This document shows positions 1-38,389 of a stretch of DNA of 38,389 bases, one piece after another. Source of the DNA: a virus; IMG/VR virus record IMGVR_UViG_3300028114_000002; one strand, written 5' to 3'. The notes beneath the pieces were generated by a model. It saw nothing but the letters and a program-made list of their open reading frames with translations. It ran no database searches and had not been told where the DNA came from. The first letter of the stretch is position 1, and every line of letters begins with the position of its first letter. The position numbers and the translations under genes are program-made.

Positions 1-127
1 ACGACGCGAGTGTCCGTCTCAGACGACATCTGCACTTGAGACGACCATCCGGTGATGGGGACGAGGAAAGATCCGCCAAAAACCGTGTTGTTGGCCCAAG
101 CCGTCCCTAACGTGCCATTGAAATAAT
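1..127. repeat. Terminal direct repeat, copy 1 (identical to 38263..38389)
   Basis: Read base by base: acgacgcgagtgtccgtctc...cgtgccattgaaataat occurs at 1..127 and again at 38263..38389. The repeat lies inside an open reading frame, so it behaves as a circular-closure or assembly overlap rather than a non-coding physical end. Confidence 0.95.
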
Positions 128-1070
128 TATCTGCCTGTTGGCTAATGATTGCGACCGTTGTTGGAGAACCTGTGGCTACGAGAATATTGCCTGACCATGG
201 GGTTTTAGATGCGGTAAGCGCCCCCACAACAGAGTTGTTTACGGCTCTAGTTATGTCCATAGAAAGGCCGCTTGGCAGCGAAATAGAAACTGGTGATCCA
301 GAATTTGTTCCAGAAGTAACTGTAAACATGACTTCAAGAGAATCACCTACGCGCCGATACTTGGCGATAGATGCAGAAACAGTTCCTAGGCCAACGTATG
401 TCGGAGTGTAGCTCTGCCAGTCCGTGACTGGCGTTCCCTGCGTGATGATCTGCGGAGAGACGCGGACGTCGGATAGCGCCATCGTGTAGGCGGATGCCGA
501 CGTGCTGCCAACGTGGATACAGAGGCGGTAGCTGGTCGAGTTAGAGGCTGCCTGGAAAGTGCCTCTCCAACTTTGTTGAACAGTGGTGCTTTCAATCGAA
601 GAAGGGGCCGGTTGAATCAAAATCGAGTTGGTAACATCGTAGATCCAGACCGAAAGATCGCTCGTGGCGTAAGTCCCGCTGACTACCTCGTAGGGGAACG
701 TAATTTGCAGGACTTTACCTTTGTCGGAATTATCAATCGTGAATGCATTCGAGACCCCGTTGCCTTGCCGGTTGTTTGCATCCTTGACGAGGTTGAAGTC
801 AGCTCCCGGACGAAGCGGCGTTGTGGTCGAGCGCGAGATCGCAAACGTAGGGCTACCGCCCGTGCAATCGACCGGAGAGCTGGCTGCCGAATCAGCATAC
901 CCCGCCCATCCGAGAGTATCTTTTCTAGCGTAGGCGTTTTTTATGTAGTTGCGGGAAGAGCTTGATCCGCTGTCGAGGAAATCTGCATCTAAAAACCTAG
1001 GGGTTTGCGCAAACGTAGTGCTCGCCCCAAGGGCTGCCGCTGCCAGTAAGAGGCGTTTGAAAAATTTCAT
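1..1070 (-). CDS. 5' (N-terminal, 356 codons) part of a junction-spanning gene: signal-peptide-bearing fibre or receptor-binding-like protein. Continues at 38262..37392 on the circle (646 aa total).
   Basis: Absent from the ORF track because it runs off the window edge. ATG is at 1070..1068, preceded by AGGAGA (1079..1074) just after the fibre-1 stop. I checked every plus-strand triplet starting at a position divisible by 3 from 1068 down to 3 and found no tta/cta/tca. The frame matches ORF 37392..38297 across the repeat (38262 is divisible by 3). The N-terminus MKFFKRLLLAAAALGASTTFA/QTP has the n-h-c pattern of a Sec signal peptide. It is followed by beta-rich, CBM/jelly-roll-like sequence. 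Confidence 0.85.
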   Translation of the reverse strand, partial: MKFFKRLLLAAAALGASTTFAQTPRFLDADFLDSGSSSSRNYIKNAYARKDTLGWAGYADSAASSPVDCTGGSPTFAISRSTTTPLRPGADFNLVKDANNRQGNGVSNAFTIDNSDKGKVLQITFPYEVVSGTYATSDLSVWIYDVTNSILIQPAPSSIESTTVQQSWRGTFQAASNSTSYRLCIHVGSTSASAYTMALSDVRVSPQIITQGTPVTDWQSYTPTYVGLGTVSASIAKYRRVGDSLEVMFTVTSGTNSGSPVSISLPSGLSMDITRAVNNSVVGALTASKTPWSGNILVATGSPTTVAIISQQADNYFNGTLGTAWANNTVFGGSFLVPITGWSSQVQMSSETDTRV

Positions 1071-1079
1071 ATCTCTCCT

Positions 1080-4000
1080 TTAGATTCCGTTACGAGCAAT
1101 TTCGACAACTGCGGCAAGACCCGCATCCCAACGAAGACGAATGATGGAGCCCGCTTGCCCGCGCCAATCCCCCTGCAGGAGGACGGTCGAGGATGCGGCT
1201 AGGTCACAGTAGTTTGCGTTCGAGGTCCCGAGGATTTCAATCTCAGCTCCGTCAACCATACTCGAGGTCGTGATCGTGAACGTCTGAGCCGAGCCCCCCG
1301 TGTACCTAAAGCGCTGTGCCGGAGAATTCGTGGGCGTAATCGAGGAGCCGGTGAAGTTCGACTGATCGGGCGTCTTTGCTCCGCCGGTAGATAGCACCAC
1401 ATCCCAGCGCGTATCCGTCGTGTTGTAGACGAGCAGTGCGCCCTCGTTGAGCTTCAGCACGAGGTCCCGTGCCTGCGGGCAACGGATACGGTTTGCGGAA
1501 GTAGATCCCGCCCCCTGATGGCTGATCGTCACATCTGCGGTAGCGGACGTGTTCACAACCCATAGCATTCGCGGCGAACCGCCCCCTGAAATCCCACCAA
1601 CTGTGCGTGCAGTGGCGGGAGCCAGACGGAACACGGTGATTCCCGTTGAGGTTACGTCATCGGTTGTGCCGGTCGCGGTCGAGTCGTCTACGTCGATAGC
1701 GAGGGTGCCGTCTAAGTGCAGTGTCTCAGCCGGGGATGCTTTGTTGACGCCCATCCGCGAGGTCGCAGTCAGTGTAAGCATTTCGACCGGAGTCGTTGAT
1801 GCGTCGGGCTTCACGAAGAATCCGAGATCGGCGCCCTTACCGTTGGTTGTGCCGACTCCGCGCAGGATGGCGCGGATGTAGCCTACCAGGCGAGTACTGG
1901 CCGAAGGGGAAGTGCCGTTGTTAAGCGAGAAGAATTGCAGAATTCCTGCGATGTCGCTTGCTGCCGGGCTTGCGCGGTTGTTGCCGAGTGCTAGTGCGCC
2001 GTAGGAGTTCGCACCTGTCGCGTCGCCCATCACGTTCACGCGGCCTTCGGTCGTAACCGCGGTGCCGATCGGATCATCGCTCGTCGGAGTGCTCCCGAGA
2101 GTTAGCCGGAAGTTTTTATACCAGCGGGCAATCTCGATGTTGTTCACCCGGAACGGGATTTTGAAATCATCGATCGTACCGAAGAACTTCTCAGCCAGCA
2201 CCGTGTTGCCATCGAGCGTCCAACCGGATCCGCCGCCAGAGCCAGAGCCAGATCCGCCCACCACCTGCCAGCGGCTTGATGCGGTCTCGTAGTAAAGAAT
2301 GACGGCGGCACCGTCGGCCATTGCTATGGCCGCGCCCGTTCCCGTGCGGATACGGTTTGCAGCGGTGCCGCCCGTGTCGTCGTTGAGGTTGACGGATGCG
2401 CCCGTGCGGTTGATGAGAACCAGGAACGTGGCATTTGGCGGCGCCGGAATCATGTCGATCGAAGTCAGCGACCCGTCGGTAACAAGCAAGCTCGTCTTGG
2501 TCGGAGTCGCAAGCGTGGCGTTTGCGCCGGTCGCGGCTGCGTCCGTCTGCTCAGATCCCTGAAGCGTTGCCAAGGCGCGCAGGGCTGCAACAAAGCTCTT
2601 AGCTCCGCCGAAACTCTGTGCCGCGGTGCTGACCGATCCGGGGTTGGTTGCGTCTGCCGGCTGAATCGTAAGGGTGTCTGCCACAAGCGTCGCGCCAGAC
2701 GTGCCTGGAGTAGACCCAAAAGTCGCAAGCGAGAGGGAGCTTCCGCCAGCACCTTGGAAACTGCGCCAAGTGCCGCTCGTCATACAGAAGAAAAAGACTT
2801 TGGAGCCACTGGCCAGCGCAAAGGCAGCGTCGGCGGCACCCGCGTCGATCGCCTCGCCCGAGGCCGGGAACACGTCGCAAGAGGCAGCGCCCGAGTTCTG
2901 CACGTAAAGCTGCATGCCCGCGACTGCCGCGGGGAGCTTGACTGAATCGTTTGCGGTGGCGCACACGCTCACGCGGTTTTGCTGTTTAGCAAGCTGGGTT
3001 GCGGAAGCCTGTCCGCCGCCCGCAAACGCGGTGATTGTGTCGGCAGCCGAGAACATCACGTAGGCTTGCGCAATGATGTTGTTTGCGAACGTCTTCACAC
3101 CCGCGATCGTTTGCGCGATGGCGGTGAGTAACCCCGGCTGGGATCCGTCTGCCGGCTGCAGGGTGAGGACTTGGCCTGAGAGCGAGGCGCCGTTTGCAGA
3201 GGGGGAGCTGCCGACGGCTGCAAGCGACACATCGCCTGAGTTCGTTCCCGCGATGTCAGCGTCACTAGAGAAAGTCAGCGAACGCGCGGCGTTTTTGAGA
3301 TCGATCGTGAGGTCACGATCGGCGTCCTGCGTGACGCTACTCGTGAAAATGAAGCGCGAGAACCAAGACGTGGACGTTTCTTTGATCGAAACACCCGTCA
3401 CGAATTTCTTCAAGCCCGCAATCAACTGCGTGAGAGTTGAGACGCCGCCGGGGTTGGTTGCATCTGCCGGCTCCATGTTTAGCACAGCACCAGAGAGCGT
3501 AAGGCCGTTTGCGTTCGGGGCCGTGCCAAATCCTTGCAGGGTGACGGTCGCGGGACCGGCAGGACCAACGGCGCCGGCAGGACCCGGGGGGCCTGCGATA
3601 CCCAAGTACTCGGACGGATCACGCGCCTGCACGCCGGTACCGTCATCTGAGATTGAGAGAACTTTACCGGCGTTGATTGCGAGGTCGGGGAAAGCCTTAT
3701 CCCGATCAGGCGAGGTGGAACCAAAAAGTAGCGCCCGCCGCATGCGGCCGACCACTTCCTGTACTTGCTGCACGATACGATCAAGCGTGCGCTCGTTCGT
3801 CTCAGGCGGGAAGATCCCCGTCGAAATGTAATCCGTTTCCTGTGTGACGGGCGTCACTCGACGAACGAGTACGCGCTGCGTGGCGGTCGGAGTCGAAACT
3901 GTGACTACCGCACTACCAGGGTCGCCGCCCGAGATTGAATACTGCCCGGGAGCTGTGAGCGTTGTCTCGGTGACTGCTGTCGGCACCGTGTAGTCGCGTA

Positions 4001-4109
4001 GGATGACTTGCACCTGCGAGTTGGCAGTGAACGCAAAGGGGATTGCGAATGAAGTCGTAACTCCGTCGCCCTGATAAATCTGCTCGGTCGTCGTGTTAGA
4101 GATCGTCAT
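1080..4109 (-). CDS. Tail fibre (1009 aa) with a T7 gp17-type N-terminal adaptor domain, a short collagen-like segment and three internal repeats
   Basis: The N-terminus IYQGDGVTTSFAIPFAF...VLVRRVTPVTQETDY resembles, from memory, T7 gp17 YQLDGSNRDFNIPFEYL...IELRRVTSTTDRLVDF. GIAGPPGPAGAVGPAGPA gives six G-X-Y triplets. A ~40-aa unit containing PAD(A/G)(T/S)(N/Q)PG...Q...G.K.F occurs three times. ATGA overlap with the upstream gene at 4106..4109. Confidence 0.85.
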   Translation of the reverse strand: MTISNTTTEQIYQGDGVTTSFAIPFAFTANSQVQVILRDYTVPTAVTETTLTAPGQYSISGGDPGSAVVTVSTPTATQRVLVRRVTPVTQETDYISTGIFPPETNERTLDRIVQQVQEVVGRMRRALLFGSTSPDRDKAFPDLAINAGKVLSISDDGTGVQARDPSEYLGIAGPPGPAGAVGPAGPATVTLQGFGTAPNANGLTLSGAVLNMEPADATNPGGVSTLTQLIAGLKKFVTGVSIKETSTSWFSRFIFTSSVTQDADRDLTIDLKNAARSLTFSSDADIAGTNSGDVSLAAVGSSPSANGASLSGQVLTLQPADGSQPGLLTAIAQTIAGVKTFANNIIAQAYVMFSAADTITAFAGGGQASATQLAKQQNRVSVCATANDSVKLPAAVAGMQLYVQNSGAASCDVFPASGEAIDAGAADAAFALASGSKVFFFCMTSGTWRSFQGAGGSSLSLATFGSTPGTSGATLVADTLTIQPADATNPGSVSTAAQSFGGAKSFVAALRALATLQGSEQTDAAATGANATLATPTKTSLLVTDGSLTSIDMIPAPPNATFLVLINRTGASVNLNDDTGGTAANRIRTGTGAAIAMADGAAVILYYETASSRWQVVGGSGSGSGGGSGWTLDGNTVLAEKFFGTIDDFKIPFRVNNIEIARWYKNFRLTLGSTPTSDDPIGTAVTTEGRVNVMGDATGANSYGALALGNNRASPAASDIAGILQFFSLNNGTSPSASTRLVGYIRAILRGVGTTNGKGADLGFFVKPDASTTPVEMLTLTATSRMGVNKASPAETLHLDGTLAIDVDDSTATGTTDDVTSTGITVFRLAPATARTVGGISGGGSPRMLWVVNTSATADVTISHQGAGSTSANRIRCPQARDLVLKLNEGALLVYNTTDTRWDVVLSTGGAKTPDQSNFTGSSITPTNSPAQRFRYTGGSAQTFTITTSSMVDGAEIEILGTSNANYCDLAASSTVLLQGDWRGQAGSIIRLRWDAGLAAVVEIARNGI

Positions 4110-7100
4110 AGCGTAGGCTCCCCTTTTCGTTTCGCCCGTTGCTGGGTTTTAAGCATAGTTGATTCTTCGTCTTTTGAAATACCCATGATGGACCGAATTT
4201 GTGCACGCGCGTTTTCAACCACGTCACGGTCCACCGTTTGCCCAAGCGCGGTCGAGCGCGCAACTTGAGCACCCAAGAATTGTTCCCGGATATCCGGGAA
4301 TTCCAGGAGTAGTTGTTGTTTTGCAGCGGCGCGGTACATGCCCACCATTTCTGCAATGACGGTGCGTTTGTTTTCGTCGGTACGGTAGGCCTCCGGGATG
4401 CCGGGCTTCCCATCCAATTGCCGAGCGTAGTCGGATTTAATGAGCGCCCCAAGCATGTCCTTAAGGTTTGGAACCTTTTGGTCCCGTTCCTTAGGTGCTT
4501 TTTTGATCTCATCGATCGAGCCAAGGCCGTGCCCCGCCGCAAGCTCTACAAATCGATTGTACTGCTCACTGGTTAGGTTCACGGGGAAGCTGTCTTTGCC
4601 GTCCACGTAGGCGAACGAGATATTGCGGGGAGGCATGTCCACCATGAGGTGGCTCTGCCCGGCAAGGGGCTTCGGCTTGACGAGCGGACCCGATACTCCC
4701 AGGCGAACAAGCTCTTCCCGGATGGGATCGTCTTTTGCAGGGGAGTACTTGAACGGGTTCACCAGGGCGATCGCGGAGAGGATCGCAGGGCCCGTTCCCT
4801 GCGGGTGTACAACCTCTTCACCGAAGAGGTTTAGCTGCGGCATGCCCACACCAAACGAAGCTTTCAGGGGCTTCACCACTGACTCCCAAGCGCCGTCCTG
4901 TGCCCCAAGCTTTGTGTCGATTTTCTTATCCCCAAAAGCTCTGTTTACTTGCTTGAACAGGTTGGGCGTAAGCGACGAGGCGAAGTTATCTGCCAGTTTT
5001 TTCCAAGCTGACGTGGGCGCACCGTCCCGAAGCAACTCGAGCACTTTTCCGAAATCGTCGGTGAGTACGTCGGGAACTGCCGCGGAGGCAATGTGCGCGG
5101 CCCCCGCAAGTGTGAGGTCTTCAAACCCCTGCATGTCCCCATCCGGGCTATCCCAGTAGGCTGCGAGCTCATGTAGATCGGCGGCAATACCGAGCAGGGT
5201 CCCTACGCCTCCCAAGGCTTGGTAAGAGAAATACCCGTCCCCAACCTTGATAGAGTTAGGTTGCCAGCCAGTGTCCTCGAGCGCTTTGCGCGCCTGCCAG
5301 TTTGTGGGACCGGCGCCCGTGATGACGCCCTCAACGGCGAGTAGCCCACCAAGCCCCAGCATCGACGTGCCTACTGCTACCTTACCGAGCGCTACGTCCC
5401 GAGCGGTACCGCCGGAAGCCATCGCTTCCTTGAATCCGGGGGTGAGCATCGCAAGGCCAGGGAATCGCTGCAACACTTGATCCGTTTGGTTGATGTTGAT
5501 TTTGGTAAACGGAACCAGCATGCGGAACATCGGGTTCTGCGAGATTCCGTCGTATAATTTTGTGAATATCTCCGGGGTGTAGTTCAGCGTGCGCTGCCCC
5601 GCCTCACGCGCGGCCATCATGTTGATGTGTGCCGGCGGGAACTGCGTCATCTCCTTCACCATTTTTGTGTAGGCATCGCCCGTAAGGCCCGCTGCCCGGG
5701 CGGTGCGAACGGCAAGAGCGTTGGTTTGCATGCGATAGATCGTAGCCTTAGATGCTACGTCGGCGGCGTTCAGCGCACGCCCAGGAATACGAATTCCAGA
5801 GCCGATGAAATCCATCGCGTCGGCCCAGACGCCATGCAGCCCGTTGGCGGCGCCAGTCAAAGTAGAGGGACGCTCAAGCGCCATCAGCTTCGAGCCGCCC
5901 GCAGTTAGAAGGGGATCGCTCGTGCGCCACGCCTTGAAGTAAGCAATCCAACCTTCCTTGAGGCCCTGCCCAAGCGACAGCACCGTAGCGTTAGACTCGG
6001 CGAGTGAAACGGCCTCACTTTGCACCTTGTTTGCAAACGCCGTGTAGGTTGCGTCAATCTCTTCCGCTGGCATCCCACCGAAGAAAGACGAAAGTTCATC
6101 CACACTAAGACGTGTGGCAGGGTTACCTTTGCCGCCTACGATTGAGCGCATTTTCTGGACAGCCCAAGCCGCGTACTTCTCGGGGATTAATCCAATGGTG
6201 TTCACCAGGTTGTTGGCGACGTTTACGGTCTGCGTGAGCGGCCCGGAAAGTAAGCTCATAACCCGCAGCTCTTCGCCCATCGCTGCGAGGTGCCCAAGTC
6301 TCGAGCGATTACTCATCCAGGAGAAGTGCTTCACCTTCTCTGCGGGGGACATCCTAGACATCATGTCCACGATTGTTGCCGCTTGCTTCTGAATCTGCTC
6401 CTTACCGCCAGCGACGGTAAGCACGTCCTTTGCAGCGAACATCTCTGCAACGGGGAACGCAGTCACATTCGACAAGTCCGCCGCACGCGTGGCAAGACCG
6501 GCTTCCTTTGTCCCGGCTTTAAACAACGCCATGGAATCAAGCGTGAGCATCTTCGATCTCTCGAAAGCAGCAATTACCTCATCGCTCGCATTCGGAGCAG
6601 CGGCAGCTATCGCTTTCTCAACACTGTCCTGCACGGCGTTAACAAAGAAAATTCCAGCACCTTTTACCTCAACGGCATTCCACCCTTGGCCAGGCACCTT
6701 AGTAGTAAGCCGGCTAACATCTTCGCCGAGGAGCTTGAACGCATCAGCAAGTACCGACTCATCGCTAACAACTCCGCGAGCAATCGTCTCAAAGCCTTCC
6801 TTGTTCGCGGCTACAATATTTGAAACCACGCGGCGGAAGTCATCGACAGACCCCATCGTGGGCACGTTATCTAGATTGAACCGCTTCGTGGCCTCGGTCG
6901 CCGGAGCCTGCAATTCTTCTAGGCTGAGCATACGCAAGTTCTGCGCTTGGCGCATTACCGTGGGCTGCTCAACTACCCGGGCTGCGTCGAGAACACCACG
7001 CCCTTCGGCCACTGCAGCGGAAACCGCAGATGCGTCTGCCGTGATTGTCTCCCCGCCCGAGTTTACAAGGGTGTGCCCTCGCGCGGTCGCTGCCGCATCC

Positions 7101-8050
7101 AGGGGAGCCTCAGTTGCACCTTCCTGGGCTGCCTTACTTGCAATGGCTTGCGCCTCGTCAACCGAAGGGGCAATTGCCTGCCCGGCCTTATCGACGGCAG
7201 TGTTTTCTGCAGTGACCTTTACTTCCGTCTTTGCCGCAGCTCCGGCGGCGCCCTCAGCAACTTCAGTGCCTACTTTGGAGACGCCTCGGAAGGATTTGTA
7301 GACCTTCATTGCGCCAACAAAAACTCCGGCAAGTGCGGCGTCGCCCACGATGCTCGTGACGAAGTTTTTGAAGCGGCCTTCGGCCTCGGTGTCAGTTTCC
7401 TTGGCTGCCCAGTAATCGACAATTCCGTTCTGGAACATCGGGAATCGCTGAACAAAGTTAGCGATATTCCCCTCGTGCGGGTCGGCCGTAAAATAAGAAG
7501 ATACGCCTGCAGCGGCAGCGCTGGCCCCCACAGAAACAATCCCAGGTGCAGCCATAGCCGCAGCGCCTACGCCTGTTCCAATCGCGGTCGCAAACTGGGT
7601 TACAAACTTCCCAGCTCCCCGGAATGCACGCTCTGTGTCGGTCGTAGACGGGGGAGCCAGGTCTTTGCCAAACGTGAACACACGATCGTCATCGATCAAA
7701 TCTGTTTCTTTGATCCCGGTGGTCGTAAGCCAGTTATCGACCGAGTTGATGAGATCATGCCCGGCCTGTACAGCACCACGTGCGACATCTACCGCACCTG
7801 CGGCAAACTGCTTCATCGGTTTCCCGCCGGACAATTCATCCGCGCGGGTAGCCACACCCGAGAGCTCATTTGCAGGGGGGGTTGCCTTTGGGGCGGGCCC
7901 CTCCTGCGGCTGCTGTTTTGCAAGCAGTTCGTCTGCCGGAGCTCCGAAAATATCTTTCTCGAGTTGAGAGATTCGGTTGTCTTGTGACCCCGCAATTTCA
8001 CGGTCTAGTGCGTAGCCGCGTTCCATCGGAGACAGATTTGTCGTATCCAT
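4106..8050 (-). CDS. Large internal virion / DNA-ejection core protein (gp16-like position and size, 1314 aa)
   Basis: Longest ORF. It sits between the gp15-like gene and the fibre, as in T7. I chose the ATG at 8050 (MDTTNLSPMERGY) because it gives a TAATG overlap with the upstream stop; the track extension to 8122 looks off-frame (R/A/G-rich). Alanine-rich, with predicted membrane segments such as GKVAVGTSMLGLGGLLAVEGVITGAG. I saw no lytic transglycosylase motif. Confidence 0.7.
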   Translation of the reverse strand: MDTTNLSPMERGYALDREIAGSQDNRISQLEKDIFGAPADELLAKQQPQEGPAPKATPPANELSGVATRADELSGGKPMKQFAAGAVDVARGAVQAGHDLINSVDNWLTTTGIKETDLIDDDRVFTFGKDLAPPSTTDTERAFRGAGKFVTQFATAIGTGVGAAAMAAPGIVSVGASAAAAGVSSYFTADPHEGNIANFVQRFPMFQNGIVDYWAAKETDTEAEGRFKNFVTSIVGDAALAGVFVGAMKVYKSFRGVSKVGTEVAEGAAGAAAKTEVKVTAENTAVDKAGQAIAPSVDEAQAIASKAAQEGATEAPLDAAATARGHTLVNSGGETITADASAVSAAVAEGRGVLDAARVVEQPTVMRQAQNLRMLSLEELQAPATEATKRFNLDNVPTMGSVDDFRRVVSNIVAANKEGFETIARGVVSDESVLADAFKLLGEDVSRLTTKVPGQGWNAVEVKGAGIFFVNAVQDSVEKAIAAAAPNASDEVIAAFERSKMLTLDSMALFKAGTKEAGLATRAADLSNVTAFPVAEMFAAKDVLTVAGGKEQIQKQAATIVDMMSRMSPAEKVKHFSWMSNRSRLGHLAAMGEELRVMSLLSGPLTQTVNVANNLVNTIGLIPEKYAAWAVQKMRSIVGGKGNPATRLSVDELSSFFGGMPAEEIDATYTAFANKVQSEAVSLAESNATVLSLGQGLKEGWIAYFKAWRTSDPLLTAGGSKLMALERPSTLTGAANGLHGVWADAMDFIGSGIRIPGRALNAADVASKATIYRMQTNALAVRTARAAGLTGDAYTKMVKEMTQFPPAHINMMAAREAGQRTLNYTPEIFTKLYDGISQNPMFRMLVPFTKININQTDQVLQRFPGLAMLTPGFKEAMASGGTARDVALGKVAVGTSMLGLGGLLAVEGVITGAGPTNWQARKALEDTGWQPNSIKVGDGYFSYQALGGVGTLLGIAADLHELAAYWDSPDGDMQGFEDLTLAGAAHIASAAVPDVLTDDFGKVLELLRDGAPTSAWKKLADNFASSLTPNLFKQVNRAFGDKKIDTKLGAQDGAWESVVKPLKASFGVGMPQLNLFGEEVVHPQGTGPAILSAIALVNPFKYSPAKDDPIREELVRLGVSGPLVKPKPLAGQSHLMVDMPPRNISFAYVDGKDSFPVNLTSEQYNRFVELAAGHGLGSIDEIKKAPKERDQKVPNLKDMLGALIKSDYARQLDGKPGIPEAYRTDENKRTVIAEMVGMYRAAAKQQLLLEFPDIREQFLGAQVARSTALGQTVDRDVVENARAQIRSIMGISKDEESTMLKTQQRAKRKGEPTL

Positions 8051-9627
8051 TATTGTGCATCCTTCGCGTGTACTTCCAACGCCTGCTGCCAGTCTCCGTA
8101 AAGGCGCACGCGGCGCTCCCATTCAGAGGCGCCAAATTGACGGATGATTTCCTTCTTCTGCTGAAGCAACGTGGATTTTACCGCATCCATGTTGTTTGCA
8201 CGCATGGAATCCCGGCCGATACCGGGTAGGGGAGGAAGAGATTCCGGGGCTCCGATCATCTGTCGAAGCGCCTTGCGCGCCGCGGGCACGGGATCTACAC
8301 CCTGCTCCATGTACTCGTTGCGTTTGTTGATGACTTCAGCTGCAAGGCGTTCCTTGTCGGCGTTGCCACCCATTTTAGTTGCAAAATCAAACTGACCACG
8401 AGATCCCGTAACGGTAGCGTTGATGATATCGTTAGATACCTGCACCTGGCGTTTGAACGCGGGGTCTGCCTGTTTTTCTTTCGACGCTGTTTTAGCTGCG
8501 CGCAACAACCGCTCGGTGGTCTCACGCGTAAGTGTACCATCATCGAAAGACTTCATAATGTCTTTTTGAATTTTAGACCCCGACTCGCCTTTAAGAATTC
8601 GACTGGTGTAGTTCACGCTTGCGCGCGATTCCATCTCGCCAGAAACATCCTTGGCCTCGGCCTGCAGCCGGTTGTATCCCTCGGGGCTTATCAACCTTTG
8701 CTTGAGTAAATCTTGCGCTTGTTGCAGCATAACGTCACGCTGCGCAGGCGAGGTGGCGGCAGCGACACCCGCAAAAAGTGCGGAATCGTTATTTTGCACC
8801 ACTTGCTCATAGGCTTCTTTGCGCTTCTTTTCAGCTTGCTCTTTTTCATCAAGCACGCGATTCGTGTATTGCAGCTTTGTCACGGCAATCTTCTCAGAGA
8901 GTTTGTTGATATGCGCGGCATCCTTAGCGTAAGGCGCAAGTTTTTGTAGGGCCGCTTCCGCTTCCGAGAATTTCTTTTGCCCAATGAAACCGTTGACGGC
9001 GGTATCGACAAGCGACGCTTGATCATCAACTTTTATCTGCTCGCGCACAGGTGCGGTGTATAGCCCTGTGAGCTGATCAACTTCCTTATTGTTTTTTTCG
9101 ATCTCCTCAATAGCGGCGTCGGGGGCGCTTAAAATCCGCGACGCCCGTGACGCGTAATTGGCCCTACGCGCGCGATCTAGTGCCTCGGGACCACGACGCG
9201 TAACATCAGCGTACACGTTGGCGGCGTAAGAGTTTTTAGCAGCGCCAAGTACATTCTTTGCTTCGGCAGCGATGTTGCCACCAAGTGCATCGATTTCCTT
9301 GGTGATCTCCTTTACTTCATCGTCGTATTTTTTCTGGTACAGCTCAAGCATGTCGGAGCCATCGTCTTTGGCTTCCTTACCGGCGGCAGCAAACGCTTTC
9401 TGTTTTGCCTCTGTACCTGCGTTTTCCACGCGCCCAAGGAAAATCTTTTTCTCCTCAGTGTCTTTGACCTTGAAGTAATCCTGCAGATTCGCCGCGGTCT
9501 TTACGAGATCGTTGCCAAACCCAGCAACAGCCTCACCCTGCGTGCGAGCGCCGCTCGTGCCTCCAATGGGGACAGGCGAGGATACTTGCAGGCGAGTGGC
9601 TTGGTCCTGTAGCGGGATACGCGGCAT
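8050..9627 (-). CDS. Internal virion protein (gp15-like position, 525 aa, highly alpha-helical and charged)
   Basis: Synteny between the gp14-like and gp16-like genes. K/E/A/Q-rich helical composition. TAATG overlaps at both ends (9627 and 8050). Confidence 0.6.
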   Translation of the reverse strand: MPRIPLQDQATRLQVSSPVPIGGTSGARTQGEAVAGFGNDLVKTAANLQDYFKVKDTEEKKIFLGRVENAGTEAKQKAFAAAGKEAKDDGSDMLELYQKKYDDEVKEITKEIDALGGNIAAEAKNVLGAAKNSYAANVYADVTRRGPEALDRARRANYASRASRILSAPDAAIEEIEKNNKEVDQLTGLYTAPVREQIKVDDQASLVDTAVNGFIGQKKFSEAEAALQKLAPYAKDAAHINKLSEKIAVTKLQYTNRVLDEKEQAEKKRKEAYEQVVQNNDSALFAGVAAATSPAQRDVMLQQAQDLLKQRLISPEGYNRLQAEAKDVSGEMESRASVNYTSRILKGESGSKIQKDIMKSFDDGTLTRETTERLLRAAKTASKEKQADPAFKRQVQVSNDIINATVTGSRGQFDFATKMGGNADKERLAAEVINKRNEYMEQGVDPVPAARKALRQMIGAPESLPPLPGIGRDSMRANNMDAVKSTLLQQKKEIIRQFGASEWERRVRLYGDWQQALEVHAKDAQ

Positions 9628-10094
9628 TATTTGCTCCTAGCGAGGAAACCGCTCGCGGTCGAAAGCCCTTGGCCGATGACCGGGAGCACGTTCGCCTCAA
9701 AGCTCGAAAGCCGCTCAGCCTGCTCCATGGATGCGCCGGCTTTCAGGAAAGCCTCGCGCGCCTTGGCCTTGCCGTCGTCGATGATCGCGCGCTCCTCGCC
9801 CACCTGGCGAGCCTTCGCGTTCGCAAGCACAAGCATCGGCGAACCAGTCAGATCTACTCCCCCGCGCGCGAACGCCGAAACCTGCGCTCCGCGAAACTCT
9901 TCTGACTGATCGCGGTAGATGCTAAGCTCACGTTGAGTCGCGGCCTGTGCAAAACGAGCCTGCTCTTCCAGGAAGGAAGCGTTTGCGCGCTCAGCTTCCG
10001 CCTGCGCCTGGTTTGCCTTGATGTTGCCGTAGGCGCTCGTCGCGAGCCCAGCCGCGGCAATTGAGCCTAAAATGACCCCCGTACCTACAGGCAT
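9627..10094 (-). CDS. Internal virion protein (gp14-like position, 155 aa) with an N-terminal hydrophobic segment
   Basis: MPVGTGVILGSIAAAGLATSAYG is a membrane-like segment followed by a coiled-coil-like A/Q/E-rich region. First of the three core genes after the gp13-position genes. Confidence 0.55.
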   Translation of the reverse strand: MPVGTGVILGSIAAAGLATSAYGNIKANQAQAEAERANASFLEEQARFAQAATQRELSIYRDQSEEFRGAQVSAFARGGVDLTGSPMLVLANAKARQVGEERAIIDDGKAKAREAFLKAGASMEQAERLSSFEANVLPVIGQGLSTASGFLARSK

Positions 10095-10097
10095 CCC

Positions 10098-10496
10098 CTA
10101 CCCCACTTCCCGGATTAGAATAGTCGCATCCTCGACGCAGGTAAAGCCAAGCCGGCGCGCAAAATGCTTTGCAATCTCAGGCTTTGTGAAGTGCATAACT
10201 GCCTTCATGTTGCAGTCGCGGGCTGCCACCATGAGATGATCGATCAGGTAGCCCAGCGCCTTAAATCCCATGATCCCAAGCGTCGGGTCCGTTGCCGTCC
10301 ATTCGAGCACGCCCAGACTCGAATTCGTGAGGTACAAAAACCCCACTGCCGCGGGCTTCCCCTCGATCTCAACAATCATCCCCGTCGCCGGCAGGAACTC
10401 TTGGGGAGGCACACCCTTTGCATCCCAGCCGTGCCCAATAAACCACCCCGAGATCAGCTCGTAATCGCTCGGTTGGTACTTACGCCAGGAGAGCAT
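10098..10496 (-). CDS. GNAT-fold (acetyltransferase-like) small protein, 132 aa
   Basis: The internal ATG at 10496 (MLSWRKYQPSDYEL...) forms an ATGA overlap with the stop of 10496..10933. The track's upstream extension to 10733 overlaps that gene out of frame. The C-terminal ...HFTKPEIAKHFARRLGFTCVED resembles the GNAT beta-alpha-beta core ending in LGF. Confidence 0.55.
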   Translation of the reverse strand: MLSWRKYQPSDYELISGWFIGHGWDAKGVPPQEFLPATGMIVEIEGKPAAVGFLYLTNSSLGVLEWTATDPTLGIMGFKALGYLIDHLMVAARDCNMKAVMHFTKPEIAKHFARRLGFTCVEDATILIREVG

Positions 10497-10933
10497 CAAC
10501 GCACCCGCGCCATGATGTTGTAGTTGCGCCGGTCCTCGCCGAAAGCCTTCAAAAGCCCTTCCGATGCAAACCCGAGAGTAGTCGCCCAACGGTAAGCCAT
10601 CGCCTCGCCCTCGAGCACGTAGGCCTGTACGCGGTGAAGCGTGAGCGCCTGCTCGTAGTCCTGGATCACGCTCAGCACGCCCTTGGTGAACTGCACGGGG
10701 CAGGTGTAGATGTGCTTTGAGAAGATAGCCCAAACTTCAGCCACCCCCGCCCACAGGACCGTGCCGCCGACTGCTCCCAGGCAGAGGTCGTCCTCGGTAT
10801 AGAGCGTGTGCGCAAAGTTATGCGGATGATCCATGAAGTGCTCTTTGGTGTTGATCCCGTTCTCGCCAAAGAAAACGCTGGTAGGTTCCAGGCCGTCGAG
10901 ATGCCGGGGGTCAAACTTTTTGCGCTTAATCAT
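10496..10933 (-). CDS. GNAT-fold-like protein at the T7 gp13 position (145 aa)
   Basis: Lies directly downstream of tubular protein B, as gp13 does in T7. ...LGAVGGTVLWAGVAEVWAIF...AMAYRWATTLGFASEGLLKAFGEDRRNYNIMARV resembles the gp13/DUF2833-type acetyltransferase fold, from memory. Confidence 0.5.
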   Translation of the reverse strand: MIKRKKFDPRHLDGLEPTSVFFGENGINTKEHFMDHPHNFAHTLYTEDDLCLGAVGGTVLWAGVAEVWAIFSKHIYTCPVQFTKGVLSVIQDYEQALTLHRVQAYVLEGEAMAYRWATTLGFASEGLLKAFGEDRRNYNIMARVR

Positions 10934-13253
10934 TGGTCACACCGCGGGCAAAGATGCCTTCGACTTCCAGGGGGAGAGGAAGGTCCTGGGCCACGATGAG
11001 GTTCAAGCGCTCGCTCCACCCCGACTGGAAGCCAAGGTGGCGATCGCCCGTGAACAGCGGAATCTCGGCATTGTTTACGAGATCCGGCGTGCGGAATTCG
11101 ATCGTCTCGAGCTCCGAGTCGTTGCTCCCAAACTTAGCGCCCACCGTGCGGTTGAAGCGGATCACGATGTCGTCGATTGATTTGTTCGCTCCCTGCGCGG
11201 ATCCAATCACAGATCCCAGGTTGATGTTGCTCGTCTTAAGAAGGCTCCGGTACTTGAGCCCCGCGATCAGCTCGGTTGCGTTGATGTCGAGCGTGATTTG
11301 TCCCGAGCCGTCTACCACTTTCTCACCATGGTAGATCCCGTCAGCAAGGCACGAAACCGTCTGCCCGATCAAATGCGAGAAGCCGGTGAAGACTTTCCCG
11401 GGGCTTCCGAGTGTCACGATTTTGGCGGAATCCGAGAAGATCGGTTTGTCGAGGTAGCTGGTAGAGTTGTTGTAAAGGTCTTCGAGCTCAAACTCTTTGT
11501 TGATCCGCTCGAGGTACGTGATGTCGGCACCGTTGATCGTGCGCCGGACAGCCAACCAAATGTCGTCGTGCGTGCCTTCCGCATTCGGCGCCACGCAGAA
11601 GGACAGAATCTTAGGCGGCGTTGCCTTGCTCGACTCGGTGAGCACCCCGCCCAGCTCATGCCAGTGGAAGGCGGCATAGCCCTGATCGCGGTCACGCGTG
11701 CACGCGTAGAATCCGCCGTTGCGATCAAGTACCCAGAGCATCCCGTTGAAGTGCTCTTGGTTAGAAATCTGCACGATCTCGGGGTTCACGTACGTGACGC
11801 GCTTTGCGAGCATCTTTTTCGGCATGTGCTCGGCATACGTCGAAATGTCCGCCGCCTTGTAGGAATCTTCCTGGAAGTTGAAAACAAATTCCCGGAGACG
11901 GCGCTTGTTGCGCGGGATGAATACAAGAGAGTTCCCTTGACGCGCAGGCATAATGAGTGCCCCGCCGTGGGCCGTCTCTGCCTGGAAGCCCACGTTCAGG
12001 GGGCCCAGCGTTTGCGAACTGTCAGGGTTATTTGAGATGAATTCGCGCCCAGTCGAACCAAGCTGCAGCGTCTTACCAGCGGACATCCACACGATCTGCG
12101 AGAGTTCGTTGGAAGTGAGGTTCACATCATACGGGTCATCGTTCGCGACGGTATTGGGGCTGTCGTCCACATACTTTGCTTGGCGCATGTCGCCCAGGTT
12201 TCCGATGCGGGAGGCCCACAAACCGTTCGGGCGAAAATAGTGGCTTCCGTAATAGAGGCGGTTCTCGTAAAACGAAATCACGCCGGGATTGCCGCGGCTG
12301 TTGGCCTTCACCGTCGAGTTAGAGACGCCCTCTTTCAGTCGCCAGTCAGAAAAACACCAGCGAACAGTGGCGCTCGTATCTCCCAGGGTCTTGAGCACCG
12401 TCGCGTTCACGCTGCTTGCAAGCCCGTTCGATGGCGATACCAGCGAGGTGATGAGCACAACACCCGTCGTAGAATTCGATGCGTTCGTGATCCGCATGGC
12501 GTGCCCCACCATGGATTCATTGTAGATCGTGATCGGAAACCCACCCGAGACCGTGGTGGCGGGGATCGTGATGTTGCCAGTGGTGGCCGAAGGCGTAACC
12601 TGGAATAGTCCGTTCGACGGGTTCTCAGGCAAAAACGGCCAGGACTTGGCTGCAACTGCGCTCGAGAAACCAGTAATCGAAGTGTTAGTTTGTCCCAGGG
12701 CGGAATACGCCCAGAACATAAACAGGCCTAGGTCCGTTGTCCCGTCGTATTGGATTGCAAACGGCGGATGATCCTTCTGCACGAAGAACATCGCGCGCCC
12801 AAACTGTGTGTACTGAATTTCGCGAAGCTGCTGCGCAGTCGAGAATCCTAGGAACTGTGCGGCACCTGAAAGAAGCGAAAATGGAACCGAAGTCGTCACC
12901 GCAAGCTGCGTGACCGTTCCATCAGAGTTCAGTCGGTAAGCGTCGATCCCCTTGGCGCCGGCAACCGCCGCCACTGTGCGCGTCGTAAACGCGAGTACGA
13001 TCGTAACCCCATCCTGCACAAACGGGATCAGCCGAACATTCGTCTCATCCTTGATGAATGAACCGACCGAGCTACCGTGCCCGCCTACGTACTGTGCGCC
13101 AGGGCGGCGCATAGCACCGCCTTGCGGGAGCACGAGCATGTTTGTGAGCTCTTCGCATGAGTTTTTGTAGGTCTCGAGATCAACGCGCGCCTGCGCACGA
13201 GGAGAGACTTCGCCCGCCAGGAAGTGGGCGATCTGCTCGCGGAATCGTGCCAT
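10926..13253 (-). CDS. Tail tubular protein B / nozzle (gp12-like, 775 aa)
   Basis: Size and synteny. VISFYENRLYYGSHYF and DDPYDVNLTSNELSQIVWMSAGKTLQLGSTGREFI resemble T7 gp12 INDVFFFRNRLGFLSGEN and DDPIDVAVSTNRIAILKYAVPFSEELLIWSDEAQFVL, from memory. Confidence 0.8.
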   Translation of the reverse strand: MARFREQIAHFLAGEVSPRAQARVDLETYKNSCEELTNMLVLPQGGAMRRPGAQYVGGHGSSVGSFIKDETNVRLIPFVQDGVTIVLAFTTRTVAAVAGAKGIDAYRLNSDGTVTQLAVTTSVPFSLLSGAAQFLGFSTAQQLREIQYTQFGRAMFFVQKDHPPFAIQYDGTTDLGLFMFWAYSALGQTNTSITGFSSAVAAKSWPFLPENPSNGLFQVTPSATTGNITIPATTVSGGFPITIYNESMVGHAMRITNASNSTTGVVLITSLVSPSNGLASSVNATVLKTLGDTSATVRWCFSDWRLKEGVSNSTVKANSRGNPGVISFYENRLYYGSHYFRPNGLWASRIGNLGDMRQAKYVDDSPNTVANDDPYDVNLTSNELSQIVWMSAGKTLQLGSTGREFISNNPDSSQTLGPLNVGFQAETAHGGALIMPARQGNSLVFIPRNKRRLREFVFNFQEDSYKAADISTYAEHMPKKMLAKRVTYVNPEIVQISNQEHFNGMLWVLDRNGGFYACTRDRDQGYAAFHWHELGGVLTESSKATPPKILSFCVAPNAEGTHDDIWLAVRRTINGADITYLERINKEFELEDLYNNSTSYLDKPIFSDSAKIVTLGSPGKVFTGFSHLIGQTVSCLADGIYHGEKVVDGSGQITLDINATELIAGLKYRSLLKTSNINLGSVIGSAQGANKSIDDIVIRFNRTVGAKFGSNDSELETIEFRTPDLVNNAEIPLFTGDRHLGFQSGWSERLNLIVAQDLPLPLEVEGIFARGVTND

Positions 13254-13823
13254 CTAGTACCTCGAATCAAGCCAGGAAGATGCTTCCGGCGCTTGCTGGG
13301 AACCACGTTGCTGGGCGGAGTACGACCGTGCCTCGCGCATTTTCTCTTTCCAGAGGGTCTGCATGTTAGCAGCGAGAGTAGCGTTCTGCGTAATCGTATA
13401 CGCCATCTCAGCCGCCATCTTGTACGCAAGTACCTCTTGGAAGGCCGGCTGGTAGCTGCTCGTGTCTGTGTTACGCCAGGCGTAGCGAACGGCAATCACA
13501 TCGGTGTAGTTCGTAAGCAGCTGACCGCTTTCGATGATCCAGTCCACCTCGTTAGGGATGTTGGAGTCAAAAACTCCAAGGCAATCCCCCGGGAGCTGAT
13601 ATGCACGCGTGTATTGAAAAGCCGGTACAAGGCCCGCAATTTGCGCGACTTGCGCGCGGCGGGTCGCAAAATTCCACGGCTGAGAGGCGAGCAGCGCGTC
13701 CCTGGAAATGAAGTACGTGTCCTTGCAAGTGCGCCCCTCGAGAGAATCATCCGAGAGCGACGTTATCCGCCGCGCTCGGAGCTTCGCTAAGGCCGCGTTA
13801 CAAATCTCGACTTCAGTTGCCAT
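13254..13823 (-). CDS. Tail tubular protein A / adaptor (gp11-like, 189 aa)
   Basis: EICNAALAKLRARRITSLSDDSLEGRTCKDTYFISRDALLASQPWNFA resembles T7 gp11 [21 protein letters not shown]...QSRGWTFN. I chose the ATG at 13823 (MATEVE) because GGGAGGGAG lies upstream of it; the track's GTG at 13841 sits inside that SD. Confidence 0.8.
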   Translation of the reverse strand: MATEVEICNAALAKLRARRITSLSDDSLEGRTCKDTYFISRDALLASQPWNFATRRAQVAQIAGLVPAFQYTRAYQLPGDCLGVFDSNIPNEVDWIIESGQLLTNYTDVIAVRYAWRNTDTSSYQPAFQEVLAYKMAAEMAYTITQNATLAANMQTLWKEKMREARSYSAQQRGSQQAPEASSWLDSRY

Positions 13824-13876
13824 TCGGCTGCTCCCTCCCACCCCTGGGTGGCTATGATATAGCCCAGAACGGAAAC

Positions 13877-14332
13877 TTAGTCTTGGACGATGTAGAAAGC
13901 GCCCTTGATGAGCACGTTGCCCACGTCGGTTGCTTCCGTCCAGGCCAGCACAACGTCCACTTCAGAAGCGAAACGCTTCAAGTGTCCGGCATGCCCTGCG
14001 GCAGGCTTAGCCAAAACCGCAGCGCCACCAGCGTCGTAGCCCGATCCAAAGGCATCGTCATCTGCGGCAACAACCGCATCCGCCGAAACAAGGTTGCCAA
14101 TCTTACAGATACCCGTGGTGCCCGTGGAAGGGATTTGAATATCCCAACCAACAACACGCGAGCCTGCAGGGAGGCGGAGAAGGGTCAGGGTATCCGCGAT
14201 AGCTTGGACCGCGGCGCCCGTGACTTCAAAGTAGAATGCACGCACGCGACCACGTACGTTGCCGATCTCTTGCTTGTCGAGACCGACACCAGACGATTGG
14301 GCCGTGAACAGAGAGGTATTGACGTTCGCCAT
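13877..14332 (-). CDS. Hypothetical beta-rich virion protein next to the capsid gene (151 aa). Possible decoration protein.
   Basis: Clean ORF immediately after the capsid gene, with AAGGAG upstream (plus strand ctcctt at 14341..14346). No motif recognised; function inferred from position only. Confidence 0.35.
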   Translation of the reverse strand: MANVNTSLFTAQSSGVGLDKQEIGNVRGRVRAFYFEVTGAAVQAIADTLTLLRLPAGSRVVGWDIQIPSTGTTGICKIGNLVSADAVVAADDDAFGSGYDAGGAAVLAKPAAGHAGHLKRFASEVDVVLAWTEATDVGNVLIKGAFYIVQD

Positions 14333-14351
14333 GAAAGTGGCTCCTTATGCT

Positions 14352-14385
14352 TAAAATCAAAGGGCCCCGGGGGACCACCCCCCGG
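14352..14385 (-). terminator. Hairpin plus T-rich tract after the capsid gene (leftward)
   Basis: CCGGGGG (14367..14373) pairs with CCCCCGG (14379..14385) around a 5-nt loop. On the minus strand it is followed by GGCCCTTTGATTTTAA. Confidence 0.45.
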
Positions 14386-14406
14386 AGCGTTACTGCAGGG
14401 CAAAAC

Positions 14407-15348
14407 TTAGGCTTCGGTGCAGAGGATACCGACGACTTTAGTCTCTTCCAGGCGAACAGCGCCACAAGTCATGCTCGCGTACACTTGCTTGGAGTAGGAC
14501 TTGTCGGCGCGCTCGTCGATCCGGCCTTTGATCTCGGAACCGCTCGCAAGAACGATACCGCTTTCGGCCCAAGCAAAACACCGGCGGGTGTTGTTGCCGT
14601 TACCCGTCGAGAGCGTGACCGCGCCCGTGGTGGTGTTGATCGAGGCAAGGAAGCCGCCAGCGCCGGCCGTACGCAAGAGTTGCGTGCGGTGGAACTTGAA
14701 GCCCATGAACGTGTCCACTTCGCCGTGCACAAGCGCCTTGATGGCGTTGTAATCGGCAGAGGTGACTTGGTTCTCGCCCAGGAGACCGTCGATCTGCTTC
14801 TGCGAAACCGCAATGTGCAGCATCTCGTTCTCGTCCACGTCGGCCTGCCCGAAGAGCGACTTGACCTTGATCAAGGTCGCGACGTTCAGGTTCGACACGG
14901 CCGTCGAAGCCACGGCACCGACGTACTGTGCTGCCAGTTGAGCTTGAGTGCTGTCGCCTTCTTTACCAGTGATGGCCGAGCCAAGAGCTGCGTCGATGAT
15001 CTCAAGATCCATCGCGCGGCCAAGAGCCCAGGCTGCCGACATCGCGTAGGGGCTGGTAGGATCGATGAGAGCGCGGATGCGATCTTCCTTGTCGATCAAG
15101 TCGGCCCATTCGTAGTCGTTCATCTTCACGCCACGACGGCTGTGATCCGAGTTCACCAAGGGGGTGTCGGAATGACGGCCGACTTTCTTGATGGCGCTCG
15201 TGGGTCCGAGGCGGTCGTAGAAATCGACTTCGGCGTTCTGGACTTCGTTGCGCACGAAGGGACGCAGACGCGAGCCCTTTTGTTGCGCGAGGTGGAAAAT
15301 GTTGTCAGAGAAGCCCTTTACAAAGGCTTGCGGGTACAGATTCGACAT
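14407..15348 (-). CDS. Major capsid protein (313 aa, presumed HK97 fold)
   Basis: Position after the scaffold gene, size, and strong AAAGGAG before the ATG (plus strand ctccttt at 15359..15365). Terminator-like hairpins on both sides suggest a highly expressed unit. Composition is typical of podovirus capsid proteins. Confidence 0.8.
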   Translation of the reverse strand: MSNLYPQAFVKGFSDNIFHLAQQKGSRLRPFVRNEVQNAEVDFYDRLGPTSAIKKVGRHSDTPLVNSDHSRRGVKMNDYEWADLIDKEDRIRALIDPTSPYAMSAAWALGRAMDLEIIDAALGSAITGKEGDSTQAQLAAQYVGAVASTAVSNLNVATLIKVKSLFGQADVDENEMLHIAVSQKQIDGLLGENQVTSADYNAIKALVHGEVDTFMGFKFHRTQLLRTAGAGGFLASINTTTGAVTLSTGNGNNTRRCFAWAESGIVLASGSEIKGRIDERADKSYSKQVYASMTCGAVRLEETKVVGILCTEA

Positions 15349-15527
15349 GTGGAATGTCTCCTTTGGTTTCGAGTTGTGGGTTCAGATTACCGAGCGATAT
15401 CGGAACTGCCCTCGAAACCGAGGATTCCTTCGCATCGTGCCTGCTTTCAGGCGCGCTACAAACGTGGCTGCTACTTAGAGTGGACCCGAAAAGGGTTGCC
15501 CACAAACAGCCGGGAATCCGAGGATGC

Positions 15528-15576
15528 TAAAATAACACTCCCCCCGGGACATCTACTAGAATGCCACGGGGGGAGT
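15528..15576 (-). terminator. Hairpin plus T-tract after the scaffold gene (leftward)
   Basis: ACTCCCCCCG (15537..15546) pairs with CGGGGGGAGT (15567..15576), a 10-bp stem. On the minus strand it is followed by GTTATTTTA (15536..15528). Confidence 0.5.
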
Positions 15577-15598
15577 TAAATGCAAGTACCGGGGCTAA

Positions 15599-16468
15599 CT
15601 ATTTTTGCTCGGCAGGGTAGCGCTGCTCCCAAAGCTTCGACATCTCGGCCACCGCTGCCTGGTGGTTCGGATGATCCTTCAGGTAGTAGGGGTGCTGGCG
15701 ATCGCTCTTGATTGACTCAATGCGTTCCTTGGCCTGCTCAGGAGTCATCCCACCACCCTCGCGCGACGTGCCACCAGGGAGCTTGTCCTCTCTAAGCTCA
15801 GCCCCGATTTTGGCGAACACTTTGATGAGCCGCGAATCATTGTTCAGCCCCGACTCTTTCAGGTGCTTTATCAGCTCGTCGCCGCCGAAGTCGCGGATCG
15901 CGAGTTCCGCAATCTTGATCTGCTGCTCAAACCCGTTGCCCCACTCTTTTTTGAGCTCGGCAATTTCTGCCGTCTGCTTTTCGGTGTGCTTTGCTTTCAG
16001 GGACTCGGCCGCACCTTTGGCAGTGAGGCCATACCAGTTGAGGAGCTTTTCGGCTTGCTTCGGGAGGATGCCCGCCTTGTGTGCCTGTTCCTTGAAGGAA
16101 TCGAGAAACGAGTCCTCGAGCCCCGCTTCCTTGTCGAGCTTCACCTGGTAGTCCTTCAACTCTTTCGGACGCCCCAGCTTGTCGAAGATGTTTTGCCAGT
16201 CTTCCTCGGTTGCGTGCTGATCGGGAACCGGGATCTTGTCTTTTCCGATGAGCTTCTGCGCGTTGATGAACGCCTTCGTCAAATTCGGAATGTCCTTGAT
16301 GCTCGCAAGCGAGGGGTCAGCGCGGAATTCTTCCGGGAGCCCTTCCTTCCAATTTTCCGGGAACGAGACGCTACTTGCAGGGGGAGGCGGAGCTCCGGCT
16401 CCCGACTTGTCACCACCACCACTGGCAGGGGCCCCGCCCGCAGTCCCCATGAATCCTTCATTCGCCAT
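15599..16468 (-). CDS. Scaffolding protein (289 aa)
   Basis: Lies between portal and capsid, as T7 gp9 does. Gly/Ala/Pro-rich N-terminus, then a K/E-rich helical body. Confidence 0.7.
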   Translation of the reverse strand: MANEGFMGTAGGAPASGGGDKSGAGAPPPPASSVSFPENWKEGLPEEFRADPSLASIKDIPNLTKAFINAQKLIGKDKIPVPDQHATEEDWQNIFDKLGRPKELKDYQVKLDKEAGLEDSFLDSFKEQAHKAGILPKQAEKLLNWYGLTAKGAAESLKAKHTEKQTAEIAELKKEWGNGFEQQIKIAELAIRDFGGDELIKHLKESGLNNDSRLIKVFAKIGAELREDKLPGGTSREGGGMTPEQAKERIESIKSDRQHPYYLKDHPNHQAAVAEMSKLWEQRYPAEQK

Positions 16469-16724
16469 TTTCGCTATCCTCCACGATTTTACGCAACCGC
16501 TCCGGGTTCACGTTTATAAGCTTCAGGATGCGGAGCACGACATTGCGCTCCCCCTCCCAAAAAATATGACGGTTGGGAGCTGCCGGATCAAACGTGCACG
16601 ACAGGACGTGATGCTGTTTGATTAAATCACGCAGCACGCGCTCCCCTGCCTGAGACGAAAAGATTTGCTTGTAGTCCTTCACACGCGCGAGCGCGGAATT
16701 CTCGACTTCTTTATTGTCAGCCAC
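16458..16724 (-). CDS. Small conserved head-module protein (88 aa) between portal and scaffold
   Basis: Clean ORF overlapping the scaffold start by 11 nt. ...FSSQAGERVLRDLIKQHHV...FWEGERNVVLRILKLI resembles the small Bbp19-type proteins seen at this position in other podoviruses; this recollection is weak. Confidence 0.45.
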   Translation of the reverse strand: MADNKEVENSALARVKDYKQIFSSQAGERVLRDLIKQHHVLSCTFDPAAPNRHIFWEGERNVVLRILKLINVNPERLRKIVEDSENGE

Positions 16725-16733
16725 GGGACTCCT

Positions 16734-18353
16734 TTACGCTTGTTTGGAAAGCTGCTCAAGTCCGATCGCGGTCGGCCCCAGTTTGGCGGCGCCATCGATC
16801 TGCTTTGCTTGCTGCTCCTGCGCCACGGCCTGCGCCTGCGCGTCGGCCCGTGCTTTCCGCTTCTGCTCAACCTCATCCGCATCCCGGATGATCTCTTGCG
16901 GGAAGTTGAACACGCGAGCAGCAAACTTCAAAGCGGCATCGCCATTCAAGTTGTCGAGCACGCTCTGATCTGCCTGCACGAACGGCGCGATGAAATCCAT
17001 CGTCTTCGAGATCGATTGCGCTTCCGCCACACGCTGCGCTTGCGCAATCATGGACGTGTACGCAACATCGATCTGCCGGCCACGGAGAACTTCGGGGGCC
17101 TCGTCAATCATTCCCTTGCGCTGCATGATCTCAAACACGCGATCAATCAAGGGACGTAAGAATTCCGATTGCTGGCGACCGAGCATAGGGCCCAGCAAAC
17201 GCATGCGCTCTTCAGTCCGCTGCATGACTTCCGTTGCCGTCATCTGCGGGCCAGTGTTGAGCTGCAACTGATCGATATAGAACGTCTGCTTGATCCGCTC
17301 GCGGCGCTCGCGCATGACTTCAAACCCAAAATCCACGCGCGTGTCGTTGAACACGGGCTCGATCCGGTCTTGCGACCCTGCACGGTAGTAGCTCACGCCA
17401 CCAGGGCGAGTTTTCAGCGGCATTACAAAGCCGTCGTCGGGCGCCTGCACCGGAGGATCGACGGCTTTCTGGGCGCCAATCAGCACCGTCTCAGTCATCT
17501 TGTTCAGGGTCTTCACATCCGGGAGTGCATTCATCCCGGGGCCGCGTCCGTAGACTTCGCCCGAGGCCTTCGTCCACCGCGGCACTACCAGGGGGAGTTC
17601 TCGGAACTGCCCCTCAGAGAGCTCCACTTCGTCCACTGACTTCAGAATGAACTGAGAGACGTAGCGGAACTTGGCGGTGGAAACCTTGGCTGCATCCCGT
17701 GGATAGATCGCCTGGATCAATTCAAATTTGTCTTCCACGCCCTTTTCATAGGCGCGCTTCAGATTGCGCGAGAGCTCGAGAACTTTCTCTCCGAATTGCT
17801 GCACGATCTGGCGCGCAGTCCACTGGAACGAGCGGTAGATTTCATCAATCTGCCCCTTGTTGTTCTCAGCGATGTAGAGCTCTTTGATGTGGCGAGCGGC
17901 AAACCGCACGACTTGATCCTCGTCCTCTTCAATCGAGAAACCGGCGGTGCCAATGCAGGGGAGATCAAGATAATACTGGTGCACTTCCGTCTGGAAGTTT
18001 GAGCCGTTGAAGACATTAAGCATCTTGCGCGAGCTGTTTTGCAGCCACTTGCGCACATCATCGAGATCATCGATCTCGGGGTTGCCGGTTGTGAGCATGA
18101 ACCACTGCCCAGAGGGGTTTGTCAGCATCCCATGCAGCGCTCCTGCCAGGAGCTCATTCGATTGCACTCCCGTCGAATCCAGGAGCACGAGATTGCGCTT
18201 CTGCCCCGGCGAGTACACGGTGTTGATATCGGAGCGGTTTGGGAGCATGTAGGTTGCGCACTCACGCCAGTGGGATTCCCACGTCGTGCGATCGGCCTTG
18301 AGCTGCTCGAAGCGTTTGCAAATCTTTTTTGCCGAGAGCTTATCTGCTGCCAC
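16734..18353 (-). CDS. Portal protein, T7 gp8-like head-to-tail connector (539 aa)
   Basis: RFEQLKADRTTWESHWRECATYMLPN resembles T7 gp8 VYERLKNDRAPYETRAQNCAQYTIPS. QMTATEVMQRTEERMRLLGPMLGRQQSEFLRPLIDRVFEIM resembles RVTAEEIRYVASELEDTLGGVYSILSQELQLPLVRVLLKQL. The size also matches (T7 gp8 is 536 aa). Confidence 0.9.
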   Translation of the reverse strand: MAADKLSAKKICKRFEQLKADRTTWESHWRECATYMLPNRSDINTVYSPGQKRNLVLLDSTGVQSNELLAGALHGMLTNPSGQWFMLTTGNPEIDDLDDVRKWLQNSSRKMLNVFNGSNFQTEVHQYYLDLPCIGTAGFSIEEDEDQVVRFAARHIKELYIAENNKGQIDEIYRSFQWTARQIVQQFGEKVLELSRNLKRAYEKGVEDKFELIQAIYPRDAAKVSTAKFRYVSQFILKSVDEVELSEGQFRELPLVVPRWTKASGEVYGRGPGMNALPDVKTLNKMTETVLIGAQKAVDPPVQAPDDGFVMPLKTRPGGVSYYRAGSQDRIEPVFNDTRVDFGFEVMRERRERIKQTFYIDQLQLNTGPQMTATEVMQRTEERMRLLGPMLGRQQSEFLRPLIDRVFEIMQRKGMIDEAPEVLRGRQIDVAYTSMIAQAQRVAEAQSISKTMDFIAPFVQADQSVLDNLNGDAALKFAARVFNFPQEIIRDADEVEQKRKARADAQAQAVAQEQQAKQIDGAAKLGPTAIGLEQLSKQA

Positions 18354-18755
18354 TTATTTCCCCGAAATCTGGCGCGCTGCGAGCGACCCGAAATATTGCT
18401 GTGCCGGCGACGGCTTAGAGAGGCCCACGTTCGGAGATGTCATCAGCTTCGCCGACTCTTCCGTCTGTGCGCGAGCCGCAGCTGCCCGGGCACTTGCAGC
18501 GGTAGCCGTCTGTGTGTACCGATTGATGAGATCATTCTGTTTGTTGATGATGTCGGGCTGGGCCAGGAACGATTGATCGTCTTTGCTTGTGGCTCCCAGG
18601 GCTTCGATCTCGGCGAGATACGCCTTGCGCTCTTCATCCGAGAGCTCCGCATTCTTATTGACGGCGTTGATGATCGAATCCCGCCCGCGGAGAACTTCCT
18701 GGCTGTAAAGCATGCCCTGTGCCGTGCCGGCCTGGCCGCGATCATTGCTACCCAT
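18354..18755 (-). CDS. Hypothetical protein (133 aa) between large terminase and portal
   Basis: ATG at 18755 preceded by GGGGAGGG. The stop abuts the portal ATG. No motif recognised. Confidence 0.5.
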   Translation of the reverse strand: MGSNDRGQAGTAQGMLYSQEVLRGRDSIINAVNKNAELSDEERKAYLAEIEALGATSKDDQSFLAQPDIINKQNDLINRYTQTATAASARAAAARAQTEESAKLMTSPNVGLSKPSPAQQYFGSLAARQISGK

Positions 18756-18771
18756 TGAAAGCCCTCCCCAT

Positions 18772-20103
18772 CTACCCTAGAATATCGTAGCTTGAGTCGG
18801 TATGATCCGGCAAGTGGTCGCGACGCGTCCTGACCGAATTGTCAATATTCCCCATGGCTACCAGGCGGAAACCGTCCGCGCCGTGCGAGGCCCAGTTATG
18901 CAGGGGCTTCGTCGAAAAAATCTTGTTCTTTGCGTCCCACTTGCGCTCGTAGTTCTTGAGCGCATCGATCCCACGGGCGCACTTCTCCGCGTCAAACCAC
19001 ACCTTGGGTATCAGCAGGCGGGCTGCGTTGATCCCGTCTTCGACTGAGTGCCGGGGCAGGACCTTGGCTGTCACACCTAGATCCCGGAGCGACTGGATCC
19101 GGTTCTTTCCCGTCTGTAGCTCACGCGCCTCGGCATCGTGCGGAAGAATATGATCGCGGTACACGTAGCCACCACGGCGCTGAGCACGCTTCTGAAGCTC
19201 GGCCACGTAGTGGGGGAGCGCCTGCCCAGAATCCTCCAGATAGTCGATCGCATGGAACTCCCTCCCCACTTGCTGAATGAACCAAATGACGAGCGAATCG
19301 CCGATCCCGAGGTCCCAGTAGGTATCGACGGGAACCGCGGGGTCATGTGGGACTTCGCAAATGCGGCCAGCTTTCTGTGCCGCTTCCATCTCTTTTCCGT
19401 AGTAGGCCCCGATAAGCGCTGCCGTAAACGAGCACTCAAACTCCTGCTCAAACTCCTCCGGCGACATAATCGCCCGCGCGTCGTCCAGCTCCTTGGCTGG
19501 AACGATGCCCGTCTCAGAAGCTTTAAACACGCCCCAGTACCAGTCCTGATCAACACCAGATTTCGACTTCGCGACTTTTAAGATATCCCAGAAGTGGTTC
19601 TGCCCCTTGGGAGTACCGATGAAGATCGCCCAGCCCATCCGGTCCGAGAGCGCCGGGCGAATTACCTGCGACCACACCAGGGGGTCCATTTCCGCGAATT
19701 CATCCAAAATAACCCCGTCAAAATACATCCCCCGGATCGATCCGGGGTTGTCGGCTCCCAGGAGTACAATTCGGATCCGATCGCCCCCGTTGACGCCAGG
19801 GCGAGGAATATCCACTCGCAACTCAGCCTCATTTGCCGTCACCCCAGGGATATTCTTCGTGTACTCTTTGAGGTAATCCCACGCGACGCGCTTGGCTTGC
19901 CCGTAGTAGGGCGCAAAATATGCGTACTGCGGGTTCTTGCGCGGGCAACGGAGTGACTTGTCAACAACTTCGTTGATCGCAAGTACCGTTTTCCCGAAAC
20001 GGCGATGGCAGACGAGCACATTGAAGCGCTTCAGGAGAGTATGAATCTTCTCCTGCAGTTTGCGCGGAACGTACCCGGTTCCGACTTTCTTTTGCTGCAT
20101 CAA
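18772..20103 (-). CDS. terL: Terminase large subunit (443 aa)
   Basis: Walker A-like CHRRFGKT and Walker B-like VILDEFAEM, followed by a C-terminal nuclease-type region. The track start at 20103 is TTG; the ATG at 20100 is the more likely start. Confidence 0.9.
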   Translation of the reverse strand: MMQQKKVGTGYVPRKLQEKIHTLLKRFNVLVCHRRFGKTVLAINEVVDKSLRCPRKNPQYAYFAPYYGQAKRVAWDYLKEYTKNIPGVTANEAELRVDIPRPGVNGGDRIRIVLLGADNPGSIRGMYFDGVILDEFAEMDPLVWSQVIRPALSDRMGWAIFIGTPKGQNHFWDILKVAKSKSGVDQDWYWGVFKASETGIVPAKELDDARAIMSPEEFEQEFECSFTAALIGAYYGKEMEAAQKAGRICEVPHDPAVPVDTYWDLGIGDSLVIWFIQQVGREFHAIDYLEDSGQALPHYVAELQKRAQRRGGYVYRDHILPHDAEARELQTGKNRIQSLRDLGVTAKVLPRHSVEDGINAARLLIPKVWFDAEKCARGIDALKNYERKWDAKNKIFSTKPLHNWASHGADGFRLVAMGNIDNSVRTRRDHLPDHTDSSYDILG

Positions 20104-20142
20104 TTCCCCCGGCCCCAGGATACCAGGGGGGAGGAAAAACCG

Positions 20143-20433
20143 CTAGGATTCACGAACGGGAATCCCGGGTTGCGCTAGATCATGTACCGTGATCGACAGC
20201 CACACCGTCCAGGGCTTGCAATTCTGGCACCCCGGATTCTGGCAGTGGGGCTGCTTCACCTTCTTCGTCAGCGTCGCTCCATGCAGGAGCTTCGCTGTGT
20301 CCCCGATCCCCGTGATCTGGTGTTCGACTATCAGCTTCTTGATCACCTCTGTCCGCAGTCCCGGAGCCTTCACCTGGAAGTGCTCGAGCTGGTTCCACGT
20401 CACCGCTGATGTCGTCTCGAATTCCACCCACAT
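20143..20433 (-). CDS. 96-aa protein with an HCQNPGCQNC cysteine motif. Either an independent gene or the true C-terminal coding frame of the small terminase.
   Basis: ATG at 20433 preceded by AGGGGG (20445..20440) with a 6-nt spacer. By hand count, third-position G+C is 74/96 (77%) in this frame, against 39/96 (41%) in the overlapping frame of ORF 20180..21022. Confidence 0.6.
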   Translation of the reverse strand: MWVEFETTSAVTWNQLEHFQVKAPGLRTEVIKKLIVEHQITGIGDTAKLLHGATLTKKVKQPHCQNPGCQNCKPWTVWLSITVHDLAQPGIPVRES

Positions 20434-21022
20434 CTTTTGCCCCCTGGAATCCCGGATCTCCGGGCCTACGAATACCCGTGTCAATGATTAATTGCAGGGG
20501 GGCTTGCGCATCCCCCGAAATTTTGACCTTGCTTCCCCAGTTTTCGGGGTCGAGTTTTTCCGCCTGCCACTTCAAAGTCTCGACCGCGAGTTTAACTCCC
20601 GCAACTTCATCCTTGCCCGGCTCTGTAAGGGCGCGATTGACTGCATCCTGGGCAGCGTTTTCCGCTGCAATCTTTTTTGCAAGCTGGACCTTCTCGCGGA
20701 AGTTCGGTTTGTCCGTCATCCACTTCATCAACACGCGAGCCGGCGGCATGCCTTCAATCTTTGCGACATCCGTAAACGTCGCTCCGCCTTGTACCAGGGA
20801 GGCCACACGGTCAGCCAGCCCCATCGAGTACACAAAGCGTCCGTCAACGCGGGCGAGCTGCTCACGGCCTACCAGGGCCCCTGTCTCGACATCGATGAGG
20901 TTGTATTCCTGGATGCTCTCGTCCCATTCCCAGTGGACGTGCTGGCCCGCCTGCGAGGTTTGCAGGGGGGAGGAAGACGGGGCAAGTTCTAGGTCGAGCG
21001 GACGCGGAGTGGTCATTCTCAC
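20180..21022 (-). CDS. terS: Terminase small subunit. The N-terminal ~190 aa are convincing; the last ~85-100 codons (below about 20440) look like a non-coding frame.
   Basis: First gene of the leftward arm, directly upstream of the large terminase. Contains an HTH-like GATFTDVAKIEGMPPARVLMKWM and ...KLAVETLKWQAEKLDPENWG. GC3 is about 75% over the first 60 codons but about 41% in the tail, which is D/E/G/P/A-rich low complexity. Start is GTG 21022 or ATG 21016, with no clear SD. Confidence 0.6.
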   Translation of the reverse strand: MRMTTPRPLDLELAPSSSPLQTSQAGQHVHWEWDESIQEYNLIDVETGALVGREQLARVDGRFVYSMGLADRVASLVQGGATFTDVAKIEGMPPARVLMKWMTDKPNFREKVQLAKKIAAENAAQDAVNRALTEPGKDEVAGVKLAVETLKWQAEKLDPENWGSKVKISGDAQAPLQLIIDTGIRRPGDPGFQGAKDVGGIRDDISGDVEPARALPGEGSGTADRGDQEADSRTPDHGDRGHSEAPAWSDADEEGEAAPLPESGVPELQALDGVAVDHGT

Positions 21023-21148
21023 AGGATACAGGATTTAAAACAATCCGGGAACCCGCGACATAGTTGCCGCACTGCGTCAAATGAAAACTGAAAAACTTGT
21101 CCCGGTTGCAGTCGGCACCGAACGCCCTAACCGGTCTCGGGGAATTTG

Positions 21149-21293
21149 GGGGTGCACCCCTTTGAAAAGACCCCCCGGGGGGCCCCGGCATCCGTCTATC
21201 AATGCGCGGCGGGCCGCTCTTATATACTAGACCCCGGTACCCTGGGGCGCACACGCCTAGGGGCTCGCGCTACCCTTATCCCGGGGGCGCACA
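21149..21293. promoter_or_regulatory. Palindromes and direct repeats in the divergent control region
   Basis: Perfect 12-bp palindromes GGGGTGCACCCC (21149..21160) and CCCCCCGGGGGG (21171..21182). Direct repeat GGGGCGCACA at 21244..21253 and 21284..21293, 40 bp apart, with the second copy ending 18 bp upstream of the -35 at 21311. Confidence 0.5.
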
Positions 21294-21310
21294 TTTATTT
21301 CACTTTGCTA

Positions 21311-21337
21311 TTGACAAGGCTAATCACTTATCATAAT
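21311..21337 (+). promoter_or_regulatory. Sigma-70-like early promoter (rightward)
   Basis: TTGACA (21311..21316) and CATAAT (21332..21337) with a 15-nt spacer, or ATAATG/TAATGC at 16/17 nt. An A/T-rich stretch lies upstream (atttatttcactttgctat). First promoter-like element upstream of the early genes. Confidence 0.5.
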
Positions 21338-21374
21338 GCACTGACTCACAATGTACCAACACAAAGGAGTTCAA

Positions 21375-21623
21375 ATGAAACGCACCCTTCGTAACCTAAC
21401 TCTAGGCCTTACCCTCGGCGCCGGGATCCCCGGAGTCCTCCTCTACAGCGCCCCAGTGCACGCCGCGGCAGGTGCCCAGGCTGCCAAAGGGGGAACTCCC
21501 CGAACGATTGATCCCAGGAATCCCTGCCATTGGTCCAAAACCCACATTGTATGGGTCCCTGAGACCCGGGGGTGCATGACCCCGGCCGCTTACTCCCAAT
21601 GGTTGAAAGAACGCGCTAAATAG
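21375..21623 (+). CDS. Small exported early protein (82 aa)
   Basis: ATG at 21375 preceded by AAGGAG with a 5-nt spacer. MKRTLRNLTLGLTLGAGIPGVLLYSAPVHAAAG has a signal-peptide pattern. Two Cys in the mature part. Confidence 0.6.
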   Translation: MKRTLRNLTLGLTLGAGIPGVLLYSAPVHAAAGAQAAKGGTPRTIDPRNPCHWSKTHIVWVPETRGCMTPAAYSQWLKERAK

Positions 21624-21982
21624 ATCGTACATGGCTAGATGGCATCTATCGGGGCATCAGGCCACTGAATTCTCAAACATCTTTTTGGTTCCATATATCC
21701 AACGCGTATTTTTGCCAGATATCCTTATAATGCCTTTCCAGAAAAAAGATATTTTTTTTAGAGAAGTATCTGCCCTAGTCACTACTATGCAAATAGATTT
21801 TAGAAAATCAAGTACTTAGGGGAGTGACGAGGTACTTTAGGGCCTCGTCACTGCCCGGTAACTCATACCCTGCTAGATACTATCTGACACTTAGTTAGGT
21901 CAGACGCAAATTAAAACCTTGTCCAAACGCCATGCTACATGGCATGTAACACACACAACATCTAACCAAGGAGATTAACGCG
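21624..21982. promoter_or_regulatory. AT-rich non-coding island with inverted repeats (candidate regulatory hub or origin)
   Basis: A 359-bp gap that is much more A/T-rich than its flanks (e.g. cagaaaaaagatattttttttagag). Perfect TATAAT at 21726..21731. 10-bp stem AGTGACGAGG/CCTCGTCACT (21823..21832 / 21843..21852). TCTGAC-N10-GTCAGA. TACATGGC at 21628 and 21936. IR GCCATG-cta-CATGGC at 21929..21943. Confidence 0.45.
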
Positions 21983-22291
21983 ATGCCTGTAAAATTAGAA
22001 ACTGTTAAAATTCGAGTACATGCCGCCGGTCAAGTGTTTGAAATGGAAGAAGGGGATAGCTTAGCGGCACAGTGCCTAATACGTATCCCGGAACTAAGGA
22101 AACCCTATGAGCGGGACCTAAAAACGCTCCCGTTCGAAGACGCCGCCGAGATGGCGCAACGCTTTGAGGATTGGCACCCCGGACTCCTAGACCTTCCCAT
22201 CACCTGCCAGGTGTTATCCCTGCATTTGTACCGCGTAAGGCCCCGGGGAACCGGGAAGTACCGCCGCCTAGTGGCCACGCGCACGTTCTAA
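21983..22291 (+). CDS. Hypothetical early protein (102 aa)
   Basis: ATG preceded by AAGGAG with a 9-nt spacer. No motif recognised. Confidence 0.6.
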   Translation: MPVKLETVKIRVHAAGQVFEMEEGDSLAAQCLIRIPELRKPYERDLKTLPFEDAAEMAQRFEDWHPGLLDLPITCQVLSLHLYRVRPRGTGKYRRLVATRTF

Positions 22292-22309
22292 TCCCCCTGC
22301 AAATAATCC

Positions 22310-22338
22310 TTGACTCTCAACGTCCCAACTATCATTAT
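22310..22338 (+). promoter_or_regulatory. Sigma-70-like promoter (rightward)
   Basis: TTGACT (22310..22315), 17-nt spacer, CATTAT (22333..22338), in the 92-bp gap before the gene at 22384. Lies immediately after a CCCCCTGCA motif copy (22293..22301). Confidence 0.5.
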
Positions 22339-22383
22339 CAAATGTACCAACAGCCCTAAAAGCCGAATTGGAGCGGCTAAATC

Positions 22384-22638
22384 ATGAAATACCGATTTAA
22401 AACCACGTTGATAGCAACCTTGCTCGCAGGGAGCCTTGGGGTTTCCTCTTCTCCTGCAAATGCGATCGCGAAGCCGCGCATCTCCCTGGAAGATGCCGTC
22501 GAAAAGCTTCGTGTAAAGTATTCGATCATGGATGCATCCGAGAACATGCGTGCACGTCACAAGCAAGAACGAGCGGAACTAAAAGAGCGCCAAAAAACTG
22601 AGCGCGAATCTCTCAAGTTCCAATTGGGGCGCAAATGA
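22384..22638 (+). CDS. Small exported coiled-coil early protein (84 aa)
   Basis: MKYRFKTTLIATLLAGSLGVSSSPANA/IAKP has a signal-peptide pattern. The C-terminal part is K/E/R-rich and helical. Confidence 0.6.
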   Translation: MKYRFKTTLIATLLAGSLGVSSSPANAIAKPRISLEDAVEKLRVKYSIMDASENMRARHKQERAELKERQKTERESLKFQLGRK

Positions 22639-22823
22639 AAACAAAGCTTGCTGAAATCTTCCGCGAATACTGGAACAACTTTCTTAGCGTTGAAGGCTTT
22701 GCATCGTATTATGGAATCCCGGTTTCCAGGGCGCAACGCATGATTAATCTAGGCCGCTGGGCGCACGACAAAGGCGCTAAAGCCCCTTGGACAATCCAGG
22801 GCCGCAAGGCAGGTAGCAAATGA
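22635..22823 (+). CDS. Small putative HTH DNA-binding protein (62 aa)
   Basis: ATGA overlap with the upstream stop. SYYGIPVSRAQRMINLGRW looks like a helix-turn-helix. Confidence 0.45.
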   Translation: MKTKLAEIFREYWNNFLSVEGFASYYGIPVSRAQRMINLGRWAHDKGAKAPWTIQGRKAGSK

Positions 22824-23035
22824 GTAAGGTCCAAGTAATTGAACAATCGCGAAGCGTCTTCATTACGTGGGACTTTGGCTCCCTGGGATCAAGCCAACGT
22901 TGGCTAAGAAAGATCCGGGGTGCCAAGTGTGTTTCCCCCTGCAGATATGTACGCAACTTATACGGCGAAGAGTTTTTGCTGCGCGAATATCAAGACAATC
23001 AAGGTACGCGTTTTTTAGTGAAGGAGAGTATTTAA
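22820..23035 (+). CDS. Hypothetical early protein (71 aa)
   Basis: ATGA overlap at 22820..22823. The stop abuts the next ATG at 23036. Confidence 0.5.
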   Translation: MSKVQVIEQSRSVFITWDFGSLGSSQRWLRKIRGAKCVSPCRYVRNLYGEEFLLREYQDNQGTRFLVKESI

Positions 23036-23290
23036 ATGAGACATTACATAAAACTTGACCGCAGCGGCCCTCGCGCAAAATCGTTTGGCTTTGGATCGAA
23101 CAATAAGATCACGGAAGGCAAGCAGGACTTGACTTTTGAAGCTGAGTTCTTAACGCAGGAAAAACCCCGGGAGAATGATACACGCAAGTCCCTAGGTTCG
23201 GTGCAACTTGTCGTCCTCCCCTGCAAAACCCGAGAGCTACGGCATTGGCATAATGGTGTGTGCACGGTACTCGCTATGGTGAAAGTATGA
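23036..23290 (+). CDS. Hypothetical early protein (84 aa)
   Basis: The ATG directly follows the preceding TAA. Part of the coupled gene train. Confidence 0.5.
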   Translation: MRHYIKLDRSGPRAKSFGFGSNNKITEGKQDLTFEAEFLTQEKPRENDTRKSLGSVQLVVLPCKTRELRHWHNGVCTVLAMVKV

Positions 23291-23541
23291 ATGTGGATCT
23301 TGGTTACGTGGCAACACGTAGGAAGCGTATACTTGTGGAGCAATGGGAGTTGCCGTTCGCTACCTGCCAAGTGTGGGAAGCGCATGGACCCCCGGGAGCC
23401 CGCCACATTCAGCACAAGTATGCGGCATGCTACTTAGATGAGTTTGGAAAGAAGCAATGGCTACGAGAGCCTGAAACTGATTTTGAAACGGTGTCGGGAG
23501 CACGCACGGCAATTCTTATCTTCATGGAGACTTTAAAATGA
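23287..23541 (+). CDS. Hypothetical early protein (84 aa)
   Basis: I chose the internal ATG at 23287 (MNVDLGY) because it makes an ATGA overlap with the upstream stop. The track start at 23260 overlaps the previous gene out of frame. Confidence 0.5.
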   Translation: MNVDLGYVATRRKRILVEQWELPFATCQVWEAHGPPGARHIQHKYAACYLDEFGKKQWLREPETDFETVSGARTAILIFMETLK

Positions 23542-23630
23542 CAGCAGATTACGGATGGAAATTGTGGGAGCTTGCAATTATTGTGGGTCTCATTATGCTA
23601 GTTGGAACAAAATTAGGGGTGATTAAATGA
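23538..23630 (+). CDS. 30-aa single-pass membrane peptide MTADYGWKLWELAIIVGLIMLVGTKLGVIK (below the ORF-track cutoff)
   Basis: Translated by hand. It exactly fills the gap between two genes, with ATGA overlaps at both ends (23538..23541 and 23627..23630). Confidence 0.55.
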   Translation: MTADYGWKLWELAIIVGLIMLVGTKLGVIK

Positions 23631-24322
23631 GTTCAAAAAGTCGTGTGAGGCCAGGTGTTCCCGCGAGTCGGAAGGACCCTATGCCACCGAAATTTCCGGT
23701 GGAGATCCCCCCTGCAAAAAAAGAGCATTGGCAGGAGGAGCCGGTTAAAGGATGGCTGGACCCCTGGGAGTATTTCATCCAGGATCAAGTCAAACAAAAA
23801 TACCCCGAATTACTTGCACTCACGCCTAGGCGTATGCAAGTGGTTGATCCCAAGTGGGCGGGGCGTGACGAGGAGTCCCGCCTGCAATGGTGGGCATGCT
23901 TTCTCTGGGCATTGGCGGGCCCTGAATCTAATCGTTCTCGGACGATGATCTATGTTGAGGGGACGATGGATAAGGACCCCGTGACGGGCTTCCAGGTGCG
24001 CTCAGAGGGGTTACTCCAGCTGAGCTATCAGGACGTGCCCAACTATAAATATAAGGGTGAAATCTCCTGGGAGAAGGATCGGGAGCTTGCGCGCTTTGAT
24101 TATGAGACGAAAGCGAAGTTCGGAGATGGACTGCGTACGTTGCATTCTGCTTACGCGAATCTTGACTTAGGTCTCTTCATCATGCGCAAGCATTTGGTTG
24201 AATTCAACTCGGATCGATCGTTTGAGGATGCACTAGGCAAATACTGGTATGTGATGCAAACGCGTAACAAGGAAGAGTTTGCGCAGGTGTTGGCTGGGCT
24301 TAAGACTCGGGGGATGCGGTGA
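23627..24322 (+). CDS. Early protein with a possible lytic-transglycosylase (SLT)-like core (231 aa)
   Basis: ...LAGPESNRS...VRSEGLLQLSYQD...HSAYANLD... loosely matches the SLT pattern (catalytic E-S, G-L-M-Q, A-Y-N). Judged by eye only. Confidence 0.35.
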   Translation: MSSKSRVRPGVPASRKDPMPPKFPVEIPPAKKEHWQEEPVKGWLDPWEYFIQDQVKQKYPELLALTPRRMQVVDPKWAGRDEESRLQWWACFLWALAGPESNRSRTMIYVEGTMDKDPVTGFQVRSEGLLQLSYQDVPNYKYKGEISWEKDRELARFDYETKAKFGDGLRTLHSAYANLDLGLFIMRKHLVEFNSDRSFEDALGKYWYVMQTRNKEEFAQVLAGLKTRGMR

Positions 24323-24621
24323 GAATCATCAAATTCGTCTCACGCGAAATTAGCGGTGGGCAGATTGCGCTCTATCCTATCTATGAGAATGGCAGGGAGG
24401 GTGCGCTTGCGTGTAAGTGTACGCCTGAAGTTGCGCACATGTTCATGAGCGCGCCAAGCCTTATGCGTATGGCAGAGCAAGCAACTGGCTCCCCGGACCC
24501 CATCATGCGCAGTCTCGCGCGTACCTCGCTCGCACTCGCGAAGCGTGCGCCAGACGTTCTCCCTGCAAATAGCCGCTCTGATGCGTTCATGAGCATCATT
24601 AGGGGGCTTCGGGATGGCTAA
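24319..24621 (+). CDS. Hypothetical early protein (100 aa)
   Basis: GTG start forming a GTGA overlap with the upstream stop. No motif recognised. Confidence 0.45.
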   Translation: MRIIKFVSREISGGQIALYPIYENGREGALACKCTPEVAHMFMSAPSLMRMAEQATGSPDPIMRSLARTSLALAKRAPDVLPANSRSDAFMSIIRGLRDG

Positions 24622-25015
24622 GCGCATTGGACTCACCAAGGGTTTTCACTGCATTGTGAGTGATGAGGACTTTGAATGGATCGGATCATTCAAATGGCAC
24701 GCATCTATTGCAACGACAGATGAGCGCAGTATCCAAAAAGTATACGCGAAGCGCCGTAGGCGAGTCTCCGAGCCTGGCGAGACAGCCATGGTGTACATGC
24801 ACCATGAGGTCATGAAGCGGCACTTGCGCGAGCAAGGCCTTGACGTTGACTTGGAGCTTGCAGGCAAGTACATCGATCACGGGGATGGGGACTCTTTGAA
24901 TAACACGCGCGAGAATCTTTGGCCTGTTTTGCCGAAAGAGAACATCCCACGCTACACGCTGATCCATAATCAGCCACGCGTGAAGCGTGCGCTTAAGAAA
25001 GCGAGAAGGAAATGA
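24614..25015 (+). CDS. HNH endonuclease (133 aa)
   Basis: ...FKWHA...YAKRRR...MHHEVM...YIDHGDGDSLNNTRENLWPV matches the HNH_3-type signature (DH-x-[DN]-x-x-x-x-N-N-x-x-x-N-L). Confidence 0.8.
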   Translation: MAKRIGLTKGFHCIVSDEDFEWIGSFKWHASIATTDERSIQKVYAKRRRRVSEPGETAMVYMHHEVMKRHLREQGLDVDLELAGKYIDHGDGDSLNNTRENLWPVLPKENIPRYTLIHNQPRVKRALKKARRK

Positions 25016-25275
25016 CCCCCGAATCCAAGACCCCCAGCGCGTGGCCGAGTGAGGAAGACTTCTGTCACATAGCGTGGGAGTGTTTCGGCCAAGACATTGC
25101 GTCGCATAACTTCAAAGGCCTCTACGCAGTTCTCACCACCCGCCTCAAAGACCACGTCATCCTACCAAGGGATCAGGTGGAGAAGCTAAGGGAAGAGATT
25201 GTGAGCGACGTTAAGTCTCTGCGTACATTCGACTGCCTCAACATCCTCGACGCCGCATTAACAAACAACAAGTAA
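25012..25275 (+). CDS. Hypothetical protein (87 aa)
   Basis: ATGA overlap at 25012..25015. No motif recognised. Confidence 0.5.
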   Translation: MTPESKTPSAWPSEEDFCHIAWECFGQDIASHNFKGLYAVLTTRLKDHVILPRDQVEKLREEIVSDVKSLRTFDCLNILDAALTNNK

Positions 25276-25284
25276 AGGAGACCT

Positions 25285-25653
25285 ATGGAAATCAGTGCAA
25301 ATGAAATTGAAATCAACGGCCAAAAGTACGTGAAGAAAGGCACACAGTCGCAGGCAACATCGCCTGAAGGACTTCCCTACGTCATCATCCGCAGCGAGGG
25401 GGCTGGCGTCTTTGCCGGTTACTTGAAAGAGCAGAATGGTCAGGAAGTCGTGATCCTTGAGTCTCGTCGTCTTTGGTATTGGTCTGGTGCCGCATCGCTC
25501 AGTCAGCTTGCCATTGACGGTACATCGAAGCCCAAAGACTGCAAGTTCCCCGAGGCTGTGTCGTCACAGAAGATTTTCAAGGTGCTTGAGATCATCAATG
25601 TGACCCAGAAAGCAAAAGACTCGATTGCGAGCGTGAAGCCGTGGCAACTGTAG
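25285..25653 (+). CDS. Conserved-looking hypothetical protein (122 aa) preceding the Gly-X repeat
   Basis: AAAGGAG lies upstream of the ATG. ...VIIRSEGAGVFAGYLKEQNGQEVVILESRRLWYWSGAASLSQLAIDG... resembles a widespread small phage protein family that I cannot name with certainty. Confidence 0.6.
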   Translation: MEISANEIEINGQKYVKKGTQSQATSPEGLPYVIIRSEGAGVFAGYLKEQNGQEVVILESRRLWYWSGAASLSQLAIDGTSKPKDCKFPEAVSSQKIFKVLEIINVTQKAKDSIASVKPWQL

Positions 25654-25862
25654 AGGTTGATTCCGGCTCCGGCGACGGCTCCGGCGACGGCTACGGCTAC
25701 GGCTCCGGCGACGGCGACGGCTCCGGCTACGGCTCCGGCGACGGCGACGGCTCCGGCTACGGCGACGGCTACGGCTCCGGCTACGGCGACGGCTCCGGCG
25801 ACGGCGACGGCTCCGGCGACGGCGACGGCTACGGCTCCGGCTACGGCGACGGCTACGGTTGA
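25641..25862 (+). CDS. (S/D/Y-G)33 low-complexity protein. Mode of expression uncertain.
   Basis: The frame giving GGC-NNC has 100% G/C at third positions in the array and stops right at the array end (GGT TGA). Its only start candidate is GTG 25641, which has no good SD and lies 10 nt before the upstream stop. That points to reinitiation or a -1 frameshift rather than independent initiation. Confidence 0.4.
   Translation: MATVEVDSGSGDGSGDGYGYGSGDGDGSGYGSGDGDGSGYGDGYGSGYGDGSGDGDGSGDGDGYGSGYGDGYG
25662..25859 (+). repeat. 33 tandem hexanucleotide units GGC-NNC (NNC = TCC, GAC or TAC)
   Basis: Read directly. Every Gly codon is GGC except the last (GGT). Every Ser is TCC, every Asp GAC and every Tyr TAC, with no synonymous variation. 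There are higher-order repeats, e.g. GSGDGDGSGY twice. The region is open in two plus frames and one minus frame. Confidence 0.95.
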
Positions 25863-25896
25863 TCTATGAAAACTTTTCGCAAAGCCTCCAGCAACC

Positions 25897-26241
25897 GTGC
25901 CGCAAAGACGCCGGGGGTGGCGAGTGATTAGCGACTGGCACATGCAGGATGACCGCAAGTCAGGGAAAGTGATCAAAGTCCGCAAGACTTTACGCCCCAT
26001 GGACGAGGCAGCCTCGGATGCGTGGCTAAAGAAGCTCGGCGAATGGATCGAGGCCAATCCTCCCCCTGCCAGTGGCGTGGCCCTAAAAATGGCAGAAGAG
26101 CGCACGACAAACAAGATCGTGTGGTGGGCTCTCAATACCTACGGTAATGTCCAACTCGCTGCCGACAAATTGGGTATGCTGAGATCAACTCTCTTTGAGC
26201 GTATGCGGGCTCAGGGAATTAAATGGGAGCGGAAGAGATGA
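25897..26241 (+). CDS. Fis/NtrC-type HTH (HTH_8-like) DNA-binding protein (up to 114 aa)
   Basis: The C-terminus ALNTYGNVQLAADKLGMLRSTLFERMRAQGI matches the Fis-family HTH pattern (GN...AA..LG..R.TL..K). The start is uncertain (GTG 25897 or ATG 25942), and neither has a clear SD. Confidence 0.6.
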   Translation: MPQRRRGWRVISDWHMQDDRKSGKVIKVRKTLRPMDEAASDAWLKKLGEWIEANPPPASGVALKMAEERTTNKIVWWALNTYGNVQLAADKLGMLRSTLFERMRAQGIKWERKR

Positions 26242-26528
26242 TTATTGAAGTATCGACCTACACCGACGAAGACGAATTGGTTGAATGCAAGTTCGATGTT
26301 TGGCTCCCCGGAGGCGACGACACTCCGCAAGCGACATTCGTCGAGGGTTGGAAAGACGGGCCCGCATTGAGAGAGGATCTGTACGATACGGCGTGGCTCA
26401 GACGTGCTGGCATCTACGATGAATTAGTCGAGGCAGCCTGCGCGAAGTATGATCCGGTGCTTGACTCAGAGCTTGCGGATATTGAGAAGGGTGACAACGC
26501 CTTGGATCTCGCGAGGGAGCTAGATTAA
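26238..26528 (+). CDS. Highly acidic small protein (96 aa)
   Basis: ATG at 26238 makes an ATGA overlap with the upstream stop. By hand count there are 26 D/E against 8 K/R in 96 aa. Last gene before the hairpin at 26532. Confidence 0.6.
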   Translation: MIIEVSTYTDEDELVECKFDVWLPGGDDTPQATFVEGWKDGPALREDLYDTAWLRRAGIYDELVEAACAKYDPVLDSELADIEKGDNALDLARELD

Positions 26529-26607
26529 AAAAAGGGCTCCTGGTTTTTAGCCAGGAGCCCTTAACGGCGTTAACAGATACCATTGGAGCGGACTGAGAGA
26601 CGCCTGA
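26527..26607 (-). ncRNA. Candidate ~80-nt leftward small RNA (predicted from promoter and terminator only)
   Basis: On the minus strand: TTGACG (26642..26637), 17-nt spacer, TACCTT (26619..26614). About 80 nt downstream is the hairpin with its U7 tract. The element sits in the 150-bp gap between the early operon and the primase gene. Confidence 0.3.
26532..26562. terminator. Strong GC hairpin that ends the early operon. Its best T-tract is on the minus strand.
   Basis: AAGGGCTCCTGG (26532..26543) pairs with CCAGGAGCCCTT (26551..26562) around a 7-nt loop. The plus strand is followed only by TT. The minus strand is followed by TTTTTTT (the A-run at 26527..26533). Confidence 0.75.
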
Positions 26608-26678
26608 TCCGGTAAGGTACTAGCGCAAATTAAAATCGTCAAGTAAGTTTCTGTCCGGGGAGCGGAGGGGATCGTCAT

Positions 26679-29048
26679 TTGTTACAGATTTTGGGGCTGA
26701 GGGAAAAGTTCAATTCAAAGCTCGGCATACGTAGACCTAGCGAGGATTTCTTCGCGAAGGGCTGGCGCGCAATGGACTTGCGCACGATGTTTGCCTCCCT
26801 GCCAGATGTGCTGGCGCAGATCCCGGAAGATCAGCGTTGGAACCTGTTCTACACGATGCACCATGTGTTTGAAGAGCCAGGCCGGCGCATGGAGCGCATG
26901 GAGGCCTACGCCTTTGACATCGATCAGATCCCCGGCTTCTCGGGTACGCGCGATCAGGTACGCGAGATTGCGGGTGTGGTTGCGCGCACGCTAGGCCTCC
27001 CCCTGGAAGAACTTGGCGTTGTCTGCAGCGGGAACGGCGTGCACGTTCTCGTATATTTGGACCCGAGTTGTTGGCAGACATCGCCGGAATATTTTGAAAA
27101 GAACCGGGGGCATTACCGGGCAGTCTGCGACAACATCAATCGAGCCCTGGATGTGGCGGGCTACGGGGGCGCAAAAGCTGACCCCGCAATCTTTGATCAG
27201 GCGCGAATTCTCAGGCTCCCCGGAACCCTCAATCGCAAGACGAAAGAGGGGCAGTTACGTGAGCGTAACTGTTACCTCTTGCAGGGGGATTTAAAGCCCC
27301 AGAAAATCGATATCTCCGAGCTCTCGGGGATCCCGGAAGTCAGTCCCGAGGACGCAATCCCCGAGGCGCAGATGGCTAGGTTCCCGGAGCCAGACCCGGA
27401 AGGGGTGCTGGGCGGCTGCAGTTTCCTGAAAGAGTGCAAGGCGCTGCCTAAGACGGTGACGGAGCCCAACTGGTACGCCATGCTCTCGATCATTGGTCGC
27501 TTGCCTAATGGCCGCGAGCTTGCGCATGAATATTCAAAAGGCCATCCAAACTACACCCCTCAGGAGACTGAGGCGAAGCTTGATCAGGCGATGGCCCAAG
27601 CGGGCCCCCGCACCTGCCAGAACGTGCAGGATCTTTGGGGCAAATGTAAGCAGTGCCCCTATTACGGAAAGATTCCGAGTCCGATCGTTATCAAGGGCGA
27701 GAACTATATCGCAACCGAGAAGACGGGCTTTCACCACATGACGACGGGCCAGGACGGGAGACCGAAGCCTGGCAAAGCCGACTGGGATGGGCTGAGAAAG
27801 TTCTTTCAGCGCAAACACCCCTACGCAACGCTTGCCGATGGCGAGTATCTAGTGACCTGGACCGGCACCCACTGGCAGGAGTATTCAAAGGTTGAGGCAA
27901 AGGCATTTGCGCAGAAGCACTTCAGGCCGGTAGCGGATACGAATAAAGCGAATGAGTTCCTGGGAATTTTGCTACGCAATGAGGTGCGCCCCCGGGGTTG
28001 GACGCAACATGGGACGAAGGGGAAATTGAACTTTCTTAATGGAACCCTGGAGCCCCGTACGATGTCGTTTGGTCCGCACAACCGAGACGACGGATTCATG
28101 AACGTGATTCCCTACGCGTATGATCCGAAGGCTGCGGCTCCTCGGTTTGAAAAGTTCCTTGATGATGTGACATGCGGGCACCGGGAGCTTCGCGAAATCC
28201 TCCTGCAATATATCGGATACTCGCTCTCAAACGATGCGATATGGGAACAGAAATGCCTCATCCTGCAGGGGGAGGGACGCAACGGAAAATCCACTCTAAT
28301 GCAGGTAGTGCGCGAGCTTGCAGGTGAGGGTAACTCTGCGTCGCTGACTCTCACTGAGCTTGAAAAAGACACGAACCGTTTCTCGCTTGACGGTGCGTTC
28401 TTTAATATGGCCGAAGAAGCTCCCACGCGTGGGATGCTCGAGAGCGGAATCTTCAAGACGCTCATTGGCGGCGGGAGCTTCCAGGTAAAGAAGCTTTACT
28501 CGCAGCCGTACTCAATTCAAAATCGTGCGAAGCTCTGGCTTGCGTGTAACGACATGCCTCGCTTCAACGACTTCACGGTGGGGATGTTCCGCCGGCTTGT
28601 GATCGTGCCTTTCCAGGCGAAGTTTGAGGGAGCAAACGTCGATAAGAACATCGGAGCAAAGCTCAGCGAAGAGCTCCCCGGAATCTTCAATCTTGCGATG
28701 GCAGCCTACGGGCGGATGCGCGCAAACGGAGGACTCCTGGATTCGCAATTGGTGCAGGAGCAGGCCGACATGTACCGGCTTGAACAGGACTCGGTGTACA
28801 ACTGGTGGCAGGATAATGTCGAAGTTGTACCCATGTCGGAGACGGCCCCCCGGGTTGACTCAAGTAAGTTATTCCAGGAGTACGCAATGCACATGCGCCA
28901 GTCGGAGGAGAAGCCTTTGTCTGCTCAGCAATTCCAAAAGCGTGTGCGCACATTTGTGAAAGATATTGAAGCTAGGCGCGTGCGATCAAATGGCGTGCGT
29001 TGGCTCATAGGCATTTCGTTATTGACAAGGCGTATGGAAAACTTCTAG
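26679..29048 (+). CDS. Bifunctional AEP primase-polymerase / SF3 (D5- or P4-type) helicase (789 aa)
   Basis: AEP motifs AFDID, SGNGVHV and ILRLPGTLNRK. A Cys cluster CQNVQDLWGKCKQCPYYG. Walker A ILQGEGRNGKST and Walker B-like region. TTG start at 26679 preceded by GGAGGGG. Confidence 0.85.
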   Translation: MLQILGLREKFNSKLGIRRPSEDFFAKGWRAMDLRTMFASLPDVLAQIPEDQRWNLFYTMHHVFEEPGRRMERMEAYAFDIDQIPGFSGTRDQVREIAGVVARTLGLPLEELGVVCSGNGVHVLVYLDPSCWQTSPEYFEKNRGHYRAVCDNINRALDVAGYGGAKADPAIFDQARILRLPGTLNRKTKEGQLRERNCYLLQGDLKPQKIDISELSGIPEVSPEDAIPEAQMARFPEPDPEGVLGGCSFLKECKALPKTVTEPNWYAMLSIIGRLPNGRELAHEYSKGHPNYTPQETEAKLDQAMAQAGPRTCQNVQDLWGKCKQCPYYGKIPSPIVIKGENYIATEKTGFHHMTTGQDGRPKPGKADWDGLRKFFQRKHPYATLADGEYLVTWTGTHWQEYSKVEAKAFAQKHFRPVADTNKANEFLGILLRNEVRPRGWTQHGTKGKLNFLNGTLEPRTMSFGPHNRDDGFMNVIPYAYDPKAAAPRFEKFLDDVTCGHRELREILLQYIGYSLSNDAIWEQKCLILQGEGRNGKSTLMQVVRELAGEGNSASLTLTELEKDTNRFSLDGAFFNMAEEAPTRGMLESGIFKTLIGGGSFQVKKLYSQPYSIQNRAKLWLACNDMPRFNDFTVGMFRRLVIVPFQAKFEGANVDKNIGAKLSEELPGIFNLAMAAYGRMRANGGLLDSQLVQEQADMYRLEQDSVYNWWQDNVEVVPMSETAPRVDSSKLFQEYAMHMRQSEEKPLSAQQFQKRVRTFVKDIEARRVRSNGVRWLIGISLLTRRMENF

Positions 29049-29067
29049 GTTAGTGGGTGGAGCGGCA

Positions 29068-30540
29068 ATGATCGAATTCGATAAATTATGGGACCACCAA
29101 AAGCGAGCCGTCGCGCTCGCCATGCAGCAGCGAGACTTCGCGCTGTTCCACGACATGGGCGCGGGCAAGACGGGCACGATGATCAATATCCTGCGCCGCC
29201 GCTATGGCGAGGCCGGGCGCCTGCGCCGCACGCTGATCGTCTCGCCGCTCATCACGCTTGATAACTGGAAGAAAGAATTCGGGCAATTCTCGAAGGTGGA
29301 TCCCCGGCACATTCTTATCTTGAAAGGCGCGGGCCGTAAGCGTGCAAAGGATTTCATGAAGTTTGTTTCGGACCCCGTGACCGAACGACTTGTTTTCAAC
29401 CGCGTGGTCATCATGAACTACGAGTCGGTTCAAATGAAGGAACTGTATGACGCAATCAAAGCCTGGAATCCTGAGATCATTGTTTTTGATGAAGCTCATC
29501 GACTCAGAAATCACCAGTCAAAACGCGCGCGAGCTTGCGCGAATCTGGCTGACATCGCAAAGCACCGATATCTGCTTACGGGATCGCCGATCCTTAATTC
29601 AGCAATGGACGTGTTCTTCCAGTACCGCTGTCTCGACCTTGGAGACACGTTTGGGCAGAACTTTTACGCCTTCCGAAACCGATACTTTGAAGACCGAAAC
29701 TCTGGCTGGGCTAGTAAGCCTGGTTACTTCCCCGACTTTGAAGCTCGTCCTGAGGCTTTTGCCGATCTCCACGCGCGCATGTACAAAGACGGCAGAGGGC
29801 TTGCCCGCGCCCACCGAGTGATGAAGAAAGACTGCCTTGACCTACCCCCACTGGTGAAGACCAAGATCGAAGTAGAGCTCTCGCCGGATCAACGGAAGAT
29901 GTACAAGGAAATGTCAGACGAGTTCCTGACATTTGTTGAGCGCGAGAAACAAACGGGCACACCACTAGCAGTGGTGGCACAGCTTGCAATCACGAAGGCG
30001 CTCCGCTTGCAGCAGATCGTAACCGGCTTCTGCAAGGCGGAAGACGGAGTTGAGTATGAGATTGCAGGGGGGAATCCCAGGCTCGAGGCGCTAGAGGAAT
30101 TGCTTGAAGACTTGGCTCCGAACGGCAAAGTAATTGTGTGGGCATGCTTTAAGCAGAACTACCAACAGATTGCACGCGTGTGTGACAAGCTGAAGCTCCC
30201 TTACCGGATGATCCATGGTGAGATTAGGAACGCTGATAAGCAGATAGCCATGGAAGAGTTCCGCAAAGACGAATCGATCAAGGTGATGATTGCAAACCAG
30301 GGGGCTGCAGGCATTGGCGTGAATTTGGTTGAAGCCCCGTATTCTGTGTTTTTCTCCCGGAACTTTTCGCTTGAGCAAGATACTCAGGCCGAGGCACGCA
30401 ACTATCGCGGTGGATCTGAGATGCATACAAGTGTGACTCGCTATGATATTGTTGCGCGAAATAGTATTGACGAGTTAATCGCCGACGCGTTAGCAGGTAA
30501 GCAGAAAATCGCAGATACCATTCTCGATTGGAAAATATAA
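29068..30540 (+). CDS. SNF2-family (DEAH) helicase (490 aa)
   Basis: Motif I DMGAGKTGT, motif II VFDEAHRLRN, motif III LLTGSPILN, and C-terminal motifs GAAGIGVNL and QAEARNYRGGS. I chose the ATG at 29068, which follows GGTGGAG. Confidence 0.85.
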   Translation: MIEFDKLWDHQKRAVALAMQQRDFALFHDMGAGKTGTMINILRRRYGEAGRLRRTLIVSPLITLDNWKKEFGQFSKVDPRHILILKGAGRKRAKDFMKFVSDPVTERLVFNRVVIMNYESVQMKELYDAIKAWNPEIIVFDEAHRLRNHQSKRARACANLADIAKHRYLLTGSPILNSAMDVFFQYRCLDLGDTFGQNFYAFRNRYFEDRNSGWASKPGYFPDFEARPEAFADLHARMYKDGRGLARAHRVMKKDCLDLPPLVKTKIEVELSPDQRKMYKEMSDEFLTFVEREKQTGTPLAVVAQLAITKALRLQQIVTGFCKAEDGVEYEIAGGNPRLEALEELLEDLAPNGKVIVWACFKQNYQQIARVCDKLKLPYRMIHGEIRNADKQIAMEEFRKDESIKVMIANQGAAGIGVNLVEAPYSVFFSRNFSLEQDTQAEARNYRGGSEMHTSVTRYDIVARNSIDELIADALAGKQKIADTILDWKI

Positions 30541-30549
30541 GGAGCGGAC

Positions 30550-31020
30550 ATGGCAAGTGAATTGGATTCCTGGGACGAAGCGACTCCCGTGATTGAGGTC
30601 TCAACGCAAGAGCTAGATGCTCTCGTGCAGCGAATGGACACCCTCTGGGACGAGTCAGAGAAGGTAAAGAAGCTGGCAAGTGAGGCTCGCGCGGCCTACG
30701 ATGAGGTCGAGGCACGCGTGCTCGCGATGCTGAAAGCCGCTGGAAAAAAGAGCTACATCGTTGATGGACTTGGCACCGTGTCGATCACCAACAAATACAT
30801 GATTACAACGCCCAAGGGGATTGAGGAAAAGAAACGGCTCTTTGCCTACATCAACAAGGAGCACGGGGAAGAGGGGCTATATGGCTTACTCACGATCAAT
30901 TCCCAGACGCTCAATAGCTTTGTGAACGCAGAGCTTGACCGCAAACCTGAAGTACAAATTCCCGGACTCGATGCACCGACTCACCGTGAGTCTCTTTCGT
31001 TCCGGGCAAAAAAGAAGTGA
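30550..31020 (+). CDS. Hypothetical coiled-coil protein of the replication/recombination module (156 aa)
   Basis: AAGGAG lies upstream. The N-terminus is acidic and helical. It occupies the slot of Gp157-like proteins in SNF2/primase modules; this recollection is weak. Confidence 0.4.
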   Translation: MASELDSWDEATPVIEVSTQELDALVQRMDTLWDESEKVKKLASEARAAYDEVEARVLAMLKAAGKKSYIVDGLGTVSITNKYMITTPKGIEEKKRLFAYINKEHGEEGLYGLLTINSQTLNSFVNAELDRKPEVQIPGLDAPTHRESLSFRAKKK

Positions 31021-31027
31021 GGAAGAA

Positions 31028-31816
31028 ATGGCAACCAAGAAGTCCCCGAAATCAGATACCCCTGTGAGCCAAGCCCCGGCAGTCGTTGAAGTGAACGGGG
31101 CGCTCGTATCGGCAGAGGAGCAGGCAGCCTGGGGCGCGAGTCCCTTCCTGTCGAGCCGTGACACGATCATCCCGAAGATTCTGCTCATGCAGCCGATGTC
31201 AAAGAAAGTGCTGGCAGACGAGGCAGCCTTCGGTGAGCTCCGCGATTCGGTCACAAACGAGGTCTACGGGTCTGATAAGAAATCGATCGAGATCATCCCC
31301 TTCCACCTGCAAACGGTGTGGGTTGAGCACGAGAAGAACGTGGACCCTAAGACCGGCAAAGAGGACTTGAAGTACCTCCGCACGGTGCCGCTCTCTCCGC
31401 AGAACGACACGCTGCCCCTCGATGAGCCCAACTTAAAGCGCGTGCGCACGATGCAGTTCTACGTGCTGCGCCCGGAAGAGTTGGGATCCGGGATCCCTAA
31501 GGTGATCGCCTTTCGTATCACTTCAATCAAGGCCGGAAAGAAACTGGCAACACAAATGTATGTGACGAACCGGGCAGCCGGGCTTCCCCCTCCGGGCAGG
31601 GTGATGCGGCTTTCTGTCTCCCGCCAGACCAATGGCAAGGGCACGTTTGCGGTGATGGATGTCGAGCCTGTTCGCGCTGCCACCAGTGAGGAGCGCGCTT
31701 CTGCTCTTAAGTGGTTCAAGATTATCCAGACGGATGCGGCTGTTAAGGTCGATGATTCGGATGTGGCAGAGGTCGAGACTCCGGTCGAAGACTCGGGCAC
31801 TACCGGACAATTCTAA
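31028..31816 (+). CDS. Putative single-stranded DNA-binding protein (262 aa) with an acidic C-terminal tail ending in Phe
   Basis: I chose the ATG at 31028, which follows GAGGAAG. The C-terminus DDSDVAEVETPVEDSGTTGQF resembles the acidic, Phe-terminated tails of T7 gp2.5 and bacterial SSBs. It sits between the helicase and the polymerase genes. Confidence 0.45.
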   Translation: MATKKSPKSDTPVSQAPAVVEVNGALVSAEEQAAWGASPFLSSRDTIIPKILLMQPMSKKVLADEAAFGELRDSVTNEVYGSDKKSIEIIPFHLQTVWVEHEKNVDPKTGKEDLKYLRTVPLSPQNDTLPLDEPNLKRVRTMQFYVLRPEELGSGIPKVIAFRITSIKAGKKLATQMYVTNRAAGLPPPGRVMRLSVSRQTNGKGTFAVMDVEPVRAATSEERASALKWFKIIQTDAAVKVDDSDVAEVETPVEDSGTTGQF

Positions 31817-31825
31817 GTAACGTTG

Positions 31826-31861
31826 GGGCCCCTGGGGGTAAGGGAACAGGGGCCCGTTTTT
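31826..31861 (+). terminator. Rho-independent terminator (rightward)
   Basis: GGGCCCCTG (31826..31834) pairs with CAGGGGCCC (31847..31855), followed by GTTTTT (31856..31861). Confidence 0.7.
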
Positions 31862-31877
31862 ACTAAAGAGGGCATGT

Positions 31878-32645
31878 ATGCGAGTGCTTTGCATTGACTT
31901 TGAGACGACACACAAGGACCCGCTACAAGCCCGCCCGTGGGAGTTTGCCGCGTGCGTGGCTACTAACAATTCGTGGGCATTTGCACAGGAGGGGCAATAT
32001 ACTGGGCGCATGTGGGCAGCTGATTACCCTGAGTTGTCGCCCGAGATCCAACGTGTCTGCAAGCTGCCGAGTGAGCGTAAGAACTTTGTCGGCTCTCCCA
32101 GCACCAAAGAAGTTCTTGCGAATCTGCACTCCCTGGCAGGGCAGGCAGATTACCTGATGGCTTATAACGCCGAGTACGACCGGACGGTGTGGGAGCAGGA
32201 ATGCATCCGGCAGAAGGTGCCCTTCCCTACCACCCCCTGGCTGTGCGCCTACTCTGATGTCCCGTACCCTGACTATTACCGCTGCCGGCAGCTCTCGCAT
32301 CTGGCGCTTGACCATGGGATCAAGGTCGATCCCGAGGCACTGCATGGAGCCCTGGGAGATGTGAGACTGATGGGCCAGCTACTCAGCCGAGGTGGATACA
32401 CCCTGGAAAAAATCCTGGAATATAAGCAGGAGCCCTGGGTGTACATGAAGGCGGTGTTCAATGCGTTTGGCCCTGGAGGCCAGGAGCTCAAAGAAGCGGC
32501 AAAGGCAGACGGCTACGGCTGGCAGCAGTGCCGCGGAGATACGGTTACGTTCATGAAGACTTGGGTTAAGCGAGTGAAGCTATCCAAGTTTGAGGAAGAG
32601 AAGGCTCGCACGCTGCCGTTCAAGCGTGAAACTTTGGAGGCCTGA
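31878..32645 (+). CDS. DnaQ-like DEDDh 3'-5' exonuclease (255 aa)
   Basis: ExoI CIDFETT, ExoII MAYNAEYD and ExoIII HGALGDV. Confidence 0.8.
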   Translation: MRVLCIDFETTHKDPLQARPWEFAACVATNNSWAFAQEGQYTGRMWAADYPELSPEIQRVCKLPSERKNFVGSPSTKEVLANLHSLAGQADYLMAYNAEYDRTVWEQECIRQKVPFPTTPWLCAYSDVPYPDYYRCRQLSHLALDHGIKVDPEALHGALGDVRLMGQLLSRGGYTLEKILEYKQEPWVYMKAVFNAFGPGGQELKEAAKADGYGWQQCRGDTVTFMKTWVKRVKLSKFEEEKARTLPFKRETLEA

Positions 32646-32851
32646 TGCATACGAAAAATCTGAAACAACAACCTGCCCGCAAGGGGAATACTCCCCGCCG
32701 CAAACCGCTAACGGTCCGTATCGATCGCACGCTACACGACTTTGTGACCCGCTCAGCACATGCCAAGGGCGAGTGCGTGGCCGTGACGGTCTCGCGCATC
32801 TTAAAGTCCTACCAGCGGAGCGTCGGCCGCGCGAAGGCACTGCACGCGTGA
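32645..32851 (+). CDS. Ribbon-helix-helix (CopG/Arc-like) DNA-binding protein (68 aa)
   Basis: Basic N-terminal tail, then PLTVRIDRTLHDFVTRSAHAKGECVAVTVSRILKSY, which fits beta-strand, helix, helix. TGATG overlap with the exonuclease stop and GTGA overlap with the polymerase start. Confidence 0.6.
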   Translation: MHTKNLKQQPARKGNTPRRKPLTVRIDRTLHDFVTRSAHAKGECVAVTVSRILKSYQRSVGRAKALHA

Positions 32852-34680
32852 TTGTCACCGACTCCAATTTTGAAGAGGTCGTAGGCCTGCTCTCCCGCAG
32901 CGGGGAGTACGGCCTGGACTGCGAAACCACGGGGCTTGATTTCAAGGCTCGCTTGTTTTCGATCATCATTGCGAGTCGTGAACAGTCCTATTATTTCAAT
33001 TTCCACGACTACGGGGACGGGACGCCGGTACTTCCGCGCTCACGTATCCGGGCAATGCAGCCCGTCTTCCTCGGGCAATCGATTTTTTACATTTCGAATG
33101 CGAAGTTTGATCTCCGAATGCTGCGGCACGAAGGGCTTGAGGTAGAGTCCCACGTTTTCTGCACAAACGCACTGGGCCGGGTGCTTAAGAACAATTACTT
33201 CGGGCCGAAGGCCTACTCGCTAGAATCCTGGGCTCAGCGGCTTGGCGACGCCAAGGACGATGCCGTCATGGACTACGTGGTTGAGCACAAGCTCTACTCG
33301 GTTGAGAATATTCCAGGGAAGAAAAAAGAATTTAAGCGGATGCGCTTTTGGGAAGTCCCCGCGAGCATCATGATTCCCTACGGGGAGAAGGATGCTGAGC
33401 TTCACTTGAAGGTCGGATCGCATATTGCAGCGGGGATTAAGTCGCTGAACGCTCCCGGATCTCCGGGAAATATTCAACGGCTGGCTGAGAACGAGGCGCA
33501 GCTAACAAAGGTCTGCTTTGACATGGAGTGGGCAGGCATCCGCATTGATCGTGATTACGTAAGGAAGGCACAGGCCTATGAAGAAGAGCAAATTTCCCGC
33601 TTCACCGAACGTTTCCGTGAGTTATCGGGTGAGACGTTCCGGGACTCGTCGAGTTTTCTGGCCGGTGTCTTCAAGCAAGCCGGCTACACCGACTTGCCCA
33701 CAACCGACAAAGGAAACCCAAGCTTCACCGACGACAACCTCGACGATCTCGGAGGAGACCTTGCTCAGAGCGTGCGAGATATTCGCTTTCATGCCAAGCG
33801 AGTCGGAACTTATTACTCCTCTTTTTTGCACTACGCCGACGGAGAGGACCGAATCCACCCAGACATGAAGCAATCGGGCACTGAGACGGGACGCTTCAGC
33901 TACGCTGATCCGAACCTACAGAACGTGCCGAAAGAGGAGAACACCACACATGCTACCACCCCTTCTATCGTACGCTGTAGTTTCGTGCCTGATCCTGGTG
34001 ACGTGTTTGTTATGGTGGATTACTCACAGCAGGAGTTTCGACTCATGCTCGACTACGCCGGAGAAACCAAGCTCATCGATGCCATCAACCAGGGGGCAGA
34101 CGTTCACCAAGCCACTGCAGATATGTTGGGCATCTCGCGACAATATGCGAAGACAGTTAACTTTGCGCTTCTCTACGGAGCAGGACCGGCAAAGATGGCT
34201 CGAATGCTTTCGATACCTGAGTTCGAGGCACGGGATCTCCGCGCGCTTTACTTCGGAAGGCTTCCTCGAGTGCAGCGCTTTATCACGCAAGTCATCGATC
34301 GTGGTCGAGCCCGCGGTTACGTGGTTAATTGGGCGGGTAGGCGTTGCCACATCGATTCACCCGACTACGCCTACATTCTCCCCAATCACCTGATCCAGGG
34401 AGGAGGCGCGGATGTCATCAAGTTCGCCATGGTGCAGATCCACGCGCTCTTGCAGGAGAAAACCGGCGGGCGGTCGAGCATGCGGCTGCAGGTCCATGAT
34501 GAGGTGGTCTTCCAATTTAACCCTCGCGATCTCGAGCTAGTTCCAGAAATCCGTCGTATCATGGAGGGGATCTATCGTCCCTTCAACGGGATGAAACTTA
34601 CCACGTCGTGTGACCACTCCTGGAAATCCTGGGGGGCACCCGACAAAGAGAAGGGGCTCCCTGGGGATGAGACGGCCTGA
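32848..34680 (+). CDS. Family-A DNA polymerase with its own 3'-5' exonuclease domain (610 aa)
   Basis: Exo motifs LDCETTGLD and SNAKFDLRML. Polymerase motif A DYSQQEFRL, motif B RQYAKTVNFALLYGAG and motif C LQVHDEVVF. I chose GTG 32848; the track's upstream 86 codons overlap the RHH gene and read as off-frame R/P/C-rich sequence. Confidence 0.9.
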   Translation: MIVTDSNFEEVVGLLSRSGEYGLDCETTGLDFKARLFSIIIASREQSYYFNFHDYGDGTPVLPRSRIRAMQPVFLGQSIFYISNAKFDLRMLRHEGLEVESHVFCTNALGRVLKNNYFGPKAYSLESWAQRLGDAKDDAVMDYVVEHKLYSVENIPGKKKEFKRMRFWEVPASIMIPYGEKDAELHLKVGSHIAAGIKSLNAPGSPGNIQRLAENEAQLTKVCFDMEWAGIRIDRDYVRKAQAYEEEQISRFTERFRELSGETFRDSSSFLAGVFKQAGYTDLPTTDKGNPSFTDDNLDDLGGDLAQSVRDIRFHAKRVGTYYSSFLHYADGEDRIHPDMKQSGTETGRFSYADPNLQNVPKEENTTHATTPSIVRCSFVPDPGDVFVMVDYSQQEFRLMLDYAGETKLIDAINQGADVHQATADMLGISRQYAKTVNFALLYGAGPAKMARMLSIPEFEARDLRALYFGRLPRVQRFITQVIDRGRARGYVVNWAGRRCHIDSPDYAYILPNHLIQGGGADVIKFAMVQIHALLQEKTGGRSSMRLQVHDEVVFQFNPRDLELVPEIRRIMEGIYRPFNGMKLTTSCDHSWKSWGAPDKEKGLPGDETA

Positions 34681-34993
34681 GTCAGAGAAGGCGTTTGCAG
34701 CGAGGGTCAGAAAAGAAATCGAGGCGATGCCCCGTACGTGGTGCTTTAAGCCCTTCACCGGCTCGGTACGTGGGATCCCGGATCTCATTTGCTGTGTGTC
34801 CGGGTGGTTTGTGTCGCTTGAGTTCAAGAAAGCCGGCGCTGCCAAGGACTCATCGAGAGAGAGGCTGCAGGAATATGTGGCCTCAAAGATTCGGTTTGCG
34901 GGGGCGCCCATTGCTGAGCACCGTGTGACCCCGGCTTCCTGGCCTGCGATTCGCGAGCGGCTTGTGCAAATGGCGGGAGAGACTTTCTCTTAA
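34667..34993 (+). CDS. VRR-NUC / PD-(D/E)xK nuclease (108 aa)
   Basis: EKAFAARVRKEIE...GIPDLICCV...VSLEFKK fits the E...PD...(D/E)xK pattern. The ATG at 34667 overlaps the polymerase end by 14 nt. Confidence 0.6.
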   Translation: MRRPESEKAFAARVRKEIEAMPRTWCFKPFTGSVRGIPDLICCVSGWFVSLEFKKAGAAKDSSRERLQEYVASKIRFAGAPIAEHRVTPASWPAIRERLVQMAGETFS

Positions 34994-35418
34994 AGCCTGC
35001 GGTAATCGTAGTAGTCTTTTGAGAAGCACTTGATTCCGCTCATTTTCCAGATGTCGTCAACTCCGATGCGCTCCTCGACTTCGACCCGCTTGATACAGGC
35101 ACCTAGGAAAGTGCGCATGCACTTGTACGTGTGGTGGAAAATGCAGGGAGCGTCCGCACAAAACAGGTAGCGCTTATCCGCAAACTTGCAGACGAAATCA
35201 GCACTGCGAAGCGTGCTACGCAGGAACGCGTCCTCTAGATCAAGCTTCCGGTACTCAAGCTTTAGGCAGTCGGTGCCTTTGACTTCCGAGCACCGGGTTG
35301 TGACAAGGCCCTTCTCGCTCTCGGATGCAATAAAGATTTGCCGCACGAGATCCGGGAACTGCGTGATGGATCTCTCGGTTGCACATGCGGTAAAGAAAAG
35401 GGCCAGCAGGTATTTCAT
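34990..35418 (-). CDS. Cysteine-rich lipoprotein (142 aa)
   Basis: MKYLLALFFTAC has a lipobox-like FTAC. There are eight further Cys in the mature part. Last gene of the leftward arm. Its stop shares TTAA (34990..34993) with the convergent VRR-NUC stop. Confidence 0.65.
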   Translation of the reverse strand: MKYLLALFFTACATERSITQFPDLVRQIFIASESEKGLVTTRCSEVKGTDCLKLEYRKLDLEDAFLRSTLRSADFVCKFADKRYLFCADAPCIFHHTYKCMRTFLGACIKRVEVEERIGVDDIWKMSGIKCFSKDYYDYRRL

Positions 35419-35699
35419 TTCGTGAGCTCAAGCCCAGCCGAGAGGTACTTGTTGAGCGCTGCCTCTTCGACCTTCAGTAGATCGTAGAGCTCAGCGATCA
35501 GAGCCATGTCCTGCTTATCTTGTTTCTTTTCTTCCGCCAAAATGTCCATCTGCACTTTACGCCAGCGCTCGATCGGCTCACGCTTGAGCTTGACCAGCCC
35601 CTTCTCGGCAAAAATCTCGATGATCGAGAGCGCCGTGTTGAGTGCCGTCATGCCCGGGATGAGCGAATCCGTTGCTGGCAGGGGTACAACAATGTCCAT
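35415..35699 (-). CDS. Hypothetical protein (94 aa), helical and charged
   Basis: ATGA overlap with the lipoprotein gene (35415..35418). No motif recognised. Confidence 0.5.
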   Translation of the reverse strand: MDIVVPLPATDSLIPGMTALNTALSIIEIFAEKGLVKLKREPIERWRKVQMDILAEEKKQDKQDMALIAELYDLLKVEEAALNKYLSAGLELTK

Positions 35700-35705
35700 G
35701 GCAGC

Positions 35706-35846
35706 TTAGGCTTTGCCGAGGAATTTCTTCAGGCCGTTGATGACAAGCTGAACAATGCTGTTTGACTTGAAGGCCGGGATCAAAGCAAGAGCTTCAGACA
35801 CCGCGAGAAGCGCACCGAGAATGAGAGCGATCGTCGAATTTTCCAT
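35706..35846 (-). CDS. 46-aa membrane peptide MENSTIALILGALLAVSEALALIPAFKSNSIVQLVINGLKKFLGKA, a holin candidate (below the ORF-track cutoff)
   Basis: Translated by hand. The ATG at 35846 is preceded by GGGGGAA, 18 nt after the endolysin stop. It has a hydrophobic helix plus an amphipathic C-terminus. Confidence 0.5.
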   Translation of the reverse strand: MENSTIALILGALLAVSEALALIPAFKSNSIVQLVINGLKKFLGKA

Positions 35847-35863
35847 TTTGTTCCCCCGAAACG

Positions 35864-36358
35864 CTAGGTTTTCCTAGCTACCCAAGGATCCAGGAACCCC
35901 ACAATGGAGAACCTTGGAAACCCTTTTAAGTTACGCTTGACACGATAGACCCCATCGCCGTCCGAATCAAGGCCGGAAGGGTTTACATTTCCCTCGACCG
36001 TCAAAAAATTACCCTTGCGATCGGGCGAGGTCTCAACGATGCCGGCATGCCCGCGCCCTGAGTCATCCGTTCGCTTCCAAATGATGATGCGCCCGGGGCT
36101 GGCCTCTTTTCGCTGGTAAAGCTTGTTGCGATTCCAGAGGGTGAGGCAGTGCTCTGAAAATTGGATGTGATCCAGGCCCGACTGCTCGGCTACTTTCTGC
36201 AGGACAGTGCACACAAACGCTGCACACCAAGGCTCGCCCTGCGCCACGCCGTCTACCGTCTTCTGGAAGCCTTCAATGATGTCGCCGGCATTGGCGCCTG
36301 ACTCGTGGACGCCGAGATAGATTCTAGCCATGTTCACGGTTGCTAGGTGCAGATCCAT
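35864..36358 (-). CDS. Endolysin, NlpC/P60-CHAP-type cysteine peptidase or amidase (164 aa)
   Basis: EPWCAAFV (catalytic Cys context), GRGHAGIV (His) and TVEGNVN match the TIGR02594-type phage cell-wall hydrolase pattern, from memory. TAATG overlap with the upstream gene. Confidence 0.75.
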   Translation of the reverse strand: MDLHLATVNMARIYLGVHESGANAGDIIEGFQKTVDGVAQGEPWCAAFVCTVLQKVAEQSGLDHIQFSEHCLTLWNRNKLYQRKEASPGRIIIWKRTDDSGRGHAGIVETSPDRKGNFLTVEGNVNPSGLDSDGDGVYRVKRNLKGFPRFSIVGFLDPWVARKT

Positions 36359-36645
36359 TAGCGTATCCGCTTCAGCTCTCCGCTGATCTCGCCCAGCTTA
36401 CGATTCATGTCTTGGAGGGTTGCCTGCAACCGTTCCTCTTTATCATCTAGCCGGGTTTCGATCACGCCAAATCGAGTGACACTTGCGGCCTGCGCCTCGG
36501 CCTGGGCGTACTTCAGCGTGTTGATGTCGGCTCTAAGCATCGTAAACCAAATCGTACACGGGATCACGACGGCGCTTAGAAACCAAACCAGGCCTCGGAG
36601 CAGTTGCCCCGAAACCCCTGCGATCTTGTTGTGCCATTCGGCCAT
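36358..36645 (-). CDS. Membrane-anchored coiled-coil protein (95 aa). Candidate i-spanin or holin/antiholin.
   Basis: TM segment GLVWFLSAVVIPCTIWFTML, followed by a heptad-like A/Q/E/L/K region. Directly upstream of the endolysin. Confidence 0.5.
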   Translation of the reverse strand: MAEWHNKIAGVSGQLLRGLVWFLSAVVIPCTIWFTMLRADINTLKYAQAEAQAASVTRFGVIETRLDDKEERLQATLQDMNRKLGEISGELKRIR

Positions 36646-36648
36646 GAG

Positions 36649-37392
36649 CTATCCCCCGCAGACAGCCATTCTAAACGGATTTTTCGGATCGCGGTAGTAG
36701 CCTTTGACCCAGTTTTCTCGTGGCCCGCGGTTTGTTTCATGCACTTTTATGCAGCCATCAATCCACGCTTTCCCCCACCAGGGGAGCTTCACTTTCCGTA
36801 GGAATTTGATGCGGAGATCAGCCAGCCCCCAGTTTTTTGAGAGCCGCAGCCCTAGCCCCAGCCAGAGAAGCGAGATCGGATCGGGCTCCTCACCTGCTGC
36901 CAGCTCAAGGATTGCCCAGTCACCAGGCTGAAGCATCTCAGTCCACGACCAACGTCCGGGATCGCGGGGGTTGTACTGAAACCAGTGCTTGCGCCCATAC
37001 TCGAGAATCGCCCAGGCATGCCCTGAATTGTAGTGGTGCGAGAGGATTGCAAGCGACACCACGTTGTCGTGCGACTGCCCGATGTCAAGCGGCACGAGGT
37101 CGCCTTCTGCATTCTCAAATCTGAGCTCGTGCCCAGGCCACCGCCCGTGGAGCCCCGGCTCAATCTCAGTCAGCTCCATGTGGCGCTTAAAAGCCAGGAA
37201 CCCTTCCACTGATCTCGCCTCCGGGTCAAGCTCAAGGAGCCCCTGCGCCAGCGCGTAGCTCGCGTTCTCGTTGGTTGAGCGCACAGGATATTTCGGACTC
37301 AACGGGGGAGCTAGGTTGCCCGGCTCATCTTCAAACAAACCCCCGCCATCGGGAGCAATGTAGCGCTCGACGAAGGCGGAGAGGTGGTCCAT
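36649..37392 (-). CDS. Hypothetical protein (247 aa) immediately downstream of the junction-spanning fibre-like gene
   Basis: TAATG overlap with the fibre-like gene stop (37392). Trp/His-rich. No motif recognised. It could be an assembly factor or an enzyme. Confidence 0.45.
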   Translation of the reverse strand: MDHLSAFVERYIAPDGGGLFEDEPGNLAPPLSPKYPVRSTNENASYALAQGLLELDPEARSVEGFLAFKRHMELTEIEPGLHGRWPGHELRFENAEGDLVPLDIGQSHDNVVSLAILSHHYNSGHAWAILEYGRKHWFQYNPRDPGRWSWTEMLQPGDWAILELAAGEEPDPISLLWLGLGLRLSKNWGLADLRIKFLRKVKLPWWGKAWIDGCIKVHETNRGPRENWVKGYYRDPKNPFRMAVCGG

Positions 37393-38389
37393 TAGTTTCC
37401 GACCCTCTCGACGTTGAAATAAGTATTTGCAATAACTCCCGAAATTGTGAGTGTGCTTGCCGAGTTGTTTCCAAGGCCGTATAGGAAGATTTCAACGTAA
37501 TCCCCAGCATTCAACTGAAGCGTCGTGCTTCCATTGAACGCGTTGATTGTCGTTGCGGCAGATGTTCTGTACCCAAACAGACGAGCGGACGCTCCGTTTT
37601 TATATAGGTAAAGCCCGTAATCGGATGCGAGCACGTTCGCGGAGGCAAGTAGGACTGCAGCACTTACGCGATACTTACCTGACACCGGGGCCGTGAACCG
37701 ACTATTGCCGGAGCTAAACGATCCAGTTGTATCGAAGACTGCGGAAGAGAAGGCCACCTTAACGAAACTATTGTTCGTTGCTACTCCTGTTTGGTTAGCC
37801 CCTCCAAGTGTTGCATCCATCGCGACTGTCTCACTGGCCGCGATCTGCGATGGGCCGGAGATTCGGGAGATGGAGAAGTAGTTGTCAGCAACACCTCCTC
37901 CGACGTTTAATGCTCCACCTGAGTTTTGGAAGACTTGAATCCCTACCGTGTCCCCTGCGTTAAACAAATATTCTGTTGCACCATTCAAAAACGTACCTGC
38001 AGAAGCCGTAGGGCCGAATATGTATGCCAGTGTCCGGATATTGCTTCCGTTTACACGCAGACGAACCTCACGACCGTTGGTCGAGCTTGCGGCAAAAGCT
38101 ACTTGAGTCGTAATCCTATACCAGCCAGGGACTGGAATCGTATAGAGACTTGTACCGGTATTCCAAGCCCCGTGCGTGTCGCTGATTGCGGCGTCGAAAG
38201 CTACCAGTGTTCCGGTACTGTCTGGAATCGACTGAGTGGCTGCGCGGCCTGTAGTCATCGCTACGACGCGAGTGTCCGTCTCAGACGACATCTGCACTTG
38301 AGACGACCATCCGGTGATGGGGACGAGGAAAGATCCGCCAAAAACCGTGTTGTTGGCCCAAGCCGTCCCTAACGTGCCATTGAAATAAT
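37392..38389 (-). CDS. 3' (C-terminal) part of the junction-spanning gene: two tandem C1q/TNF-like jelly-roll domains
   Basis: The frame stays open from the stop at 37392 to the window end. The track's GTG start at 38297 is internal. The two ~130-aa units each carry VAFDAAISDTHGAW...YTIPVPGWYRIT...RLRVNGS...LFNAGDTVGIQV...NYFSISRI or VFDTTGSF...RFTAPVSGKYRVS...LYKNGAS...LQLNAGDYVEIF...TYFNVERV. These match the C1q globular-domain pattern F..V..N.G......G.F..P..G.Y.F......L..NG......L.L..GD.V......F.G.L. Confidence 0.8.
   Translation of the reverse strand, partial: YFNGTLGTAWANNTVFGGSFLVPITGWSSQVQMSSETDTRVVAMTTGRAATQSIPDSTGTLVAFDAAISDTHGAWNTGTSLYTIPVPGWYRITTQVAFAASSTNGREVRLRVNGSNIRTLAYIFGPTASAGTFLNGATEYLFNAGDTVGIQVFQNSGGALNVGGGVADNYFSISRISGPSQIAASETVAMDATLGGANQTGVATNNSFVKVAFSSAVFDTTGSFSSGNSRFTAPVSGKYRVSAAVLLASANVLASDYGLYLYKNGASARLFGYRTSAATTINAFNGSTTLQLNAGDYVEIFLYGLGNNSASTLTISGVIANTYFNVERVGN
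38263..38389. repeat. Terminal direct repeat, copy 2 (identical to 1..127)
   Basis: See copy 1. Confidence 0.95.

What the first reader, a model, noticed from the sequence alone, without database searches (positions are those of the whole stretch)
1..1070. Hidden 646-aa gene across the contig junction: Sec signal peptide, CBM-like domain and two C1q-like domains
No ORF is listed for 1..1079 on the coding strand, yet the minus strand is open from the ATG at 1070 to position 1. I checked this codon by codon. Through the 127-bp repeat it is in frame with ORF 37392..38297, so on the circle this is one 1941-nt gene (complement of 37392..38262 joined to 1..1070).

The product starts with a textbook signal peptide (MKFFKRLLLAAAALGASTTFA/Q). 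It continues with beta-rich, carbohydrate-binding-like sequence and ends in two tandem C1q/TNF-like jelly rolls. A cleavable signal peptide is unexpected for a virion fibre, because fibres are assembled in the cytoplasm.

The protein may instead be exported to the envelope of the infected cell, for example as a receptor mask, for superinfection exclusion, or as an adhesin. Alternatively it is an unusual second receptor-binding protein. It sits between fibre 1 and the lysis genes.
Basis: partly seen in the sequence, partly recalled or inferred. Interest (0 to 1): 0.75.

Follow-up and report, generated by a model that had tools for sequence, protein, structure and literature searches.

The report
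Tail-fibre lectin with an export signal
The gene is real and only looked hidden because a circular phage genome was cut inside it; it encodes a sugar-binding tail-fibre-type protein that, unusually, carries a bacterial export signal, so it probably folds outside the cytoplasm where virions are built.

Summary
Observation confirmed. The window ends share an exact 127-bp repeat. Joined, they give one 1941-nt minus-strand gene (646 aa). A contig from another sample, cut elsewhere, is 100% identical across the junction and has the same 646-aa gene called whole.

- a Sec-type signal peptide (aa 1-21, TFA|Q);
- a conserved but disordered peptide (aa 22-40);
- a CBM4/16/22-like beta-sandwich;
- a second beta-sandwich;
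- two C1q/BclA_C jelly rolls.

The phage is a T7-architecture podovirus, nearest to HTVC010P-type pelagiphages. The core module is a very common phage receptor-binding module (6,518 clusters).

About 15% of 238 sampled members carry a signal peptide. It sits directly in front of the peptide that forms the extreme N-terminus of members without one. Two cysteine pairs in the CBM-like domain occur only in signal-peptide members (18 of about 36, against 0 of about 210). That argues independently for folding in an oxidising compartment.

Best reading: an exported, probably disulfide-bonded, detachable receptor-binding subunit of the fibre system. I favour it joining fibre 1 at lysis over it acting as a free receptor mask, but this is unresolved. 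C1q genes beside tail fibres are already known; the export signal is the new part.

The parts
1..127 (.). Left copy of the exact 127-bp terminal repeat. It is the overlap left by a circular assembly, not a biological repeat.
   Evidence: Identical to 38263..38389. It occurs once in the differently cut contig L032.
38263..38389 (.). Right copy of the same 127-bp repeat.
1..1070 (-). 5' part of the gene: codons 1-356 plus 2 nt of codon 357. The ATG is at 1070..1068 and the RBS AGGAG at 1079..1075.
   Evidence: Open frame read. The 646-aa product is called as one gene in L032.
37392..38262 (-). 3' part of the gene: the last base of codon 357 through codon 646, plus the TAA stop at 37394..37392. 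The stop overlaps the ATG of the next gene.
1008..1070 (-). Signal peptide, aa 1-21: n-region MKFFKR, h-region LLLAAAALGAS, c-region TTFA, predicted cleavage A21|Q22.
   Evidence: Read from the sequence. AF2 predicts a helix at aa 2-14. Homologues carry divergent signal peptides with the same properties.
951..1007 (-). Conserved N-terminal peptide of the mature protein, aa 22-40 (QTPRFLDADFLDSGSSSSR). It is a candidate docking or oligomerisation peptide.
   Evidence: AF2 pLDDT is below 50 for aa 15-37. The same R-x-L-x-A-D-x-L-x-G...RNYI peptide forms the extreme N-terminus of short homologues without a signal peptide.
435..950 (-). Domain 1, aa ~41-212: a CBM4/CBM16/CBM22-like beta-sandwich. 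It holds the only two cysteines of the protein, C69 and C184.
   Evidence: AF2 pLDDT is mostly above 90. Foldseek TM 0.70-0.78 on the target. Cysteine analysis.
30..434 (-). Domain 2, aa ~213-347: a second beta-sandwich.
   Evidence: AF2 secondary structure. No specific family was assigned.
37857..38264 (-). C1q/BclA_C-like jelly roll A, aa 357-492. Coordinates are given on the right-hand copy of the repeat.
   Evidence: Pfam PF18573, 9.2e-12. Foldseek matches C1QL1 and caprin-2 C1q domains with TM 0.83-0.86.
37395..37835 (-). C1q-like jelly roll B, aa 500-646.
   Evidence: Pfam PF00386, 7.3e-10. PDB sequence hits to adiponectin and C1q. Foldseek.
1080..4109 (-). Fibre 1 (1009 aa). It has a T7 gp17-like tail-attachment domain (aa 1-129), a shaft with repeated small beta domains, and a C-terminal small domain (aa ~953-1009). 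Related small domains end the proteins encoded just upstream of homologous C1q genes.
   Evidence: PHROG tail and tail-fibre families, 4e-23; Pfam Phage_T7_tail is weak. The C-terminal domain is shared with the upstream proteins in L005, L008, L001, L002 and L012.
36649..37392 (-). 247-aa protein with no family match and no signal peptide. Its start overlaps the stop of the C1q gene, and the two genes travel together.
   Evidence: It is 72% identical in L012, directly downstream of the homologous gene, while no other L012 protein tested matches the window. Only 5 relatives turned up among 5.8 billion proteins. No Pfam, PHROG or PDB hit.
35864..36645 (-). Lysis genes downstream: a 95-aa protein with one transmembrane helix and a coiled coil (36358..36645, holin or i-spanin candidate), and a CHAP-domain endolysin (35864..36358).
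   Evidence: Pfam CHAP, 5.8e-8. Sequences.

Best explanation
The gene encodes the detachable, distal receptor-binding (lectin) subunit of this podovirus's tail-fibre system, made as a Sec pre-protein.

Proposed sequence of events:
1. It is transcribed late together with fibre 1.
2. The pre-protein is exported through Sec and cleaved by signal peptidase I after Ala21.
3. It folds in the periplasm, where C69 and C184 in the CBM-like domain form a disulfide and the two C1q heads trimerise.
4. The mature N-terminal peptide (aa 22-40) then docks the protein onto a partner, most likely the C-terminal small domain of fibre 1. This happens when holin and endolysin action mixes cytoplasm and periplasm at lysis, so progeny virions acquire a CBM-plus-C1q tip.

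Shown here:
- the gene itself;
- its domains;
- its position in the late operon;
- the signal-peptide features and their recurrence in homologues;
- the restriction of the cysteine pairs to signal-peptide members;
- homology of the core to the distal part of single-chain tail fibres.

Inferred:
- actual export and cleavage;
- the disulfide;
- docking on fibre 1;
- joining of the virion after export.
For: Export:
- The N-terminus has a positive n-region, an h-region of about 12 residues and T-F-A before the predicted cleavage site. There is no lipobox and no twin arginine.
- Homologues from different phages carry signal peptides that differ in sequence but match in properties. L012 is 97-99% identical over aa 111-356 and 95-97% beyond, yet only 29% identical in the signal peptide.
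- Cys at position 69, always paired with C184, occurs in 13 family members. A second pair at 78/106 occurs in 5. All 18 carry a signal peptide. None of about 210 domain copies from proteins without one has either pair (Fisher p about 2e-15).

Fibre subunit:
- The core (aa ~40-646) aligns at 36-44% identity with more than 800 proteins. By exhaustive HMMER the N-terminal half hits 6,518 clusters.
- Many of these relatives are long fibres. In some, the module follows a gp17-like tail adaptor in the same chain, as in P0013 and L026.
- Signal-peptide homologues occupy the last slot of the tail module, just before the lysis genes, in podovirus-like and siphovirus-like contigs (L003, L005, L002). A member without a signal peptide holds the same slot in L008.
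- The mature N-terminus of signal-peptide members reproduces the extreme N-terminus of short members without one. AF2 predicts it disordered, as docking peptides often are.
- The protein encoded just upstream ends in a related small domain in 5 of 6 loci first compared, and also in L012.
- The gene is a mosaic of the kind seen in receptor-binding genes. Nucleotides 1-360 are lineage-specific; the rest is up to 100% identical to an otherwise unrelated phage.
- Fibre 1 has no CBM or C1q domain of its own.

Expression: the gap after the fibre gene is 9 nt, with no promoter-like or terminator-like site between the two genes.

Other virion proteins in these loci carry no signal peptide, so capsids and tails are assembled in the cytoplasm as usual.
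Against: - I found no described case of a tailed-phage fibre subunit that passes through the periplasm and attaches at lysis. That step is unprecedented.
- About 85% of sampled family members have no signal peptide, so export is not needed for the fold.
- SignalP was not available, and the AF2 coordinates could not be read, so the C69-C184 distance is unverified.
- The shared C-terminal small domain of the upstream proteins may be an ordinary fibre end or a recombination joint, not a docking site. L003's upstream protein did not match it.
- The host is unknown. It is inferred to have two membranes only because the closest portal relatives infect Proteobacteria and because lipoprotein genes lie near the lysis genes.
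Confidence: 0.4

Rival explanations
1. The protein is exported but never joins the virion. It is a free periplasmic or released lectin that acts on the envelope of the infected cell. It could mask a receptor so that progeny are not lost on debris, exclude competing phages, or act as an adhesin.
For: All the evidence for export applies equally. Phage proteins that act in the envelope have precedents: T4 antiholin RI has a cleavable signal peptide (PMC8385771), and T5 Llp, Cor, and lambda Lom and Bor are known from my own knowledge. This reading needs no new assembly step. One homologue's phage (L003) has an integrase, so expression from a prophage is conceivable there. The window encodes other exported proteins: a 142-aa lipoprotein and an 84-aa signal-peptide protein.
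Against: - The gene is expressed with the late structural genes, 9 nt behind the fibre gene, and no integrase was found among the ORFs I scanned.
- A mask must bind the receptor the virion uses, yet fibre 1 has no related binding domain.
- A soluble periplasmic lectin cannot reach surface epitopes before lysis. After lysis it would also compete with progeny for fresh hosts.
- This reading does not explain why the mature N-terminus copies that of members without a signal peptide.
- It does not explain why the gene fills the receptor-binding slot in several phage backbones.
- In L012 and L002 the upstream fibre-like protein carries a signal peptide as well.
Confidence: 0.3
2. The hydrophobic N-terminus is not used for export. 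The protein stays in the cytoplasm and assembles as an ordinary second receptor-binding protein on fibre 1, with aa 1-21 serving as an attachment or folding helix.
For: All the evidence for a fibre subunit applies. This is the conventional assembly route. No signal-peptide predictor could be run.
Against: An attachment helix should be conserved in sequence. Instead only the signal-peptide properties are kept, including the small residues at -3 and -1, while the sequence turns over completely. The segment is added in front of at least three different N-terminal types that also occur without it. Cysteine pairs restricted to signal-peptide members are hard to explain in a reducing cytoplasm.
Confidence: 0.12
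3. The protein is a periplasmic accessory of the lysis cassette. It could sense the envelope or a superinfecting phage, as an antiholin does, or help breach the envelope by binding peptidoglycan or outer-membrane glycans.
For: It lies directly upstream of a lysis module: a 95-aa single-pass membrane protein and a CHAP endolysin. T4 RI is a periplasmic signal-peptide protein that controls the holin (PMC8385771).
Against: Placing tail-fibre genes just before lysis genes is simply the usual phage gene order. The core is homologous to the tips of fibres. The 646-aa four-domain lectin architecture is unlike any known antiholin or spanin. The co-transferred partner is the 247-aa gene, not the holin or endolysin.
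Confidence: 0.05

Closest known systems
C1q-domain putative receptor-binding genes next to the tail fibre in HTVC010P-type pelagiphages and other uncultured phages (Mizuno et al. 2014, PMC3909814; Bellas et al. 2020, PMC7468147)
   Same: The phage backbone type is the same: the portal is 45% identical to HTVC010P-type phages. The position just downstream of the gp17-like fibre gene is the same, as are the C1q jelly-roll head and the hypervariable, exchangeable character.
   Different: Those papers report no signal peptide. The C1q proteins of the isolate HTVC203P (gp41, gp42) are small (166 and 279 aa) and lack one. Here the protein also has a CBM-like domain, a second sandwich, two tandem C1q domains, a signal peptide and cysteines linked to it.
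C1q/TNF superfamily heads: Bacillus anthracis BclA C-terminal domain (PF18573), C1QL and caprin-2 C1q domains (PF00386)
   Same: Pfam hits are above the curated cut-offs. The fold matches with TM 0.83-0.86. These heads are normally trimeric and extracellular.
   Different: This protein has no collagen-like stalk, and it has two heads in tandem in one chain. Sequence identity to the structural matches is only about 16-20%. It is phage-encoded.
T2/T6-type gp38 tip adhesin and KP32-type dual receptor-binding systems, in which a second protein docks on the first through a short N-terminal peptide (my own knowledge)
   Same: The working analogy is a separate polypeptide that supplies the receptor-binding tip of a fibre whose shaft is encoded by the gene upstream. 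Both have a short N-terminal peptide in place of a full attachment domain.
   Different: There is no sequence or fold relationship. Those proteins have no signal peptide and assemble in the cytoplasm.
Exported phage envelope proteins: T5 Llp, Cor, T4 Imm/Sp (my own knowledge) and T4 antiholin RI (PMC8385771)
   Same: They are phage-encoded, use the host export machinery and act in the envelope of the infected cell.
   Different: They are small and unrelated to receptor-binding proteins. They are expressed early or from the prophage, and several are lipoproteins. None carries a fibre-tip lectin module.
Bdellovibrio 'mosaic adhesive trimer' fibre proteins (my own knowledge; not examined here)
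   Same: They are fibre-like trimeric adhesins with variable tip domains that are exported by the cell.
   Different: They are cellular proteins of a predator, not phage genes. The only Bdellovibrionales hit found here (L007) lies on a phage-like stretch and has no signal peptide.

Membership tests
C1q/TNF-like jelly-roll domain (Pfam PF00386 C1q, PF18573 BclA_C) | Profile match above the curated gathering score | tested here: met
   BclA_C scores 45.4 bits (cut-off 38) at aa 373-492. C1q scores 39.6 bits (cut-off 23.7) at aa 514-617.
C1q/TNF-like jelly-roll domain (Pfam PF00386 C1q, PF18573 BclA_C) | Compact beta jelly-roll fold that superposes on solved C1q heads | tested here: met
   The AF2 model has mean pLDDT 83.6. 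Foldseek TM on the target is 0.83-0.86, rmsd 2.1-2.5 A, to C1QL1, C1QL3 and caprin-2 C1q.
C1q/TNF-like jelly-roll domain (Pfam PF00386 C1q, PF18573 BclA_C) | Trimer formation | not testable with these tools
   Only monomer prediction was available.
C1q/TNF-like jelly-roll domain (Pfam PF00386 C1q, PF18573 BclA_C) | Collagen-like Gly-X-Y stalk before the head, typical of C1q and BclA proteins but not required by the domain | tested here: not met
   The 646-aa sequence has no Gly-X-Y run. A short GPPGPAGAVGPAGPA run is present in fibre 1 instead.
Sec-dependent, signal peptidase I-cleaved signal peptide | Positive n-region, uncharged h-region of ~10-15 residues, small residues at -3 and -1, no lipobox Cys, no twin arginine | tested here: met
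   MKFFKR / LLLAAAALGAS / TTFA|Q. Besides the 142-aa lipoprotein, an 84-aa early ORF and a short ORF that is probably spurious, it is the only ATG-started ORF of 60 aa or more on the circle with a positively charged, hydrophobic N-terminus.
Sec-dependent, signal peptidase I-cleaved signal peptide | Score from a trained predictor (SignalP or DeepTMHMM) | not testable with these tools
   No such predictor was on hand. The calls rest on a crude rule set plus inspection by eye.
Sec-dependent, signal peptidase I-cleaved signal peptide | Function conserved while sequence drifts | tested here: met
   L012 is 29% identical in aa 1-21 but 95-99% identical from aa 111 on, and keeps the n/h/c layout. Equivalent signal peptides occur in P0016, P0019, P0023, P0062, P0075, P0117, P0132 and others.
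Sec-dependent, signal peptidase I-cleaved signal peptide | Signature of folding in an oxidising compartment (paired cysteines) | tested here: met
   The C69+C184 pair (13 sequences) and the C78+C106 pair (5 sequences) occur only in members with a signal peptide: 18 of about 36 against 0 of about 210. The 3-D proximity of the pairs is not verified.
Sec-dependent, signal peptidase I-cleaved signal peptide | Experimental export and cleavage | not testable with these tools
   Needs an experiment.
Phage tail fibre / receptor-binding protein | Encoded in the tail module, next to other fibre genes | tested here: met
   The gene starts 9 nt downstream of the gp17-like fibre gene, after the tail tube and internal virion protein genes. 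Homologues hold the same slot in L003, L005, L008 and MW202898.
Phage tail fibre / receptor-binding protein | Homology to the distal part of proteins that carry a recognised tail-attachment domain | tested here: met
   Long homologues combine a gp17-like N-terminus with this core (P0013; L026). PHROG 13989 'virion structural protein' hits at 1.8e-13.
Phage tail fibre / receptor-binding protein | Own N-terminal virion-attachment domain | tested here: not met
   Only 19 residues separate the predicted cleavage site from the CBM-like domain. Attachment, if any, must go through that peptide or through a partner.
Phage tail fibre / receptor-binding protein | Presence in virions and a role in adsorption | not testable with these tools
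   The phage is uncultured. No isolate in the 50,697-record phage collection carries a close homologue.
Carbohydrate-binding module (CBM4/16/22-like beta-sandwich) | Fold similarity to solved CBMs | tested here: met
   The model of aa 38-356 has pLDDT 88.8. Foldseek gives E of 1e-6 to 1e-4 and TM on the target of 0.70-0.78 to CBM16, CBM4-2 and CBM22.
Carbohydrate-binding module (CBM4/16/22-like beta-sandwich) | Sequence membership of a curated CBM family | tested here: not met
   No Pfam CBM family matches, even at E of 1 or below. 'CBM-like' is a statement about the fold only.
Receptor-masking or superinfection-exclusion proteins (Llp, Cor type) | Lipoprotein signal, early or prophage expression, and homology to known members | tested here: not met
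   There is no lipobox. The gene sits in the late operon with no promoter-like site of its own. No integrase was found among the ORFs scanned. No family match of that kind appeared in Pfam or PHROGs; PADLOC was not searched.

The most novel reading that the evidence does not exclude
A sizeable minority (about 15% of those sampled) of a very widespread phage receptor-binding module is routed through the Sec pathway. In these phages the tip of the tail fibre, and in some (L012, L002) apparently the whole fibre, would fold and form disulfides in the periplasm. It would be mounted on cytoplasm-built virions only when the compartments merge at lysis. That would be a two-compartment assembly pathway not described for tailed phages.
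Probability: 0.3. Interest if true: 0.85.

Novelty: new variant of a known kind. Interest (0 to 1): 0.6.

Why it matters
Tail fibres are taken to be made and mounted in the cytoplasm. A recurrent signal peptide on fibre-type receptor-binding proteins is hard to square with that, especially with cysteine pairs that appear only when the signal peptide is present.

Two outcomes are possible. Some phages may finish their host-recognition apparatus outside the cytoplasm. Or they may export soluble copies of receptor-binding modules for another purpose.

Either outcome affects:
- how receptor-binding proteins are predicted from metagenomes;
- how such proteins should be expressed for engineering, since periplasmic expression and DsbA may be needed;
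- how phage-host recognition is modelled.

It also gives a simple rule that can be tested on thousands of sequences. The practical lesson is smaller: circular contigs should be rotated before calling genes.

Tried and rejected
- **Stop-codon readthrough fusing fibre 1 to the C1q protein.** The two ORFs are in the same frame, separated by TAA plus 9 nt. The spacing is out of frame in L002, L003 and L005, so I treat it as chance.
- **Prophage moron or lysogenic conversion gene.** No integrase was found among the ORFs scanned in the window, and the gene has no promoter-like site of its own.
- **Cellular origin, as a bacterial adhesin captured by the phage.** A scan of 185,579 species genomes with one degenerate peptide pattern gave only 2 hits. 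One (L007) is demonstrably phage-like; the other (L006) looks so only from its ORF sizes.
- **Searching with aa 1-218 alone to enlarge the signal-peptide sample**. It returned only 13 short fragments. The exhaustive representative search served better.
- **Looking up the 98%-identical P0001** to see its 104-kb contig failed, as it is not on record. I did not pursue the 104-124-kb contigs, so a prophage state in some sample is not excluded.
- **An NJ tree of the core** to count independent gains of the signal peptide. It is star-like and has no support values. It only suggests that signal-peptide members are scattered.
- **The 247-aa partner protein.** No Pfam, PHROG or PDB match, and only 5 relatives. 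Its function stays open.
- **Literature.** Six searches found no report of Sec signal peptides on tail-fibre or C1q receptor-binding proteins. The library is incomplete, so absence there is weak evidence.
Full report
**1. The observation**

The first 127 bases of the window are identical to the last 127. Trimming one copy gives a circle of 38,262 bp. On the minus strand, 37392..38262 joined to 1..1070 is a 1941-nt frame with no internal stop, encoding 646 aa. The start ATG at 1070 follows AGGAG. It lies 9 nt after the TAA of the upstream 1009-aa gene.

Contiguity does not rest on the repeat alone. A contig from another sample (JGI 3300028044, 38,399 bp, locus L032) is cut at a different place and is 100% identical to the window over 11.6 kb spanning the junction. 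Its gene caller gives the same 646-aa protein, 646 of 646 residues. The same phage occurs on 19 contigs from several samples.

A 127-bp overlap is what assemblers with a largest k-mer of 127 leave on circular contigs (my own knowledge). The gene was 'hidden' only by the choice of cut site.

**2. The phage**

The minus-strand late region encodes, in order:
- terminase;
- a T7-type portal (PF12236, 1.9e-146);
- scaffold, major capsid protein, tail tube A and B, and internal virion proteins;
- a 1009-aa fibre with a T7 gp17-like N-terminal attachment domain;
- the 646-aa gene;
- a 247-aa unknown;
- a 95-aa single-pass membrane protein;
- a CHAP endolysin;
- a 94-aa protein;
- a 142-aa lipoprotein.

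The plus strand encodes DNA polymerase A, an SNF2 helicase and a D5-type primase. None of the ORFs I scanned is an integrase.

The portal is closest to HTVC010P-type pelagiphages (45% identity). Next come Bordetella BPP-1 and the Vibrio VP2 group. A proteobacterial host with two membranes is therefore likely. This is an inference.

**3. The protein**

Pfam finds BclA_C (aa 373-492) and C1q (aa 514-617), both above their curated cut-offs. An AF2 model built on 61 homologues has mean pLDDT 83.6. It shows:
- an N-terminal helix (aa 2-14);
- a low-confidence stretch (aa 15-37);
- four beta domains.

The two C-terminal domains superpose on C1QL1, C1QL3 and caprin-2 C1q heads with TM 0.83-0.86. A separate model of aa 38-356 has pLDDT 88.8. 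It places domain 1 next to CBM16, CBM4-2 and CBM22 modules with TM 0.70-0.78.

No curated CBM family matches by sequence.

**4. Is the signal peptide real?**

No trained predictor was available, so I used three independent lines.

(a) Form. The N-terminus is MKFFKR / LLLAAAALGAS / TTFA|Q. It has no lipobox and no twin arginine.

(b) Conservation of properties without conservation of sequence. Homologues from other phages start MKQFLRLLLANLLLTTHAFA|G, MKLLQILFALVLTASAFG|L, MKKLLKLLALIPSLAFA|Q and MKHLILSGLFLLQTLLSSAPSAFA|V. In contig L012 the protein is 97-99% identical over aa 111-356 and 95-97% beyond. Its first 21 residues are only 29% identical (MKKILGLLLLVGSVASAS...), yet they keep the same layout.

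(c) Cysteines. The mature protein has exactly two, C69 and C184, both in domain 1. I examined 238 family sequences. About 36 (15%) carry a signal peptide.
- Cys at position 69, always together with C184, occurs in 13 sequences.
- A different pair, at 78/106, occurs in 5.
- All 18 carry a signal peptide.
- None of about 210 domain copies from proteins without one has either pair (Fisher p about 2e-15).
- C184 alone is common in members without a signal peptide.

Gaining a partner cysteine only when a signal peptide is present is what folding in an oxidising compartment predicts. The caveats are that sequences are not fully independent, my signal-peptide calls are rule-based with manual correction, and the 3-D proximity of the pairs could not be checked.

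**5. What kind of protein is it?**

The core is a very common phage module. The full protein found 892 relatives among the 8,000 candidates scored. Exhaustive HMMER with aa 1-356 hit 6,518 clusters at 50% identity, 2,580 of them below 1e-30.

Many relatives are long proteins in which the same core follows fibre shafts. In some it follows a gp17-like tail adaptor in the same chain (P0013; L026).

All the genomic contexts I examined in detail are phage-like. A pattern scan of 185,579 species genomes gave only two hits. One (L007) is demonstrably a phage-like stretch. I judged the other (L006) only from its ORF sizes.

Signal-peptide members sit at the end of the tail module, before the lysis genes, in three different backbones:
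- L003, a podovirus organised like this one, where the gene follows a gp17-like fibre gene;
- L005, siphovirus-like, with the order tape measure candidate, 257 aa, 470 aa, 221 aa, then the signal-peptide protein;
- L002.

In L008, which has a siphovirus-like tail module of similar gene sizes and order, a member without a signal peptide fills the same slot.

C1q genes next to the fibre gene in HTVC010P-like pelagiphages have already been described and read as receptor-binding proteins (PMC3909814; also PMC7468147). The C1q proteins of the isolate HTVC203P have no signal peptide.

**6. The signal peptide is a modular add-on**

After the predicted cleavage site, signal-peptide members read x(3-4)-R-x-L-x-A-D-x-[LIV]-x-G-x(4)-RNYI. 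Short members without a signal peptide begin M-x(3-5)-R-x-[LI]-x-A-x-x-[IL]-x-G-x(4)-RNYI. The mature exported protein is therefore the equivalent of the cytoplasmic short form.

The same holds for a second N-terminal type. Compare MPATIFSG..VK.LK with signal peptide|DAVIFSGSDVKTLK.

It also holds for a third type. The protein upstream in L012 reads signal peptide|AVTVYMNGSAYSIPQKNERGWGD. Members without a signal peptide start MSTTITFNGTSYSVPATGDENW.

In L012 and L002 both the upstream fibre-like protein and the C1q protein carry signal peptides. The portal, capsid and tail-tube proteins do not. The 917-aa 'caprin-2 domain protein' of MW202898 probably also starts with a signal peptide, at its Met12.

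**7. Links to the neighbouring genes**

The protein encoded just upstream of the C1q gene ends in a related small domain of 60-90 aa. This was seen in 5 of the 6 loci first compared, and also in L012. It holds whether or not the C1q protein has a signal peptide.

The same small domain recurs inside fibre 1. It also recurs in the N-terminal extensions of long family members. That pattern fits a fibre that has been split into a shaft gene and a tip gene.

Window and L012 share only this gene and the 247-aa gene after it, which is 72% identical at the protein level. No other L012 protein tested matches the window. Within the gene:
- nucleotides 1-360 are 53-71% identical;
- nucleotides 361-1080 are about 100% identical;
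- the remainder is 77-100% identical.

A lineage-specific N-terminus joined to an exchanged distal part is the classic mosaic of receptor-binding genes.

**8. Mechanism**

I consider export, cleavage and oxidative folding likely, at about 0.8. What happens afterwards is inferred.

I favour, at 0.4, that this is the tip subunit of the fibre system and that it joins fibre 1 when holin and endolysin action merges cytoplasm and periplasm. The reasons are:
- fibre 1 has no lectin domain of its own;
- the gene is co-expressed with fibre 1, with a 9-nt gap and no promoter or terminator between them;
- the mature N-terminal peptide is conserved yet predicted disordered;
- the gene fills the receptor-binding slot in several backbones;
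- it shows receptor-binding-type mosaicism.

Free fibres attach spontaneously to fibreless T4 and T7 particles in vitro (my own knowledge), so the step is physically plausible. It is nevertheless unprecedented.

The rival I rate at 0.3 is an exported protein that never enters the virion: a mask, decoy or adhesin. It needs no new assembly step and has precedents among exported phage proteins, such as T4 RI (PMC8385771). It fits poorly with late expression in a phage where I found no integrase. It also fits poorly with the lack of a homologous binding domain on the virion, and with the retained N-terminal peptides.

A cytoplasmic role for the hydrophobic N-terminus (0.12) conflicts with the sequence turnover and the cysteine pattern. 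A role in lysis control (0.05) has only gene position in its favour.

**9. Novelty and score**

The gene, the C1q head and its position beside the fibre gene are a known kind. The following were not found in the literature I could search:
- the Sec signal peptide;
- its recurrence as a modular prefix on several fibre N-terminal types;
- the cysteine pairs restricted to signal-peptide members.

I rate this a new variant of a known kind, with interest 0.6. The anomaly is real and can be tested. Its mechanistic meaning is still open, and the 'hidden gene' part is an artefact.

Noticed in passing
window 22384..22638 (+): An 84-aa early-region ORF has a textbook signal peptide (MKYRFKTTLIATLLAGSLGVSSSPANA|IAKP) and no Pfam match. 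It would be a second exported phage protein, expressed from the opposite, early arm.
   Followed up: partly
window 34990..35418 (-), with 35415..35699 (-): A 142-aa cysteine-rich lipoprotein (MKYLLALFFTAC...) overlaps by 4 nt the end of a 94-aa coiled-coil protein. This could be a spanin pair, but the lipoprotein is unusually large for an o-spanin. It could instead be an Llp- or Cor-like envelope protein.
   Followed up: no
window 36649..37392 (-); L012 11878..12597: The 247-aa protein translationally coupled to the C1q gene is co-transferred with it between otherwise unrelated phages (72% aa identity). Only 5 relatives exist among 5.8 billion proteins, and no family or structure matches. It may be a dedicated chaperone or partner.
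   Followed up: partly
window 1..1070 and 37392..38389 compared with L012 9944..11878: Sharp mosaic boundary inside the gene. Nucleotides 1-360 are 53-71% identical, nucleotides 361-1080 about 100%, and nucleotides 1531-1710 drop to 77-83% within the second C1q head. This indicates recent recombination between different phage backbones.
   Followed up: yes
window 1080..4109 (-), fibre 1: Fibre 1 contains a short collagen-like run (GPPGPAGAVGPAGPA, aa ~173-187). It has three copies of a motif of the form '...ANG.[ST]LSG.VL...PAD..[NQ]PG...'. It also has repeated small beta domains (aa ~495-618, ~811-870, ~953-1009). Related small domains end the proteins upstream of C1q genes in L001, L002, L005, L008 and L012.
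   Followed up: partly
window 1071..1082: The fibre 1 ORF and the C1q ORF are in the same reading frame, separated only by TAA plus 9 nt (AGGAGAGAT). Readthrough would fuse them. The arrangement is not conserved in L002, L003 or L005, so it is probably chance.
   Followed up: yes
L012 8607..9944; L002 7983..9992; L001 (MW202898.1) 35766..38486: Other fibre-like proteins also carry signal peptides. These include the proteins upstream of the C1q gene in L012 and L002; the L002 protein matches PHROG tail-fibre families. The GenBank 'caprin-2 domain protein' of MW202898 probably starts 11 codons downstream of its annotated start, with MFNKILIAIVFIITCLNAFS|DG.
   Followed up: partly
P0134 (3418 aa), P0140, P0212 (representative search): Some very large proteins contain the CBM-like plus sandwich module several times (7 matched stretches in P0134). 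I did not examine their contexts.
   Followed up: no
L003 12487..12912 and 12899..14434: In the related podovirus-like contig, the M15 peptidase endolysin has an N-terminal signal or SAR-like segment. It is followed by a 511-aa papain-like (Peptidase_C1) protein, an unusual companion for a lysis cassette.
   Followed up: no
window 10098..10933 (-): Two overlapping ORFs (211 aa with a TTG start, 145 aa with an ATG start) lie between the tail tube B gene and the internal virion protein genes. Only the 145-aa ORF matches phage families (phrog_4177, phrog_308). The longer one is probably spurious.
   Followed up: partly

Follow-up and report, generated by a model that had tools for sequence, protein, structure and literature searches.

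A dispersed, polar 9-mer in a podovirus genome with a possible Chi-like role

What keeps many copies of one asymmetric 9-mer, TGCAGGGGG (read as CCCCCTGCA on the opposite strand), in the genome of an uncultured podovirus? The window, the whole 38,389-nucleotide stretch of DNA that was analysed, represents a 38,262-bp circular genome. A recount recovered all 11 exact copies given in the preliminary description, with one start corrected from 7872 to 7871.

1169..1177, minus strand: exact TGCAGGGGG in the 1009-aa fibre gene, codon 978 (LQGD); the sense strand is G-rich
7871..7879, plus strand: exact copy (extended to TTGCAGGGGG) in the 1314-aa virion protein gene, codon 58 (PPA); the sense strand is C-rich
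16376..16384, plus strand: exact copy in a scaffold-like gene, codon 29, within the poly-Pro stretch PPPPA
20493..20501, plus strand: exact copy in the small-terminase (TerS, Sf6-type) gene, codon 172 (PLQ)
20961..20969, plus strand: exact copy in the small-terminase gene, codon 16 (PLQ)
22293..22301, minus strand: exact copy, intergenic, starting 2 nt past a stop codon
22935..22943, minus strand: exact copy, intergenic, ~100 nt upstream of an 84-aa early gene (start 23036)
23708..23716, minus strand: exact copy in a 213-aa early gene, codon 10 (PPA); the sense strand is C-rich
27280..27288, plus strand: exact copy in the D5/P4-type primase-helicase gene, codon 201 (LQGD); the sense strand is G-rich
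28264..28272, plus strand: exact copy in the primase-helicase gene, codon 529 (LQGE), directly before the NGKS Walker A motif
30063..30071, plus strand: exact copy in the SNF2 helicase gene, codon 337 (IAGG)

In dinucleotide shuffles TGCAGGGGG/CCCCCTGCA averaged 0.37 copies and never exceeded 3, and an order-3 Markov model predicted 0.81. The preliminary description had allowed that codon-aware shuffling might reduce the motif to a compositional quirk. In 1000 synonymous-codon shuffles that kept every protein, counts stayed below 11, with a mean of 2.8 (which includes the two fixed intergenic copies) and a maximum of 7, and codon permutation within genes gave a mean of 2.4. The nine coding copies compare with about 0.8 in shuffles preserving proteins and codon usage per gene, and the two orientations were enriched separately (G-rich sense strand, 4 vs 0.35 expected; C-rich sense strand, 5 vs 0.50). 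When up to one mismatch was allowed, 36 matches were found compared to 10.4 expected; the near copies described earlier were all present, displaced by 1-2 nt or less. The same copies occur in independent assemblies from ENA, Logan and JGI that are 99.99-100% identical, and the excess is therefore not an assembly artefact. A pyrimidine precedes and a purine follows every copy (11/11 for each), giving Y-TGCAGGGGG-R as the full motif. Extension to TTGCAGGGGG, previously attributed to most copies, was seen in 8/11, and no conservation was detected beyond the Y/R flanks of the 11 copies.

This over-representation is independent of reading frame. Coding copies occupy four peptide contexts, LQG[DE] (three copies), PPA (three), PLQ (two) and IAGG (one), which agrees with the earlier account except that an SPC context could not be reproduced in any called gene. 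Two copies (22293 and 22935) rather than the single one claimed are intergenic. Relative to transcription, the C-rich strand is the sense strand in seven copies and the G-rich strand in four, as first described. Because the motif occurs in four coding contexts and in two intergenic positions, and because the codon-aware shuffles agree, the proposal that the constraint acts on DNA or RNA and not on a peptide is supported.

We also recognised a second motif class, CCAGGGGG, with nine copies in the window:

10967..10974, plus strand: CCAGGGGG class, in the 775-aa virion protein gene
17588..17595, plus strand: ACCAGGGGG, in the portal gene
19677..19684, plus strand: ACCAGGGGG, in the large terminase gene
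20123..20130, plus strand: ACCAGGGGG, intergenic, in the TerS/TerL gap
20440..20447, minus strand: CCAGGGGG, in the TerS gene
26999..27006, minus strand: CCAGGGGG, in the primase-helicase gene
30297..30304, plus strand: ACCAGGGGG, in the SNF2 gene
32233..32240, minus strand: CCAGGGGG, in an RNase T-like exonuclease gene
34089..34096, plus strand: ACCAGGGGG, in the DNA polymerase A gene

Judged by its sequence, CCAGGGGG appears to be a weaker sister of TGCAGGGGG, with the core CAGGGGG common to both. The form [GC]CAGGGGG occurs 21 times in 38 kb, or once per 1.8 kb. By the strand of the start coordinate, exact copies split seven on plus to four on minus, and the core splits 14:10.

The orientation of these copies depends on position, with one region of the genome as the reference point:

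21016..21375, no strand assigned: divergent control region, from which TerS is read to the left and the early operon to the right

The G-rich strand tends to point at this control region along the shorter arc. CAGGGGG does so in 18/24 copies in the window, in 27/40 in a nearly complete relative (L036+L125) and in 8/12 in a second relative, L041; taken together without the window, these two relatives give 35/52 (P=0.009), while generic runs tests on CAGGGGG orientation were not significant (P=0.09-0.34). In the window the polarity switches between 1.6 and 7.8 kb, where the antipode of the control region is at 2.1 kb, and in the relative it switches at ~17.6 kb, with the antipode at about 20 kb. 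These flips occur within blocks of same-strand genes (the fibre gene in the window, P=0.014; ~17.6 kb in the relative, P=0.002), and the codon-aware expectation gives no preference for the observed orientation; the polarity is therefore a property of the DNA rather than a consequence of transcription. Around the control region, a 3.2-kb stretch holds five of the 11 exact copies, which face inward from both sides (scan P=0.06). The polarity is imperfect: the primase, SNF2 and PolA genes at 27-34 kb contain five "wrong-way" CAGGGGG copies, of which three are exact 9-mers.

We tentatively favour, without calling it probable, a Chi-like reading, in which TGCAGGGGG and its sister CCAGGGGG would form a polar DNA recognition sequence for a host RecBCD/AddAB-type nuclease. 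Such a helicase-nuclease would enter linear phage DNA at its ends, which we place at or near the TerS/early control region, and on reaching the G-rich strand from the 3' side it would switch from degradation to RecA loading. The switch at the motif would protect the phage genome, and RecA loading would supply recombination for circularisation and concatemers to a phage with no recognisable recombinase. Which protein reads the motif, where the genome ends lie and how the phage profits are our inferences. The observed polarity fits the Chi-like reading, since a nuclease entering at the control region would encounter the motif from its 3' side, as it does Chi in the Chi-rich phages LLS and MD8 (PMC12315714); the five wrong-way copies count against it. 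If it holds, the motif may represent Chi in a host group for which no Chi is known, and its sequence could help to link such phages in metagenomes to their hosts.

Gene content bears on the same reading. In Pfam and PHROGs searches of the window we detected no recombinase, SSAP, RecA-like protein, Exo, exonuclease-annealase pair or Gam/RecBCD inhibitor, with more than 20 ORFs, many of them early, matching no family and perhaps hiding a recombinase. By its dense motif and the lack of a detected Rec module, the window would fall in the 'no Rec module, high Chi' class of phages (PMC12315714). Chi-rich phages without a recombination module include the E. coli lambdoid phage LLS, with 23 copies of GCTGGTGG, one per 1.86 kb (PMC12315714), and P. 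aeruginosa phage MD8, with 32 copies of GCTGGCGC (Genome Res 2025, PMC12315714). Both are cos phages with one open end, the motif is the host's experimentally known Chi, and nearly all copies share one orientation (PMC12315714). The window resembles LLS and MD8 in having a short asymmetric G-rich oligomer within coding sequence, about one per 1.9 kb and 15-30 times above chance, clustered near a genome end and biased in orientation relative to it (the end being a predicted one here), and in the absence of a recognisable phage recombinase. It differs in its 9-11 defined positions, in the enrichment of both orientations in a bipolar arrangement, and in the second motif class alongside. The 8-mer GCAGGGGG is identical to E. 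coli Chi (GCTGGTGG) at 6/8 positions. Known Chi sites are 5-8 nt, and an asymmetric, G-rich motif of nine invariant positions plus Y/R flanks, 11 in total, is longer than any of them.

The preliminary description had also held that absence from close relatives would point to a quirk of composition. Among 5.8 billion proteins, no relative had 66-100% portal identity, so that no close relative was available for this comparison. Further out, the exact 9-mer was absent, but sister motifs with a CAGGGG core were present in four related phages, which argues against such a quirk. One relative carries CCAGGGGG(T) in 11 copies in 21.6 kb, another carries CCAGGGR in 40 copies in 37 kb, and two more show a weaker CCAGGGG excess. 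L041 has 12 CAGGGGG in 21.6 kb, a density equal to that of [GC]CAGGGGG in the window, and L041 and L040 both have sister-motif copies in the N-terminal region of the scaffold-like gene that holds copy 16376. No sister motif was found in two other relatives or in any distant relative examined, and a scan of genome collections returned only Rhodospirillales loci, with 32-36% portal identity and all without the motif.

Motif presence is discordant with the portal phylogeny: a motif occurs in L041 (54% portal identity) but in neither L034 nor L038 (60-62%). This discordance fits dependence on a non-virion factor, such as the host. The phages with a CCAGGGG core range from 45 to 56% G+C and differ in their patterns of restriction-site avoidance, so that a Chi-like role would require near-identical Chi in several host genera. 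Similarity in the primase N-terminal domain is 42-50% among motif-bearing phages compared to 29-39% to motif-less relatives; the motif tracks this similarity, and a phage-encoded reader fits at least as well as a host nuclease. It is possible, if on balance doubtful, that the family of TGCAGGGGG, CCAGGGGG(T) and CCAGGGR is read by a co-evolving phage enzyme, either as a primase/replisome signal or through two-stranded, position-dependent nicking around the control region. If true, this would be a genome-wide polar signal of a kind not described for any phage, and an enzyme that nicks or primes at a specific 7-9-nt site would be interesting mechanistically and might serve as a tool. Whether the reader is a host or a phage protein, relatives with and without the motif lend themselves to direct comparison.

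Nicking has a statistical precedent. T5, the phiKMV-like and the tf/LUZ24-like phages carry single-strand interruptions at defined sites in their DNA. The nick motif of tf/LUZ24-like Pseudomonas phages, TACTRTGMC/WACTRTGAC, is an exact 9-mer present in 9-14 copies per ~45 kb compared to 0.7 expected, with 88% of copies in coding sequence, slightly different variants in related phages, and all copies on one strand only (PMC3517423, PMC11780129). With 11 copies per 38 kb vs 0.4-0.8, 9/11 of them coding, and sister motifs in relatives, our statistics are near-identical, and TGCAGGGGG could mark a site of phage-encoded, site-specific nicking, with a nick at each copy in virion DNA. Like the nick motifs of tf/LUZ24-like, phiKMV-like and T5 phages, it is an exact 9-mer, mostly genic, frame-independent and unevenly distributed. 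Candidate nucleases are encoded in the window, an HNH endonuclease (24614-25015) and a small endonuclease (34667-34993). Nevertheless, we consider nicking of this type unlikely. Both orientations are enriched here, with strand splits of 7:4 and, for the core, 14:10, unlike every nick motif described so far, all of which keep to one strand; one-mismatch variants, scarce in tf, are 2.4-fold enriched; and no conserved nickase candidate is common to the motif-bearing phages, the HNH gene having no counterpart in motif-bearing L041 and its sole weak homologue in motif-less L034.

The polarity, mirrored about the control region with a switch near its antipode, would also suit a replication signal. 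TGCAGGGGG might be a recognition or start site of the phage replisome, with its D5/P4-type primase-helicase, or a pause or loading site; with the C-rich strand as template (5'-CCCCCTG-3'), primers would start as pppAGGGGG, and the copies would lie on the lagging-strand templates of forks that start from an origin within the control region. The primase-helicase encoded in the window belongs to the P4 family; its C-terminal domain is winged-helix-like, and its N-terminal primase domain is assigned to no family. Spacing of 1.6-3.5 kb is the size of Okazaki fragments, motif presence follows primase N-terminal similarity better than portal similarity, and CCCTG lies on the C-rich strand of all variants. 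The template trinucleotide of E. coli DnaG is 5'-CTG-3', the T7 gp4 sites are of the 5'-GTC-3' family, and primers of P4 alpha, whose type I iterons are TGTTCACC, start with pppAG. Primase sites and P4 iterons are likewise short polar sequences with a replication protein as reader, and CTG is found in the C-rich strand of every variant here. However, known primase sites span 3-5 nt, need no enrichment and show none, a 7-9-nt requirement would be unprecedented, and P4 iterons form clusters, at ori and crr, instead of being scattered through genes. The five wrong-way core copies in replication genes conflict with one bidirectional origin, and there are gaps of 5-9 kb without copies. A replisome site is a distinctly unlikely explanation.

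Core copies near the packaging gene raise the question of a double-stranded DNA-binding protein, either the small terminase, for which the motif would be a pac-like signal spread over the genome, or a protein with a regulatory or architectural function. At least two copies lie in or beside the TerS gene in all four motif-bearing phages: four in the window (20123-20969), three in L041, an inverted pair 110-165 nt upstream in L040, and flanking copies in L036. In length, Y-TGCAGGGGG-R roughly equals a site for a monomeric HTH or winged-helix protein. Copy 22293..22301 abuts a promoter, with 8 nt between its end and the downstream -35 element (TTGACT) of a sigma-70-like early promoter (22310-22338), and has a 23-nt context, CCCCCTGCA-AWTAATCN-TTGAC, in common with copy 20493. 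Several features make a binding-protein site quite improbable: 9/11 copies are within genes and far from promoters, L041 does not share the small early DNA-binding proteins of the window, headful or cos packaging requires no dispersed sites, and position-dependent polarity is unexpected for a simple binding site. The control region also uses different clustered repeats, GGGGTGCACCCC and two copies of CCCKGGGGCGCACA, and contains no exact TGCAGGGGG within 21016-21375. Relatives do the same, with GGACACCTA in L034, CCTTGTGAC in L036, ACGTGTCTCA in L040 and GGACAGGAT in L054. These are likewise phage-specific 9-10-mers in several copies each, but they are confined to the non-coding stretch of 100-400 bp that separates the early genes from TerS, whereas copies of TGCAGGGGG are spread over 29 kb, most of them within coding sequence.

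The excess could instead be a passive imprint of host mutation or repair bias, or of an oligomer that is hyper-abundant throughout the host, like DNA uptake sequences or HIP1, and would then serve no purpose for the phage. Host-wide oligomers can show up in their phages, and the motif in L041 forms two inverted pairs (7233/7243 and 20584/20603) that recall paired uptake sequences; the window has no such pairs. HIP1 is not enriched (4 vs 1.9), and enrichment is specific to CCAGGG and not CCWGG generally, which argues against a Vsr-type bias. An imprint would yield neither position-dependent polarity nor exact 9-mers with Y/R flanks, and we regard it as very improbable.

To our knowledge, very few short polar genome-wide DNA signals exist in phages, the main ones being Chi in a lambdoid class and the nick motifs of T5, phiKMV and tf-like phages, and we know of no function for those nicks. 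This podovirus lineage would be a third well-defined case, with a motif family that drifts between relatives and a bipolar orientation found in none of the known ones.

Among the roles first listed for the motif, Chi-like or polarity signalling and nicking are favoured by these data, and a modification site and a classical clustered operator or iteron are disfavoured. An origin iteron or operator cluster fits poorly because only 2/11 copies are intergenic and other repeats occupy 21016-21375. A promoter for a phage RNAP or sigma factor does not fit because no RNAP was found, 9/11 copies are intragenic, 4/11 are opposite with respect to transcription, and there is no conserved downstream -10; Rfam covariance models gave no match at gathering score across the whole window. 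Restriction and methylation sites are usually palindromic or 4-7 nt. A restriction-modification or methylation target fits poorly because the motif is asymmetric and enriched rather than avoided, and Pfam and PHROGs detected no methyltransferase gene in the window, nor an integrase. The palindromes that are avoided in the window are GTCGAC, AGATCT, TCCGGA, CACGTG and GCTAGC.

The preliminary description had listed 11 exact copies of the 9-mer TGCAGGGGG (C-rich strand, CCCCCTGCA) in the window, and our count recovered all 11 at the listed positions except for one start, which lies at 7871 rather than 7872. Dinucleotide shuffles and an order-3 Markov model gave expectations of 0.37 and 0.81 copies, respectively. 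The excess also withstood the codon-aware shuffles that had been proposed as its refutation test: when synonymous codons were shuffled and proteins kept, 2.8 copies were expected, including the two untouched intergenic ones, with a maximum of 7 in 1000 shuffles, and whole-codon permutation within genes gave 2.4. These shuffles rule out a compositional or codon quirk as the source of the 9-mer. Both readings were enriched on the sense strand, the G-rich (4 versus 0.35 expected) as well as the C-rich (5 versus 0.50). The motif ranks first among the 9-mers of the genome when words of one coding tandem repeat are excluded, and the same copies are present in independent assemblies; near-identical contigs of this phage have 99.99-100% identity. 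The over-representation is real and robust, and a passive imprint is a highly improbable account of it. The excluded tandem repeat (18-nt or 12-nt units, 25664-25858), from which the top-ranked 9-12-mers of the genome stem, fills nearly all of a 73-aa ORF (25641-25862) and encodes GDG(S/Y)-type repeats.

Coding copies of the 9-mer read LQG[D/E] (three), PPA (three), PLQ (two), and IAGG (one), while two of the 11 copies are intergenic. These four coding contexts and two intergenic copies rule out a peptide motif and, together with the codon-aware shuffles, support the earlier proposal that the constraint acts on the nucleic acid. When the copies were aligned, a pyrimidine preceded the motif and a purine followed it in 11 of 11 cases (Y-TGCAGGGGG-R); there was also a T two bases before the 9-mer, and eight of 11 extended to TTGCAGGGGG; beyond these flanks and this extension, the 11 aligned copies had no further conserved bases. 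Two copies, in 20476-20501 and 22293-22315, have a common 23-nt context, CCCCCTGCA-AWTAATCN-TTGAC, with 11 of 14 bases identical after the 9-mer; one is in the TerS gene and the other adjoins an early promoter -35 element.

A second motif class, CCAGGGGG, occurs nine times in the window compared to 3.0 in codon-aware shuffles, none of 500 of which reached nine, and five of its nine copies read ACCAGGGGG. The core common to both classes, CAGGGGG, was found 24 times versus about 8 expected, preceded by G in 12 cases and by C in nine. Plain G5 runs are ordinary in the window (97 overlapping GGGGG versus 88-113 expected). GCAGGGGG is identical to the E. coli Chi sequence GCTGGTGG at six of eight positions.

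The first 127 bases of the window are exactly bases 38263-38389, indicating that the assembly is circular, with 38,262 bp, and the circular junction is crossed by a JGI contig (L124). The phage belongs to the HTVC010P/BPP-1 type of podoviruses and has the following features.

Gene content of the window
21016 to 1080, leftward: structural genes, from the small terminase gene (TerS) to the fibre gene
21375 to 34680, rightward: early and replication genes
34.5-38.3 kb, leftward: small block of lysis and fibre genes
Head-tail connector (portal): PF12236, 45% identity to pelagiphage portals
Other packaging and head genes: Sf6-type small terminase, large terminase, Phage_capsid_2
Replication and nuclease genes: D5/P4-type primase-helicase (789 aa, with a C-terminal winged-helix-like domain), SNF2 helicase, family A DNA polymerase, RNase T-like exonuclease
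Lysis gene: CHAP endolysin

Searches of the window with Pfam and PHROGs detected no integrase, RNA polymerase, methyltransferase, or recombinase, and no tRNA or Rfam family was found in it. For the DNA polymerase, the longest ORF (32590-34680) encodes 696 aa; public gene calls place the start of the identical protein later (610 aa), with a 68-aa gene called upstream. The portal (P0001) and polymerase (P0122) also occur in JGI records for contigs of 50-200 kb (longest, 124,122 bp), lengths far above 38 kb that concatemerisation, misassembly, or integration could explain. Samples containing the phage are ENA ERZ27250415 and ERZ27250602, SRA SRR8441842 and SRR8441487, and JGI 3300029268 and 3300027728. 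A genome scan for the host returned only distant prophage-like loci.

The G-rich strand of CAGGGGG is the plus strand at 7.8-21.0 kb (9 of 10 copies) and the minus strand at 22.3-27.0 kb (5 of 5), so the nearest copies point from both sides toward the control region, which lies at 21016-21375 between the TerS gene and the divergent early operon. It is plus at 27.3-30.3 kb and minus at 1.1-1.6 kb (3 of 3), and orientation in the structural arm switches within the fibre gene, close to the antipode (Fisher P = 0.014). The primase, SNF2, and PolA genes hold five core copies that face the opposite way. In the nearly complete relative L036+L125, 14 of 15 copies between TerS and 17.6 kb point back to the control region, while beyond this position five of six point opposite; gene strand is unchanged across the switch (P = 0.002). 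On the early side, the six copies closest to the control region are likewise directed toward it. When direction was scored along the shorter arc, 18 of 24 copies in the window, 27 of 40 in L036+L125, and 8 of 12 in a second relative, L041, pointed toward the control region; the two replicates alone gave 35 of 52 (P = 0.009). The observed orientation was not favoured by codon-aware expectation. Generic runs tests for orientation blocks were not significant (P = 0.09-0.34), and the clustering of exact copies near the control region, with five lying no more than 3.2 kb from it, was borderline (scan P = 0.06). Polarity depends on position and is independent of transcription.

No phage with 66-100% portal identity was present among 5.8 billion proteins, and none of 50,697 phage records had DNA-level similarity to the window. 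The relatives compared were fetched contigs with 54-63% portal identity.

Sister motifs in contigs of related phages (observed versus expected copies)
L041, portal 54%, G+C 52%: CCAGGGGG, 11 in 21.6 kb versus 2.0 (codon-aware); CCAGGGGGT, 7 versus 0.5
L036+L125 (37.4 kb), portal 61%, G+C 45%: CCAGGGG, 20 versus 3.5; CCAGGGR, 40 copies
L040, portal 63%, G+C 48%: CCAGGGG, 8 versus 2.9
L127 (19.7 kb), portal 60%, G+C 45%: CCAGGGG, 7 versus 1.8
L034, portal 62%, G+C 45%: no motif enrichment
L038, portal 60%, G+C 44%: no motif enrichment

Enrichment was confined to CCAGGG, with CCAGGT and CCAGGC not enriched, which rules out a general CCWGG (Dcm/Vsr) bias. Given this specificity and the sister motifs, sequence comparison indicates that the exact 9-mer is private to the window phage but part of a family of motifs that share a CAGGGG core within a sub-lineage. 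The motif was absent from 18 Rhodospirillales prophage-like loci, 10 IMG/VR loci, and 80 metagenome loci (41-59% identity). Strong 9-mers among the 80 metagenome loci were tandem coding repeats (L048), clustered control-region iterons (L034, L036, L040, L047, and L054), GC-rich hairpins (L052), and RBS or peptide words (L063 and L076), and the idea that each phage of the group has its own dispersed 9-mer was dropped after this check. A palindrome in L034, CTTGCAAG, was rejected as a TTGCA-sharing analogue owing to its low count (7 copies versus 1.9, order-3 model). A literature string search for the 9-mer matched only primers and eukaryotic elements. An intein (Hint_2, Intein_splicing, LAGLIDADG) splits the L034 large terminase gene (7374-9578), and L041 has two inverted motif pairs inside genes: ACCCCCTGGCGCAGGGGGT (7233-7249) and CCCCCTGG-N9-CCCAGGGGG (20584-20609).

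Locations of the motif recur among the phages. At least two copies are in or beside the TerS gene in each of the window, L041, L036, and L040; one to three are in the Pro-rich N-terminal part of the scaffold gene in the window, L041, and L040; and the gene for a virion protein of ~1,200-1,300 aa has copies in the window and L041. A double-strand DNA-binding site, for TerS or a regulator, would account for the copies close to TerS and the one next to the promoter at 22310, but leaves the dispersed, polar, intragenic copies unexplained, and we regard it as quite improbable. The 9-mer does not belong to the class of control-region repeats; the window has separate repeats there.

Repeats in control regions
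Window, 21149-21160: GGGGTGCACCCC, perfect 12-bp palindrome
Window, 21240-21253 and 21280-21293: CCCKGGGGCGCACA, two copies spaced by 40 bp, shortly upstream of the early promoter (21313)
L034, 3949-4240: GGACACCTA
L036, 55-131: CCTTGTGAC
L040, 1105-1388: ACGTGTCTCA
L054, 183-512: GGACAGGAT
L047, 2594-2861: GGGACAGAT

In the relatives, these phage-specific 9-10-mers are clustered within 100-400 bp of non-coding sequence between the early genes and TerS and are probably origin iterons or operators. GGGGTGCACCCC and CCCKGGGGCGCACA look like operator or iteron candidates distinct from the 9-mer. The sigma-70-like early promoters TTGACA (21313) and TTGACT (22310) are followed by an identical 12-mer, AATGTACCAACA, at 21350-21361 and 22341-22352; a degenerate copy, ATGTACGCAAC, comes after the 9-mer copy at 22935.

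By analogy, two known phenomena would give this statistical picture, Chi-rich phages and nick motifs, and the 9-mer appears to belong with such polar over-represented phage oligomers. The sister motifs, the second motif class, and the position-dependent polarity independent of transcription are new. Our leading, still tentative, reading is that the 9-mer is a Chi-like signal. E. coli Chi is present 23 times in phage LLS, a density of one per 1.86 kb; 20 of these sites are in the active orientation and half are near the end of RecBCD entry. The 32 Pseudomonas Chi sites of phage MD8 occupy a single strand, and both phages are without a recombination module (PMC12315714). In the window, [GC]CAGGGGG occurs once per 1.8 kb, and the motif is asymmetric and G-rich, in a genome with no recognisable recombinase. 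Facing the control region is the orientation that Chi would need if DNA ends sit there. Were both genome ends located at this region, which could come from pac/headful packaging or direct terminal repeats, bipolar end-facing sites with mixed orientation mid-genome would be expected, matching what was observed. Against a Chi-like signal, the motif is long for Chi, the same core is present in phages of 45-56% G+C, and its presence tracks primase similarity (42-50% versus 29-39%) better than portal similarity.

This primase correlation, along with the mirrored polarity and a common CCCTG core, would fit a site for the phage primase or replisome, but such a site would be of unprecedented length, and copies that face the wrong way conflict with a single origin; we consider this reading distinctly unlikely. 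A nicking site is also unlikely, if a credible candidate: the nick motifs TACTRTGMC/WACTRTGAC closely resemble the 9-mer in copy number (9-14 versus 0.7 expected), coding location (88%), and variants in relatives, but are strictly single-stranded, whereas the 9-mer is not. There is a substantial chance that the 9-mer represents a phage-encoded system of a new variety.

Several other element classes were excluded. A sigma-54 promoter, with TTGCA as the -12 element, lacks the GG at -24. For a sigma-70 or phage promoter, the -10 is not conserved, orientation relative to genes is mixed, and copies are mostly intragenic. Cyanobacterial HIP1 is not enriched in the window. A cyanobacterial host was rejected, as the "Microcystis phage" with the closest annotated large terminase (Mvi-Yong1342-1; L126, PP496355.1) has 59% G+C, encodes an integrase and Rad52-like proteins, and has no motif. 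Microcystis G+C is far lower, about 43%, and that phage may actually infect a heterotroph present in the culture.

A restriction or methylation site was ruled out because the 9-mer is enriched and asymmetric and no methyltransferase was found with Pfam and PHROGs. Strong avoidance affects several 6-bp palindromes in the window, namely GTCGAC (0 versus 12 expected), AGATCT and TCCGGA (each 1 versus 12), CACGTG (1 versus 11.7), and GCTAGC (0 versus 5.9), a pattern suggestive of several Type II restriction systems in the host. Two of these palindromes have one-base-longer relatives that are enriched, CACGCGTG (8 versus 1.1-1.4) and TCCCGGA (28 versus 7.9), as is the palindrome TGGATCCA in L127 (9 versus 1.2). 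CTGCAG occurs 39 times versus 18.6 expected in L036+L125, compared to 0 versus 7.8 in L040 and 0 versus 5.2 in L052, while GGATCC is absent from L041, L034, and L052. These sharp differences among relatives point to different host restriction landscapes.

Follow-up and report, generated by a model that had tools for sequence, protein, structure and literature searches.

A DUF6948 gene and an overlapping, codon-homogeneous Gly-X repeat gene form a widespread phage gene pair

The window analysed here is the whole 38,389-nt stretch of the IMG/VR virus record IMGVR_UViG_3300028114_000002, a genome of podovirus-like type that encodes a polymerase, a primase and a helicase of its own. On its plus strand, a gene of the DUF6948 family (25285..25653) encodes a protein of 122 aa (13.4 kDa, pI 8.7) whose last residues, V-K-P-W-Q-L, precede a TAG stop at 25651-25653. 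Shortly after this stop lies an array of 33 NNC-GGC hexamers (25662..25859, plus strand), whose units follow the order SSDSDYYSDDSYSDDSYDYSYDSDDSDDYSYDY. The array is contained in an ORF of the ORF list (25641..25862, plus strand) that starts with GTG, stops with TGA at 25860-25862 and encodes a Gly-X repeat protein of 73 aa. The two reading frames overlap by 13 nt, from the GTG through the TAG (25641..25653, plus strand), and this overlap is the presumed site of translational coupling. The neighbours of the array are genes for an HNH endonuclease, the DUF6948 protein, an HTH protein, a primase and a helicase.

The array is homogeneous at the level of DNA. From head to tail it holds 11 copies of TCCGGC, 13 of GACGGC, eight of TACGGC and a single TACGGT, which encode 11 SG, 13 DG and 9 YG dipeptides, exactly as the first-pass annotation had counted them. 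That annotation also held that each residue uses a single codon. This is right for TCC, GAC and TAC, whereas Gly is encoded by 32 GGC and one GGT, the latter in the final unit (25857-25859). When codon use in 16 ORFs of the window is taken as reference, homogeneity is far above chance expectation: GGC accounts for 32/33 Gly codons in the array versus 37% in the ORFs (P 4e-13), TCC for 11/11 versus 15% (P 1e-9), GAC for 13/13 versus 52% (P 2e-4) and TAC for 9/9 versus 72% (P 0.05). The Asp codon directly 5' of the array (25659-25661) is GAT. Three open frames with different readings had been described across the array. All three are there, and in fact five of the six frames are free of stops: besides the Gly-X frame, the frame of the upstream gene read past its TAG gives (P/T-A)n, as in ORF 25657..25869, and a minus-strand ORF (25503..26135) reads (A-V/G)n.

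The upstream gene belongs clearly to its family, with a match to Pfam PF22253 that spans profile positions 3-85 of 85 (E 1.5e-24, 86.4 bits versus a cut-off of 27). The family is large (2475 clusters at 50% identity) and its members are uniform, at about 120-125 aa and with an end at the same W-x-x-stop. The AF2 model of the window's protein has a pLDDT of 89.4 and strands at residues 31-37, 41-51, 54-62, 92-97 and 100-105, which fits a strongly bent, five-stranded small beta-barrel with Sm1 strands 1-3, a linker and Sm2 strands 4-5. The top 50 Foldseek matches in the PDB are all Sm/LSm proteins (TM 0.6-0.68, 9-18% identity, E 1.5e-2 to 7e-2). Over some 78 residues, archaeal SmAP1 aligns with the model at TM 0.62-0.68 and with an rmsd of about 2.7 A. 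DUF6948 is thus predicted to have an Sm/LSm-like fold, a similarity at the level of the fold and with marginal Foldseek E-values. Sequence searches of the DUF6948 protein against the PDB gave no match, and none of 52 family members matched the LSM or Hfq profiles of Pfam at E up to 10. A search of the literature found no papers on DUF6948, and searches with the repeat motif strings and with Sm-like or glycine-rich phage terms returned nothing relevant.

The association between the two genes extends far beyond this genome. A Gly-X ORF follows the DUF6948 gene in 65 of the 67 genome loci with enough downstream sequence (about 97%), and a homologous one is found in nearly all of 80 viral loci. 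Gly-X proteins that were found independently of DUF6948 (P0121, P0126) also sit directly after a DUF6948 gene. The pair occurs in cultured phages, namely Ralstonia phage NK-7, the Pectobacterium phages of the Ymer group and Iodobacter phage phiPLPE, and carriers of the DUF6948 family fall into bins of CPR bacteria, Bacteroidota, Firmicutes, Proteobacteria, Planctomycetota, Cyanobacteria and further groups. DUF6948 and the Gly-X gene are a well-defined and very widespread phage gene pair. Close relatives of the window itself were harder to reach: blastn of 5.5 kb around the locus against the INPHARED phages gave no match, exact-flank DNA searches of viral_contigs and metagenome_contigs returned nothing, and near-identical genomes were reached solely through exact-protein look-ups. 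Some loci from gut Bacteroidales and Clostridia encode long forms, in which the repeat stands, in frame, between a short helix at the N-terminus and a conserved domain of some 150 aa. This architecture might fit a role of the repeat as a linker or spacer. The C-terminal domain of the long forms is not encoded in the window, and it has no match in Pfam, PHROG, NCBIfam or, by sequence, the PDB.

How is the Gly-X gene expressed? It had been described as lacking a proper start, with the GTG at 25641 placed 10 nt before the upstream stop and without a Shine-Dalgarno sequence. The position is correct: the GTG precedes the first base of the DUF6948 stop codon by 10 nt and its end by 12 nt, in the -1 frame relative to the DUF6948 gene, and this frame is open from 25590, as had also been noted. 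Yet this is a start position conserved in the family. About 60 of 80 IMG/VR relatives and 41 of 65 relatives on genome contigs start at exactly the same offset, -12 counted from where the DUF6948 stop ends. Most relatives use ATG there and five, counting the window, use GTG; in the genome-derived set, 62 of 65 starts are ATG. In the window the GTG is embedded in CCG-TGG, which includes the codon for the conserved C-terminal Trp of DUF6948. On identical contigs, independent gene callers arrive at this 73-aa product. The relatives thus have a conserved canonical start, an outcome that the first-pass annotation itself had taken to remove the need for recoding. Denying a Shine-Dalgarno sequence was an overstatement as well. 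A weak-to-moderate Shine-Dalgarno-like stretch, GCGAGCGTGAA (25627..25637, plus strand), lies 4-14 nt 5' of the GTG, still within the coding sequence of DUF6948, and its duplex with the anti-Shine-Dalgarno sequence (-6.4 kcal/mol by RNAduplex) equals the median value for 59 relatives that share this geometry, many of which have GAAGGAG or GAGGAGG at the equivalent position. The window's own start, a GTG with only a weak Shine-Dalgarno sequence, counts against reading this ORF as a gene. The 13-nt overlap and its -1 geometry are conserved across hundreds of highly diverged phages, and this fits reinitiation or coupled translation from the GTG, one of the three options put forward earlier.

The product, MATVEVD(S/D/Y-G)33, has a mass of 6.6 kDa, a net charge of about -15.5 and many Tyr residues. 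At the X position it has S, D or Y in all 33 units. An AF2 run on the single sequence gave a pLDDT of 43.6 and no secondary structure, which is weak evidence of disorder but agrees, as does the charge, with the earlier description of an acidic, disordered protein. Homology searches with the Gly-X protein returned only 14 matches because of composition filtering, and comparison with Pfam, PHROGs, NCBIfam and PADLOC produced only compositional noise (TrAA12, keratin head, phrog_10432). The arrays of the relatives are more informative. Among 72 non-redundant arrays we found at least five codon sets: depending on the lineage Gly is GGC, GGT, GGG or GGA, Ser is TCC, TCT, TCA or AGC, and third positions are C or T. 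Within each array codon use is nearly uniform in essentially every relative. Yet the pooled X positions comprise 737 S, 654 Y and 547 D out of 2128, i.e. 91% are S, Y or D. Since different lineage codon sets encode the same residues, selection acts on the peptide, that is on the Gly-X periodicity and on an X position that is S, Y or D in about 91% of cases. It is not the DNA itself that is kept, contrary to one of the earlier suggestions.

The number of units appears to change quickly. Contigs with identical flanks (0 mismatches in 776+211 nt) carry alleles of 33, 23 and 15 units, corresponding to proteins of 73, 53 and 37 aa, and the differences between them are clean deletions between direct sub-repeats, bounded by SDD and YSYD. 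In three further lineages, too, arrays differ although their flanks are identical (L039/L041, L075/L076, L032/L038). Every variant seen keeps the frame and the stop, whether among the 33-, 23- and 15-unit alleles or between forms of 232 and 230 aa. The comparison of related genomes that had been called for shows, in these assemblies, a variable length and a constant frame. Naturally, these variants must be interpreted with care since all of them come from short-read assemblies (megahit/Logan), exact repeats inside the array reach up to 40 nt and three of the contigs break within it, so that collapse or shortcuts by the assembler could mimic deletions. Nevertheless, the single-codon arrays and the 33, 23 and 15 units found at identical flanks in these short-read assemblies support the idea of recent and ongoing expansion or contraction by slippage or conversion. 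The array would frequently change in frame, by slippage during replication or by unequal recombination of its sub-repeats, a process that would also homogenise the codons of each array by concerted evolution while letting the number and order of units vary among near-identical genomes. This variability suggests that what matters for function is composition and periodicity rather than the exact sequence or length.

Could the repeat be translated as an extension of the DUF6948 protein instead? A programmed -1 frameshift, e.g. of tRNA-Lys at A_AAA_G, would add the repeat as a tail and give a product of about 20 kDa. The A_AAA_G run (25614..25618, plus strand) is indeed present, inside the segment of the -1 frame that is open from 25590, but it is the only candidate single-tRNA slip site and we judge it non-functional. 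The DUF6948 gene (25285..25653) contains no X_XXY_YYZ heptamer, no Rfam frameshift element was found, and the downstream RNA is less structured than its shuffles (z +3.86). Moreover, the start codon at -12 is kept in most relatives and in 26 of 59 of them the -1 frame is closed at most four codons upstream of that start, so that there is no conserved window in which a frameshift could enter. The rare relatives that encode in-frame DUF6948-Gly-X fusions (P0157, P0232) indicate that a fused product is tolerated and possibly functional, whereas the uniform length of the DUF6948 proteins speaks against a frameshifted tail, which we regard as very unlikely. Readthrough of the TAG would extend DUF6948 by 72 aa of (Pro/Thr-Ala)n, given that the zero frame is open through the array up to a TGA at 25867-25869 and that the +1 frame is free of stops in 64 of the 72 arrays (stops occur in the +2 frame of 12). 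But the openness of this frame is an automatic result of repeating a hexamer without stops, and the search for a readthrough context or element was negative. The meaning of the frame shifts with the codon set, from (P/T-A)n here to (P/T-G)n in GGG-type arrays and (G-M/L)n in P0137, and conservation is what a readthrough product lacks. We thus consider this option extremely unlikely. The (P/T-G)n that follows the DUF6948 stop in some relatives was tried as a readthrough signal and is simply the +1 frame of GGG-type arrays.

Another possibility is that the array works as DNA, e.g. as an attachment site, an origin, a recombination hotspot or a regulatory repeat, and that the ORF is incidental. 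This was the published interpretation of the corresponding repeat of phiPLPE, (KMGCCG)35, which was listed as a GC-rich, non-coding repeat and speculated to be a novel attachment site (Comeau et al. 2012, PMC3391216, Table 3). The phiPLPE repeat is not annotated as a CDS in NC_011142, the arrays are much more GC-rich than their own genomes and, in the window, five of six frames are open. These observations are at odds with the divergence of array DNA between lineages while the G-(S/D/Y) peptide stays, with an ORF whose start position is conserved and which stops right behind the array, and with the in-frame junction of the long-form repeat to a conserved globular domain. An attachment site is further at odds with a podovirus-like genome in which no integrase was found among the ORFs examined. 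A non-coding element is thus very unlikely. The array had also been called a natural contingency-type locus, in which the number of repeats would toggle the expression of its own gene or of a neighbour. Repeat-number polymorphism among near-identical genomes, seen in short-read assemblies, would fit this idea, but the unit has 6 nt, all observed variants preserve the frame and the stop, and the array is internal to the ORF rather than in a promoter or 5' region. Such variation changes length and provides no switch, making phase variation highly unlikely. DGR-type targeted mutagenesis, considered since only two positions of the hexamer vary, was set aside: the variable bases are not adenine-specific and there is no reverse transcriptase among the ORFs examined. 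G-quadruplexes were discarded as a general explanation, G3 tracts being found in GGG-type lineages only.

The reading that we find probable, as a whole, is that 25641..25862 is an ordinary gene with its own initiation, co-transcribed with DUF6948 and coupled to it in translation, whose array changes by in-frame slippage. The two genes would be co-transcribed, since neither a promoter nor a terminator was found between them. Ribosomes ending DUF6948 would then restart, or couple, at the GTG, with some help from the weak internal Shine-Dalgarno sequence. The Gly-X protein might work with the DUF6948 protein and its predicted Sm/LSm-like barrel, to which the rare in-frame fusions link it, perhaps as a partner that is flexible, polyanionic and aromatic or as a tail provided in trans. 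One might speculate that it is a regulator, a nucleic-acid-like competitor for the surface of the barrel, or a multivalent low-complexity scaffold or linker. These proposals of a biochemical role with DUF6948 are conjecture, possible but on balance doubtful. A more specific and still more tentative scheme is a "split Sm" module, in which an Sm-like ring would bind RNA or ssDNA while the coupled and hypervariable Gly-X partner would act in trans. The partner could then be a tail that mimics nucleic acids, an auto-inhibitor, a competitor for nucleic-acid-binding or defence proteins of the host, or a scaffold that forms condensates, and continual slippage of the single-codon array would tune its length.

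Eukaryotic SmD1 carries a (GR)n tail, SmD3 and SmB carry RG tails and LSm4 an RGG tail, whereas bacterial Hfq has an acidic disordered C-terminal tip; such disordered, Gly-rich or acidic extensions of the Sm barrel modulate the binding of nucleic acids or partners. By analogy, the phage pair would combine an Sm-fold barrel with a low-complexity, Gly-rich and acidic part, and its Gly-X dipeptide periodicity resembles that of SmD1. Yet the low-complexity part is here usually a separate, coupled polypeptide, it is acidic and aromatic instead of basic, and the likeness of DUF6948 is only at the level of the fold (E of about 1e-2, no LSM Pfam match). The repeat itself recalls silk fibroin, the [G/S]Y[G/S] repeats of FUS-type proteins and other tandem-repeat genes evolving by slippage, with which it shares a Gly-X alternation rich in Ser and Tyr, a codon-homogeneous DNA and a length that varies through slippage or unequal recombination. 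But there is no homology, and the Gly-X protein has 73 aa, about 20% Asp, and is encoded by phages in a fixed two-gene module. The geometry of the pair is that of known programmed -1 frameshift pairs of phages, such as the tail chaperones G/GT and dnaX, in which the downstream ORF overlaps the upstream end in the -1 frame; here, in contrast, there is neither a slippery heptamer nor a stimulatory structure and the downstream ORF begins at a conserved start codon of its own.

Close comparisons come from the cultured phages. The phiPLPE repeat (NC_011142, 46,046-46,255), the sole literature trace of a Gly-X array, reads GGC-[G/T][A/C]C on the reverse complement. It has the same hexamer as the window, in 35 units versus 33, with the same set of GGC, GAC, TCC and TAC codons, and lies directly downstream of gp84, a DUF6948 gene. 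It contains a 78-aa ORF, MSRLVNNKN(G-D/S/Y)n, which overlaps the end of gp84 and differs from that of the window in a start that overlaps by 17 nt instead of 13 and in never having been annotated as a gene. In NK-7 (XCO36015) and in Ymer (WCD42787) and its relatives, short or medium (G-S/D/Y)n proteins of the same family as the window's ORF are encoded directly after DUF6948; the NK-7 ORF differs by starting 5 nt past the upstream stop, with no overlap. The proteins of NK-7 and the Ymer group are annotated as "hypothetical" or as "fibroin heavy chain-like", the latter a name that reflects composition only. What seemed an oddity of recoding or contingency is a very widespread phage gene pair, whose function is directly testable because it has cultured carriers (the Ymer group, NK-7 and phiPLPE). 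The pair also offers a clear-cut natural case of concerted evolution within a phage gene, in which the codons of an array are homogenised while selection keeps the mixture of residues across different codon sets, and it may be a prokaryotic-virus analogue of the Sm proteins with low-complexity tails. Arrays of this kind are mishandled in practice. Assemblers break or collapse at them, and gene callers and annotators left that of phiPLPE unannotated, called that of NK-7 "fibroin-like" and read that of Chlorobiaceae phage CV-1-33 in the wrong frame.

We confirmed the array at 25662..25859. The window, about 38 kb long, is the genome of a podovirus-like phage, with structural genes on the minus strand and an early/replication block (HNH endonuclease, D5-type primase, SNF2 helicase, DNA polymerase) on the plus strand. 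The 33 hexamers of the array are TCCGGC (x11), GACGGC (x13), TACGGC (x8) and a terminal TACGGT (x1). The 11 SG, 13 DG and 9 YG counted in the first-pass annotation are thus correct, and its claim of a single codon per residue holds for nearly all residues, the last Gly being GGT. Judged against 16 other ORFs of the window, this codon homogeneity is extreme: GGC takes 32 of 33 positions (37% share in window ORFs, P = 4e-13) and TCC 11 of 11 (15% share, P = 1e-9). Five of the six frames lack stops across the array. The Gly-(Ser/Asp/Tyr) repeat ORF (G-X ORF) runs on the plus strand from GTG 25641 to TGA 25860-25862 (73 aa), sharing 13 nt, in the -1 relative frame, with the upstream gene for a 122-aa DUF6948 protein (25285..25653, plus strand, TAG stop; PF22253, E = 1.5e-24). 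No promoter-like or terminator-like site was seen between the two genes.

Comparison with relatives settles the coding question at the sequence level: the G-X ORF is a gene with its own start. Among 80 IMG/VR loci, fetched through DUF6948 homologs at only 47-62% identity, practically all have a (Gly-X)n ORF directly 3' of DUF6948. In about 60 of them it starts exactly 12 nt ahead of the final base of the DUF6948 stop codon, the position of GTG 25641 in the window; this codon is mostly ATG, and GTG in four relatives and the window. The start is embedded in the codon for a conserved Trp near the DUF6948 C-terminus (NNA-TGG yields ATG, and CCG-TGG in the window yields GTG), and the overlap with this codon and the stop explains the N-terminus M-[AEGVD]-x-[ILV] of the G-X family. 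In a second set of 80 loci, drawn independently from GTDB genomes, the ORF is present in 65 of the 67 loci having enough DNA 3' of DUF6948, with 41 starts at the same -12 position and 62 ATG starts. Two G-X proteins that were identified independently of DUF6948 (P0121, P0126) are likewise encoded directly after a DUF6948 gene. Cultured carriers of the pair include Ralstonia phage NK-7 and the Pectobacterium phage Ymer group; the ORF carries the annotation 'fibroin heavy chain-like protein' in the former and 'hypothetical' in the latter. The DUF6948 family forms 2,475 clusters at 50% identity, and carriers of it fall in bins from very diverse bacterial phyla. The window carries an unexceptional example of a large and essentially undescribed family of phage gene pairs, and the interest lies in this family rather than in the window locus. 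Two loci (L066, L078) apparently carry two tandem arrays 3' of DUF6948, the second with its own ATG and SD.

Codon patterns indicate that selection acts on the G-X peptide, not on the DNA. The 72 non-redundant arrays (2128 X positions) are each nearly mono-codon, and the codon set is lineage-specific: GGC or GGT or GGG with TCC/GAC/TAC, GGC with TCT/GAT/TAT, or GGA with AGC/GAC/TAC. Ser, Tyr or Asp occupy 91% of the X positions, the minor residues being Asn, Phe, Thr, His and Ala. Read in the DUF6948 frame, the window array gives (P/T-A)n and GGG-type arrays give (P/T-G)n, and stops appear in the +2 frame of GGT-type arrays. Since the meaning of the other frames shifts with the codon set, the G-X frame alone is conserved. 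One K-M-C codon is "missing": GCC (Ala), the reverse complement of GGC, fills 19 of the 2128 positions. The array RNA (window 25600-25880) shows much less self-complementarity than its composition would permit (MFE -104.5 versus -123.5 +/- 4.9 for shuffles, z = +3.86). Together, these two observations suggest that hairpin avoidance may have shaped the residue set.

The first-pass annotation had offered, among other options, a recoded tail of the upstream protein, and had called the array a contingency-type locus. Both readings are largely refuted by the conserved canonical start in relatives, an outcome that, by the annotation's own criterion, would make recoding unnecessary. A -1 shift could use A_AAA at 25614, the sole slip-capable site, but the DUF6948 gene has no X_XXY_YYZ heptamer, an Rfam search returned no matching element, and RNA in the array region has less structure than its shuffles. 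The length of DUF6948 homologs is uniform at about 120-125 aa, longer ones being extended only N-terminally, and of the 59 relatives that share the -12 geometry, 26 have a stop at most four codons 5' of the start that shuts the -1 frame. Recoding is thus unneeded and unsupported. The anti-SD duplex 5' of GTG 25641 (-6.4 kcal/mol) equals the family median, and so the simplest account of G-X expression is coupling or re-initiation where the two genes overlap, helped by a weak SD.

The proposed slippage and hypervariability are supported, with a reservation about assembly artefacts. Contigs with 100%-identical DUF6948 and flanks free of mismatches (776 nt upstream, 211 nt downstream) carry three array lengths: 33 units (73 aa; six contigs, one identical to the window), 23 units (53 aa; L086) and 15 units (37 aa; L085). 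Exact deletions between direct sub-repeats (YSYD...YSYD and SDD...SDD) account for the two shorter alleles; three more contigs end inside the array. Arrays differ at identical flanks in three other lineages (L039/L041, L075/L076, L032/L038) and are identical in eight identical-flank pairs. This variation fits replication slippage or unequal recombination, which would also explain codon homogenisation, though the variants come from short-read assemblies, where assembler shortcuts may create such lengths (longest exact internal repeat, 40 nt). All changes are in frame, and the variation is one of length rather than of phase, which speaks against the contingency reading. Assemblies often break or are masked within G-X arrays, as in an SRR8441478 contig end (L082, L087) and an N run (L150); hence short-read metagenomes under-report or distort array length.

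An AF2 model of DUF6948, built on an alignment of 52 sequences, has high confidence (pLDDT 89.4, pTM 0.77), and its best 50 PDB fold matches are all Sm/LSm proteins (archaeal SmAP1: TM 0.62-0.68, rmsd about 2.7 A over about 78 residues). With E-values of only about 1e-2, 9-18% identity and none of the 52 members giving an LSM or Hfq Pfam hit, we describe this as a predicted Sm-like fold and do not assign DUF6948 to the Sm family. With a pI of 8.7, DUF6948 is mildly basic; the net charge of the G-X protein is about -15.5, and it contains nine Tyr and no predicted structure. Some Sm proteins have (GR)n or RGG tails and Hfq has an acidic tip, which the pair resembles by analogy only. The comparisons show a conserved two-gene module whose second gene, with its own start, encodes a G-(S/D/Y) repeat under peptide-level selection. 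The two genes are probably co-transcribed and translationally coupled, and the array probably undergoes slippage-driven concerted evolution, tolerating changes of length and order. The disordered polyanionic/aromatic chain might work with the Sm-like barrel, possibly as a tail in trans, regulating or mimicking nucleic-acid binding, or as a multivalent linker/scaffold.

Long-form proteins, where the repeat tethers an additional domain, would point to a linker/spacer role. In many gut-associated (Bacteroidales, Clostridia) loci, partner proteins of 200-260 aa begin with a short helix, continue in frame through the repeat and end in a conserved domain of about 150 aa with invariant motifs FAHG.T and WH..LTGSC..GR (L072-L077, L109, L121, L134, L141, L143, L149, L152, L155-L165, L168-L170, alignment A2; P0129, P0130). 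This domain had no match in Pfam, PHROG, NCBIfam or PDB sequences, and the window lacks the long form. Rare fusions among the top 150 cluster representatives would tie the two proteins together functionally, each on one contig with possible indel errors: DUF6948 is in frame with (G-S/D/Y)n in P0157 (L175:1501-2085, confirmed on the DNA) and fused to G-X in P0232, and P0137, in which the DUF6948 stop is gone, continues through the array in an alternative frame as (G-M/L)n.

The only trace found in a literature search is a 210-bp GC-rich '(KMGCCG)35' repeat in Iodobacter phage phiPLPE, which Comeau et al. 2012 list and speculate to be a novel attachment site (PMC3391216); the name 'DUF6948' was in no paper found. 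The reverse complement of the phiPLPE repeat, GGC-[G/T][A/C]C, is the hexamer of the window array. As in the window, the repeat directly follows a DUF6948 gene (gp84), and it holds an unannotated 78-aa ORF, MSRLVNNKN(G-D/S/Y)n (L172:1173-1409, NC_011142). The public record is here in error, a G-X ORF having been left without annotation and published as a non-coding repeat. From its codon pattern, gene25 of Chlorobiaceae phage CV-1-33 (QOE32032; L089:2846-3091), called as (M/L-A)n, appears to be an off-frame call of a G-X array.

Around the window pair, a strong minus-strand-oriented terminator-like hairpin (26532-26562; 12-bp stem, 8 GC pairs, then a T-run) sits between plus-strand genes 26223-26528 and 26679-29048. 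The gene 3' of the array (25867-26241) has an ambiguous start: ATG 25867 (21-aa ORF), GTG 25897 (114 aa) or about 25924 (105 aa, the choice of gene callers); its product weakly matches Fis-type HTH_8 (E = 2.6e-4, under the Pfam cut-off). Two genes 5' of DUF6948 lies a small HNH-endonuclease-like ORF (24614-25015; phrog_4578, E = 7e-6; Pfam HNH_3 below cut-off), and an HNH endonuclease gene (gp83) likewise adjoins the phiPLPE array.
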